Notes: generated by a model not told the origin, from the letters alone. A stretch of 50,842 nt of DNA from a bacterium (GCA_046757165.1 JBHHXT010000012.1:1-50842), one strand, 5' to 3'. Counted from the stretch's first letter, positions 1-50,842 are shown. A program made the numbers and translations.

Positions 1-887
1 GCTGCAATCGGGTTGGCCTTGTTTTGTCCGGCGATATCTGGTGCCGAGCCGTGCACCGGCTCATACAAAGCCACGCCCTGCCCCAGACTGGCCGAGGGCA
101 GCATCCCCAGCGAGCCTGTCAACATCGAGGCTTCATCGCTCAAGATGTCGCCGAACAGGTTCCCGGTGACCAGAACATCGAACTGCGCAGGAGCGCGAAC
201 GATCTGCATGGCGCAATTGTCGACCAGCATGTGTTGGAGCTCGACATCGGGGTAATGCTGGCCCACCTGATCGAGTGTTTTGCGCCAGAGCTGGGAAGTG
301 GCGAGAATGTTGGCTTTATCGACCGAGGTAACCTTGCCGCGGCGCGACCTGGCCGCCTTGAACGCGACATGCGCGATACGCTCTATCTCCGAGGTGCGGT
401 ATGTCATGGTATCGACCGCACGTTCTTCGCCATTCACCGCTTCGGTGAACCTGGGAGAGCCAAAGTAGATGCCACCGGTCAGCTCCCGCACCACAAGGAT
501 ATCCACCCCTTTGACGATCTCCGGCTTGAGGGTGGTGGCCGTGGCCAGCGCGTCGTGGACGATCACGGGCCGGAGATTGGTGTACAGGCCAAGCTCCTTG
601 CGCAGCGTCATGAGCGCAACTTCGGGACGTTCATCTTTTGAGAGATGGTCCCATTTGGGGCCGCCGACCGCGCCGAGGAATACGGCGTCCGCGCTCTTGC
701 AAGCCGTCACCACCTCTGGTTCGATGGGCGTGCCGGAGGCCTCGATGGCAGCGCCGCCAACGTGAAATTCCTGGATTTCGAAAGCAAGACCGCACTTCTC
801 GCCGGCTGCCTGGAGAACTTGCATGGCAGCTTGCGTGACCTCGATACCGATGCCATCGCCTGGCAGGGAGATGATTCTCTTTTTCAT
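1..887 (-). CDS. leuB: 3-isopropylmalate dehydrogenase (3' end runs off the window)
   Basis: Manual translation from ATG 887 (ATGA overlap with the leuD stop): [17 protein letters not shown]...GAVGGPKW...VDKAN...[11 protein letters not shown]...[12 protein letters not shown]. Absent from the ORF track because there is no stop in the window. Confidence 0.96.
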
Positions 888-1444
888 CCGACCATCCCGT
901 TCCTGCGCGCATAGGCGAAGATGCCACCTGCGTTCACGATATCTGCAACCTCGGCCAACGGTTTGAGGGTGAATTTCTGGCCGGTGGTCAGGTTCTCGAG
1001 TGCGTTGGATGGCAGGTCAATGACCAGCTCGTCGTTGGTCCTGATTTTTTTCGACAGATCTTCATGGCTCTCGAACGGCACCACGAAGCCGCCGTCGACC
1101 GCATTACGGTAGAAGATACGGGCGTAAGTCGGAGCCACTACGGCCCGGACGCCGGCAATCTGCAGCGCCGCCGGGGCATGCTCCCGCGATGAGCCACAGC
1201 CAAAGTTCTTGCCGGCAACGATGATACGGAACCCGGATTTAAACCCGCCATTCGGTGTAAAGGGAACGCCGCCTGCCGGCAGTCCGGATTCGGCTTCCGG
1301 CACGCCGGACAAGGCGTAACGGCCGTAGAATCTTCTTTCCTCTTCATGGTCGAGACGGTAGACCAGATGCTCTGCCGGGATAATCTGGTCGGTATCGACG
1401 TTGTCTCTGACCACGAACGCTTTGCCTTTGATGGATTGTCTCAT
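884..1444 (-). CDS. leuD: 3-isopropylmalate dehydratase small subunit
   Basis: [22 protein letters not shown] and ARIFYRNA motifs. Start chosen at ATG 1444 downstream of AAGGA; 1453 is an alternative. Confidence 0.93.
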
Positions 1445-1554
1445 GACGCTCATTCCTTTCATTGCTGACGCGATCAAAGCGCAAGCTCATCCGTAACCGC
1501 GGATGAACGCAAGTGCACGCGCATGGAAAGATGTGAGTGTAAATATACGAAAGC

Positions 1555-1657
1555 CGGAGTGCGAAAATCAGTTCCGTCAGGAACGTATTTTTGCAACATA
1601 TCCGGCCAGTGATGCTGCAAAAATACGTTCACTACGTTCACTGATTTTTGCACTCCG
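1555..1657. repeat. Nested inverted repeat (REP/MITE-like stem-loop)
   Basis: 1555-1572 pairs with 1640-1657 (1 mismatch). 1581-1599 pairs with 1612-1630 (1 mismatch). Confidence 0.75.
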
Positions 1658-1710
1658 ATTATACCTGAATAGTCTAACTCCTCTTCGCGTTCTTCGTGCC
1701 TTTAATGATG

Positions 1711-1821
1711 AACCGCAAAGACGCAAAACCCGCAAACGTTCCAATTTTAAGAGACGGGCGCTAACGATGAGTGAATAATCTATCATATTATGACCTTTGC
1801 GTTCATTGCGTCTTTGCGGTT
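1711..1821. repeat. Inverted repeat
   Basis: AACCGCAAAGACGCAA (1711-1726) is the perfect reverse complement of TTGCGTCTTTGCGGTT (1806-1821). Confidence 0.75.
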
Positions 1822-2014
1822 TGATTTTCTTGCAAGAAAATGCAAAAGTTCGGCGGTAATACCATAAACACATAAATTATGCTCGAATATCTGAATAGAA
1901 GTTTTGAATAAAGTTGCCTTTGAAGTTTGTAATGCACGCGTCAGCATGCTGTTTTTAAAGCCTTTGGTCGCCTGACGGCGGCACTGCGAACAAACAATTC
2001 ATGAATAATGCAGA

Positions 2015-3304
2015 CTAAAAAAACTCTCTCGGGTCGGTGATCTTGCCGGTCACCGCCGAGGCGGCGACCGTGTATGGCGACGCAAGATAAACCTGCGCCC
2101 GCTTCGATCCCATCCGGCCCGGGAAGTTGCGGTTGGTGGTTGAAATGCAGATTTCTTCACCGTGCAGACGACCGAACGTGTCGGCTGGCCCTCCAAGACA
2201 GGCGGCGCAAGAAGCCTGGCCCATCCTGGCGCCGGCATTGCTGAAAATCTCAGCCAGCGTCTGGCCATCGATCCTGAGCTGGTTCAGGTTGCGGACGATC
2301 TCCATTGTCGCTGGCACCACGAAGGTTTCGATTTTCACCGTCTGCTGGCGGAGAATCTGAGCAGCGGCGATCAAGTCTGAAATCTTGCCGCCGGTGCAGG
2401 AACCGATGTAGGCGCGTGTTAGCCGCGTGTTGCGCATGTCGCGCACAGTCGCCTTGTTTTCCGGGGAGTGGGGCTTCGCCAGCATGGGCTCCAGATCCTT
2501 TGACTTGTAACAGCGGACGCTCTCGTATTTTGCGGCAGCGTCGTTGAACACCGGCTCGTAAGGATGGTTGGTGCGCTGGCTGAGATAGGAGAAGGTCGTT
2601 TCATCCGGTTCGATGACGCCATTCTTGCCGCCTGCCTCGATGACCATGTTGGCCAGGGTCATGCGGTCTTCCATATCGAGGCGTTCCACGCCATCGCCGG
2701 CGAATTCCATGGTGCGATAGCTGGCGCCATCCACGCCGATGTCGCCAATGATCTTCAGCATCATGTCCTTTGCCGTGACGTAAGGGGGAATGGCGCCCTC
2801 GAAATGGAATTTGAGGGTGGGCGGCACTTTCACCCAGAGCTTGCCGGTTCCGAGGATGAATGCCGCGTCGGTGTTGCCAATGCCGGTGGCAAATTCACCA
2901 AAGGCGCCTGCGGTGCAGGTGTGAGAGTCGGTTCCGAACAGAACTTCGCCTGGCCGGGTGAACCCGGCTTCCGGCAGACCGACATGGCAGACTCCCTTGT
3001 AGTCGCGGGTGCCCACATCAAAGAAGTTCGGCAGGTTCTGTTCTTGCGCGAAAGCTCGCAGGATTTCGACATTCCGGTTGGCGTACTCATCGTGCGTAAA
3101 GATGTAGTGGTCGGGGATGATGACCACCTTGTTGCGGTCCCAGACGCGGGCATCTTCTCCGAATTGTTTTTTGAAAATGGCGAATGTGGGGGGCCCGCAG
3201 ACGTCATGGGTCATCAGGAGGTCGACTTCCACCCAGACGGTTTCTCCTGGCTCCACTCTCGTTCTCCCCGTATGTCGTGCAAGAATCTTTTCAGTGATGG
3301 TCAT
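2015..3304 (-). CDS. leuC: 3-isopropylmalate dehydratase large subunit
   Basis: MTITEKILA, TDSHTCT, IGSCTGG, CAACLGG and STTNRNFPGRMG aconitase-family motifs. GAGGTG SD before ATG 3304. Confidence 0.95.
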   Translation of the reverse strand: MTITEKILARHTGRTRVEPGETVWVEVDLLMTHDVCGPPTFAIFKKQFGEDARVWDRNKVVIIPDHYIFTHDEYANRNVEILRAFAQEQNLPNFFDVGTRDYKGVCHVGLPEAGFTRPGEVLFGTDSHTCTAGAFGEFATGIGNTDAAFILGTGKLWVKVPPTLKFHFEGAIPPYVTAKDMMLKIIGDIGVDGASYRTMEFAGDGVERLDMEDRMTLANMVIEAGGKNGVIEPDETTFSYLSQRTNHPYEPVFNDAAAKYESVRCYKSKDLEPMLAKPHSPENKATVRDMRNTRLTRAYIGSCTGGKISDLIAAAQILRQQTVKIETFVVPATMEIVRNLNQLRIDGQTLAEIFSNAGARMGQASCAACLGGPADTFGRLHGEEICISTTNRNFPGRMGSKRAQVYLASPYTVAASAVTGKITDPREFF

Positions 3305-3320
3305 GGTGCACCTCATCTCA

Positions 3321-4520
3321 TCAGGTTTGCAGTGCTGGCGTTGATGCCGGTTGTTGTTGTTTCATTTCTCTTTTGGCGATGGCGGCGATCTCCCCGTCAC
3401 GCACGACTTTCCTGGCGTCGGCCAGGTCGATAAACGCTGTGTATATCCGCTGTAATTGCTCGTGCGTTGGGCGGAAGCCCAAGTGGTTGAGCCGGTGCTC
3501 GAGGGCGCTGCGGCCCGAGTGTTTGCCAAGCACCAGTCTGCTCGTGGGGACGCCGACAGATTCAGGCGTCATGATTTCGTAGGTGAGCGTATTCTTGAGC
3601 ACGCCGTCCTGGTGGATGCCGGCCTCGTGTGCGAACGCGTTGTCTCCGACGATGGCCTTGTTCGGCTGTACCCGGGCACCGGTGAGCTCGGTCAGCAGGA
3701 CGCTGGCTGCGAACAGCTCCGTGGTTTCGACACGGGTGGTGATGTCGAAGGCGGTGGGTCTGGTTTTCAGGCTCATGACGACTTCTTCCAGGGCGGCATT
3801 GCCGGCACGCTCGCCGATGCCGTTGATGGTGCATTCGACCTGGCGCGCACCTTTGTGAAGCGCTGTAATGGAATTGGAGACGCTGTGGCCAAGGTCATCA
3901 TGACAATGTACACTCAGGACGACGTTCCCGACTCCCTGGATGTTCTCGAGCAGAAATTCGACCAGCTCGCCAAACTCCCAGGGCAGGCAGAATCCAACGG
4001 TGTCCGGAACATTGATCACGGTGGCGCCTGCCGCCACGACCGCAGAATAGATATCGACCAGGAATGCACGCTCCGAGCGCGTGGCATCCTCGGCAGAGAA
4101 TTCGACATCGTCGCACAGGCTCTTCGCGTATTCGACCGCCCGGACGGCGTCGTTGAGCGCCTCGGTGCGGGTCTTGCGCAGCTTGTATCTCAAATGGATG
4201 TCTGAGGTGGCGATAAAGGTATGAATGCGCGGACGTCTGGCGCCTTTGAGGGCTTCCCAGGCGCGGTCGATGTCTTCTTTGCGAGCCCGGCAAAGGCCGG
4301 CCACCGCGCAGCGCTCGGTCCGCTTCGCGATTTCGCGCACCGCCAGAAAATCGCCATCTGAGGCGATAGGGAAGCCTGCCTCGATAACGTCCACCTTCAG
4401 GCGCTCCAACTGCTTCGCCATGCGGAGTTTTTCTTGCAGATTCATGGTGAATCCAGGCGCTTGTTCACCATCTCTTAGCGTGGTGTCGAAAATGAGAATC
4501 GGTGTAGCATCCGTGACCAT
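3321..4520 (-). CDS. leuA: 2-isopropylmalate synthase, short form lacking the C-terminal regulatory domain
   Basis: [32 protein letters not shown] and LGKHSGR motifs; only 399 aa. Confidence 0.93.
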
Positions 4521-4523
4521 CTC

Positions 4524-5519
4524 TTAGCTCCGGTTTTCAATCCAGGACATCATTTGGCGCAGCTTTTTGCCGACTTTTTCAATTTGCAGCTCATCATGCT
4601 GTTGGCGGAGCGCATGCAGCACAGGCTGGCCGGCCTGGTTTTCGAGAATCCACTCTCTGGCAAAGCTGCCATCCTGTACCGCCTCGAGAATTTCACGCAT
4701 GCGTTGCCGGGTGGCTTCGGTGATGACTTGTGTGCCCCGGCTCATGCCGCCATACTCGGCTGTTTCGCTGACCGAATCATACATTTTGCCCAGGCCGCCT
4801 TCATAGAACAGATCGACGATGAGCTTCAGCTCGTGCAAGCATTCGAAGTAAGCAATTTCCGGCTGGTAGCCCGCCTGCACCAGGGTATCGAAGCCTGCTT
4901 TGACCAGCTCAGTGACGCCGCCGCAAAGGACGGTTTGCTCCCCAAACAAGTCGGTCTCGGTTTCCTCTTTGAACGTGGTCTCAATCACCCCTGCGCGTGT
5001 GCCACCGATTCCCCTGGCGTAAGCGAGAGCAAGCTGCCTGGCTATTTTTGAGGCATCCTGGTGAACGGCCAGCAGGCACGGTACACCGCCGCCTTGTGTG
5101 AAAACGCGGCGCACGAGATGCCCGGGGCCCTTCGGAGCGATCATGAAAACGTCGACCTCCTCTGGCGGCAAAATCTGGTTGAAATGGATATTGAACCCGT
5201 GCGCAAAGGCGAGCGCATTGCCGGCTTGCAGATTGGGCAAGACGTCATTTTCATAGACCGCGGGTTGCGCCGGGTCCGGCAGCAGGACCATGACCACATC
5301 GGCTGCTTCCGTGGCCTCGCGCGGCGTCATCACGCGCAAGCCATCTGCCTCTGCTTTTGCCCACGACCGGCTCTCTTTCCTGAGTCCCACCACCACCTGC
5401 ACGCCGCTGTCTTTCAGGTTGAGCGCATGGGCATGGCCCTGGCTGCCGTAGCCCAGCACCGCCACGGTTTTGTCTTTCAGCACGCCTGGATCGGCATCTG
5501 AGTCATAGTAGAGTTTCAT
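4524..5519 (-). CDS. ilvC: Ketol-acid reductoisomerase (class I)
   Basis: [30 protein letters not shown] and AYFECLHE motifs. Confidence 0.97.
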
Positions 5520-5578
5520 CGTGTATTCCTTTCATGATTGTTTTTGACCACTGAAAATCCGTCATCGGTTCTCGATGT

Positions 5579-6067
5579 TCAGGTTTGGCCTTTGAACTCC
5601 CGCTTCAACGCCACGCTGCCGGTGCGGGCCACCTCGAGCAGCCCGAACGGGCGAAACATGCCGATGGCGGCATCGATTTTGTCTTTTTTCCCGGTGACCT
5701 CGATAGTCAGCGACTGCGGGCTGATGTCGATGATTTTGGCCCGGAAAACATGGGTGACCTGGATGATCTCGGAGCGAGTTTCCGGCGTCGTGCTCACTTT
5801 GACCAACGCCAATCCCCGCTCCACGAAAGGCTCGTAGGTCAAGTCCGTCACTTTCACGACATCGATGAGCTTGTTCAGCTGGTTGTTGATCTGCTCGATG
5901 ATGCGATCGTCGCCGCGGGTTGTGATACTCATGCAAGCCAGACCCGGCTCTTTTGCCTCGCCGAAGCTCACACTGTCGATGTTGAACCCGCGCCCGCTGA
6001 ACAAGCCGATAATCCTCGACAGCGCGTTGAAGTTGTTTTGAAAATGGACCGAGATTGTGTGTTTCAT
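5579..6067 (-). CDS. ilvN: Acetolactate synthase small (regulatory) subunit
   Basis: ACT domain LSRIIGLFSGRGFNIDS, QLNKLIDV, EVARTG. Confidence 0.95.
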   Translation of the reverse strand: MKHTISVHFQNNFNALSRIIGLFSGRGFNIDSVSFGEAKEPGLACMSITTRGDDRIIEQINNQLNKLIDVVKVTDLTYEPFVERGLALVKVSTTPETRSEIIQVTHVFRAKIIDISPQSLTIEVTGKKDKIDAAIGMFRPFGLLEVARTGSVALKREFKGQT

Positions 6068-6123
6068 CGGGTTGCGTTCCGTGTTTCAGGTTCGAGTTTC
6101 AGCTTGAGCTGCGCTGGTCATTT

Positions 6124-6237
6124 GTTGTCATTTGCCCTCAGGGCGTCATTGGGTTAGTGGTTGCTAAATGATGCCGTCAGGGCAAATGACAACGCGAAGC
6201 GCTAGATGATTTTTTTCGCAGCGAAGTCTGCGAAAAA
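6124..6237. repeat. Two intergenic stem-loops between ilvB and ilvN
   Basis: 6124-6150 / 6167-6193 form a 27-bp inverted repeat with 3 mismatches. 6212-6221 / 6228-6237 form a 10-bp stem. Confidence 0.7.
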
Positions 6238-6238
6238 T

Positions 6239-8014
<1,776 letters not shown>

Positions 8015-8050
8015 GGTTGTTCCCTTTCGGAAGAAGTAAGGTTTTGTCGG

Positions 8051-9721
8051 TCAATCAAGCGAAAGAACCGCTCCGGTGTGCGCAGATGTGACCATGGCGG
8101 CGTATCTTCGCAGCCAGCCGCTTTCAACGCGAGGCGCCGGCGGAGACCAGAGCTTTCGTCTTCGTTGCAGTTCCTCGTCTGAGATTTCAATGTCCAGGCG
8201 TCGACGCGGCACATCGACTCGAATGGTGTCGCCCGCTTTGATGAGCGCGATGGGTCCGCCTTGTGCGGCTTCGGGCGAAACATGGCCGACGCACGCCCCT
8301 CGGGTGCCGCCGGAGAACCGCCCGTCGGTGATCAGCGCCACCCGGCTTCCCATGCCCATGCCCATGATGTTCGCGGTTGGCGCCAGCATCTCCTGCATTC
8401 CGGGTCCGCCTTTCGGACCTTCGTAGCGGATGACCACGACGTCCCCGGCCTTGACCCTGCCGCTGAGAATCCCGGCATTGGCCTCTTCCTGGGAATCGAA
8501 AATCACTGCAGGGCCGCCGTGTGTCTGCATCTCTTGTGTCATCGCAGCCGTTTTCACGACAGCGCCCTCCGGCGCCAGGTTACCAAACAGGATGGCGAGA
8601 CCGCCGCGGTCGCTGTAGGCGTTCTCGAGCGGGCGGATGACCTCCGGATCTTTGATCTCAGCGGCTGCGATGTTGTCCGCGAGCGATTTGAGCGTAACCG
8701 TTTTTTGCTCGGTGCTCAAGAGGCCACGTTTCTTGCTCAATTCCTTCAGGATCGCGCTGATGCCGCCCGCGCGGTCCACATCTTCCATGTGCCAGCGAGA
8801 GGCGGGGGAGACCTTGCACAAGTGCGGAACCCGTTCAGCCACCTGGTTGATGCGTTGCAGCGGGTACTCCAGCCCGGCTTCCCGGGCGATGGCGAGGGTG
8901 TGCAAAACGGTGTTGGTGGATCCCCCCATGGCCATGTCCAGCGCAAAGGCGTTGTCGATGGCTTCAAAGGTCACGATGTCCCGCGGCTTGACATCTGTTG
9001 CGATGAGCTCGATGATCCGGTGCGCGGCCTGGCGCAGCAGATCGCGGCGTTTTTCAGAGGTGGCCAGGGAGGTGCCGTTGCCCGGTAGCGCCAGGCCCAG
9101 GGCCTCCATCAAGCAGTTCATCGAGTTGGCGGTGAACATGCCAGAGCAGGAGCCGCAGGTGGGGCAGCCGTAGTCTTCCAGCTCTTTCAACTCTGCCTCG
9201 TCGATTTTGCCACTCTTGAAAGCCCCAACTCCTTCAAAAACCGAGATCAGATCGACGGTTTTGCCTGAGGGAGTTTGGCCTGCGGCCATGGCACCGCCAC
9301 TCACGAAGATGGTGGGGATGTTGATGCGCAGCGCCCCCATGAGCATCCCCGGCACGATCTTATCGCAATTTGGAAGGCACACCAGCCCATCGAGCTGGTG
9401 TGCCATGGCGACGGTTTCCACGGCGTCTGCGATCAGCTCGCGGCTGGGGAGGGAGTATTTCATGCCCGCGTGCCCCATGGCGATGCCGTCGTCCACGCCG
9501 ATGGTGTTGAACTCGAACGGGACCCCGCCAGCCTCCCGGATAGCGTTTTTGACGATCTGTCCCAGCTCCTGCAGATGCACGTGGCCGGGAATAATCTCGA
9601 TGAACGAGTTGCAGACGCCGATGAACGGTTTGCTGAAATCCTCATCCTTGAGGCCACAAGCCTTCAGCAAACTGCGGTGTGGCGCCCGCTCGAACCCTTT
9701 CTTGATCTGGTCGCTGCGCAT
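8051..9721 (-). CDS. ilvD: Dihydroxy-acid dehydratase
   Basis: [43 protein letters not shown] and TDGRFSG motifs. Confidence 0.97.
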
Positions 9722-9875
9722 GTTCCGGACTCCTATTCTAAAGACACCTTGTTTTGGATGGTCTCTGGGTTAGAAGTCAAGCCTACTGGTGAGTTTTTCT
9801 CTGGGATGTGATGGGTGTTGAGTTTGTGATTGTAGGATTGACTTCTCGAGAGCGCTTAGCCCAGAAGCAACCCTA
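9722..9875 (-). promoter_or_regulatory. Putative ilv-leu attenuator RNA with alternative pairings and no intrinsic terminator
   Basis: mRNA segment AGAAGUCAAUCCUAC (9846-9832) can pair either with the leader end UAGGGUUGCUUCU (9875-9863) or with GUAGGCUUGACUUCU (9786-9772). The region between is C-rich and G-poor. Confidence 0.6.
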
Positions 9876-9990
9876 TCAGCAACAAGAGGACGACAATAAG
9901 TACCAAGAGGAGACGGAGGATCACATCAACAGGGGCCACGCGCCTGGCGAGGAGGATGTTCTCAGAACCTGTTGATAGATGTCTGCTCAT
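9856..9990 (-). CDS. Leu/Ile/Val-rich leader peptide of the ilv-leu operon (44 aa)
   Basis: Manual translation MSRHLSTGSENILLARRVAPVDVILRLLLVLIVVLLLLIGLLLG*: 15 Leu, 6 Val, 4 Ile. Lies between the promoter and ilvD. Confidence 0.85.
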   Translation of the reverse strand: MSRHLSTGSENILLARRVAPVDVILRLLLVLIVVLLLLIGLLLG

Positions 9991-10039
9991 CTTGAATCGT
10001 AGATGGGTCGTGTTTGATACGTACGATTAATTGGCGGCA

Positions 10040-10068
10040 AATGTAAGAAACAATAATCAAAATGTCAA
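10040..10068 (-). promoter_or_regulatory. sigma70-type promoter of the ilv-leu operon
   Basis: TTGACA-17 nt-TACATT on the minus strand, with a T-rich UP-like tract upstream. Confidence 0.75.
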
Positions 10069-10133
10069 GAAAAAAATAAATGGTACCTAACTTTTTTAAG
10101 CAATCGTCCGGGACCGGGGCAAAAAAATATCTG

Positions 10134-10162
10134 TTGACTTTCTCAGTCAACTTTCTTACACT
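10134..10162 (+). promoter_or_regulatory. sigma70-type promoter of the phe operon
   Basis: TTGACT-17 nt-TACACT. Confidence 0.7.
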
Positions 10163-10192
10163 ATTACCGATGACTCGGAAGGAAATACGACC

Positions 10193-10264
10193 ATGAAGCA
10201 GTCTTTCAATACTCCGTTTCGATTTACCTTTTTCTTCTTTTTTGGCTCCGTGCCGGGGTCTTGA
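10193..10264 (+). CDS. pheL: Phe-rich leader peptide (23 aa, pheL-like)
   Basis: MKQSFNTPFRFTFFFFFGSVPGS*: 8 Phe, 5 of them consecutive. AAGGA SD upstream; directly upstream of pheA. Confidence 0.9.
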   Translation: MKQSFNTPFRFTFFFFFGSVPGS

Positions 10265-10305
10265 AGGTTGTGTATTGACGTGTATTAAATAAGACAATTC
10301 AACCA

Positions 10306-10340
10306 AAGGCCCCGACGAAAATCGGGGCCTTCTTAGTTTT
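10306..10340 (+). terminator. Attenuator terminator of the phe operon
   Basis: AAGGCCCCGA-CGAAAA-TCGGGGCCTT followed by CTTAGTTTT. Its 5' arm can alternatively pair with CGGGGTCTTGAAGGTTG (10254-10270), forming the antiterminator. Confidence 0.85.
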
Positions 10341-10349
10341 GGGGGTCTG

Positions 10350-11210
10350 ATGAAAGCAATCACGAAAATCGCGATCCAGGGCGGCCGGGCCTCGTTTCAC
10401 GACATGGCCGCGCGCGCATATTTCGCAGACACCGAAATCGAGCTGAAAGCGTGCCGCACCTTTCGTCAGCAGATTCAGGACTTGCTGGCGGGCGAGGTGG
10501 CGTGCGCCGTCCTGGCGATCGAAAACACGCTCTCTGGCAGCATCTTGCCCAACTACTCCCTGCTGCAGAACGCCGCCGTGACGATTGCCGGCGAGGTCTA
10601 TCTGCACATCCGGCAGAATCTGATGGCCCTGCCCGGACAAGCGCTCGCTGACATCGAGTGGGTGAAATCACATCCGATCGCCTTGCACCAGTGCAGCGAG
10701 TTTCTGGAGGACCATCCGCACTTGCGCAGCGTTGAAACGCATGACACGGCAGAAAGCGCGCGTGAGATTCGCGAGCAACGGGAAACAGGCGTGGCGGCTA
10801 TCGCCGGCACGCTTGCGGCCGAGTTGTACGGTTTGGAGATTCTGGCTCCGTCCATCGAGAACATCAAAGAGAATTATACACGGTTTTTGATCATCGCCCG
10901 GCGAGATGGCGGGCATCAGGTTTCGCCAACGGCGAACAAGGCTTCGCTGAGTTTTCACGTCATGCACAAGGTCGGCGCGCTGGCGCAGATATTAGATATC
11001 CTGCGCGACAACGGCCTCAATCTCGGTCTGATCCAATCCACCCCCATCCCTGGCAGGCCGGACGAGTATGCGTTTCATATCGATGTGGAATGGCTCGAGC
11101 GGCCGGATTTTGACGAAGCCGTGCGCGAGCTCGCCCCGGTGACGCGTGAGCTCAGGATTCTGGGAGAATATGAGGTCGGAAAGAAACCCTATGATAATCG
11201 ACAAAGCTGA
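10350..11210 (+). CDS. pheA: Prephenate dehydratase
   Basis: IAIQG, AIENT, SHPIALHQC and NYTRFL motifs plus a C-terminal ACT domain. Confidence 0.93.
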   Translation: MKAITKIAIQGGRASFHDMAARAYFADTEIELKACRTFRQQIQDLLAGEVACAVLAIENTLSGSILPNYSLLQNAAVTIAGEVYLHIRQNLMALPGQALADIEWVKSHPIALHQCSEFLEDHPHLRSVETHDTAESAREIREQRETGVAAIAGTLAAELYGLEILAPSIENIKENYTRFLIIARRDGGHQVSPTANKASLSFHVMHKVGALAQILDILRDNGLNLGLIQSTPIPGRPDEYAFHIDVEWLERPDFDEAVRELAPVTRELRILGEYEVGKKPYDNRQS

Positions 11211-12366
11211 CCGGCTCGACAAAGTCGGTGAGTATTTTTTCTCCAGGAAGCTGCGCGAGGTGGCAAAGCTGCGCGCCCGGGGCCACGACATCATCAATCT
11301 CGGCATCGGCAGTCCGGATTTGCCGCCATCCCCGCAAACCGTGGCCGCGCTCGAACTTGCCGCCAGCGACCCGCGCAGCCACGGCTATCAGCCATACAAC
11401 GGCACCTCCGAGCTGCGGTCTGCTTTTGCTGCGTGGTACAAGCGCTCGTACCAGGTCGACCTGGAGGCAGACACTCAGATCTTGCCGCTCCTCGGGTCGA
11501 AGGAGGGCATTTTCCACATTTCCCAGGCCTTCCTGAACTCCGGCGACCAGGTGCTGGTACCGGACCCGGGCTATCCGAGCTATGCAGCCGTGACCCGGCT
11601 CGTCGGCGCCTCGCCGATCTTTTACGACCTGACAGAGGAAACGGGCTGGTTTCCTGATTTGAGCGAGCTGGCAAGAGATGATTTGTCTCGCGTCAAACTC
11701 ATGTGGATCAATTATCCGCACATGCCGACTGGTGCCGTTGCGCGCCAGCGGGATTTTGAGCGGTTGGTCGATTTTTCGCTGGCGCATGAGATCCTGCTGT
11801 GTCACGACACGCCGTACGGTTTGATTCTCAACGCCGCCCCGCCGCTCAGCATTCTGCGCTGCCCGAGGGCCTTCGAGTGTTGCCTGGAACTGAATTCGCT
11901 CAGCAAAAACCACCACATGGCCGGCTGGCGTGTGGGGATGGTGGCTGGCGCCAGCGAATACTTACAGGCTATCCTGACGATAAAGAGCAATATGGATTCT
12001 GGCATGTTTTTGCCAGTGCAAAAAGCAGCAGTCGCCGCGCTTAAGAATTCGCAAGCGTGGCACGCAGAGCAGAACCAGATCTACCGCCGGCGCCGGGAAT
12101 TGGCCTGCAAACTGATGGAGACGCTCGACTGTAGCTATGCGATCGACAGACCAGGGCTGTTTGTCTGGGCCAGGGTGCCGCAGCAGGTCGACGATGTGAC
12201 GTCGTTTCTGGATCAGCTGTTGTACGAAGCAGGGGTGTTTCTTGCGCCCGGAATTATCTTTGGCCGAAACGGCGAACGCTACCTGCGCGCGTCGCTTTGC
12301 GTCGAGGAGAGCCTGCTGGAGGAGGCCATCCGCAGAATCAGATCATTCATCGAGGGAAAGCCATGA
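11191..12366 (+). CDS. Class I/II PLP-dependent aminotransferase (probable aromatic/prephenate aminotransferase)
   Basis: INLGIGSPD, GSKEGI, NYPHMPTG and SLSK...GWRVG motifs. ATG 11191 overlaps the pheA end. Confidence 0.88.
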   Translation: MIIDKADRLDKVGEYFFSRKLREVAKLRARGHDIINLGIGSPDLPPSPQTVAALELAASDPRSHGYQPYNGTSELRSAFAAWYKRSYQVDLEADTQILPLLGSKEGIFHISQAFLNSGDQVLVPDPGYPSYAAVTRLVGASPIFYDLTEETGWFPDLSELARDDLSRVKLMWINYPHMPTGAVARQRDFERLVDFSLAHEILLCHDTPYGLILNAAPPLSILRCPRAFECCLELNSLSKNHHMAGWRVGMVAGASEYLQAILTIKSNMDSGMFLPVQKAAVAALKNSQAWHAEQNQIYRRRRELACKLMETLDCSYAIDRPGLFVWARVPQQVDDVTSFLDQLLYEAGVFLAPGIIFGRNGERYLRASLCVEESLLEEAIRRIRSFIEGKP

Positions 12367-13469
12367 GCCATGAACCCAATCTGAGCCTGGCACGACAATC
12401 GAACGTGCCCGACCGCAGCAAAGGATTGATCATCATCGCAGGACCGTGCAGCGCCGAGTCCGAAGAGCAAGTCATGCAAACCGCGCTGGCGTTGGACAAG
12501 ATTCCGGAGGTAACGGTCTTTCGCGCCGGGGTGTGGAAGCCGCGCACACGGCCGAACAGCTTCGAGGGCGTGGGCGTTGAAGGCCTGCAATGGTTACAGA
12601 AGGTCAAAGAGCACACGGGCCTGGCGACGGCAGTGGAGGTGGCGAATGCGGGCCATGTCTCCGAGGCCCTGAAGTTTGGGGTCGACCTCCTGTGGGTTGG
12701 CGCGCGCACGAGCGCCAACCCGTTTTCGGTGCAGGAAATCGCCGATGCCTTGCGCGGCGCCGACGTCCCTGTGTGGGTCAAAAACCCGGTCAATCCGGAC
12801 TTGCAGCTCTGGATCGGGGCGCTGGAGCGGCTCAACCAGGCAGGGATCACCCGTCTTGGTGCCATTCATCGTGGTTTCACGACCTACGAGAGAACCGCCT
12901 ACCGCAACGCGCCCAAATGGCAAATCCCCATCGAGCTGAAGCGTTTGGCGCCAGACCTGCCCATCATCTGTGATCCGAGTCATATCGCTGGTCGGCCACA
13001 GTACCTGCAGGAGGTTTCCCAGAAGGCTCTCGACCTGACCATGAGCGGGCTGATGATTGAGACCCATATCGACCCGCAAAATGCGCTCAGCGATGCCGGT
13101 CAGCAGATTCAGCCTGCGGCTTTGCGGGAGTTGCTCAACAGCTTGCGGATTCGCAAAGTAGAAAACGGCTCCGGCGCCAGTGATGAGCTGGTCCGGCTTC
13201 GGCAGGAAAGCAATGCCATCGACTATGAAATGCTGGAGCTGATGGCGCGGCGCATGCAGGTGGTAAAGAAGATCGGTTCATTCAAGAAAAAGCATGACAT
13301 GACGATCTTACAAGTTCAGAGATGGAAGCACGTCATCGAAGATCGACTTGAAAAGGCGCGCGAGCTCGGGTTGGAAGAAAAGTTCGTGCAGGACATCTAT
13401 GAGATTTTGCATAGCTATGCCATCAAGATTCAGTCGCAGGTGATGAACGAAAGTTTGTCGAAAAGTTAA
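12363..13469 (+). CDS. Bifunctional DAHP synthase (type I-beta) / C-terminal chorismate mutase
   Basis: AGPCSAE, RAGVWKPRT, KNP, HRGF and DPSHIAG motifs; C-terminal AroQ-like LRQESNAID...RRMQVV...K. ATGA overlap at 12363. Confidence 0.92.
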   Translation: MSHEPNLSLARQSNVPDRSKGLIIIAGPCSAESEEQVMQTALALDKIPEVTVFRAGVWKPRTRPNSFEGVGVEGLQWLQKVKEHTGLATAVEVANAGHVSEALKFGVDLLWVGARTSANPFSVQEIADALRGADVPVWVKNPVNPDLQLWIGALERLNQAGITRLGAIHRGFTTYERTAYRNAPKWQIPIELKRLAPDLPIICDPSHIAGRPQYLQEVSQKALDLTMSGLMIETHIDPQNALSDAGQQIQPAALRELLNSLRIRKVENGSGASDELVRLRQESNAIDYEMLELMARRMQVVKKIGSFKKKHDMTILQVQRWKHVIEDRLEKARELGLEEKFVQDIYEILHSYAIKIQSQVMNESLSKS

Positions 13470-13571
13470 TGTTTCTTAACTGGGATTTGACGGAAGAATT
13501 TTGCACTTTCAAAGGATTGTGAACCCAACATTGTTCTGCCACATCTGCCGGGGAAAAGGAGGCCAAGAAGA

Positions 13572-13799
13572 ATGAACTGTCCGTACTTTTTTGAAGCAAG
13601 ATGCAACCAGTGCCTCATTTTCAAGGGATTGTTTGTGCCGAGCATCTATGAGGAAAAGAACTACTGCAGAAACGGGAAATATCAGGAATGTGGCATATTC
13701 ACGCTCTACGCTGAGTCATCCATCAAAGTCAGCAAGGAAGAATACCGCACCCAAATCGAACGCGAGCAGTACTCGGGTCCCGCGGTAAGTTCTCATTAG
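13572..13799 (+). CDS. Small Cys-rich hypothetical protein (75 aa)
   Basis: AGGAGG SD 9 nt before ATG; five Cys (CPY...C..C...YC...C). Confidence 0.7.
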   Translation: MNCPYFFEARCNQCLIFKGLFVPSIYEEKNYCRNGKYQECGIFTLYAESSIKVSKEEYRTQIEREQYSGPAVSSH

Positions 13800-13872
13800 G
13801 CGCCACACGGGACATAGAACTTGATTCAGCCACGAATTGGCACGAATAAGATGGGTCTTGAAACGGAAAAGC

Positions 13873-13915
13873 TTTTTTCGAATTTAGAGTTTAGTTTAGG
13901 ATTTCGAATTTCCGG
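13873..13915. repeat. Dispersed intergenic repeat, copy 1
   Basis: TTTTTTCGAATTTAGAG...GGATTTCGAATTTCCGG; a near-identical copy is at 23066-23103. Confidence 0.65.
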
Positions 13916-13918
13916 ACC

Positions 13919-14470
13919 TCACTTCCCGATTTTCGCCAGAATGAGTTTCAGAGTTTGCAGCACATCTTCCTTTCGTTTTGCACAGATCGGTAGGATTGCG
14001 GCGGAGTCCTTGAGTTCCAGTACTGTTCGCACCTCCTCGGGCGATAATGCATTCGGCAGATCTTGCTTGTTTGCACAGATCTGAATGGGTACTTGATAAT
14101 ACTCCAGATAGTAGTCGAGCATCATCTTGGCATAGATGGAGTCAAGGAGGCTTGCAGCATCTAACAGAAAAATAAGTCCATCCATTTCTTCAGATAAGAT
14201 ATCCCACATAAACTCGAATCGATCTTGTCCTGGTGTTCCAAACAAATAGATTAACTTGGAATCGATCTTGACCTGCCCAAAATCCAATGCCGCAGTGGCG
14301 TTGTTCATACCGGGAGGGTCGAGGTTCGCGCGGGAGACCTCAGTTTGAACAGGTGTGACCCCGCTGGCAGTTTGAATGAACTGGGTTTTGCCTGCTGAGA
14401 CCGGTCCGGAGACCACGAATTTGATTCTTTCGGTTCTTTTGTGTGGCTGAGAATTTGTCTCTTGTTCCAT
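13919..14470 (-). CDS. Small Ras-superfamily GTPase (MglA-related, conservon CvnD-like)
   Basis: G1 GPVSAGKT, LDFG, G3-region FGTPGQDRF, G4 NKQD, G5 CAK. Confidence 0.9.
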   Translation of the reverse strand: MEQETNSQPHKRTERIKFVVSGPVSAGKTQFIQTASGVTPVQTEVSRANLDPPGMNNATAALDFGQVKIDSKLIYLFGTPGQDRFEFMWDILSEEMDGLIFLLDAASLLDSIYAKMMLDYYLEYYQVPIQICANKQDLPNALSPEEVRTVLELKDSAAILPICAKRKEDVLQTLKLILAKIGK

Positions 14471-14648
14471 AAACTGATAAGCCCTGGGTTAGATTCGACC
14501 TCATTCTCCTATCTCGATGAGGAGAGGAGTTTTATGAGATTGAGTCCTGCGAGTTATTGTGAGTCTGAAAAGACGGGATACTGAGCGGAATGCTACTTCA
14601 GCGACACCGGCATTCCTCCCTGAATCCTTTTCTACACCCTGCCGGCGC

Positions 14649-16946
14649 TTAGATTCTTTGGCTGATCTCGATTTGGATCTTGCGCAGTTCACGATCCAAA
14701 TCATGCAGGGTCTGAAATCGCTTGTTCGCCTCAGCACGAATCGCCGTCATGACAACGCTGTCCCACGCCTTATGAGGTGGATCCTCAGCCTTCTCCGTCG
14801 GCACGATATTTACTTTGAGCAAATCCTGCGGCTCGTTGATCTCGCCAGCCGTTTCATAAGGGTGGCGTCGGGCCAGAACTTCATATGCGATAATCCCGAG
14901 GGAGTAGATATCGCTGCGGATGTCGCTTCTCTTGCCCCTGAGGACTTCCGGAGCCATGTATTCCCACCCCTCTGGCATGGGTGCTTGAGCTGAGCCTGAG
15001 GTGTTTTCGAAACCGGGATGACGAAAATCTGCAATCTTCAGTCCTCTCGCCTCAGTCAACCAAATATTCCCGGGTTTCAAGTTGAGGTGCGAGACCCCCT
15101 GTGAGTGGAGGTACATCAACGCGCGCACGATCTTCAAGAGATTCGTCAGGAATTCCATCTCCCATTCTGAATCTGCATAGTCGACATCGGTGATTTTCTT
15201 TCCGTCCAGGTATTCTCTGGCATAGAAGAGGACATAATCTTGTTCACCCATGTCGAAAAGGGTCGCAATATTGGGATGGTTCATGCGGCCGACAGCACGA
15301 ATGGTCTCATAGATTTGCCCAAGCTCATCTTCATTTTGAAGGTAATGAATCGTTCGTTGAAGTGACAGGGCTCTGATGATGACTGGACGTCCAAGGCGTT
15401 TATCCATGCCTAAATAGGTAGAGTAGTTTCGGTGCTGAAGCAGGCGCTCCTTCACTTCGATCTCACCCAGGCAATAGCCGGTGTTGCCCGAAAGATGGGC
15501 AAGCGGATTGCGCCAAATAATTTCACTGCAGGCTGTCTTCTCACCAGGCAGAATATCTACTTCCTCCATGGGCATGACGCCAATTTCGTCTGTGGTGCTA
15601 CCTTCGAGTGACTTCTTGTCGCCAACGAAGAGGATGCCACCAGCAGACTGACTGCCGTCAACATGCTGCCGGGCTATTCGCAAGAGATGTGCTGAACGGA
15701 CCAAAGCCTTGAGCGTATTCCGACTGCTGCTTTTGCCTTTAGTGGTGACAAGACTGCAATGGAGCGAGACTCTGTCGCCGGGTGCAACTTTAGCATTGTA
15801 GGTCTCCAGGCTTTGCAGCAGTTTAGCGAGTGCGTTGATCTGAGGGGCAGGGTTCATGGCAAGGCCCAGAAAGCCCGTGTTTACATACCGTAACGCACTT
15901 TCCGGTACCTGAGACAGATGAGAGCTAAGGAGTTTCAGGAGCCCTTCAGGTATTTCCTCGCTGCGCTGTGATTCGATTTGAGCGAACAAATAGCATCTCC
16001 ACCCGGAGGTCAGATGCGCCTGGCTTTCTTGCCCATCTTCCGCTTTCCTGAGCCGGGCAAGGAGTTCTCCATTCAGGTTGAACTTCTTTGACTTCAGGTC
16101 GCTGCCATGTTTGGAATTGTTTTGGATTTCATTGAAGAAATCTTCAACGGCTATCTTTCCCAGAATAAACAAGAACTCGCTGTCTTCCGGGTCCTTTGAG
16201 CGGTTTGTGAAATTGTTGCGGAGGACAAGTCTCAGAGTCAAGTAATCACGCACATCTTCGATGGAGTCGAAAGATGAGAAAGAGCTTGCGCACGAGGCGA
16301 TTAACTGAGCGGTTTCAACTTTGGTGATTCTTCTGTTTTTTGAAATATGTTCGTATGCGTGGGTCAGCGCAATTTGCCGCGTGCAGAGTTCTTTGTTGTC
16401 AGGTTCCTGTATTTTCTGAAGCAGGACCCTGCTGGCCTCAGAAAACTTGCATCGCCACCACAGATCCTCCAGGTAGTCGTGCAGCGTTTGGAACGGACCA
16501 TATGCGTCCTTTGCTGCTTGCTCAGGGGCTGTTGCGTGTTTGTCTCCGGCGGCCCCGTTCTCAGTCGTGGCGGAGGGAGTGCTGCGTTGAATTTCTGTTT
16601 CCGGTGCGTTTCTTCGAGCTCGTTTACAGATTTCAGCAGCGAACTCTGTATGAACATTTTGCTGCTCGAAGAGGGCCGCCAGGCTGAAAACGAGCTGGTC
16701 GGAATCCGGGTTGGCATGGACAGCTTTTTCATAAAGACCTAGCGCCTCGTCTGAGACGTCCTTCAGGCCAATTGAGGCCATCGAGGCGCAAGAGACGACC
16801 TCCGGCACCTCCGGGGTGAGTGCCAGAAGTTGGGTGAGCTTTTCATATGCCTCAGCATATTGCTGCCTTTCTAAATAGGATTTGCCCAGGGTCAACAAAA
16901 GCTGGTGTAACCGCTCCTGGGGGGGAGTCTGGTCCGAGACGGTCAT
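14649..16946 (-). CDS. TPR + degenerate class III cyclase-like domain + Ser/Thr pseudokinase
   Basis: N-terminal TPRs. The C-terminal kinase fold has VIIR (for VAIK), HLNLKPGN (for HRDLKPxN), DFR (for DFG), YMAPE and SDIYSLG. Confidence 0.8.
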   Translation of the reverse strand: MTVSDQTPPQERLHQLLLTLGKSYLERQQYAEAYEKLTQLLALTPEVPEVVSCASMASIGLKDVSDEALGLYEKAVHANPDSDQLVFSLAALFEQQNVHTEFAAEICKRARRNAPETEIQRSTPSATTENGAAGDKHATAPEQAAKDAYGPFQTLHDYLEDLWWRCKFSEASRVLLQKIQEPDNKELCTRQIALTHAYEHISKNRRITKVETAQLIASCASSFSSFDSIEDVRDYLTLRLVLRNNFTNRSKDPEDSEFLFILGKIAVEDFFNEIQNNSKHGSDLKSKKFNLNGELLARLRKAEDGQESQAHLTSGWRCYLFAQIESQRSEEIPEGLLKLLSSHLSQVPESALRYVNTGFLGLAMNPAPQINALAKLLQSLETYNAKVAPGDRVSLHCSLVTTKGKSSSRNTLKALVRSAHLLRIARQHVDGSQSAGGILFVGDKKSLEGSTTDEIGVMPMEEVDILPGEKTACSEIIWRNPLAHLSGNTGYCLGEIEVKERLLQHRNYSTYLGMDKRLGRPVIIRALSLQRTIHYLQNEDELGQIYETIRAVGRMNHPNIATLFDMGEQDYVLFYAREYLDGKKITDVDYADSEWEMEFLTNLLKIVRALMYLHSQGVSHLNLKPGNIWLTEARGLKIADFRHPGFENTSGSAQAPMPEGWEYMAPEVLRGKRSDIRSDIYSLGIIAYEVLARRHPYETAGEINEPQDLLKVNIVPTEKAEDPPHKAWDSVVMTAIRAEANKRFQTLHDLDRELRKIQIEISQRI

Positions 16947-18802
16947 GGCGAGTTTTCTTCAGTTTTGGTTTGCTTTTCTTGCTCTGCTCGCAGCTCATTT
17001 TCCAGTATCGCTATGGCTTCGTCTTCGATATGTCCATCTCCAAGATATTTTTGCGACAGAACGGCATGGATCTGCGGGTGTATTTGTCTGGCCAGATTCA
17101 GATCGATAATCATCTTGAAGACCTTCAGAGCGCGCTCATCATTGCGTCCGAGCATCAGGTAGATATTGGCCAGGGTGGGGTAATATCTCAACCGCTCCGG
17201 GTGTCTTGCCAGCAGTCGTTCATAGATTTTTGCGGCTTTGAGATAGCTGCCCCGCAAATAGTGAATTCTGGCCCGGCTGGTCGGGGAGAAAATCACAAAT
17301 CCGAATAGCGGCAGAACGACCATGGCCACGACCGCACCGCCGATATACACGAGCGCGGTGTAGCGCTTTTGAACGGGTGCGGCGTCGGCAGATTCCGAGT
17401 TTAGTTTCAAATTCTCCCGGGCCTGAATCAGAAGATTGAGAATGTTGTGGTCTTCCGGGGCCAACAGGCGCAACTTTTCCAGCACCAGCACCGCCTGCAT
17501 CCACTCCTCTGACTTCATCATGGTCACGGCCTGGTCGTAGAGCGAATTGAAGTACTCATTGGACGGCAAGGCGCTGGCGGTGCTGGGCTTATAAGAGCGT
17601 TTTATTTGTTCCAGCAAGGTGGCGGTGTCTTTGTAATTGGGATCGAGCTTGTGGATTTTTTCGAAGGATGCCAGCGCTGTGCCCAAATCCTTGTTGTTCA
17701 TGGCGGTGATGCCGTCGAAGTAGTACTGCCTGAGAATGTTTTCGGTGTTTTCCGATTCCAGACCCCGGTGCGCCTCGCGGAGTTTGCTTTCCGCCTCGAG
17801 GTAGGCTGGCTCCAGCTCGATCACCTGTTCAAAAGCGATAATTGCCCGGGTCCAGTTTTTGTCCTGCAGGGCTGTCATGCCGATGGCGTACTCGTCTTCG
17901 ATCTGTCGCGCCGTCTGGAGTCGTTCGAATGCCTCCCTGGCTTCGGTGAGATTGGCGCGAGCGTCCTCGTAATTGGGATCGTGTTGCAGCAGAGTTTCGT
18001 AGGTACTGATGGCCATCTCCAGATTCCCGTCCCGGGCGTGCTTCTGTGCGAGTTCATACATTTCCTGCAGAAACTCTCTCTTGGCTCTGGAATTCATCAG
18101 GGAATCGATCAGCGCCAACTTCTTCTCCAAGCCAGCGTGATTGGGCTTGATGGTCTTCAACTGCTGTACCAGTGCCTGGGCCTGCATGACCTCGCCGGCA
18201 TCCAACAATTTTTGGATTTCCACATCTAATTTGTCCGCTTCGATGTCTACTCTTACAATCTTGATCAGGTTTTGAAAATAACTGCGGTTCTCTTTGAATT
18301 TCTCCTGTCCTGCCTTTAGCTCCCGCAAAGCGGCATCATATTTCCTTTGCTCGTAGAGGACGAGAGCCAGCTCAAACGTCACCTTGGAGCGCATGTCGCG
18401 GTCTTTGGCAAATTGCAGCGCATCTAGCAGCGTATTTTCGCTTTGTGTGAGCTTCTTGAGACGTTTTTGGGTCACCGCCAGGTGGTAGAGGATGCGGGTT
18501 TTGAGTTTGTTACTTTTCTCCCTTCTTTTCGCCTGGTAGGCGTTTGTGAAATAACGCTCTGCATTTCGGAAATCTCTGAGCTGCTTATAGGCCAGACCCA
18601 GATTGTAGAGTGCCTCGACAAATGTGGGGTCCAGCTCGACGGCTTTTCTGTAAAGTTCGATTTTCTTTTGCCCATCTGTCTCGGCGGTCGCGCGATTGAA
18701 TAGGTTTATCGCCTCTTGATTCGCGGACTGGGGATAGCCTGGCGCATGACTGGTGAGGTGAAACCCCAGCGCGATGCACAGTAGAAGCTTTTTTGCTTGC
18801 AC
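16943..18802 (-). CDS. Exported multi-TPR protein with one TM helix and a cytoplasmic TPR tail
   Basis: Signal peptide-like N-terminus, many TPRs (KAVELDPTFVEALYNLG), TM ALVYIGGAVVAMVVLPLFGFVIF. AAGGAG SD before GTG. Confidence 0.88.
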   Translation of the reverse strand: MQAKKLLLCIALGFHLTSHAPGYPQSANQEAINLFNRATAETDGQKKIELYRKAVELDPTFVEALYNLGLAYKQLRDFRNAERYFTNAYQAKRREKSNKLKTRILYHLAVTQKRLKKLTQSENTLLDALQFAKDRDMRSKVTFELALVLYEQRKYDAALRELKAGQEKFKENRSYFQNLIKIVRVDIEADKLDVEIQKLLDAGEVMQAQALVQQLKTIKPNHAGLEKKLALIDSLMNSRAKREFLQEMYELAQKHARDGNLEMAISTYETLLQHDPNYEDARANLTEAREAFERLQTARQIEDEYAIGMTALQDKNWTRAIIAFEQVIELEPAYLEAESKLREAHRGLESENTENILRQYYFDGITAMNNKDLGTALASFEKIHKLDPNYKDTATLLEQIKRSYKPSTASALPSNEYFNSLYDQAVTMMKSEEWMQAVLVLEKLRLLAPEDHNILNLLIQARENLKLNSESADAAPVQKRYTALVYIGGAVVAMVVLPLFGFVIFSPTSRARIHYLRGSYLKAAKIYERLLARHPERLRYYPTLANIYLMLGRNDERALKVFKMIIDLNLARQIHPQIHAVLSQKYLGDGHIEDEAIAILENELRAEQEKQTKTEENSP

Positions 18803-18838
18803 GGTTACTATCTCCTTAATGTAAGCGGTGCGGTCGAT

Positions 18839-20497
18839 CTAAAATTCAATAGCAATGGTTTCTCCGTTTTTGATCTCCATATTTAGTTTTTCTTTTAAGA
18901 CATTGTTTTTCTTGTCCACAATGCGAATGTCATAGCTTCCACTTTTGAGGTAGAATCCGCTGTCCTTGTAACGGCCGAGCGCGCCAAATGGCTGCTCGTT
19001 GATTACGATGGTAGCGTTCCTGTAAGGCGCGGCATAAAAATCACCCAGCAAATAAACAAGCGCGCTGCCGCCGTCGGTTTGATCAGATGATCTACTGGAG
19101 GGAAGCCCTTGCGAAGCTGCAGAGAGGGAATCCCTGCTCGTGCTTCTTTCGTGCCATTCAGCGACGGGCTGGAGGTAGAGATTGCGCCTCTTGTAGAGAA
19201 TTTTTTCCCTGGCGTCCGCGACCGCCCAGGTGAAATTTCCTGCATGGACCGGCATGTCGTCGCTGAACTTTTGCACGGCATCCAGGACGCGCACGCCTGT
19301 CAAGTCATTCAACATTTGCACATACTTGCCGTCGTCGATTTGCAGCAAGACGAGCTGGCCCCCGCTCTTGTAGGCGTGCTGCGGCCCGCTTCTGGAGGGC
19401 GCCTGTTGCAGGGGAATGTTCACGCGTTTGGACACCGGGCCGGACGGCGGGGCAACGTCTGCGCTGCTCTCCGGCTGGCTGGCGTAGAAGAGAACGAGCG
19501 CAAAGGCCAGGAAGAGTGCCGTGCATAAGCTCACCACACCAACTTTGTTGGACGCGAACTTCCGTGAGGCCTCCACGACCGGGTAGATCGTTTTCACTAA
19601 CCGTTCGATATATTCACTGACGTTTGACGGTTCATCGCCGATGGTAAACTCGACCTCGACTCGAGTTGTCACGTTCCATTGCCCGTTGACGTGGATGAGT
19701 CCGGCGGTGATGTTGTCGGAGCCGTCCATCATCTTCGCCCGGCTGACGAGGTTGCTGACCTTGTTTTGCAACGAACCATGATAGGCGGTCAAAATGCTGT
19801 GAATGAGCTCATTTTGCAGGGCGTTGCAAAGGCCATCTGAGCACAGCAAGTAGAGATCATCCGGTTCAACCGGAGCGATCTGCAGGTCGATCTTGACGGC
19901 TGGCGAAATGCCGAGCGCGCGCGTCAGGACATTCTTTTTCTGAAAAGTCTTCACCTCGCTTTCGCTGATCTCCTGGTCTTCCAGCAGCTCATTGAGCCAG
20001 GAGTGGTCGGTTGTCATGCATGTCAGCTCGCCATTGCGCAGCCGGTAAATCCTGCTGTCCCCAACATGAGCGACGATGATGTGGCCGTCGTGGAACATGG
20101 CGACGACAAGCGTGGTGCCCATGCCGAGCATTTTCTTGTCATGCAGCGCGTAGTTCAGGATGCGGCGATTCGCCAACCGCACACCGGCCAATAGTTTCAG
20201 GGCCGGGTTCGGCAAATCTTGCCGAATGTCGTCACAAACTTTGTCGACGTCCAGGAATTTGTTTTCAATGACAATGCTGCGAATCGTCTCATTGCCAAAG
20301 ATCAAGTCACGCACTGTTTCACAAGCAAATTTGCTCGCAAGCGCACCTTTCTGATGACCTCCCATGCCATCACAGACAACAAAAAACTTCCTGGATTGGG
20401 AGTAGTAGTACGAGTCCTCGTTTTCTTTGCGCACGCTTCCGATATCGCTTGAAGCCGCCATGCTGATCTTTTGATGGATTTGTGTCGTCGTGGACAT
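18839..20497 (-). CDS. PP2C/PPM-family Ser/Thr phosphatase with TM helix and extracytoplasmic domain
   Basis: RKENED, CDGMGGH, GTT, HVGDSR, DHS, LTRALG, CSDGL and GSDNIT all intact; TM VGVVSLCTALFLAFALVLFY. Confidence 0.93.
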   Translation of the reverse strand: MSTTTQIHQKISMAASSDIGSVRKENEDSYYYSQSRKFFVVCDGMGGHQKGALASKFACETVRDLIFGNETIRSIVIENKFLDVDKVCDDIRQDLPNPALKLLAGVRLANRRILNYALHDKKMLGMGTTLVVAMFHDGHIIVAHVGDSRIYRLRNGELTCMTTDHSWLNELLEDQEISESEVKTFQKKNVLTRALGISPAVKIDLQIAPVEPDDLYLLCSDGLCNALQNELIHSILTAYHGSLQNKVSNLVSRAKMMDGSDNITAGLIHVNGQWNVTTRVEVEFTIGDEPSNVSEYIERLVKTIYPVVEASRKFASNKVGVVSLCTALFLAFALVLFYASQPESSADVAPPSGPVSKRVNIPLQQAPSRSGPQHAYKSGGQLVLLQIDDGKYVQMLNDLTGVRVLDAVQKFSDDMPVHAGNFTWAVADAREKILYKRRNLYLQPVAEWHERSTSRDSLSAASQGLPSSRSSDQTDGGSALVYLLGDFYAAPYRNATIVINEQPFGALGRYKDSGFYLKSGSYDIRIVDKKNNVLKEKLNMEIKNGETIAIEF

Positions 20498-20585
20498 TCC
20501 GTGTGCACTTCCCCTGTTTGTTAACGGTGAAAAAACCAGGTCTAGTTGTGGAGGTTTCGCCTCATGGCCCCTGCGAAAAAGAGAT

Positions 20586-22973
20586 TCAGAAACGTCTGCG
20601 TTTTTGGATGAAAAAGGTGGCCGTCCCTCCGGCCAGGAAAATCAAAAGTCCTACCAACATGGAGGCGTCAGCTTTGAGCGTCCTGGGCAATTCGTAAGCC
20701 TGGTGCAGAGTATTCTGGTTTTGTCCAAATTGCTGTCCCCAGATGACCGAGCCTTTCGGCACCAGGCTATTGGTCTTGTACTGGAAAACAATGCCCGTGT
20801 GCGTGATCGAGAAGATATCCAACATGCCGTCGTTTTGCAGATCTGCGGCCAGAGGCATGCTGGTCAATATGGCCGACGACTGTTCACTTTTATTCAAGTT
20901 GACGCCGGTCTTGCCATCTAGAATCCAGAGAACCCCATCTTCATCGTTGAACACCACCTCGGCCGCCTGGTCTTTGTTGATATCTCCGACCATGAAGCTT
21001 TGAACCGCTGATGGCTTGTCCGGTTGGTTGCGCCACAGGAGCTGTGCGTGCTGGTCCTGCCCGCTGCCAGCATAAGCCCTGATCTCACCCTGCTCCGAAA
21101 GTGCAACGATATCCATGTGGTCGTCGCCATCAAAATCGCCGACCGCAAATGGAAAGGAGCTCCCGGTGTTCAGAGAGAGATCCCCTGTCAGGATGTCATG
21201 CCATAACCTTTGTTGGGTGACACCGTCGATTGCCACAAGACGGCCCTGCACGGTGCTGATAACCAGGTCCAGCCGGCCGTCGTTATTCAAGTCGGCCACG
21301 CCGACAGGATATCGAATCTGGTTGTCTTCATAGAAGGTCCCAAGCGCCCGGTTCAGCACCTCGTTGACATCGATGGTGCCGAGGACGTTGCGGTTTGCCC
21401 CATCCAGTAGGAAGACGATGCCGCGTTCCGAGCCGCAGATCAGCTCAGAGTCGCCATCGCCGTCCAGGTCCGAGCTGGTCAGGGGAGAGCGGATCGGGAT
21501 GCCCGTGCTGATGGCGGTCCATTCGACGGAGATGACCTGGTTGTAGCCGACGTGGACCGTACCCGTCACGTCCGCGATGGCGACGTCATTCAAACCGTCG
21601 CCGTCGAAATCGTCCACCACCGCCGGGCCGGTCAACTTCTGGTTGAAAAACGGACTGAGCCAGATTTCGGCGCCATGCTTGCCGTCGATCGCGACCAGCC
21701 GGCCATCGTGGCTGAGGTAGATGACATCGAGCAAGCCATTCTGGTTGACGTCAGCCGCCACCAGGGGGGAGGAGGTCGAGGCCGGCATCGTATCGATGAT
21801 CCAGCGCGGCAATTTGGTTGCGCCGTCGATGAGGATGGGCTTACTGGTGATGTTGGTGGTGGCGATATCAAGAACCCCATCGCCGTTGAAATCAGCAACC
21901 GCCGGAACCAACCGAAAGAACCGGTCCTGCTCGGAAGCGTTGAACTGGTCGTTCTGGAAGGTCAAGCTCTTGTCCGTTGACCAGTAGCTTAGCTCCAGTG
22001 AGAGTGGACTCGGCTGTTGGGTTAGCATGGCGCGCTCGATGAACCCACTTGCCATGAAGAACAGGCCGGTTAGAAACGCAAGCGTCACCAGCCCGGCCGC
22101 AAACTTCGATTGATAACGCACCCACCAGACGCCGGCCCGTTTGGGCGGCTTGAAGTCATTGCTTCCCTCCTCAACGAAGCGAAAGATGGTACTCTGCTGG
22201 TCGCTGACGACCTCGACCTCATCGTTGGGAAACAGCTCGACTTCCGAATCCACCGGCACGACCTCACGGTTGACATATGTCCTGGTTTTGCTGCGTTTAT
22301 CCGCGACAAAGAAGGAGCCATCCTTGTGAATGATCATCGCGTGCCGACGCGAGATGCTCTGATCCGGTTCACCATTCCTGTTCTTGTCCAGGACGATGTC
22401 GTTCAGATTTTCATCTCGCCCAATTTTGGTCTCATGGTGGCGAAGCTGGTAACGTTTGCCCTGATAAGGGCCGTAAATTGCCAGGAGCTGGTACGGGATG
22501 GTGTCGCTTTTCTCGAACGAGCTCTGGCGCAGCAGCGAGAGTGACTCCTTGCGAACCCGATCTTCAAGCACGTCCAGACGCTTTTGTTCTTCGAGCGTCG
22601 GCTCTGCCAGGTTGGGCTCTTGCGCGTTTACAGGGTCGGACTCGTCATCACTTAGCAGGGACAGCCCCACTTTTTCCAGTGGATTGTCAAAAACAATGGT
22701 GTGGTCGCCAAGTTGAATTTGATCCCCATCCTTGAGTTCGGAGATATCTTCAATCCGCTCACCATTGACAAACGTTCCAAAGGCACTCTTCAAATCCCGG
22801 ATGAAAAACCGGTTGCCGGTTCGCTCGATCCGGGCGTGCGTTATCGAAACCAGGCGATCATCGATGCTCAAATCGTTTTGTCTTTCCGAACCAATACTAT
22901 AAGACGCTTGCGAGGTTTTCAAGTCACATTCGCGCACAACTTCTGCTTTCCTCTTAACGATTAGCTTCGGCAT
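20586..22973 (-). CDS. FHA-FHA-TM-FG-GAP/VCBS beta-propeller-TM protein
   Basis: Two FHA-like domains (VSITHA...GTFVNG; IGR...SRRHA), a TM, about 7 DxDGDGxxD-type repeats, then a C-terminal TM and KRRR. Confidence 0.88.
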   Translation of the reverse strand: MPKLIVKRKAEVVRECDLKTSQASYSIGSERQNDLSIDDRLVSITHARIERTGNRFFIRDLKSAFGTFVNGERIEDISELKDGDQIQLGDHTIVFDNPLEKVGLSLLSDDESDPVNAQEPNLAEPTLEEQKRLDVLEDRVRKESLSLLRQSSFEKSDTIPYQLLAIYGPYQGKRYQLRHHETKIGRDENLNDIVLDKNRNGEPDQSISRRHAMIIHKDGSFFVADKRSKTRTYVNREVVPVDSEVELFPNDEVEVVSDQQSTIFRFVEEGSNDFKPPKRAGVWWVRYQSKFAAGLVTLAFLTGLFFMASGFIERAMLTQQPSPLSLELSYWSTDKSLTFQNDQFNASEQDRFFRLVPAVADFNGDGVLDIATTNITSKPILIDGATKLPRWIIDTMPASTSSPLVAADVNQNGLLDVIYLSHDGRLVAIDGKHGAEIWLSPFFNQKLTGPAVVDDFDGDGLNDVAIADVTGTVHVGYNQVISVEWTAISTGIPIRSPLTSSDLDGDGDSELICGSERGIVFLLDGANRNVLGTIDVNEVLNRALGTFYEDNQIRYPVGVADLNNDGRLDLVISTVQGRLVAIDGVTQQRLWHDILTGDLSLNTGSSFPFAVGDFDGDDHMDIVALSEQGEIRAYAGSGQDQHAQLLWRNQPDKPSAVQSFMVGDINKDQAAEVVFNDEDGVLWILDGKTGVNLNKSEQSSAILTSMPLAADLQNDGMLDIFSITHTGIVFQYKTNSLVPKGSVIWGQQFGQNQNTLHQAYELPRTLKADASMLVGLLIFLAGGTATFFIQKRRRF

Positions 22974-23065
22974 GCAACTGGTCTCCTTTGGCTTGGGTTC
23001 TGGAATCGCTTAGTCCCTGACAAGTCAATTTGTGTCATTTTTTGGCAAGACTTTTTGTAGTTCAG

Positions 23066-23103
23066 TTTTTTCGATTTTAGAGTTTTGGATTTCGAATTTC
23101 CGG
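23066..23103. repeat. Dispersed intergenic repeat, copy 2
   Basis: TTTTTTCGATTTTAGAGTTTTGGATTTCGAATTTCCGG; matches 13873-13915. Confidence 0.65.
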
Positions 23104-23118
23104 CTTGTCCGGCTTAGG

Positions 23119-25806
23119 TTATCTCAAGGCTGTCAATCTAAAGGTTAATCGGTTCATCTTTTCAGGGCGCAACGTGATGCTTTTCCGTTGCATCTGGTAT
23201 CCGCCTTTGCTGACGGTCACTTCGTAGACCCCCGGGATCAATTTGCCGTTGATCTTGCCACTGGCGTCTGTGATGCCGAGAATCTGTTCCGGAGCGGTGC
23301 TGGCCTCAGGGCGGTAGGAGATTCGGGCGGTGTTGATCGGCGCACTGGTGATGGCATCAATCGCCTCGACTGTCAGCTCGTAGTAGAGCGGCCGCATCTT
23401 GGCGACCACGGACTTATCCTGTGGCGTAATCTCAATCTCTGTGTCGTGGTAGCTTGATCTGCGCAGCAGAGCTGTGTACGTATAGGGCAAAAGCTCCACA
23501 ACAGCGGGCGTACGTTTATTGTAGGTTTTGGCTTTATTGTTCAAGGTCAGCGAGACGACTTTGGCGCCCAGGTCCCGGTCCACGCCCGAAAGCGCATCTT
23601 TGGCAAAAATACGCACCAGACGGCTCAGGTCCCGATGGACCGCACTCCTGGTTTTTTCATCAACCGTAATCATGAAATTTCTGGCAAGGTAGCCTTCTTT
23701 GCGCAGGGTGAAGCGGTGCTTGCCAATCGTCAGCATCATGTTGCCACTGATGCCCGTCACACCGACAGGTTTTTCGCTGTCATTGTAGTAGATATCTGCC
23801 AGACGCGGTTTGGAGCTAATTGTGATGCTCTTATGAAACACGCCTTCGAGCAGGTAATGAGCTTTGCCCGCAATCGGCCGGCTGACTTTCCAGAATCGGC
23901 GATCCACGATCGTTTCTTTGCCAGTCAGCGAGTTGATGCCGAGACCGGTGAGCTTTGGCAGCCCTGAAAGCTCCAGCTCGATCTGCGCTGGTTGGTCAGA
24001 GACGTCCCAGAAAACTGTGGCCGGCGTGGTCTGGTTGAGGCTGATGCCATCGATGATGATCTTCGCCCCGTCCGGCTGCGAGGTGAGATCCAGCCGGCTC
24101 TTGAATCTCAGGACATAAGGTTGGTTCGCGTGCCGCTTCGCCTCACCTGAGAGCCGCAGCTCACCCTTGCGTGGCACATTGATGGACTTCACGATCGACT
24201 CATATTGTGGCAACGTCAGCATCAACTTATGCACACCCGGAGAAATCTCATCCAAACTCAAGGGCGTGGTCTGCGAGAGAAGCTGGTCGTCGAGATAAAC
24301 GTTCGCATCCGACGGCACCGATACAATCCTGATGGCCGGAGGAAAAAGGAAATCGTAGATGCCGGTGCCGAACGGGGTCAGGTTCGCGAACGTGTCGACA
24401 ACCGTGAATGAAAGAAACGAAACGAACAGGGTCAGCACGCCGACAATGATTGACTTCTGATGCGCGCGTGCGGATAAGCGAACCACATCGATGATGGTTC
24501 TTTGATTGTCATCATCATCTTCTTCCACGAAACTGTAATAGCTGGACGTGCTTTCGGGCTCCGTCGCGGTTTCGACGAAGTCCGGCTCAACTGGCTCTTG
24601 AGGTGGTTCCTGCTGTTCGTCCTGCTCTGCCTGGTTGTCGTGTGGGGACAAGTCGTCGGAAACATCCGTCTGCTCTTGCGATGAGGCTGGCTCTGCCTCT
24701 TCTTCAAAATGCCCCTGTTCAGCGGGTTGCGGTTCCGTTTCCGGTGGCTCGGCGACTGTCTCCTGAGCGGGAACCAGGTTGTCTTCCGTGGCGGTTTCTA
24801 ACGGGTCAACGACCCCGGCAGGTGTCTTCTCGGTTTCGGGGGCCCCTGGGAGTTCAATTTCATCTTCTTCGATTGAATCCGGGTCGACCGCTTCGATGAA
24901 GCTGATGAGCTCGCTCATGAAATTCGCGGTGGGGGCGGTCAAGATAAGGTGGTGCATCAAATCACGGTACATATCGTTAGCCGACGGATAACGGTCGGCC
25001 GGATTGTGCTGCAGCGCCTTGCAGGTGATCTGCTGAAGTTTTTCAGGGATTTCGTTTTTTTCCAGTCTCGAAAGGTCGTAGCTGCCGACAATGAGCGTTT
25101 CGACGATCTCTTGCGTCGTGTTGCACCGAATCAGCCGTTCTCCTGTCAAAATTTCGAACAAGACCACGCCAAGCGCGAAGATATCTGCCCGGCGGTCGAT
25201 GATGTCTGCCTGTCTGGCTTGCTCAGGCGCCAGGTAGCGGATATTGCCTTGAATTTGCACTTCGTTGAATTTGCGCTCATGGGAATTGAGAAAGTTGGCC
25301 ATGCCAAAATCGATTATCTTGACTTCTCCCGACCGGGTGAGCATGATATTGGCCGGAGAGACATCCTTGTGGATGAGGTGGAGCGGTTCTTTGGTTTCTG
25401 GATCGCGGCGGTTGTGCGCATAGTTCAATCCGCTACAGATTTCAGAAATGATGTGGGCGGCCAAATGGGCCGGTAGCTGTTGGTTGTTTTTGCGGCAGGC
25501 GCGCAGGACGCGCATCAGATCGAACCCGTCGATGTACTCCATAATGATGTAGATCTGCCCGGTTTCGGCGCGGCGAATATCATAAACCTGTACGATGTTT
25601 TGGTGATTCAAGCGCGCCACGTTCATCGCTTCCTGCTGGAACATGTCGACGTATTTTGCCTCTCCCAGCAGCTCAGGGTCGATAGCCTTGATGGCGACGG
25701 CTTTGCCGAAGTTGGTATCCAACCCCTGATAGATGATGCCAAAGCCACCACGTTTGATTTCTCTCTGGATTTCGTATTTACCGCTGATGACTGTGCCGAC
25801 ACTCAT
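23119..25806 (-). CDS. Hanks-type Ser/Thr kinase with acidic linker, TM and PEGA-like repeats
   Basis: RGGFG, VAIK, alphaC Glu (QEA), HKDVSPAN, DFG, APE, ADIFALG. PEGA-like units SVPSDANVYLD and SQPDGAKIIIDG. Confidence 0.93.
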   Translation of the reverse strand: MSVGTVISGKYEIQREIKRGGFGIIYQGLDTNFGKAVAIKAIDPELLGEAKYVDMFQQEAMNVARLNHQNIVQVYDIRRAETGQIYIIMEYIDGFDLMRVLRACRKNNQQLPAHLAAHIISEICSGLNYAHNRRDPETKEPLHLIHKDVSPANIMLTRSGEVKIIDFGMANFLNSHERKFNEVQIQGNIRYLAPEQARQADIIDRRADIFALGVVLFEILTGERLIRCNTTQEIVETLIVGSYDLSRLEKNEIPEKLQQITCKALQHNPADRYPSANDMYRDLMHHLILTAPTANFMSELISFIEAVDPDSIEEDEIELPGAPETEKTPAGVVDPLETATEDNLVPAQETVAEPPETEPQPAEQGHFEEEAEPASSQEQTDVSDDLSPHDNQAEQDEQQEPPQEPVEPDFVETATEPESTSSYYSFVEEDDDDNQRTIIDVVRLSARAHQKSIIVGVLTLFVSFLSFTVVDTFANLTPFGTGIYDFLFPPAIRIVSVPSDANVYLDDQLLSQTTPLSLDEISPGVHKLMLTLPQYESIVKSINVPRKGELRLSGEAKRHANQPYVLRFKSRLDLTSQPDGAKIIIDGISLNQTTPATVFWDVSDQPAQIELELSGLPKLTGLGINSLTGKETIVDRRFWKVSRPIAGKAHYLLEGVFHKSITISSKPRLADIYYNDSEKPVGVTGISGNMMLTIGKHRFTLRKEGYLARNFMITVDEKTRSAVHRDLSRLVRIFAKDALSGVDRDLGAKVVSLTLNNKAKTYNKRTPAVVELLPYTYTALLRRSSYHDTEIEITPQDKSVVAKMRPLYYELTVEAIDAITSAPINTARISYRPEASTAPEQILGITDASGKINGKLIPGVYEVTVSKGGYQMQRKSITLRPEKMNRLTFRLTALR

Positions 25807-25932
25807 ATCGTTGCCTCAACTCCTTTGATTAAACGTTCAGATGTGTGCTCCTGGCCGATGGTCGAATTTGTTTAAAAGTCTTGGGATAGAGATGAACAAG
25901 TGTATCCAACGCAGGTATCTCATTTTTAAAAA

Positions 25933-25948
25933 TGCAATTCGTATGCCA
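25933..25948 (-). promoter_or_regulatory. sigma54 -24/-12 promoter of the kinase operon
   Basis: TGGCATACGAATTGCA (GG-N10-GC), close to consensus. Confidence 0.85.
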
Positions 25949-26034
25949 GCAGCGTAACGGCATGAAAATCGAGTAATTACAGCAAAACCGGTTTTTGTTC
26001 CTGCTGTCTCAACCCACGACATTTGAAGGGTTCT

Positions 26035-26051
26035 TGTTTCCGTCTGAAACA
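26035..26051. promoter_or_regulatory. Putative enhancer (bEBP site), copy 1
   Basis: TGTTTC-CGTCT-GAAACA, 88 bp upstream of the -24 GG. A weaker TGT-N11-ACA site is at 26005-26021. Confidence 0.75.
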
Positions 26052-26229
26052 GGGGTCCTTTTGCTGCAAGCGGCGTGGCCGGTGCACCGGTGCTACAAGC
26101 CGACAACATTGTGTTTTTGGACAAGGTGTTGAAAATTCCAAAAAACAAAAACCCAATCCCCGTTTTTTGCGGGGCTTCGCCGTTTCGCCGCGCTAGGCTC
26201 CCATGTTGAGTCGCGAACTTCTCGATGTC

Positions 26230-27822
26230 TCACGAACGTTTGCGCGAGCGGTCCTGCTCAACAATTTCAATCTGAACCGGCACCGTCTTGACGTCGGACA
26301 GGTACTTATTGACTATATTTGCAGTCAAGCTATCTGCGTATTTATTCTTGCTGTGGAGGTGCTTGATCATTCGATAAACTCGCATGGCCTGTGCGTCCTG
26401 GCGATTCTCGTGATAGTAGAGCCGGGCGAGCGCCGGGTAGAGCCAGAGCCTGTGCGGATGTTTGAGAAGCATGCTTTCATAGATGGGAGCGGCCCGTTGT
26501 CTCTGGCCAAGCAAGACAAAAAGGCGCGCACGAGCCACGGGAGACACCAGAATGAACCCGAGCAGGGGGAGCAGAAGAGCGCCGGTCAGGAGGCTGCTCA
26601 CCAGAAGGGCTCTGGAGGCATTGCCAGGCTGTTCTGGGACCTCCGTTGCCCCGATAGGGTTGTCTGATCTGCTGTGGCGAAGTTGCCGTTGCGGCGATCT
26701 TGCCTGCGGGGCTACCGGTCGATCTTTGTGCCCGGTCAGGCGTGGGCGAGGGACGAGCTGTGCGGGCGGGCTGTCGAGAATAGGTTGCCGGGTGGGCGCC
26801 AAGTGCCTGACTTTTCGAGAAATAGGGCGTTCCGTTGTGACCGGGCGGGCCGGCAAGGTCTCTGCGGTAGGAGGGACGGTGGCAGCCCCCATTGCATCAG
26901 GTGGCTCGTCGTTCACGGGCAACGCTGGGGGGGTGTCGCGCGTGCCGCTCCTTTTGACTGCAACGGCGTTCTCCGGCTCGGCGGTCCCACCGTCAGCGTC
27001 CTCTGGCGGATCGTAAGCTGGCACGCTCGTCCCGGAGTCGTTTGTCTTGAATGTGCCTGTAACGCGGGTATTGGCCGGGGGAGCCTCAAAGATGTCTTGC
27101 AGAATTTCCGTTGAGCTTAACGAGTCTATCTTCTCCTGAACGTCCCGAAACCCTGGCATAACCCGGTCGATTTTTTCGTAGAGCGCTTTTGCTTGTTCCA
27201 CCTGGCCGTTGAGCTGCGCGTCCTCAGCCGCCAGGTATATTTTGTTCAGCTCGATGGCTCGCGCCGCCGCCTCCGTCAGCTGGTTGTAGAGGACCTCGTG
27301 CTCAGGCTTGACCTGCCGGCATTGCGACAGCTCGGTCATAGCGGCCTCGAATTGATTGCGCTGGTAGAGGATTTTCCCGAGCTCAAATGAGATCTCGCTT
27401 TTCAAGGCTTGCGACCGAGTGAGATTTCTTGCCCCTCTGAAGGCATCTTCACACGCCTTCATTTCATTCAGATATTGATAGGTCGAGCCTAACTCGTAGA
27501 GAATCTGCGATTTTAGTTCAGTATCGATAACAGCCAGACGAGCCGTGTACGCTCTCTTGAGATACTTTTTGGCTTGCTGGAATTGCTGCAGACCCTGATG
27601 TGCTCGTCCCAGGCTCAGCAGTGCCTCGACATACTTTGGATCGAATTCAATGGCCTTTTGCAGCGCGTTGATTCTGGCGTTCAGATTTTCCTTCCGCAAG
27701 GCGTTTCGGTACCATTTGACCGCTTCGCGGTTGTGTGATTGCGGTTTCAGTGTTGCTGGAGGACTGATGAAGATCAAGCAGAAGATGACAAGTTTTACCA
27801 ATCTCTTGTAGGGAGCCGTCAT
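26230..27822 (-). CDS. Exported TPR protein with Pro/Thr-rich linker, TM and cytoplasmic TPR tail (paralog of 16943-18802)
   Basis: PQSHNREA, KAIEFDPKYVEALLSLG and LPLLGFILVSP..RAR align with the 16943-18802 product. Start chosen at ATG 27822, which gives a signal peptide. Confidence 0.85.
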   Translation of the reverse strand: MTAPYKRLVKLVIFCLIFISPPATLKPQSHNREAVKWYRNALRKENLNARINALQKAIEFDPKYVEALLSLGRAHQGLQQFQQAKKYLKRAYTARLAVIDTELKSQILYELGSTYQYLNEMKACEDAFRGARNLTRSQALKSEISFELGKILYQRNQFEAAMTELSQCRQVKPEHEVLYNQLTEAAARAIELNKIYLAAEDAQLNGQVEQAKALYEKIDRVMPGFRDVQEKIDSLSSTEILQDIFEAPPANTRVTGTFKTNDSGTSVPAYDPPEDADGGTAEPENAVAVKRSGTRDTPPALPVNDEPPDAMGAATVPPTAETLPARPVTTERPISRKVRHLAPTRQPILDSPPAQLVPRPRLTGHKDRPVAPQARSPQRQLRHSRSDNPIGATEVPEQPGNASRALLVSSLLTGALLLPLLGFILVSPVARARLFVLLGQRQRAAPIYESMLLKHPHRLWLYPALARLYYHENRQDAQAMRVYRMIKHLHSKNKYADSLTANIVNKYLSDVKTVPVQIEIVEQDRSRKRS

Positions 27823-27928
27823 TGCGGTTCGGTGGTCGTTTACAAGGTTAAGAATCGTCTCCGGTGTTAAAGTCGTTCTTTGCCGGGTTATCTCCAAGAC
27901 AGCATGTTGAGGATGGCAAGTGTCGGTT

Positions 27929-27944
27929 TACAAATACTGTACCA
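27929..27944 (-). promoter_or_regulatory. sigma54-type promoter (variant -12 TTGT)
   Basis: TGGTACAGTATTTGTA(AACC), nearly identical to the promoter at 29342. Confidence 0.7.
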
Positions 27945-28029
27945 AAAGGACAAGATCTCACCGTCGAGCAGAACTGAACCTGATGAGCATCTGACGTGAA
28001 CGGACTTGAGCGCTTGTATCTCACTTTTT

Positions 28030-28046
28030 TGTTTCATGCTGAAACA
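28030..28046. promoter_or_regulatory. Putative enhancer (bEBP site), copy 2
   Basis: TGTTTC-ATGCT-GAAACA, 87 bp upstream of the GG at 27943. Confidence 0.75.
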
Positions 28047-28220
28047 GCGATGACGTTTTTGTGAGCAAAGAAGATTCAGGAGTTTTTTTTTACGCAGATA
28101 AGTGCATTTAGCCTTAGATTAAGATTTTAGATTGTGGCTCATGTACTCAAATAAAACACGTCATCTTTTGGTTCAAATGCGTCCAGTTTCCTGATGTTTG
28201 CACAGAAGAAGGGGAAAGTT

Positions 28221-29210
28221 ATGGTGCATCTGTTGTTGGCTTTCACGCTTTTGCTCTCCGCACGCGGGTGGGAAGAAGCCTCTGCCCGGTACTCGGGCAA
28301 TCCGAAAGAAAAGAAGTATAAGGAAAAATGTTGGTCGAAGAATAATGAGCGTACTTTGCTGGGACTGATGGAAAGGGTCATCCAGAAACCGATGGAGACG
28401 GTTTACCGGAATGACAATTATATCCAAACCTTTGGCTGCGCTTACGAAGATGACGACATCGAGCAAAACTCGTTTCGGGCCGTGTTCCGCGCCATCGACC
28501 AGTCGCTGCGAAATCGTCGCATTACGGCTCGTGACAACGTGATTGGGTTGTTGCGCTCGCGCCCCCCTCGCCCGGATAATCTGGCGAGGGAATATACGCT
28601 ATACGTCAATCTTGTGAAGAATTCCAAGGTGCAACAGGCCAGATATGAAGTGAAAATACTGGATCTGAAGGTCGTGCCCACGTTCGAATCGCGCCGGTCT
28701 GTTTGGACGCGAGTCATCACGCGCTACGCCTATCAGGAGGATTTCAAGAATGCGCCTACGCCCATCGACACGCCCTCTGAGTTTGTCAACATCATGCAAC
28801 TGGCAGAAGAGATTCTGGAGGCGGCAGGCAAAGGGAAGTTCAAGAAAGTGAATGAGTTGATTTCTGGCACAAAGAAGCCCACTTTTCATCCTACGGACCT
28901 TCGGGAGTTGGTCTTTGGAGATTATCTTCGTCTTTTTTCAGAAAAGCAGCCTGTGATTGGGGAGGTCCCCGCTATATACATCGGCAAAGGAATCTACATT
29001 GCCAAAATCCCGAAGTTTGGATCGACCATCCTGAAATTTGGTGAGGAGCATTTGTTTGGTTTGCGACTGGATACGAGCTCGTTTCACAGAAATAGCAGCT
29101 TGTTCGCAAATATTCAATACAGGGCTCCCGAGTCGGTGTTGCAGTGCTTGCTTTTGCGGTTTGGCCACAAAAAACCTTTGCATCTTCCTGATTTGACTTC
29201 AGTCAACTGA
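28221..29210 (+). CDS. Hypothetical exported protein
   Basis: Long ORF. ATG 28221 follows AAGGGG and gives a hydrophobic N-terminus (MVHLLLAFTLLLSA). No family recognised. Confidence 0.7.
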   Translation: MVHLLLAFTLLLSARGWEEASARYSGNPKEKKYKEKCWSKNNERTLLGLMERVIQKPMETVYRNDNYIQTFGCAYEDDDIEQNSFRAVFRAIDQSLRNRRITARDNVIGLLRSRPPRPDNLAREYTLYVNLVKNSKVQQARYEVKILDLKVVPTFESRRSVWTRVITRYAYQEDFKNAPTPIDTPSEFVNIMQLAEEILEAAGKGKFKKVNELISGTKKPTFHPTDLRELVFGDYLRLFSEKQPVIGEVPAIYIGKGIYIAKIPKFGSTILKFGEEHLFGLRLDTSSFHRNSSLFANIQYRAPESVLQCLLLRFGHKKPLHLPDLTSVN

Positions 29211-29240
29211 GTAGTTAAAAAAAGGCGGCGTTAGAGCAAG

Positions 29241-29257
29241 TGTTTCATAACGAGACA
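29241..29257. promoter_or_regulatory. Putative enhancer (bEBP site), copy 3
   Basis: TGTTTC-ATAAC-GAGACA, 86 bp upstream of the GG at 29343. Confidence 0.75.
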
Positions 29258-29341
29258 TGGGTTCCATCGGTCAGGCAAGCGACGGCGCTCTAACTTCAAA
29301 TTAATTAACCGAATAAACTGAAGAATGCCTGCCGCCTACGC

Positions 29342-29357
29342 TGGCACAGTATTTGTG
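29342..29357 (+). promoter_or_regulatory. sigma54-type promoter (variant -12 TTGT)
   Basis: TGGCACAGTATTTGTG(AACC). Confidence 0.72.
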
Positions 29358-29513
29358 AACCAAATGGCTTATTTTGTACCTGCACTCCGAATTCCGATTC
29401 TTGCCGGGAGGTGAGATGTCGTATTGACCCGGGCTCTTGCTCAGGCTGGACAAGAGGGGACGTCCGGGGGCCGGTGGCTATTGGTGCCCGGGCTAACCTG
29501 AATCAGAGGACTG

Positions 29514-30494
29514 ATGAGGAAGAGAACACAGATAAGAAAGTTTGTGATTGGCAAAGGATCGCCGAGTACCCTCCATGGTTTATCAAAAGCAAAATACAGA
29601 AAGAACCTTGAAGCGTCTCTGGTTATCAGCCTGATGGTGAGTCTTCTGTTCTTTCGTTTCACCACCCACATTGATATTGAAAAGTATTTGATCGAAGAGG
29701 AAAGCATCACGCTGGAGTTTCTGGACCTCCAGGATCTGCCTCCGGTCACTGAGCAAACGCAGCAGCTCAAGATGGAGCAAGTCGTTGAAGTCGAGCCTGA
29801 AGAATCAGAAACCGTTGGCGAGGGCGGCGAAATCCAGGAGATCATCGACGAAATCGAGGAGCTGCTGGCTGAAGACGAAGAAACGCAATTGGCGCTGGCA
29901 AACGACGATATGGGTCATCTCATCTCAGATTCCCCCCTGGACCTGGGAAGGCACTCCCAACTCGACATTCGAAAAAGCCTGGCCAGCAATGACGGCGGGA
30001 TCAAATTCCGCCGCGGCAAGGGCGCTCTGGCAAAATCTTCAAGCAGCCTGGATATCGGCACCTCACGAGCCGCTCCCAGGGAGGTTGGTGCCGACCAGGC
30101 CAACCTTGACCTTCAGCTCGCGAAGGAGAAGCCGCAGAAACCCAAGAAGAAAAAATATCGCGAGAAACAGCCGACCTTAGGTCTATCCGGTGCGCCGGAA
30201 AGAGTCCTGTCGTTTGCCTCATCTACATTTGGCACCGAAGGTTATAAGCTATGGAATAAAATCATCTCTGAGCTCGACCGCTTGAACAAAGGAAGATACG
30301 GGACGGTAGTACAAGAAATAAAACGGCATAAGAAAGGATTCGTCGTACAGTTTAGTTATGATGACAAAACCCACCAGGAAGTCCACTGGCGGAATGATGG
30401 CAACGTCTGGATTACGGTGATCGGCAAAAGCAACAAATCGACGATTCAGGAATTGCGCCGAGCATTGCATGGACTACTCAGGTTATCACTTTGA
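29514..30494 (+). CDS. Membrane-anchored protein with a TonB-like N-terminus and an unrecognised C-terminal domain
   Basis: KAKYRKNLEASLVISL TM anchor followed by an acidic linker, reminiscent of FCB-group TonB N-termini. No clear TonB_C domain. GAGGA SD. Confidence 0.7.
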   Translation: MRKRTQIRKFVIGKGSPSTLHGLSKAKYRKNLEASLVISLMVSLLFFRFTTHIDIEKYLIEEESITLEFLDLQDLPPVTEQTQQLKMEQVVEVEPEESETVGEGGEIQEIIDEIEELLAEDEETQLALANDDMGHLISDSPLDLGRHSQLDIRKSLASNDGGIKFRRGKGALAKSSSSLDIGTSRAAPREVGADQANLDLQLAKEKPQKPKKKKYREKQPTLGLSGAPERVLSFASSTFGTEGYKLWNKIISELDRLNKGRYGTVVQEIKRHKKGFVVQFSYDDKTHQEVHWRNDGNVWITVIGKSNKSTIQELRRALHGLLRLSL

Positions 30495-30511
30495 AGTTGA
30501 GGAGTGCAAAG

Positions 30512-31957
30512 ATGAAGAGACGGTCTCAGATACTTTTCTTCCTTTTTCTGTTAGGGGGTGTCGCCGTGGCTTCGGGTCAGCCCGTGAGTGTACTGTATGA
30601 CGATATTCAGCAAATGTACAAAAGTGGGGATTATCAGCGCACCGTTGATTTGTGCCAGCAGATTCTCACCCGTTGTGCCGAGAGTGTTCCGGATGTGGAA
30701 TGCCGCTTCACGGATGTGATGAAAAGTGTTTACCGCTTGAAAGGGTTTGCGGAGTATCAGCTCTACCTCAAGGATCGGCAGTTAGTGACTCTGGATGCCG
30801 CGATTCTGTCGTTGAAGAAGAGCTATGGATTGTTTGGCGATCCAGAAATTGCCTTCAACTTTGGCTACATGGAGTCGCTGCGCGCCATCGAGCTCAGGGA
30901 TGGAGCATATCTGGATGGGCTGGTGCACGCCTGGCAGGGCGTCCTGGGGTTGTATGCAAAGAACGATTGGAACGTATCTCAAGAACTTGTGGACAAGATC
31001 AGAATCTTCATCAACCAGGCCGTGGACATCACCATCACCCCGCCAGACAGTGCGCTGACCAACGGTCTGTTTACGAGCTTTATGGTGCGGCTGGCCTGTG
31101 ATCTGGCGGAAAAAGGCGGTTTAGGCAGGCAGGACAGCTTGTTCTTTCGGGTCTACCGGCAGCGCGCTGTGGAGGATGAGTTCAATTTGCGCGGCAACGA
31201 ATGGCGTGCGCGTGGGTTTTCCGCTCAGAAAGATCTGAACAACTATCCGGATGATTACAACTACCGCGAAACACGCCGCTATCTGGAGCTGGCCTACAAG
31301 CACGCAAAAAGCACGCAGCGCCAGGCCGAGATGCTCAAAGAGCTGACCAAGGTTGCCCTGTTCATGGAGAAAGAGGGGATCAACAGCCAGCCTGAGGCGG
31401 AACTACAATACGCTCGCGAGAAAGCGCAGCAAGCGTACGTTTTGCTTGTCGACCGGGGCTCCGACATCAGCTTGTCGCTGGCCAGTGAGATCAAGAGAGT
31501 CTATGGCAACTCGATTTTCCGCCTGGTAAACTACTATTTCAGTTTTGCAGATTCCACCAACCGTCTAAACGCCTACGCCCGTGCCAAACGAGTTGGCGAG
31601 CAGCTCCTGGTGCCGGATGGTCGCTTTGGCCGCAAACAAAAGTTCGTGTGGGACGGCTACGAAGATCTCTATTTGCGGCTCTCAGAAATCGGATATGAAA
31701 TCGGCGACAAGGTATTCGCAGTCGATATGGTCGATAAGGCCTGGAAGTCCGCCCTTGAAGCAAATGGCCTGACCCAGAACGACCTCTGTGGTCAACTGGA
31801 GTTTCAAAAGGCGGCCGAACTCCTGCCGTTTGCCCGCGTTTACCGCCAAATCGCCGAACGGTTTGGCTTACAACCGGTGCTGCATTGGCTCCGACCGATC
31901 ATAAAATGTATCGCAGACAATGCTCGGTCCTTCCCAACAACAAGAAAAGGTGCCTAG
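30512..31957 (+). CDS. Hypothetical exported alpha-helical (TPR-like) protein
   Basis: GAGGA SD, signal peptide MKRRSQILFFLFLLGGVAVA, helical repeat-like segments. Confidence 0.78.
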   Translation: MKRRSQILFFLFLLGGVAVASGQPVSVLYDDIQQMYKSGDYQRTVDLCQQILTRCAESVPDVECRFTDVMKSVYRLKGFAEYQLYLKDRQLVTLDAAILSLKKSYGLFGDPEIAFNFGYMESLRAIELRDGAYLDGLVHAWQGVLGLYAKNDWNVSQELVDKIRIFINQAVDITITPPDSALTNGLFTSFMVRLACDLAEKGGLGRQDSLFFRVYRQRAVEDEFNLRGNEWRARGFSAQKDLNNYPDDYNYRETRRYLELAYKHAKSTQRQAEMLKELTKVALFMEKEGINSQPEAELQYAREKAQQAYVLLVDRGSDISLSLASEIKRVYGNSIFRLVNYYFSFADSTNRLNAYARAKRVGEQLLVPDGRFGRKQKFVWDGYEDLYLRLSEIGYEIGDKVFAVDMVDKAWKSALEANGLTQNDLCGQLEFQKAAELLPFARVYRQIAERFGLQPVLHWLRPIIKCIADNARSFPTTRKGA

Positions 31958-32530
31958 TTGAAAGTATCGCTTCTATTGTTCGTCTTATCTGCAACCTGGG
32001 GGACGCCTGGCGAGTCCAATTCGCAACATATCGATATGAAACTCGAAGAGCAGATGGTTGCTCTCGAGCGCGATGTGGTTCGAATCTACAATGAATTGCA
32101 GAAGTTTCTCTATGTCGATGATCGCCGCGGCAATGAGCTGTTGGCGTTCGAGTCACTGATCACAATCTATGTAGACGAAATATTGAATCTCTATGACACG
32201 TTTTGGCGCATCAAAGGCACCACACTCGAGAATCAGCAAAACATCGCTGCGCGCTGCCTGATTTTTCGAGCCCTGACCTACCTGGAACGGGTGGCCGAGG
32301 ACAAAGGAAACTATGCCAGGGCGTGCGAGGATTACAAGAAGGCCTTGCATCTGGCTCGCAACGAGCTGAAGGAGCCGTTGCTGAATACAAGGCTGCCACA
32401 TGAAGTCTGGGTTGGCAGGAAACTGTATACCCGTCTGGCCGACCTTCTGGATAACCGAAGCAAGAATTTTCAGATGATCGATTGTTTTAGAATTTCTGAC
32501 GAAATCTCGACAAATGGAGACGGTAGATGA
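31958..32530 (+). CDS. Hypothetical exported protein (paralog of the N-terminal domain of the next gene)
   Basis: TTG start abutting the previous stop; signal peptide-like N-terminus; aligns with the 32527-33840 product. Confidence 0.8.
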   Translation: MKVSLLLFVLSATWGTPGESNSQHIDMKLEEQMVALERDVVRIYNELQKFLYVDDRRGNELLAFESLITIYVDEILNLYDTFWRIKGTTLENQQNIAARCLIFRALTYLERVAEDKGNYARACEDYKKALHLARNELKEPLLNTRLPHEVWVGRKLYTRLADLLDNRSKNFQMIDCFRISDEISTNGDGR

Positions 32531-33840
32531 AAGCGGTCGTGCGTTTTCTCCAGATAGCGTTGTTCTGTGCGTGCTGGACTCTCACCGGGTTTGCGCAAAA
32601 CAGTCAACGCTCGCTCGTCAAACGAATGAGTCAGCATGAAAACAATATTCTCTATATGTACCTCGAGTACCAGAAGCTCTACTACGAGGACAAGTCGAGA
32701 GAGCACGAGCTGAGAGCTTTTGAAGATTTGTTAACGGTTTACATCGACCAGGTGACGGAGATATATGAAACGCTTACGCTTTCAGAACGCAAGACCGAAT
32801 TACCGCGCGAGATCGCTTCCAGAACTCTGGTTTTCAAAGCGTTGATGTATCTCGAGAAAGCACCTCTGAACTATGAGTACTATGAGCGCGCCTGTTATGA
32901 ATACTACAAGTCCCTGAACCTGTACGATGGTACCGATGAAGCCCCGGTGATTTTTAAGGATTTGCCGCAGCAGATTCAGGCAGGGGATAAGACCTACTAT
33001 CGCTTGAAGGACTTGCTAGATGACAAGGGCAAAGGGTTGCGTGATTTCGGCAAGGTGAAACTTTCCTTTCGAAATTTCATGGTCACAGCGAATTTTGATC
33101 CTGAAATGTTGGAGTTGATCACGGTAGAGAGCGGGGTCTCTTCTGCTGCAGCGCCCCATGTTTCCAACAAGGAATACACATTCAACCTGGCTGAAACCAT
33201 CATAAAATACGCTTTCGCAGAAGTGTTTCAAAGCAGACGCGAAGTGGAGACGTACGTGGCACTGCCGGCCGGTACCTATGTTTTGCGATTGCACGGTGGC
33301 AGAAAGTCAGGGTTTACGGCATTGACTCGCTTCTATGTCCAGGCCAACCAGGAGCAACACTATGTCATGGAGCCGCTGGCAGATTGGATTATCCTTTATG
33401 AGAACCCGACCAGCAGACGGCCGGATTACTACCACTACCGCAGAAACAAGAATCTTCTGGCCTCAGATGGCCTGGGCGGCAGCTTTGGTCTGCAGACCAA
33501 CGGTGACGTTGAAGAGAAAGTCAGCGGCAGCGCAGATGGGGAGAGCGCAACCACGGCCAATCACGAAACGCTCGTGGCCGAGATCGTCGCCGACATGTTG
33601 CCGAACTACGAAATCAGGATGATGTTCGAGCTCAACGATCCTGAAATCAAAGATAACGCCATCCAGATCATTGCCAGGTCGATCGTTCACTACGTTGAGA
33701 GCCAGGCGTTTTATAACAAGTGGAATCTCTGGTCTGCGAGCTGGGAGATTTCAACGGAAGTACGGGACGTCATCAGCCCGGGGAGTTTGGTGCCCATCGA
33801 GTTGTTGGAGCTCGTCTACAACGTCATCAAGGAAATGTAA
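32527..33840 (+). CDS. Hypothetical exported protein
   Basis: ATGA overlap, signal peptide ending GFA-Q, duplicated N-terminal domain, beta-rich middle (LPAGTYVL). Confidence 0.82.
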   Translation: MKAVVRFLQIALFCACWTLTGFAQNSQRSLVKRMSQHENNILYMYLEYQKLYYEDKSREHELRAFEDLLTVYIDQVTEIYETLTLSERKTELPREIASRTLVFKALMYLEKAPLNYEYYERACYEYYKSLNLYDGTDEAPVIFKDLPQQIQAGDKTYYRLKDLLDDKGKGLRDFGKVKLSFRNFMVTANFDPEMLELITVESGVSSAAAPHVSNKEYTFNLAETIIKYAFAEVFQSRREVETYVALPAGTYVLRLHGGRKSGFTALTRFYVQANQEQHYVMEPLADWIILYENPTSRRPDYYHYRRNKNLLASDGLGGSFGLQTNGDVEEKVSGSADGESATTANHETLVAEIVADMLPNYEIRMMFELNDPEIKDNAIQIIARSIVHYVESQAFYNKWNLWSASWEISTEVRDVISPGSLVPIELLELVYNVIKEM

Positions 33841-33969
33841 CTCCTGCAAACCACTTATCCGAATTCGACTTCTTTACTTACTTCCTGTTTGACAGAAATG
33901 AGAGCAACTTCAGAGAAGTTCATTTTTTGCTTGCTTCTTTGCCATTATTTCTTTAAGATTGTGGCATCT

Positions 33970-34326
33970 ATGAATTACCACCTAGTTGAAAAACGCAAGC
34001 ACCCCAGACTCGACACCTCCGCCAATGACAACTGGAAAATCAAGGTTTTCGGCTTGAAGGGTCGACCGTTGGAGGGACAAATCCTCAACCTGAGCTTGGG
34101 AGGGGTTGCGTTTCGCGGCCACTGGCGAAACGTCGCCAAGGCGGTCAAGCGCTTCACGACAAAAGTCGAGATTCAAACGCCAGACGGCTATAAGGTTAAC
34201 GCCAATACGAATCTTGTTCGAGTCTGGCCGAGTCCTGAGAACGATCAATGCGTTTGTGTGCTCGAATTGACGGAGATGAATAAGACGAACACATCCAGGC
34301 TGCTGCACTTTATTCCATACAACTGA
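33970..34326 (+). CDS. Stand-alone PilZ domain protein (c-di-GMP receptor)
   Basis: RxxxR (RKHPR) and (D/N)xSxxG (NLSLGG) motifs. Confidence 0.82.
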   Translation: MNYHLVEKRKHPRLDTSANDNWKIKVFGLKGRPLEGQILNLSLGGVAFRGHWRNVAKAVKRFTTKVEIQTPDGYKVNANTNLVRVWPSPENDQCVCVLELTEMNKTNTSRLLHFIPYN

Positions 34327-34464
34327 ATGGATGGTGGCTCTTATTCTTGAAAATTTTCATCTCGCCACACACCCTTTCACCACTTCCTTTTTGCTGCCAC
34401 AGTTGTCGTCCCACGATTCATCACTGCTGAATCGTGCAACCCTATTTTCGAGACAGGAGGCGTA

Positions 34465-35703
34465 ATGGACCGGTTAGTTATTGATGATTTGGAATTACAG
34501 GGAAAACGTGTTCTGATGCGCGTGGATTTCAACGTGCCGATTGCTGACGGGAACGTCGTGGATGCCACCCGCATCCAGGCGACGCTCCCAACGATTCAGA
34601 AAGTGATCTCCGATGGCGGGAAGCTGATTCTGATCTCCCACCTTGGCCGGCCCGGAGGGGAGGTCGATGCAAAATTCAGCCTGGGGCCGGTGGCAGAAAA
34701 ACTCTCCGAGCTGCTCGGAAGCAGAGTCAGGATGGCAGACGACTGCATCGGAGACGGCGTCGACAGGATGGTGCAGGAGCTGAAGGAGGGAGAGGTGCTG
34801 TTACTGGAGAATCTTCGCTTTCATCAGGGAGAGACGGCCAACGACCCGGAATTCTCTCAGAAGCTTGCGAGCCACGGCGAGGTCTTCGTCAATGATGCAT
34901 TTGGTGCGGCGCATCGCGCCCATGCTTCGACGGCCGGGGTGACCCAACACATCAAGGAAGCTGCCGCCGGTTATCTGCTGCAGTCGGAAGTCACCCATCT
35001 GACCAAACTGCTCGAAACGCCGCAGAAGCCGTACGTGGTCATCCTGGGGGGCGCCAAGGTGTCGGACAAGCTGAAAGTCATTCGCAACCTGGTCACCCGG
35101 GTCTCGACGATGCTCATCGGCGGCGGGATGGCCTACACATTCTTGAAGGCCAAAGGCGGCGAAATCGGGGACTCCCTGCTCGATACCGAACGTCTGGCCA
35201 TGGCGTACAATGCTTTGGTCGTTGCCAATCGTCCACACCCCTATAAACGTGTGGAGTTCATCCTACCCTGTGACCACATCGTGAGCACTGCCAGCAAGGA
35301 GAGCGAATCCAAGTGCACCGACGCGGCAACGGTTGCTGATGGCTGGAAGGGCGTCGACATTGGCCCCAAAACGGTTGCCGCGTTCAAGGAGAAAATCCTG
35401 GCTGCCAAAACGGTCTTCTGGAATGGCCCCATGGGCATCTTTGAAGTCGATAACTTTGCACGAGGCACCATAGAGATTGCCAAAGCCGTTGCCGAAGCCA
35501 CAGAACGCGGGGCGTTTACCGTCATTGGCGGTGGGGACTCGGTCGCTGCCATTGAAAGAGCGGGGGTGAAAGAGAAGATCTCGCACGTCTCTACCGGCGG
35601 CGGGGCCTCGCTGGAGTTTATGGCCGGAATCGACCTGCCGGGCATCCGGGCTCTGTCAAAGGCAAAGAAGAAACCGGCGCCCGAAAAGGCAGCAACTGAG
35701 TAG
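34465..35703 (+). CDS. pgk: Phosphoglycerate kinase
   Basis: RVDFNVP, SHLGRP, LENLRF, NDAFG, GGAKVSDK, WNGPMG and HVSTGGGASLE motifs. Confidence 0.98.
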   Translation: MDRLVIDDLELQGKRVLMRVDFNVPIADGNVVDATRIQATLPTIQKVISDGGKLILISHLGRPGGEVDAKFSLGPVAEKLSELLGSRVRMADDCIGDGVDRMVQELKEGEVLLLENLRFHQGETANDPEFSQKLASHGEVFVNDAFGAAHRAHASTAGVTQHIKEAAAGYLLQSEVTHLTKLLETPQKPYVVILGGAKVSDKLKVIRNLVTRVSTMLIGGGMAYTFLKAKGGEIGDSLLDTERLAMAYNALVVANRPHPYKRVEFILPCDHIVSTASKESESKCTDAATVADGWKGVDIGPKTVAAFKEKILAAKTVFWNGPMGIFEVDNFARGTIEIAKAVAEATERGAFTVIGGGDSVAAIERAGVKEKISHVSTGGGASLEFMAGIDLPGIRALSKAKKKPAPEKAATE

Positions 35704-35992
35704 TCCGGATAATGGCGCGCACGCTTCGCCTCTAAAGTCACCCCTCGAACATTGCCTTGCCTCTGGAACCGGCTGTCCTCGTTTGCTCCTGATTCAGGGC
35801 AAGAAGCAACCTTGTCCCGTTGGGCAATCGTCTCGCTTGCGTGCGAATCGGCCGTGTGAGCGAATGGGCGGCATGGGGTCTAAGCGGCTGTCCAAACGAG
35901 GTGGCTAATTCTGGTGCTCACTCTATCCGCTCAACTCCGGCGAGGAAAATCGTCTTTGCAATTTATGTTGAGATTTGTTATTTTTGATAAAG

Positions 35993-36029
35993 AGGAGTGC
36001 AACGCGAAATGCTAAAGCATTTCACTCCT
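35993..36029. repeat. REP-like palindrome (internally deleted copy)
   Basis: AGGAGTGCAACGC-GAA-ATGCTAAAGCATTTCACTCCT shares both ends with 42581-42630. Confidence 0.7.
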
Positions 36030-36099
36030 TACGTGTTGTCCCTTGTTAGGCGAAATTCATGAATTATCGAGGCTATAAGTCCCAACACTGGATATTCGC

Positions 36100-36894
36100 A
36101 TGAAGTTTGCTCAACTACGCAAGGAATATCATCGCAGGATCTGCAGGGACCTACTAAGAATTGGAAGGGATTCAAGAAAAGGCGACTACCCCAATAATGC
36201 CGATGCGGACAGTAAGATTAGCGTCGCAATTGCGTGGGAAATCGTTGGACAATTATGCGACCAGCCTGTCTCTGGCACCATTTCGGGCCAGAAAGCGGGT
36301 ACAATTTTCCAGCAGATAACCAAAGACTTCATAGAAAAGACCTTTGAGCTTTTACAACATATTCGACCCGGAAAGTGGATTTATTCGATCAACACTGAAC
36401 GAGTAACGACATTAGGTTCAGATTATATCGTCAGTCCGGATATTGTAATTGGAAGAAAACCCGAACCCAGAAAGGAAATAAACAAAGGTCAAAAGTTGTT
36501 GGGCAAAAACCATTTAGTTGCTCAATTAACCCCTCTTCTTCAAGAAAACTCAGATTCTCCCAAAGCGATTCTTCATGCCAGCATTTCGTGCAAGTGGACG
36601 TTACGCAGTGACAGAGCGCAGAATTCTCGTACGGAAGCGCTGAATCTGATTCGAAACCGCAAGGGCAATCTCCCGCATATTGTTGCAGTGACCGCCGAAC
36701 CTACGACAACAAGGATCGCCAGCCTAGCTTTAGGAACCGGTGACATTGACTGTGTCTACCACTTTGCGCTTAATGAGTTACGAGCCGCCATCTCATCGCT
36801 CGGAGACGAAAGTCAGATGGAAATGCTCAATATGCTGATCGATGGCAGAAGATTACGTGACATCAGTGACTTGCCATTTGACCTGGCGGTTTAG
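36100..36894 (+). CDS. NgoMIV-family type II restriction endonuclease, orphan, apparent internal deletion
   Basis: LGSDY..PDIV, HASISCKWTLRSDRAQN.R.E, RNRKG.LPHIV.VTAEP and DISDLP.DLAV match NgoMIV-family signatures. The gene is visibly more AT-rich than its neighbours. Confidence 0.88.
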   Translation: MKFAQLRKEYHRRICRDLLRIGRDSRKGDYPNNADADSKISVAIAWEIVGQLCDQPVSGTISGQKAGTIFQQITKDFIEKTFELLQHIRPGKWIYSINTERVTTLGSDYIVSPDIVIGRKPEPRKEINKGQKLLGKNHLVAQLTPLLQENSDSPKAILHASISCKWTLRSDRAQNSRTEALNLIRNRKGNLPHIVAVTAEPTTTRIASLALGTGDIDCVYHFALNELRAAISSLGDESQMEMLNMLIDGRRLRDISDLPFDLAV

Positions 36895-36937
36895 ACTCAC
36901 CCTTTCGCAGCTCATGCTCAGGCCGATAGGAGGGGCC

Positions 36938-37789
36938 ATGCTCAGAGCGGGCTCTGTTGTCCTGTTTTTCCTCATGCTCACAAGCCTCATCTTGCCGTCA
37001 GGGTATGGGCAAGCCAGGGAGCGGTACAGCCCCCTGGCCTACAAAATGCCCGAAGGCGCACGCTTGACCTACCTGGTTTCCGACAACACTAGAAGCCGAC
37101 AGCAGGTGCTCGGCACGGAGACGGAAGGGGTAACCCTTCTCAAAGCAACCGTGACGCTGACGTTTGAAGACACGGACAGGAACGGGAATTTAACCTTTGT
37201 TCTGAAAAATGAAGCCCTGCACATCGACCTCCATACCGCGCACCTGGATTCAACGCTCAGCAATCCCACGGGCATCGTGGGAAAACGGGTTCGGAAGACG
37301 ATTCTCCCCAACGGCGATCAGGTCGATTCTGTGGAATTGGATGCGGTCCAGAAGTTGTCTGTGTTGCCGGGGTTGACGAGTGAGCAGGAGTTCTTGCCGA
37401 ATCTCCCTGACAAGCCCCTGGCTGTGGGAGAGAGCGCCACGGTTGCAGATGTGGATTCGACCCATTCTCACGGCGGGGTCATCCGTACCCGCTCCACCAT
37501 CGAATATACCTTGCAGGGGATGAAATCGAAAGCAGGGTATGAATGTCTCGCCCTGAGCCTGAAGGGAAGGGTCGGCGTGAACGGGAACGGGGTCGCACAG
37601 GGGGTGCCGTTCACAGTCGAGGGAGACGGCACCGTGAGCGGGTCGCTTTGTTTCGCCGTGGAGGAAGGTGTGCTGGTCTCGCATGAAAGCGAGAGCACAG
37701 TCAACATGATTGCCGAAATGGCCGGCGAGCAGAAGATGACCCTTGTCATCACACAAACGGCCACCTCGCACGTCGATCTGGTGAAATGA
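36938..37789 (+). CDS. Hypothetical exported beta-rich protein
   Basis: AGGAGG SD before ATG 36938; signal peptide; alternating beta-strand pattern. Confidence 0.78.
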   Translation: MLRAGSVVLFFLMLTSLILPSGYGQARERYSPLAYKMPEGARLTYLVSDNTRSRQQVLGTETEGVTLLKATVTLTFEDTDRNGNLTFVLKNEALHIDLHTAHLDSTLSNPTGIVGKRVRKTILPNGDQVDSVELDAVQKLSVLPGLTSEQEFLPNLPDKPLAVGESATVADVDSTHSHGGVIRTRSTIEYTLQGMKSKAGYECLALSLKGRVGVNGNGVAQGVPFTVEGDGTVSGSLCFAVEEGVLVSHESESTVNMIAEMAGEQKMTLVITQTATSHVDLVK

Positions 37790-37799
37790 GGCGCGGACG

Positions 37800-39179
37800 G
37801 TGATAGGTAGACAGGCTTGTTTCTTTGTTACGGGCCAGGTTTTTGTACTCCTGGTCTTCATTTTTTCCAGCGAGGCCCTCTGTCAGGACCCTCCTGGCAT
37901 CTCAGCCGCGACATACGCAAGACGGAGAGCGGCCGTGTTGGAGATGATGCCCGACAGCTCCGTGGCAATCTTCCATGCCGCAGCAAGCAAAACCCGCTTG
38001 AACGATGTCGAGTATGAGTACCGCCAGGAAAACAACCTATTCTATTTGACCGGCTTGAGAGACCCCAATACGGCGCTGATTCTGGTCAGAGGCGGTGTCG
38101 AAATCGATGGTCAGGCCTCGCAGGAAATCATATTTGTGCCGGAAAAGACTCCCTCGTGGGCCCGCCTCGAGGGCAGGATGGTCACCGCTGAAGAGGCGGG
38201 AACCATCGCTGGCCTCGCCACGGTCAAGAGCTACGCTGAGTTTAGAGAGACGGTGATGCGTGTGCTGAGCGGAAAAAAGACGGCGTTCTACGCCTATCCC
38301 GTCGAGTTTCTGCACGACCGTCTCACCGGCAAGCGATATTTTATCTCGGACCAGGCGAGAGAATCCCTGAGAGAAGAATATCCCGCCCTGGAGGTGAAAT
38401 CTCCGAATCGGTTTCTGATGAAACTGAGGCAGATCAAGTCGGAAGAGGAGGTGGTTTTGCTGCAGAAGGCCATCGACATCACCTGTGAGGCGCATCTCGA
38501 AGCGATGCGCCGCGCCACGCCCGGGATGTATGAATATCAGCTCGAGGCGGTCATCGAATATGTTTTCAAGCATCTGGGCGCCGAGTCTCCTGCGTTCCCA
38601 TCTATTGTCGGCTCAGGGCCAAACTCGACGGTGTTGCACCACTGGAAGAACCGCCGCCAGACGGCAGACGGCGATCTGGTGGTGGTCGACATCGGGGCAG
38701 AGTACAGCGGCTATGCGGCCGACGTTACGCGCACGATTCCGGTCAATGGCAGATTTTCCCCTGAGCAGCGCAAGATTTATGAAATTGTCCTGCGCGCACA
38801 AAACGCCGCCCTCTCGGCAGTCAAGCCCGGTGTGCCATTCGGTGAGATCCACCGGGTGGCCAGGAAAATTATCGAAGATGCCGGGTATGGCGCCTATTTC
38901 AAGCATGGCACCAGCCATTATCTCGGTCTCGATACCCACGATGCCGGCGACCACGGTCCGTTGCAGCCGGGCATGGTGATAACGGTCGAGCCCGGCATCT
39001 ACATCCGACAGGGCGCACTTCTCGACCACGCCTACTGGAACATCGGCGTCCGCATCGAAGATGATGTGCTCGTCACCGACGATGGGCACCAGCTCCTCTC
39101 TGAAAAAGCACCGCGCGAGATGGCCGCCATCGAGCAGCTCATGCGCCAGGAGGGCAAGTGGACGATCAGCATCGATTGA
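37800..39179 (+). CDS. pepP: Xaa-Pro aminopeptidase (M24B) with an N-terminal signal-like segment
   Basis: YRQENNLFYLTG, DIGAEY..YAADVTRT, HYLGLDTHD, TVEPGIY and GVRIEDD motifs. Confidence 0.93.
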   Translation: MIGRQACFFVTGQVFVLLVFIFSSEALCQDPPGISAATYARRRAAVLEMMPDSSVAIFHAAASKTRLNDVEYEYRQENNLFYLTGLRDPNTALILVRGGVEIDGQASQEIIFVPEKTPSWARLEGRMVTAEEAGTIAGLATVKSYAEFRETVMRVLSGKKTAFYAYPVEFLHDRLTGKRYFISDQARESLREEYPALEVKSPNRFLMKLRQIKSEEEVVLLQKAIDITCEAHLEAMRRATPGMYEYQLEAVIEYVFKHLGAESPAFPSIVGSGPNSTVLHHWKNRRQTADGDLVVVDIGAEYSGYAADVTRTIPVNGRFSPEQRKIYEIVLRAQNAALSAVKPGVPFGEIHRVARKIIEDAGYGAYFKHGTSHYLGLDTHDAGDHGPLQPGMVITVEPGIYIRQGALLDHAYWNIGVRIEDDVLVTDDGHQLLSEKAPREMAAIEQLMRQEGKWTISID

Positions 39180-39242
39180 GCGGGCAGGAATATTTTGCAA
39201 AACCGCTCTGTTCTAAAAGATGAACCGCTAAGGAGTGAGCTG

Positions 39243-39656
39243 ATGAGCCTGTTCGTTGGAAAAATCACGAGAATCGCCATCGGGATTGTCCTGCTGTCCA
39301 CTCAATCTCTGTTTTCTCAAGATCAGAGCGAGCCGCCGGAAACGGTGAACGACGCCAGACCGAAACTAGAGACAGAGACGCGCAGCATTCCCCCCTCCTT
39401 TGTCACGGTGCTCGGCAAGCAGGCCAAACCGCTCTCATCGCCTGACCTGACACTTGAAAAGACGGCGGATCCGGAACTGACAACTTCCTTGTTGGATTAC
39501 AGAGTGCCGTTTTCGATCCTTTTCAAGTACAATACCTCGCCCAGCAATCCGGACCATCATTGCTATGAAATCCGCAAACCTTTGACCCGGAACTATACGT
39601 TTCTATTCAATTTCTTGTCCACGCAACAGTACAATTTGAGTGCTTCATTGAAGTAA
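39243..39656 (+). CDS. Hypothetical exported protein
   Basis: AAGGAG SD, signal-like N-terminus, followed by a terminator. Confidence 0.55.
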   Translation: MSLFVGKITRIAIGIVLLSTQSLFSQDQSEPPETVNDARPKLETETRSIPPSFVTVLGKQAKPLSSPDLTLEKTADPELTTSLLDYRVPFSILFKYNTSPSNPDHHCYEIRKPLTRNYTFLFNFLSTQQYNLSASLK

Positions 39657-39686
39657 CTCGTGCTTGCGTTTCATGGTATCCTCCTG

Positions 39687-39720
39687 AAGGCCCCGCGCGA
39701 CAGCGGGGCCTTTCTTATTT
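39687..39720 (+). terminator. Intrinsic terminator
   Basis: AAGGCCCCGC-GCGACA-GCGGGGCCTT followed by TCTTATTT. Confidence 0.85.
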
Positions 39721-39748
39721 CATCTGCATCAGCCTGTTCAAAAACTCG

Positions 39749-39777
39749 TTGACAATCGCGTTCAGCATTAATATACT
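39749..39777 (+). promoter_or_regulatory. sigma70 promoter
   Basis: TTGACA-17 nt-TATACT. Confidence 0.85.
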
Positions 39778-39829
39778 TAGTACTGTTTTTCAGTGCCTAC
39801 AGCCTAACCACCTTCGGAGTGAGAATCGA

Positions 39830-40699
39830 ATGCAGATCGGATTTGTCGGACTCGGTATCATGGGACGCGCCATGTCTCTGAACTTGCTCAACGCAGGGTT
39901 TGCCCTGACCGTCTGGAACCGTACCACCCAAAAGACGCGGCCGTTGAGCGAGGCTGGCGCGCGTGTCGCGGGAAGCCTGGCGACCCTTGCCGAACACACA
40001 GATGTGATCATCACGATGCTGAATGACACCTCCGATGTCGAGGAGGTCATTTTTGGAGATCAAGGGCTGATCACCGGGCTGAGCCAGAAAAAAATCGTCA
40101 TCGATATGAGCACGATTTCCCCGGATGCCACTGAGCAAATTGCCCGACGACTGCAGGATGTCGGCTGTGAGATGCTGGATGCACCGGTCTCGGGCGGGGA
40201 TATCGGCGCCCGAAACGCCACCCTGACGATCATGATTGGCGGCAAAAGGAAAGTCTTCGAAAAGATGCTGCCGGTGTTACAGGCCATGGGAAAGAACATC
40301 ACGCTTTGCGGCGGCCATGGTGACGGCCAGCGCGTGAAGATGGTCAACCAGGTGCTGTGCGGGTTGCACACGGTCGCTCTCTCCGAAGCATTCGTGCTCG
40401 CCGAAAAAGTTGGACTTGACCTCGAAATCATGCACAAAGTGGTGTCGAGCGGTGCGGCCGGCTCATGGGCGTTGGACAATTATGGTCCGAGACTTTTGCA
40501 AGGCGATTTGGCCCCGGGGTTCAAGCTCGGCATGCAGCAAAAGGACCTGCGCATCGCCAACGAAACTGCGCAGCGATTTGGTGATGAGTTTCGTGGCATC
40601 GAGCTGGCGTACTCGTTGTTCACAGAAGCGAAGGCAAAGGGGTGGGGGGAGCTTGGTGCGCATGCTCTGTTAAAGCTCTATTCAAAAGGAAAGTCGTGA
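39830..40699 (+). CDS. NAD(P)-dependent beta-hydroxyacid dehydrogenase (GarR/GlxR/MmsB family)
   Basis: IGFVGLGIMG, DAPVSGG, KMVNQ and QKDL motifs. Confidence 0.9.
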   Translation: MQIGFVGLGIMGRAMSLNLLNAGFALTVWNRTTQKTRPLSEAGARVAGSLATLAEHTDVIITMLNDTSDVEEVIFGDQGLITGLSQKKIVIDMSTISPDATEQIARRLQDVGCEMLDAPVSGGDIGARNATLTIMIGGKRKVFEKMLPVLQAMGKNITLCGGHGDGQRVKMVNQVLCGLHTVALSEAFVLAEKVGLDLEIMHKVVSSGAAGSWALDNYGPRLLQGDLAPGFKLGMQQKDLRIANETAQRFGDEFRGIELAYSLFTEAKAKGWGELGAHALLKLYSKGKS

Positions 40700-41106
40700 C
40701 CAAAACCGGCACAGGTCGCTTGAAGGTCAGAAAAGCTCAGTTACAACTTTATCTCGTTTTGTTGTTGTCTCTTTCAATTACCGCCATTTTCTTGTTGCCG
40801 TTTTGCAATTGGATGTACAAATGCGGCTGCGCCGTTCTCTGGGGTGGCGGCGCGGATTTGTGCAACGTCCACCGACCCGGCGTGCCTCACTGTCCCTGGT
40901 GTGTGGCACGGAAGCCAGCGTTGATGGCCGCGCATTTCATCGCGCTTTTTGCCGGCCAGGCCGGCGCCATTTATGCCTTCAGAAAGAAATACGGGCTGGC
41001 GGAGGTCTGGCTCCTGGTGGCCGGCGTGCTGGTCTTTTGCGGGCTGGCGGTTGTGGATGGATTCATTTTCAAAACCCTGGACAGGTATCCTTATTTTTTC
41101 ATATGA
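40696..41106 (+). CDS. Small Cys-rich membrane protein (3 TM)
   Basis: GTGA overlap upstream and ATGA overlap downstream; FC..MYKCGC...W...CNVH....HCPWC. Confidence 0.72.
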   Translation: MTKTGTGRLKVRKAQLQLYLVLLLSLSITAIFLLPFCNWMYKCGCAVLWGGGADLCNVHRPGVPHCPWCVARKPALMAAHFIALFAGQAGAIYAFRKKYGLAEVWLLVAGVLVFCGLAVVDGFIFKTLDRYPYFFI

Positions 41107-42494
41107 GCTCTCACAATCCGAAAACTCGCAAAGAGCGCCTTGTGGTCGTCGGTGGGTGCGCGGCCGGCATGAGCGCGGCAAGCAAAGCCAGGCGGTTGCG
41201 CCCGGAGATGGAGGTGGTGGCGCTGGAGAAAACGCCGCACGTCTCATACAGCGCTTGCGGCATCCCCTATTATGTGGCAGACTTCGTCCGGCAACCGTCG
41301 GATCTGGTGACGGTCACGCCGGAGGAGTTTCGGTCGAAACGCAACATCGCTGTGTTCACACGCCATGAGGTGGTGGACATCAAGCCCGTGCAACGACAGG
41401 TCACGGCGGTTGAGATGGAGACAAACAAAGAGATGTGCTGGCACTACGACCGGCTGCTCATTTCGGTCGGTGGTCTGCCGAACCGGCCTGACATCCCCGG
41501 CATCGACCTGCAGAACATTTTCACCATTCAGACCCTGCAGGACGGCATCCGGATCAAGCAGTTGATTGATGAGCGCAGACCGAAGCGGGTCGCCATTGTT
41601 GGGGGTGGGTACATTGCGATGGAAATGGCGGAGGCTTGCCGGGTGCGAGGCTTGCAGGTCAACCTCCTGGAGAAACGGCGCCAGATTCTTTTGACATTTG
41701 AAGAGAACATTGTCGAGGCCGTGCGCGCAGAGTTGTCACGGAACCAGGTGACCGTGCAGACGCAAGCTCAAATCGTGCGGTTTGCACCAAATGGGCTCAA
41801 CGAGGTCACACAGGTCTTGTTGGCTGGCACGGAGGAAGCTTTGCCGGTTGATTTCGTTCTGGTATGTGCGGGATTGGCGCCGAATACCCGTCTGGCAGAG
41901 ATCGCCGGCGTCCGGCCGGGGAAGACCGGCGCTATTGGAGTCGATTGGAAGATGCAAACCAGCGTGCCCAATATCTACGCGGCTGGCGACTGTGTGGAGG
42001 TCAAGAATTTGGTCTCGGGCAAGCCGGACTACATTCCCCTTGGTCCCACGGCCAACAAGCAGGGCAGAGTAGCGGGGGAGAATATCGGCGGCGGTACGGC
42101 CATTTTCCGGGGCGTCGCCGGCACCTCAGTTTTCAAGACCTTCGAGCTCGAGGTCGCCAGGACCGGTCTTTGCGCACGGCAGGCCAGAAGTCACAGCCTC
42201 GATGTCGACATGGTGACGATTACTGAGAGATCAAAGGCCGGGTACTACCCGGGCGCTCAGCCCATGACCGTTTGCGTCGTCTTCGACAGGCGGTCGGGCC
42301 GGCTGCTGGGTGCGCAGATGGTCGGCAGGGAGGGGGTGAGCAAACGCATCGATGTTTTTGCCGCGGCGCTCCTGAACAAAATGACGCTGGAGGATCTGGC
42401 ATCTTTGGATTTGAGCTACGCCCCGCCGTTTGCCCCGGTGTGGGACCCGGTTCTCGTGGCGGTGAATGTGGCACGCGGGAAGCTGCATCGGTGA
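41103..42494 (+). CDS. CoA-disulfide reductase / NADH oxidase family flavoprotein
   Basis: VVGGCAAG, SYSACG (redox Cys), GGGYIA, YAAGDC and SYAPPF motifs. Confidence 0.9.
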   Translation: MSSHNPKTRKERLVVVGGCAAGMSAASKARRLRPEMEVVALEKTPHVSYSACGIPYYVADFVRQPSDLVTVTPEEFRSKRNIAVFTRHEVVDIKPVQRQVTAVEMETNKEMCWHYDRLLISVGGLPNRPDIPGIDLQNIFTIQTLQDGIRIKQLIDERRPKRVAIVGGGYIAMEMAEACRVRGLQVNLLEKRRQILLTFEENIVEAVRAELSRNQVTVQTQAQIVRFAPNGLNEVTQVLLAGTEEALPVDFVLVCAGLAPNTRLAEIAGVRPGKTGAIGVDWKMQTSVPNIYAAGDCVEVKNLVSGKPDYIPLGPTANKQGRVAGENIGGGTAIFRGVAGTSVFKTFELEVARTGLCARQARSHSLDVDMVTITERSKAGYYPGAQPMTVCVVFDRRSGRLLGAQMVGREGVSKRIDVFAAALLNKMTLEDLASLDLSYAPPFAPVWDPVLVAVNVARGKLHR

Positions 42495-42580
42495 TTCATT
42501 GAGGTTTCGGGCTTCACAAAACGCGGGTATCCAGACAGGGATGTAAGCGGTTGATTATGCATATCGTGTAGGTGATAAAT

Positions 42581-42630
42581 AGGAGTGCAACGCTTTAGCG
42601 TTGCATGCAATGCTAAAGCATTGCACTCCT
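42581..42630. repeat. REP doublet (REPIN-like) palindrome
   Basis: AGGAGTGCAACGCTTTAGCGTTGC-AT-GCAATGCTAAAGCATTGCACTCCT: two inverted hairpin units. Confidence 0.8.
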
Positions 42631-42656
42631 TGCTTGTTAACATAAAGGAGGAAAAC

Positions 42657-43832
42657 ATGGCAGACTTGAGTTTTCTCGACGATGAGCTCAACCAGCTGCA
42701 GGAGCTGGGGCTATTCAACACCATCCGTACCATTGGTACGGCCCAGGACGCCTGGATTGAAGTGGATGGCAAGCGGGTGCTGAACATGTGTGCCAACAAC
42801 TATCTGGGTTTTGCCAACCACGCGGAGCTGAAAAAAGCGGCCCGGCAGGCCATCGAGGCATTTGGGGTCGGCCCGGCGGCCGTGCGAAGTATCGCCGGCA
42901 CCATGACTTTGCACGGCGAATTGGAAGAGAAGCTGGCCAAATTCAAGAAGGTTGAGGCGGCGATTTCCTTCCAGTCCGGATTCAATTCCAACCTGGCCGC
43001 CATCCCTACGCTGATGGGGCCGGAAGACGTGATCTTTTCCGATGAGCTCAACCACGCCAGCATCATCGATGCCTGCCGTTTGACCAAAGCGAAAACCGTG
43101 CGGTTCAGCCACTGTGACGCCGGCTCCCTGGATGAGAGGCTGAAAGAATTTCAAACCGCCCGCCGCAAGCTCGTGGTCAGCGATGGCGTCTTCAGCATGG
43201 ATGGCGACATCGCGCCCATTCCTGAGCTCGTGCAGGTCGCTTCCAGATACAACGCCATGGTGATGGTTGATGATGCGCATGGCGAGGGGGTCATGGGCGA
43301 CTCCGGGCGCGGCATCGTCGACCACTTTGGCCTGCATGGCCAGGTGGATATCGAGATCGGGACCCTGTCGAAAGCATTCGGGGTGGTGGGCGGGTATGTT
43401 GCCGGCAAAAAGAAAATCGTCGATTATTTGCGCCAGCGCGCCCGGCCATTCCTGTTTTCCAGCGCGGTCACGCCTGCGGACGTCGCCGCCTGCATCAAAG
43501 CAGTCGACATTCTCACGAAATCGGGCAACCTGGTGCAGAAACTGTGGGATAATTCAAAATATTTTCAAGCGAAACTTCGCAGCCTGGGCTTCGACCTGGG
43601 CGTGACCGTCACGCCAATTACGCCGGTGATGGTCGGGGATGCGAACAAAGCGCAGGCGTTCAGCCGTGCCCTGTTCGAGAACGGTGTCTTTGGCATGGCG
43701 ATCAGCTATCCGACGGTACCGCGCGGCAAGGACCGCATCCGCGTCATGAATTCCGCCACCCACTCAAAAGATGATCTCGATTTTGCAGCCGGGGTCTTCG
43801 AGAAGGTGGGTAAAGAAGTCGGAATTATTTGA
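42657..43832 (+). CDS. kbl: Glycine C-acetyltransferase / 8-amino-7-oxononanoate synthase family
   Basis: [29 protein letters not shown] and GTLSKAFG motifs. AAGGAGG SD before ATG 42657. Confidence 0.88.
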
Positions 43833-43914
43833 CCGACAGGCGCGGGGTCCCTGTGTATGCTCGAGTTACTGAGAAATGTTAGCACGTTACTTAATATTAT
43901 TATGAGGGAGAGCT

Positions 43915-44943
43915 ATGAAATTCTATGAAACACGAACAGTGCTCAACACCGGCTTCGCCTTTGGTTTGCTGGTTTGTGTCATTGCGAGCGGTTGGGCGCA
44001 GGGAACGGAATCGTCTTCAAAAAGTGAGCACGAAGCTGGGCAAGCCAACATTGCGACCTTCTCCATCGTCGCCGCGGATCCGGAAGCAGGGGAGGTCGGC
44101 ATTGCGGTCGCCTCCCGTTTCTTCACGGTCGGCAATGTGGTGCCGTGGGCGAAGGCTGGCGTTGGTGCGGTGGCCACGCAATCATTCGCAAATACCTCCT
44201 TTGGCTGGCGGGGCCTGGACCTGCTGCAGAAAGGCCTGACACCTGAGGAAGTCAAAACTGTCCTGTTGCGCCAGGACGACAATCCGACCCGCCGGCAGTT
44301 CGGCGTGGTGTCGGCCGACGGTCAGTCCGCAACTTACACGGGTGAGAACTGCATTGCGTGGGCAGGGGGCAGGCAAGGCACAAACTACGCGGTACAGGGG
44401 AATATTCTCGCGGGAGAGGCCGTGGTGGCTGCGATGGAGAAAACTTTTCTGCAAACCGGAGGCAATCTGGCAGGTCGACTCTACGCGGCGTTGCTCGCTG
44501 GCGACCGGGAGGGCGGTGACTCGCGCGGCAAACAGTCTGCGGCCCTGCTGGTTGTCAAGGAAGGCGCGGGCTACGGCGGCTACACGGACCGGGCTATCGA
44601 CGTCCGCGTCGACGACCATGCGGAGCCGTTCAAGGAGCTGGGCCGCATTCTGCAGATCGCTCAGATGAACTACGCCTGGAACCAGGGGTGGACGCTTTTC
44701 ACCCAAAAAAAGCCAGAAGAGGCGCTGCCACATCAGGAGCGCGCAGCCAGGCTGGCACCACAAAATGGCGAGGTCTTTTATGACCTGGCGGTGATCAGGC
44801 TCGCAGCAGGAATGAAGAAGGAAGCTCTGCAAGCGCTACAAAAGGCGGTTGAGCTCAATCCTAAACTAAAAAAACAGGCAAGCCTGGACGAAGACCTGAT
44901 GGCCTTGCGGGATGCTGCTCAATTTCAGCAGGTACTCGAGTAA
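43915..44943 (+). CDS. DUF1028-family Ntn-hydrolase-like protein with C-terminal TPR
   Basis: TFSIVA.DP, GAVATQ, QGNIL, GGDSRGKQSAAL and DVRVDDH motifs; TPR tail. Confidence 0.88.
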   Translation: MKFYETRTVLNTGFAFGLLVCVIASGWAQGTESSSKSEHEAGQANIATFSIVAADPEAGEVGIAVASRFFTVGNVVPWAKAGVGAVATQSFANTSFGWRGLDLLQKGLTPEEVKTVLLRQDDNPTRRQFGVVSADGQSATYTGENCIAWAGGRQGTNYAVQGNILAGEAVVAAMEKTFLQTGGNLAGRLYAALLAGDREGGDSRGKQSAALLVVKEGAGYGGYTDRAIDVRVDDHAEPFKELGRILQIAQMNYAWNQGWTLFTQKKPEEALPHQERAARLAPQNGEVFYDLAVIRLAAGMKKEALQALQKAVELNPKLKKQASLDEDLMALRDAAQFQQVLE

Positions 44944-45118
44944 GCAGGGCTGGGAAAGCAGGAACATTCGAAGGAAGGAGAGAGTCATTGCTCCGGGCTT
45001 GGCACTCTTGACGCCTTCCGGGAAGTGTGATAAGCGTCCTGCCGCAAGTTTTGTTTGGTTTTTTCTCAGTCTTTGCTATATTGCATGATATTTTTTATCG
45101 TCTAAAGTGGAGGTCTTC

Positions 45119-45406
45119 ATGGTCGAGAACATCGAGGACGTAAGCATCACGTATGAGGAAGACGGCATCGAGGTCGTGAAGGAGTTGGAGAAAAGAGTTC
45201 TTTCCAAGGGCGCCTGGGCCACGGTGATTTTCAAGTATCAAGATTGGGACCGGGCGAAGGAAGTGTACTCGGACGACAAATATACCATTCGACGTTACCG
45301 CAAAGTCAGCGGCGTTTACCGCCAGCAGAGCAAATTCAATATTTCCAGCAAAGCGCAAGCCTTGAAGCTGATTGAAGTTTTGCAGGAGTGGGCAGGGGTG
45401 AACTAA
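45119..45406 (+). CDS. Small hypothetical protein
   Basis: GGAGG SD; protein-like sequence (LSKGAWATVIFKYQ...RRY.K...SKFNISS). Confidence 0.78.
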   Translation: MVENIEDVSITYEEDGIEVVKELEKRVLSKGAWATVIFKYQDWDRAKEVYSDDKYTIRRYRKVSGVYRQQSKFNISSKAQALKLIEVLQEWAGVN

Positions 45407-45436
45407 GAGTCAGAGCAACGTTCAATTCTCGAACAA

Positions 45437-46864
45437 ATGCGAACAACGACCAACCCTCTCGAGCTGAACCTTTTCCGCCTATGGTCCGCGGTTCTTGTGG
45501 TGACCGTCTGCCTGTGCGGCTTGATGCCTGCATTCTCAGCATTTGCCCAGGACAACCACGGCGTGGTTTTGAGCTTGCAGCAGTGTGAAACCCTCGCGTT
45601 TGAGAACAACCCCTTGCTGGAGGATGCGCGCCAGAGCTTGCGTTTGGCCGAGGTGAAGATGCTGCAAGTCATGCATTCCAATATCCTGCCCAGATTTGAA
45701 CTGAGAAACGTTTGGGGACCGATACCGCAGCAGCGTGGCGTCTACGATAGCACGGGCGTTCTCACCTCACCCGACAAGCCAGACGAATTCAATGAACTCC
45801 GTTATTTCACTCAGGTTGACCTCCACCTGGAGCAACCCCTTTACACCTTTGGCAGGTACAGCAAGCGGAGCCAGGAGGCGCACTTCAGCGCCCAGGCTGC
45901 GCGGGCACGAGTTGAAAAACGGAAAGCGGAAACGCAGTTGCAAGTGCGGCAACTTTACTGGGGACTGGTCCTGGGGCAGGAGCTGCTGCCGGTCATCGTC
46001 AAGGCCCGCGACGACATGACGAAAGCCGAAAACAAACTGGAAGAAAAGCTCGAGGCAGGGTCGGACGAGGTCAGTCAAACCGACCTCTTCAAACTGCAGA
46101 TGTTCAAGTATGAAATCAATAAACGGCACCGGGAAGCGCTGTACAAGCTCGGACTCGCCCGTTCAAGTTTGAAAGCCGCCATCGGATTGCCGCAACAGGA
46201 CGAGTTCACGCTCGAGACCGAGTATCTCGAGCCGCTGCAGGTGGAGCTGGACAGCCTGTCGATCTATTATGATCTCGCGCTGCGCAATCGCCCGGAGCTC
46301 GCGGAGCTGCGGGCGAAAACGAACGCCCGATACGCTCGCATCGAAGTCGAGCGCAGCCAGAGGTACCCGCAATTCTTTGCCGGCGCTGAAACCAAATTCA
46401 ACTTCGCCAAAGACCGGTTCGACCCCAGGAATCCCTTTGTCAACAATTCGACCAATTATTTTCGCCCGAATCCGTTCGTGGGCGTGCGTCAGAACTTGAA
46501 CTTTGTGCGAACCCTGGACAAAATCAGACTGGCGCAAATCGAATACGAGCTGGCCGGCCAGAAGGACCAGGCGCTTGCGAAAGAAATCCTGCTGCAAGTC
46601 AAGAAAGCATACGCTCAGGTGCTGCAGGCCCGCACCAGGCTCGAGCAGAGCCGCAAAGCCCTCAAAGCAAGCGACAACTGGTTGCGCTCCGCCTCCATGA
46701 CCTTCGATATCGGTGTTGGCGAAACCAAGAACCTCATCAAAGCCTCCAGGGCGAACAGCGCGATGCAGGCAGAGCATTTTCAGAATATTTTCCTGCTCAA
46801 TACTGCGCTGGCAGAGTTGAGCCGGGTGGTGGGTAAGGATGTTTATCCGGAGGTGGGGAGGTAG
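45437..46864 (+). CDS. TolC-family outer membrane efflux protein
   Basis: LSLQQC..LA.ENNP, LP.F, QPLYTFG, AL.NRPEL; two OEP-like repeats. Confidence 0.85.
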   Translation: MRTTTNPLELNLFRLWSAVLVVTVCLCGLMPAFSAFAQDNHGVVLSLQQCETLAFENNPLLEDARQSLRLAEVKMLQVMHSNILPRFELRNVWGPIPQQRGVYDSTGVLTSPDKPDEFNELRYFTQVDLHLEQPLYTFGRYSKRSQEAHFSAQAARARVEKRKAETQLQVRQLYWGLVLGQELLPVIVKARDDMTKAENKLEEKLEAGSDEVSQTDLFKLQMFKYEINKRHREALYKLGLARSSLKAAIGLPQQDEFTLETEYLEPLQVELDSLSIYYDLALRNRPELAELRAKTNARYARIEVERSQRYPQFFAGAETKFNFAKDRFDPRNPFVNNSTNYFRPNPFVGVRQNLNFVRTLDKIRLAQIEYELAGQKDQALAKEILLQVKKAYAQVLQARTRLEQSRKALKASDNWLRSASMTFDIGVGETKNLIKASRANSAMQAEHFQNIFLLNTALAELSRVVGKDVYPEVGR

Positions 46865-46969
46865 GCAAATTCATTGACAGGAAACTCAATCTGCTCCCCA
46901 AAACACGGTCTCAAACCGTTTTCGATCGAGTAAGGATTCCCACCGTTGCACGTTTCACGTCCGCACACC

Positions 46970-47932
46970 TCACAACCCCAACCGCTCCAGTTCCTCCGCC
47001 ACTCTGAATCCGCTCCGGAGAACCTCCTGCCTGGCCTCAGATTCTCGCTGCAGTACCGGGTTGGTATGATTGAAGTGAACAAAGCGAACCTTCATGCGCT
47101 CGCTCTCAGGGAGCTCCTGAAACCGCTTCAACGTGTGCGAAATAAACGGATGCGGAAATCCAGACATATCCCGTCCGGGAATCTCACCGTTGGCGTAAAA
47201 AGTCGCATCGAGGTACGCAACCGAGACCGCGGCAATCCTGTCCTCGATGCGCGTGCCCCAACGCTCCCACTCCTCCCAGCTATCGATATCCGGAATGAAC
47301 AGCACCGAACGATTGGGACCCTCGATCTGGAAGCCGACCACCTCGGAGTATTCCTGCCGGTGCGGGACGAGAAAGGGCGTCACGCTGAGTCTTACATTAA
47401 GCTTTACTGGCTCGCCATCTTCAAGTGAAACCAGGGAGATGTTTTTGTAGCGCACCAATTGCTCCCATGGCCCATTGGATCTCAGGTACTCTTGCATGCG
47501 GGGCATGGTGTAAACGGGAATCTCATGGGCACCCAGTACCTCATGCCCGAGAAACATCAGACCCGTATAGTGCCCGATGTGGGCATGGGTGAGAAAGATG
47601 CCGGTCAGGCCGGGCTTGTCCGCCACCGGCGCCATTTCGTCCAGCCGATGCAGTTGTTCCGGAAAGTCCGGTGTTGCTTCGAACAGCCACCGTTCAGAAG
47701 ACACCGGGTCCACGACCGCCAGGCAAACCACATGTTTGCGCCGGGCCGGGTCACGCCACCCCGGATGTTTCTTCGTTCCCGCTTGCGGAACGCCCCCGTC
47801 CTGCGCGATGCCGAGCACGATCAAGAATGGATCCATTGCTGCCGTTTTGTTTTGTCCGCTTTGACCGGACACGATGTTGGGTATGATCACGGCCACGGCA
47901 AGCCCTATCGCTAGCGATATTCTACACGTCAT
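46970..47932 (-). CDS. MBL-fold metallohydrolase (PqqB-like)
   Basis: LGIAQDGGVPQ, THAHIGHY, VPHR.E.SE and HFNHTNP motifs. Start placed at ATG 47932. Confidence 0.85.
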   Translation of the reverse strand: MTCRISLAIGLAVAVIIPNIVSGQSGQNKTAAMDPFLIVLGIAQDGGVPQAGTKKHPGWRDPARRKHVVCLAVVDPVSSERWLFEATPDFPEQLHRLDEMAPVADKPGLTGIFLTHAHIGHYTGLMFLGHEVLGAHEIPVYTMPRMQEYLRSNGPWEQLVRYKNISLVSLEDGEPVKLNVRLSVTPFLVPHRQEYSEVVGFQIEGPNRSVLFIPDIDSWEEWERWGTRIEDRIAAVSVAYLDATFYANGEIPGRDMSGFPHPFISHTLKRFQELPESERMKVRFVHFNHTNPVLQRESEARQEVLRSGFRVAEELERLGL

Positions 47933-48150
47933 CCTTTGCTCTCTGTGTCTGTGTGTTGCATGCCAATGTACACAAGGCTTCATATATTGATCCACAAAAA
48001 AATCATGCGCTCTCAGCGATTTTACCATCCTGGGCAGTGGTATGAGTTTGTTGCAGGAAATATCCAAAGCAGCATCCATGAAAACCCGGTGACCTAAAAC
48101 TTGAAGGGTCGGGACGTGCGCAGTTATCTGTTTGGCCCGCCAGCGGCAGG

Positions 48151-48173
48151 AGCTTCCGGCAGAGCCGGAAGCT
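48151..48173. other. Perfect 10-bp hairpin downstream of nrdJ, no U-tract
   Basis: AGCTTCCGGC-AGA-GCCGGAAGCT. Confidence 0.55.
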
Positions 48174-48209
48174 GGCCCTTGCGAAGGTGGTTGGCAACCT
48201 GTGCTTGAA

Positions 48210-50684
48210 TCAACACTTCGACCACCCACAATTGTAGCACATGATGCACGCCGATTCGTGCGTCACGGTTGAGCCGCATTCCGGGCAGCCCGTCATCTTG
48301 GCGGCGTGCGCGGCGCGTGATTCTTTTCCTTCTTCTTGCTTTTCTTCTTTGTTGCGCTCTGGGGCGGTGGTGCTGTGGTGATTGAGCGCGTCACCTGAAT
48401 TCTGGGGTGTCGGCAGATGACCTCTGCGGATGAGATATCTTTCCAGGGCTTTGCCGATGGCGTCAGGGGTCGACAGGATGAGCTCGCCGTCCTCCCAGAC
48501 CGGGGCCGGCCCGGAAATTCCCTTGAGCTGAGCGATGATCTCACGCGGATCGATATGTGAACGCAGCGCTAATGAGATGAGCCGACTGATGGCCTCGGTT
48601 TGCGCGGGTGCGTTGCCGCCTGCCTTGCCGATGTTGGAGAACACCTCACAGATCCCATCCTCGTCTTCGTTGATGGTGACATAAAGATTGCCCTCGCCGG
48701 TGCGAATGCGTTCGGTGAGGCCGTGCGTGAACTTGGGTCGCGTTCTGGGATGGTAGCCGTGCTTGTCCGCCTGGACATGCGTAAACTTTTCTGTTTGCAA
48801 GATGCCTTCACGACTTCCTTCGCGGTAGACGGTGACCCCTTTCAGGCCGGTCTTATAAGCCGTGATATAGATGTCCGCCACCGTCTCCGGCGAAACACTT
48901 TGCGGTAGATTGACCGTCGATGACAGGCTGGTGTCGACGTACTTCTGGATGACCCCTTGCATTTTCACTCTAAAGTACGGGTCGATGTCATGGGCCGTCG
49001 CAACGTAATCCGGCAGGTTTTTGTCGCCGCCAAACAGTTGCCTGATAAGGGGGTGGTAAACCTTGTACTCGCGGAAGCTTTCGCCGTCGTGGTTTTTTAC
49101 CCGGCGGGTGTAGCTGGTGCAGAAAATAGGTTCGATGCCGGAGCTGGTTTCCGCCACAATGGAGCCTGTCCCAACCGGCGGCACCGTCAGGACGGTGGCG
49201 TTGCGAATCCCGTGGGCTTTGATTTCCATCTGAAGCTTTTTCGGAAGCGATTGCACAAACTTGCTTTTGCGATAGCCGGTCCAATCGAACAGCGGGAAAG
49301 CGCCTTTCTCTTTTGCCAGCTCCACGGAGGTTTCGTAGGCGACATCACGGATGGTTTTCATTATTCTTTCGGTCACGTGAAGCGCCGCTTCCGAGTCGTA
49401 CTTGATTTTCATCATGACCATGGCATCAGCCAGCCCGGTGATGCCGATACCGACTCGACGGTCTGAGCCTACGGCCTTCTTGATCTTGTCAAAAGCATGA
49501 AACGCCATGTTATAGTCGATGACATTATCCATGAAGCGGGTGACCACGCGCGTCGTCTTTTGCAGATCTTCGAAATCAAAGGTGCCATCGTCGCGCACGA
49601 ATTTCAGCAGATGGATGTTGCCGAGGTTGCAGGCCGTGTAGGCTGCCAGCGGTTGCTCGCCACAGGGATTGGTGCTGGAGAGTGGGTTTGCGTACTCGAC
49701 ATTGTGGTGCTCCCGCATGGTATCCCAGAAAATGATGCCAGGCTCAGCGGACGCATGCGCATTCTCGATGATTCTCTGCCACAGATCTTTTGCCTGCACT
49801 TTCCTGAACACTTTGGGTGGAATCGTCTTCTGCTGCTCCGGCAGACACGGCCACCTGAGCTCGAATTCCCTGTCGTTCAAAAGCGCGTCCATGAACTCAT
49901 GCGTAATCAACACACTGACATTGGCATATTTTACTTTCTGGCGGTTGGAGTCATTCTTGATGGCGATGAACTTCTCGATGTCCGGATGGTCCACCCGCAG
50001 AGTGAGCATCAACGCGCCCCGGCGGCCCGCCTGCGAAACGGTGTTGGTGCTCTCGCTGAGCAGGTTCATGAAGGCCGTTGCTCCGGGAGATTTGTCCACC
50101 GTCGCATTGACCGGTGAGCCCTCCGGACGCAGAATCGAGAGATCAGTGCCCACTCCCCCGCCCGTACGGTAGACCATCGCGCTTTCGCTCAGACAGCGAT
50201 AAATGCCGTTCAGACTATCCTGTTCGATCGGAATGACGTAGCAGTTTGACAGTGTGGGGCGTCTCTGGGCGTCGTCGCGCCCGGCGCCGTGCATGACGCG
50301 ACCCCCGGGCAGAAACTTATAGTCGAACAGGACCTGGAAGAATTCTTTGTACCAGAAATCGTGATCTTGCTCGACCGAGGCCATCGCCCGGGCAACCCGG
50401 TGCCACAAATGCAGGGGTCCGGTTTCATCCGGCGCCAGATATTTTGACCGCAGCACGTCCTTTGCCAGCGTGTTATCGCCATAGAATCTGTCGGACTCGC
50501 CGGCTTTTTCAATTCGAAGCCCAGAAAAATATTGTCCGAACTCCTTCTTTATCTTGCTGACGAGCGGCTCAGCCGACTGGGCACCATTGTGTCCGGTTTT
50601 TTTTGTTTTGTTTGGAAGACCTCCGTTTGCCGGCGCAGGCTCCCTGTTTCCCATTGCCATCGCTGAGTTGGATTTCTGTTCCAT
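48210..50684 (-). CDS. nrdJ: Adenosylcobalamin-dependent (class II) ribonucleotide reductase with TSCPD domain and Zn ribbon
   Basis: SNCYV, RRGA, TNPCGEQPL, ACNLG, SGIEP, VYREGSR, and C-terminal CPEC...C..CGWSKC. Confidence 0.95.
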   Translation of the reverse strand: MEQKSNSAMAMGNREPAPANGGLPNKTKKTGHNGAQSAEPLVSKIKKEFGQYFSGLRIEKAGESDRFYGDNTLAKDVLRSKYLAPDETGPLHLWHRVARAMASVEQDHDFWYKEFFQVLFDYKFLPGGRVMHGAGRDDAQRRPTLSNCYVIPIEQDSLNGIYRCLSESAMVYRTGGGVGTDLSILRPEGSPVNATVDKSPGATAFMNLLSESTNTVSQAGRRGALMLTLRVDHPDIEKFIAIKNDSNRQKVKYANVSVLITHEFMDALLNDREFELRWPCLPEQQKTIPPKVFRKVQAKDLWQRIIENAHASAEPGIIFWDTMREHHNVEYANPLSSTNPCGEQPLAAYTACNLGNIHLLKFVRDDGTFDFEDLQKTTRVVTRFMDNVIDYNMAFHAFDKIKKAVGSDRRVGIGITGLADAMVMMKIKYDSEAALHVTERIMKTIRDVAYETSVELAKEKGAFPLFDWTGYRKSKFVQSLPKKLQMEIKAHGIRNATVLTVPPVGTGSIVAETSSGIEPIFCTSYTRRVKNHDGESFREYKVYHPLIRQLFGGDKNLPDYVATAHDIDPYFRVKMQGVIQKYVDTSLSSTVNLPQSVSPETVADIYITAYKTGLKGVTVYREGSREGILQTEKFTHVQADKHGYHPRTRPKFTHGLTERIRTGEGNLYVTINEDEDGICEVFSNIGKAGGNAPAQTEAISRLISLALRSHIDPREIIAQLKGISGPAPVWEDGELILSTPDAIGKALERYLIRRGHLPTPQNSGDALNHHSTTAPERNKEEKQEEGKESRAAHAAKMTGCPECGSTVTHESACIMCYNCGWSKC

Positions 50685-50730
50685 GGAAATACTCCTCCTA
50701 AAACTGAATTCTTGTCGTCAAAGTGTGGAG

Positions 50731-50759
50731 AATATACAATATCTCGCATCGGAAGTCAA
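50731..50759 (-). promoter_or_regulatory. sigma70 promoter of nrdJ
   Basis: TTGACT-17 nt-TATATT on the minus strand. Confidence 0.7.
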
Positions 50760-50813
50760 GCAAAAAGTACAAAATATAGTATTTTTGGGTCTGCAACATA
50801 CTATACATGGTGT
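50734..50813. promoter_or_regulatory. Three NrdR boxes
   Basis: ATACAATATCTCGCAT (50734), GTACAAAATATAGTAT (50767) and ATACTATACATGGTGT (50798) versus the consensus acaCwAtATaTwGtgt; spacings 33 and 31 bp. Confidence 0.8.
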
Positions 50814-50842
50814 ATTTTGCCATTCTTGGGGTTTGTTGACAC

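Follow-up and report, generated by a model that had tools for sequence, protein, structure and literature searches.

The window analysed here is a stretch of 50,842 nucleotides from an uncultured KSB1 bacterium (genome G000), in which positions 13919–33840 hold seven co-oriented ORFs on the minus strand (g01 to g07) and five ORFs on the plus strand (u338, u326, u488, u190 and u437). Leaving g01 aside, the minus-strand genes form a kinase arm with the order TPR membrane protein, PEGA receptor kinase, FHA-FHA-TM-FG-GAP protein, membrane PP2C, TPR membrane protein and TPR-pseudokinase. An earlier note on this DNA had described a writer, a reader and an eraser of Ser/Thr phosphorylation in this arm, and Pfam and NCBIfam bear out all three, namely a kinase with the marks of an active enzyme (g06), an FHA protein (g05) and a PP2C (g04).

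The writer, g06 (23119–25806, minus strand), is an 895-aa receptor Ser/Thr kinase with a transmembrane (TM) segment at residues 452–470. Its Pkinase match (E 6e-44) reaches 150.8 bits (cut-off 31.7), and the RGGFGI, VAIK, HKD and DFG motifs are all intact in the alignment. On these motifs g06 is a Hanks-type Ser/Thr kinase that is predicted to be active. In Pfam its extracellular part consists of four PEGA stretches and a CarboxypepD_reg match and nothing else. The reader, g05 (20586–22973, minus strand, 795 aa), has two FHA domains (E 2e-34), four FG-GAP_3 matches and TM segments at residues 294–312 and 771–789. Its close relatives group into about 33 clusters, every one of them labelled as a KSB1-type MAG, beyond which only generic FG-GAP proteins are found. 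The eraser, g04 (18839–20497, minus strand), is a 552-aa membrane PP2C with a TM segment at residues 319–337 and a 215-aa periplasmic tail that matches nothing in Pfam; its residues 17–268 match Stp1_PP2C (NF033484) with 231.3 bits against a cut-off of 230.

Two TPR membrane proteins, g03 (16943–18802, minus strand, 619 aa) and g07 (26230–27897, minus strand, 555 aa), accompany these enzymes. They are 24–27% identical, in agreement with their earlier description as paralogues, and both have TPRs in Pfam, start with a signal-like sequence and carry a TM segment late in the chain, which in g03 lies at residues 487–505 by hydropathy, between TPRs on either side. The stop of g03 overlaps the start of g02 by 4 nt. 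A terminator-like hairpin (26174–26158) lies directly beyond the stop of g07, which is probably a transcription unit of its own. Among the relatives, g07 is found in G004, G005, G010, G013 and G027 and not in G008, G009, G015 and G022.

The last protein of the arm, g02 (14649–16946, minus strand, 765 aa), is cytoplasmic, with no TM segment by hydropathy, and consists of a Pfam TPR part, a middle region and a C-terminal kinase-like part (Pkinase, E 1e-28, 100.9 bits). The catalytic loop reads H-L-N and not H-R-D, the Gly-rich loop is gone, and the Lys of VAIK is replaced by Arg. The combination of H-x-N for HRD, a lost Gly-rich loop and a lost Gly of DFG is shared by g02, four orthologues (G004, G008, G022 and G027) and both paralogues on contig C3. 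By these motifs g02 is a pseudokinase, the degeneration of which is conserved among orthologues. It had been called a degenerate TPR-cyclase-kinase; the TPRs and the degenerate kinase motifs stand, but the cyclase does not, as residues 120–510 match no Pfam domain even at E ≤ 5, there is no match to a Guanylate_cyc-type Pfam model, and the TIGR03903 match spans the kinase part only.

At the low-coordinate end of the locus, g01 (13919–14470, minus strand) encodes a small GTPase of 183 aa (TIGR00231, 44.7 bits against a cut-off of 42.5). Its top solved relative is Thermus MglA (3t12, E 1.1e-10, almost full length), followed by Arf-like proteins (E 2e-8), and by sequence g01 appears distantly MglA-like. 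The GTPase is thus present as claimed, but its membership in a common system fails, as all 40 relatives searched lack an orthologue (of the other matches, the best has 23% identity and E 1.4e-6) and it is missing from all eight other orthologous arms mapped. Judged by this distribution, g01 is a strain-specific addition outside the conserved cassette. No MglB partner lies beside g01; the sole Robl_LC7 (Roadblock) match is on contig C4, near another small GTPase match.

The five plus-strand proteins match nothing in Pfam, NCBIfam or PADLOC and, in these collections, map to no described system, as had been supposed. From hydropathy and reading of the N-termini, four begin with a signal-peptide-like sequence and u326 with a single TM segment, so that all five are exported or anchored. 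Starts and stops abut or overlap at u326/u488, u488/u190 and u190/u437. Beyond u437, a 145-aa ORF (33889–34326) matches PilZ (PF07238) over profile positions 1–99 of 102, with E 0.0021 and a score of 18.8 bits that stays under the cut-off (22.5); R-K-H-P-R and N-L-S-L-G-G, read by eye in this ORF, may correspond to the PilZ motifs.

The first module protein, u338 (28194–29210, plus strand), is exported and has, in its model (pLDDT 86.5), a FlgT-N/Lpp20-like N-domain and an NlpC/P60-like C-domain. The model aligns with 8z5n_5 at Z 7.8 (rmsd 2.8, 84 residues). Residues ~187–298 match more than 20 NlpC/P60 or CHAP chains with middling Z scores of 4.2–6.8 (~90–113 aligned; Foldseek E 0.01 or weaker), and MepS (8xud_I; Z 6.8, rmsd 3.4, 113 aligned) is among the best. 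There is no match to PF00877, and hhalign against two NlpC/P60 proteins of the same genome gives a very weak relation (probability 3%, E 0.014). As to the catalytic residues, no His is invariant across 30 sequences, the His of the genome's own NlpC/P60 enzymes faces Pro/Ala of u338 in the hhalign register, and the invariant Cys residues of the family (37, 73 and 309) all lie outside the helix-strand core of the C-domain. The model hints at an NlpC/P60-like C-domain without catalytic residues.

The second protein, u326 (29514–30494, plus strand), is predicted to be a bitopic inner-membrane anchor, with a 31-residue cytoplasmic tail, a TM segment at residues 32–50, a linker that is first acidic and then basic/Lys-rich, and a C-terminal domain of ~100 aa that is conserved in the alignment. 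A PDB profile search returned nothing relevant. The protein had been called TonB-like, which holds for the layout of TM segment and charged spacer but not for family membership: TonB_C (PF03544) does not match u326 even at E ≤ 5, and neither ExbB nor ExbD is found among the window ORFs of at least 145 aa that were scanned. With no TonB_C match, no ExbBD among the window ORFs scanned, and only the architecture fitting, u326 was rejected as a TonB family member. A six-frame search of the whole genome with PF03544 gave nine matches, eight of them above cut-off and none on contig C12.

The third, u488 (30491–31957, plus strand), is exported and all-helical, and its model (pLDDT 89.9) is a TPR-like superhelix. 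Structural matches are to TPR proteins only (8dtf_A, Z 18.7, 312 aligned; 4a1s_A, Z 15.2, 313 aligned), with 42 Foldseek matches at E ≤ 0.001; no Pfam TPR model matches the sequence. On the model, u488 is a TPR superhelix fold. The remaining two are related to each other. The helical exported protein u190 (31958–32530, plus strand), with a weak TPR_2 match (E 0.009), is 35% identical to residues 5–180 of u437 (32527–33840, plus strand), an exported protein in which the u190-like N-terminal ~170 residues are followed by a middle and a C-terminal region. For u437 the PDB sequence search was empty and the Atlas search gave nothing above 0.83.

Complex prediction with residues 222–326 of u326 gave ipSAE values of 0.75, 0.75 and 0.76, while the best control gave 0.00; at the mark used in this prediction, 116 of 157 solved complexes pass, as do 2 of 215 mismatched pairs. 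Contact agreement in these runs was at least 81% and the partner pLDDT at least 73. All confident contacts of u326 are to u488, and a control in which u488 was replaced and u338 kept gave 0.00, so that binding between u326 and u338 finds no support in the prediction. The interface contains 13 conserved columns out of 30 on the u326 side, as against 16 out of 75 elsewhere in the domain; the u488 side is not enriched (11/36 versus 161/422 elsewhere). The C-terminal domain of u326 is therefore predicted to sit in the concave groove of the u488 superhelix.

A 17-bp palindrome, TGTTTC-N5-GAAACA, is found in three intergenic regions of the locus, on the sides of both arm and module: TGTTTCCGTCTGAAACA at 26035–26051, 229 nt upstream of the g06 start; TGTTTCATGCTGAAACA at 28030–28046, in the divergent region between g07 and u338; and a copy with one mismatch at 29241–29257, between u338 and u326. 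With at most one mismatch, the genome (6.09 Mb) has 26 such sites versus 9.9 expected, and three of the 26 lie within one 3.2-kb stretch at the locus. The palindrome is also found in the divergent region of G004, G005, G008 and G015 and is absent in the corresponding regions of G009, G010, G013, G022, G011 and G027. A dispersed repeat of ~75 nt is found twice in the arm; genome-wide, its 17-mer core has 67 occurrences (at most one mismatch), and the repeat is therefore not specific to the locus.

Both u338 and u488 are present in the identical 35 of 151 genomes of the phylum, and synteny of the five genes is kept at each of the 15 further loci mapped, which span four families and some of which are ended by a contig boundary. 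The most conserved protein of the locus is u488, which is 80–91% identical across the genera of the family. In the same genomes (G008, G009 and G011), its identity is 82–87%, versus 69–70% for pgk. A constraint exceeding that on a glycolytic enzyme implies an important role. On this evidence the five plus-strand genes belong together as a module confined to KSB1.

Arm and module are divergently adjacent in all nine genomes of one order with an arm orthologue (G000, G004, G005, G008, G009, G010, G013, G015 and G022), which upholds the earlier description of a writer/reader/eraser set with periplasmic domains beside a conserved exported module. Outside G000, a g05 match that begins at residue 1 with at least 45% identity occurs in 18 genomes, and every one of these also has u488. 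(The match in G081, which is counted among the 18, is in two pieces.) Four genomes of the same family without the module have g05 matches of only 36–39%, which are paralogues.

The genome has three or four paralogous cassettes of this type, the kinase arm among them. Two sister cassettes are located on contig C3, at 17–48 kb, on either side of a type IV pilus-like cluster with two T2SSE genes, one T2SSF gene, a PilN-SPOR gene and pilin-like genes; Wza/Wzz genes are nearby. All 17 queried genes of these cassettes and the pilus cluster are syntenic in G011, where the flanking Wza gene has no match. Given the position of the sister cassettes around a type IV pilus-like cluster, cassettes of this kind appear to be regulators dedicated to envelope assemblies.

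It appears from these results that two conserved KSB1-specific units lie back to back and that, within one order, the cassette may well target the neighbouring module; we assign this reading a probability of about 45%. The functional coupling of arm to module, judged from gene content and order, is plausible, with roughly even odds.

The main alternative is that the two units are neighbours without a working link, the cassette controlling a broader process (for example envelope growth, pili or polysaccharide export, as its paralogues would) and the module being an independent periplasmic complex. In family f8, the module and the arm orthologue are on separate contigs in all ten genomes searched (the split being confirmed on 40-kb maps for G027 only), so that synteny, which holds back to back in the nine genomes above, does not extend to this family. 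Moreover, six genomes of the same family (G001, G002, G006, G011, G012 and G020) keep the module without the arm orthologue, their g05 matches being 34–36%; the best match in G011 is the orthologue of a C3 paralogue, and the module there sits among housekeeping genes. The g05 matches in f6, f12 and f14 (36–38%) are not above those of G000's own paralogues (32–38%). The multiple copies of the cassette, others of which lie beside pilus and Wza/Wzz genes, and the lack of the palindrome in four of the nine linked loci also agree with independent units. In contrast, the divergent adjacency persists in nine of nine genomes from two families despite gain or loss of g07 between the units, the arm orthologue is never found without the module (18/18), and the clustering of three of the 26 palindromes argues against mere neighbourhood. 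The relatives are not independent of each other, and the nested pattern of arm and module may therefore reflect a few events only. We consider the absence of a link a serious possibility, if short of a probable one.

In the reading of two units back to back, the products of the plus-strand operon most likely build a periplasmic scaffold that is held at the inner membrane. In this scaffold u326 would be the anchor, its C-terminal domain docking in the groove of u488, and u190 and the N-domain of u437 would be paralogous helical adaptors, while the dead NlpC/P60-like domain of u338 may hint at binding to the cell wall or peptidoglycan. The kinase g06 would sense the periplasmic state via its PEGA domains and then phosphorylate threonines of its own, of the pseudokinase scaffold or of a target; the FHA domains of g05 would read these marks and relay them across the membrane via the propeller, and the PP2C g04 would reset the phosphorylation state. 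The phospho-target would probably be the module, the sole cytoplasmic part of which is the 31-residue tail of u326 with a conserved Thr19. A more specific version holds that the KSB1 cassettes were duplicated and each wired to a different envelope assembly, two of them lying around the type IV pilus-like machine, and that the present copy controls a hitherto undescribed periplasmic machine of TPR superhelix, TolA/TonB-like anchor and dead, wall-binding NlpC/P60 subunit via phospho-Thr19 read by FHA; we put it forward tentatively and regard it as rather doubtful.

A further reading, which builds on the earlier note, joins all twelve genes in a single trans-envelope system that senses contact or surfaces, with an MglA-like GTPase and a TonB-like energy transducer driving an apparatus. 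The best solved relative of g01 is indeed MglA, u326 has the TonB/TolA-like layout of N-terminal TM segment, acidic-then-basic spacer and small C-domain, and the unknowns match no known machine. Of the Agl/Glt genes, which the note had not recognised here, GltG (NF033760) reaches 46 bits against a cut-off of 650, in the FHA region only. The twelve genes are nevertheless not one conserved system, because the GTPase is strain-specific (0/40 relatives, 0/8 other arms) and arm and module are split in f8. Further points against it are the sole Roadblock/MglB-like gene being on C4 next to another small GTPase match, and the lack of TonB_C in u326 and of an ExbB/ExbD-type gene among the window ORFs scanned. 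"Trans-envelope" has to be dropped, as Pfam, NCBIfam and hydropathy identify no outer-membrane component among the twelve proteins, and no observation bears on contact or surface sensing. This reading is now quite unlikely.

That the kinase, PP2C and unknowns are a horizontally acquired anti-phage or conflict island is highly improbable: the kinase domains match PADLOC kinase models (e.g. PD-T4-6 and mad6), the G+C content (0.49–0.55) is somewhat below that of the left flank (0.55–0.59) and a restriction enzyme gene lies 2 kb downstream, but the PADLOC matches are confined to the generic kinase/PP2C domains (the unknowns, g05, g03 and g07 match nothing), the same housekeeping neighbours (DAHP synthase and pgk) recur in G008 and partly in G009, G010 and G015, identity tracks kinship (80–91% within the family, 55–62% in other families), and u488 is under stronger constraint than pgk.

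If the coupling of cassette and module is true, the locus would be a bacterial case of duplicated Hanks-kinase/FHA/PP2C/pseudokinase cassettes, each for a different envelope assembly, in which the FHA reader itself spans the membrane; duplicated dedicated cassettes with such a reader are not mentioned in the literature searched. The five module proteins would then constitute a periplasmic complex confined to one candidate phylum and more conserved than a glycolytic enzyme.

Several known systems resemble parts of the locus. In u326, as in TonB and TolA, a single TM helix at the N-terminus is followed by a long charged spacer and then by a small, conserved domain at the C-terminus; u326 differs in the lack of TonB_C, in the lack of ExbBD/TolQR among the window ORFs scanned, and in that it is predicted to bind a TPR groove where TonB binds a TonB box. 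The NlpI-MepS pair (8xup, 8xud) likewise combines a periplasmic TPR protein with an NlpC/P60-fold protein. In contrast, neither an invariant His nor, within the C-domain, an invariant Cys is present in the u338 family, and u326-u338 binding is unsupported by prediction.

In the H1-T6SS of Pseudomonas aeruginosa, the PpkA kinase, the PP2C PppA and Fha1 constitute a threonine-phosphorylation pathway that gates a nanomachine post-translationally. Here, too, the genes for a Hanks-type membrane receptor kinase, a PP2C and an FHA protein lie together, and the FHA region of g05 scores 65 bits with TIGR03354 (TagH), below the cut-off of 120. The differences are that no T6SS core gene is found among the window ORFs scanned, as the earlier note had stated, the only VipB/TssC match being on contig C99; that the FHA protein is membrane-bound with a periplasmic FG-GAP propeller; and that two TPR membrane proteins and a TPR-pseudokinase are added, in three to four cassette copies.

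The actinobacterial pknB locus encodes PknA/PknB, PstP, FhaA/FhaB, RodA and PbpA, and this operon is tied to cell-wall physiology. It shares with the present locus the receptor kinase, the membrane PP2C with an extracellular tail and the FHA proteins, with scores of 84.8 bits for FhaB_Rv0019c (cut-off 125), 242 for PknB_PASTA_kin NF033483 (cut-off 450) and 231 for Stp1_PP2C. In contrast, g06 has PEGA and not PASTA domains, and no rodA or pbpA lies near the locus.

In the T7SSb core of Bacillus subtilis (PMC9600267), the membrane pseudokinase YukC/EssB is combined with FHA domains, those of YukB/EssC. Its conserved pseudokinase and FHA domains are reported to be, as possibly here, parts of a membrane assembly and not enzymes. 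In comparison, g02 differs in having N-terminal TPRs and no TM segment, and the present locus in its predicted active kinase and phosphatase and in the absence of T7SS genes. Finally, the archaellum network of Sulfolobus acidocaldarius comprises the FHA protein ArnA, ArnB, the kinases ArnC/ArnD and PP2A (PMC5300886; 2026 bioRxiv preprint). It is archaeal, and its regulators are soluble and are not known to include a pseudokinase, TPR membrane protein or propeller; moreover, the cassette at 13919–33840 adjoins the unknown module and not a filament cluster. The likeness is that a type IV filament machine is under the control of Hanks-type kinases together with a phosphatase and an FHA protein, and it is such a machine that the sister cassettes on contig C3 flank.

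The source genome (G000) comprises 6.09 Mb in 531 contigs, is 99.98% complete and contains the window as its contig C12. The locus is flanked by aromatic amino-acid genes on the left and by pgk on the right, and consists of seven co-oriented minus-strand ORFs (g01–g07, 13919–27897), referred to as the arm, and five plus-strand ORFs for exported proteins (u338, u326, u488, u190 and u437, 28194–33840), referred to as the module. The ORF map reproduces the coordinates of these twelve genes in the earlier note. The observation made there is largely right, but its interpretation of all twelve as one trans-envelope, TonB- and MglA-like system is too broad. The best-supported picture is that of a periplasmic scaffold module, specific to the Zhuqueibacterota-type candidate phylum (KSB1), beside one of several paralogous phospho-signalling cassettes. 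That cassette and module are functionally coupled is plausible, with roughly even odds, but unproven. Proteins of the relatives carry labels such as candidate division KSB1, Calditrichaeota and Zhuqueibacterota. The sequencing runs in which the stretch was located are all DNA runs (X1–X4) from a single study, with no RNA run among them.

Two features adjoin the locus. A Cys-rich 75-aa ORF (13572–13799, plus strand) lies within the 449 nt that separate g01 from the DAHP synthase gene, and some 400 nt beyond the stop codon of pgk there is an NgoMIV-type restriction endonuclease gene (36100–36894, plus strand; Pfam E 6e-95) overlapped by a 315-aa ORF without Pfam hit (36842–37789, plus strand).

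The domain reading of the minus-strand ORFs is upheld by Pfam and NCBIfam, with the exception of a 'cyclase' part in g02, for which the Pfam search gives no support. Besides its Hanks kinase domain, g06 contains four PEGA stretches and one CarboxypepD_reg domain; in g05, two FHA domains are combined with four FG-GAP_3 stretches; g04 is a PP2C protein (Stp1 model, 231.3 bits; cut-off 230); TPRs characterise both g03 and g07; g02 joins TPRs at the N-terminus to a kinase-like C-terminal part; and g01 is a small GTPase. Hydropathy suggests that the kinase, FHA and PP2C domains are on the cytoplasmic side, that the PEGA domains, the propeller and a 215-residue tail of the PP2C protein are outside the membrane, and that g03 and g07 each have a late transmembrane segment with TPRs on both sides. 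In the kinase-domain alignment, g06 retains the Gly loop, the VAIK lysine, H-K-D and DFG, while in g02, in four orthologues and in both paralogues the corresponding motif is H-x-N and the Gly loop and the DFG glycine are lost. Since the degeneration is common to g02, its orthologues and its paralogues, g02 is a conserved pseudokinase, as had been suspected.

The small GTPase g01 was also counted as a member of the system, and it falls outside the conserved set. Its closest solved relative is MglA, but orthologues are found in none of the 40 relatives (best other match E 1.4e-6, 23% identity), and it is absent from all eight other arms mapped. The sole Roadblock/MglB-like gene of the genome is on contig C4, beside another small GTPase match (C4:36459-36845 and C4:37194-37442), and these two are probably the canonical mglA-mglB pair.

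The arm is not the only cassette of its kind. Tblastn of the locus proteins against the genome, with Pfam on contig C3, reveals two further cassettes with the same gene order. One extends from 45.5–48.1 kb to 38.4 kb and encodes, in this order, kinase-PEGA, FHA-FG-GAP, PP2C, short TPR and TPR-pseudokinase proteins; the other extends from 26.4 to 17.1 kb and encodes kinase-PEGA, FHA-FG-GAP, TPR and TPR-pseudokinase proteins. The interval separating the two contains pilin-like genes, one T2SSF gene, one PilN-SPOR gene and two genes for T2SSE ATPases, and Wza- and Wzz-type genes come after. The two cassettes thus bracket a type IV pilus-like set in a co-oriented supercluster of about 31 kb (C3 ~17116-48118; loci L025 and L026). 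In a genome of another genus (G011, contig C37), synteny is kept for all 17 genes of the cassettes and the pilus cluster that served as queries, and the flanking Wza query has no hit there. Tblastn also finds a partial cassette copy on C315 and a g02 paralogue on C17. The FHA-FG-GAP architecture of g05 is represented by about 33 close clusters, with KSB1-type MAG labels throughout, and below these there are generic FG-GAP proteins only.

The five plus-strand genes form a unit. None of the five proteins has a match in Pfam, NCBIfam or PADLOC, and their synteny is kept at every other mapped locus (G004, G005, G008, G009, G010, G011, G013, G015, G022, G027, G035 and G040), some of the maps ending early at a contig end. 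In family f6, the operon has u338 at its opposite end and includes an extra N-terminal half-copy of u488. Such half-copies lie just 5' of u488 in f6 and f12 (G040:C13:50116-50760, G035:C18:47609-48127 and others) and are similar (32–39% identity) to the N-terminal half of u488 only. Directly 3' of the module, a small ORF (33889–34326, plus strand) has a PilZ match below threshold (E 0.002) and RxxxR/NxSxxG-like motifs; its orthologues directly follow the module in G008, G009, G013 and G015, and the mapped parts of G004, G010 and G011 show none.

u488 and u338 occur in an identical set of 35 of the 151 phylum genomes. By family, the module is present in 13/17 genomes of f1, 1/1 of f3, 10/10 of f8, 6/12 of f6, 2/5 of f12 and 2/2 of f14, and searches of the remaining 19 families found no copy except for two near-threshold u338 matches (E ~3e-4) in f16 and f17, beyond which the u338 profile detects no divergent copies in other KSB1 families. 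Among 1.84 billion representatives, an HMM profile search recovers only 22 relatives of u338 at E ≤ 0.001, and a member of the u338 family used as query (P0218) gives a single weak match (29%), which belongs to a Spirochaetia record. A protein Atlas search with u338 and u437 returns nothing above 0.83 and no usable family, and PDB profile searches with u326 and u437 return chance-level matches only. u190 is a paralogue of about 170 N-terminal residues of u437. A profile-profile alignment of u437 with u488 covered signal peptides only. u488 is 80–91% identical between genera of the family; in the same genomes (G008, G009 and G011) the identities are 82–87% for u488 and 69–70% for pgk. It is unusual that a protein of unknown function confined to one lineage should be more conserved between genera than phosphoglycerate kinase.

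The confident structural model of u488 (pLDDT 89.9) shows an all-helical superhelix of TPR-like type, and its matches are TPR proteins only. The u338 model (pLDDT 86.5) has two domains. The N-domain is nearest to the flagellar LPHT ring chain 8z5n_5 (Z 7.8, rmsd 2.8, 84 aligned) and is also near Lpp20/RcsF-like folds. For the C-domain, over 20 chains of NlpC/P60 or CHAP type match at Z 4.2–6.8, which is the middling range by the tool's own scale. No His is invariant in the u338 family, nor is any Cys within the C-domain, and a weak profile alignment places Pro/Ala opposite the catalytic His of the genome's own NlpC/P60 enzymes. Accordingly, the C-domain is read as a dead NlpC/P60-like module, by which u338 may bind peptidoglycan.

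u326, proposed earlier as a TonB-like anchor, has no TonB_C domain, and its likeness to TonB/TolA is limited to layout: a 31-residue cytoplasmic tail, one transmembrane helix, a linker that is first acidic and further on rich in Lys, and a C-terminal domain that is conserved. The tail (residues 1–31, 29514–29606) is the only cytoplasmic segment of the module and is conserved, with the consensus RRFVLGK.S..T..G; Thr is at position 19 in 9 of the 12 aligned orthologues. G027, in which module and arm are unlinked, has lost this segment by deletion. When mature u488, mature u338 and residues 222–326 of u326 (the scored partner) were co-folded, the u326 C-domain scored 0.75, 0.75 and 0.76, against 0.00 for the best control. 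The score mark is reached by 116/157 solved complexes and 2/215 mismatched pairs, counts which are only rough for this job because it used its own alignments and contained three chains. Replicate runs share at least 81% of their contacts, with a partner pLDDT of at least 73, and the confident contacts are all between u326 233–326 and u488 239–472. With u488 replaced and u338 kept, the score is 0.00, and therefore there is no support for binding of u326 to u338. The interface is enriched for conserved columns in u326 (13/30 against 16/75) and not in u488 (11/36 against 161/422). The prediction supports, short of demonstration, a complex of the u326 C-domain with u488.

Coupling of the two halves is favored by their arrangement. 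The arm divergently adjoins u338, with g07 between them or not, in all nine mapped f1/f3 genomes with a full-length orthologue of g05, the FHA protein used as arm marker (G000, G004, G005, G008, G009, G010, G013, G015 and G022), although g05 orthology is judged by a threshold of identity and genomes that are related do not count as independent cases. Seventeen other genomes of the 151-genome sample have a g05 match from residue 1 (45–72% identity), the match in G081 is split in two, and u488 is present in all 18 genomes. The f1 genomes without the module (G003, G014, G016 and G018) reach only 36–39% in their g05 matches. In contrast, module and arm orthologue are on separate contigs in 10/10 f8 genomes, as checked for G027 on 40-kb maps of both places, and six f1 genomes (G001, G002, G006, G011, G012 and G020, two of them only 74–76% complete) have the module with only a paralogue-level g05 (34–36%). 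The best g05 match of G011 is the orthologue of the C3 copy, and its module is flanked by housekeeping genes. The g05 matches in f6, f12 and f14 (36–38%) are indistinguishable from paralogues, and in f10 partial g05-like matches are found in 14/14 genomes and the module in 0/14 (including G101 and G148, flagged unpublished).

A 17-bp palindrome, TGTTTC-N5-GAAACA, is probably the operator of some regulator. Three sites within the locus (26035, 28030 and 29241) and copies with at most one mismatch per half-site in the divergent region of G004, G005, G008 and G015 speak for coupling, and further copies precede g06 in G005 and the module in G040. Against it, the palindrome is absent from the corresponding regions of G009, G010, G013, G022, G011 and G027. 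The genome has four exact copies, against 0.26 expected, and 26 at one mismatch or fewer, against 9.9 expected, 3 of the 26 being in intergenic regions of the locus. The exact sites outside the locus (C32:15727 and C185:1312) are near unrelated genes.

A dispersed repeat of about 75 nt, ending in GGATTTCGAATTTCCGG, occurs just past the g01 stop (13860–13918) and between g06 and g05 (23045–23118), its 17-mer core beginning at 13899 and 23087. With 35 exact copies of the core in the genome, and 67 at one mismatch or fewer, it is ruled out as a locus-specific promoter element and looks like a REP- or MITE-like element. If this repeat was the 'shared promoter architecture' described for both arms of the locus, that architecture is not locus-specific. 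The promoter scan yields 12 sigma-70-type matches, against 12.0 in shuffled sequence, and terminator-like matches (17 against 24.9 expected from shuffling) are fewer than expected. KSB1 may use promoter types other than sigma-70.

A defence-system reading of the locus was rejected after a PADLOC search. Domain scans confirm that the locus has no recognisable T6SS or Glt core genes, and T7SS, PASTA, rodA and pbpA features are likewise absent from it. A T6SS sheath protein, VipB/TssC (467 bits), is encoded far from the locus, at C99:2437-3345. No publication was found treating any three of PEGA domain, FHA domain, FG-GAP and PP2C together, and no paper describing the cassette or the module was found in the portions of the literature available. 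In the accessible part of the Zhuqueibacterota paper (PMC11683472), the terms pilus, motility, secretion and flagell- are absent, and 'kinase' is used for metabolic enzymes only; the accessible text of a preprint atlas of bacterial STKs contains neither PEGA, FG-GAP nor KSB1, though its supplements may list related families.

Kinase/PP2C/FHA triads gate T6SS assembly. By analogy, the cassette may resemble these triads and the actinobacterial pknB locus in mode of action. As far as the available parts of the sources describe them, the archaeal network controlling the archaellum might also be comparable in mode of action, and the combination of pseudokinase and FHA scaffolding recalls the T7SSb core. 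The module is without known counterpart, its likeness to TonB/TolA and to NlpI-MepS being in layout only. The cassette, for its part, belongs to none of the T6SS triads, the pknB locus, the archaellum network or T7SSb, and has as features of its own a transmembrane FHA-propeller, paired TPR membrane proteins, a pseudokinase with N-terminal TPRs and a multi-copy state.
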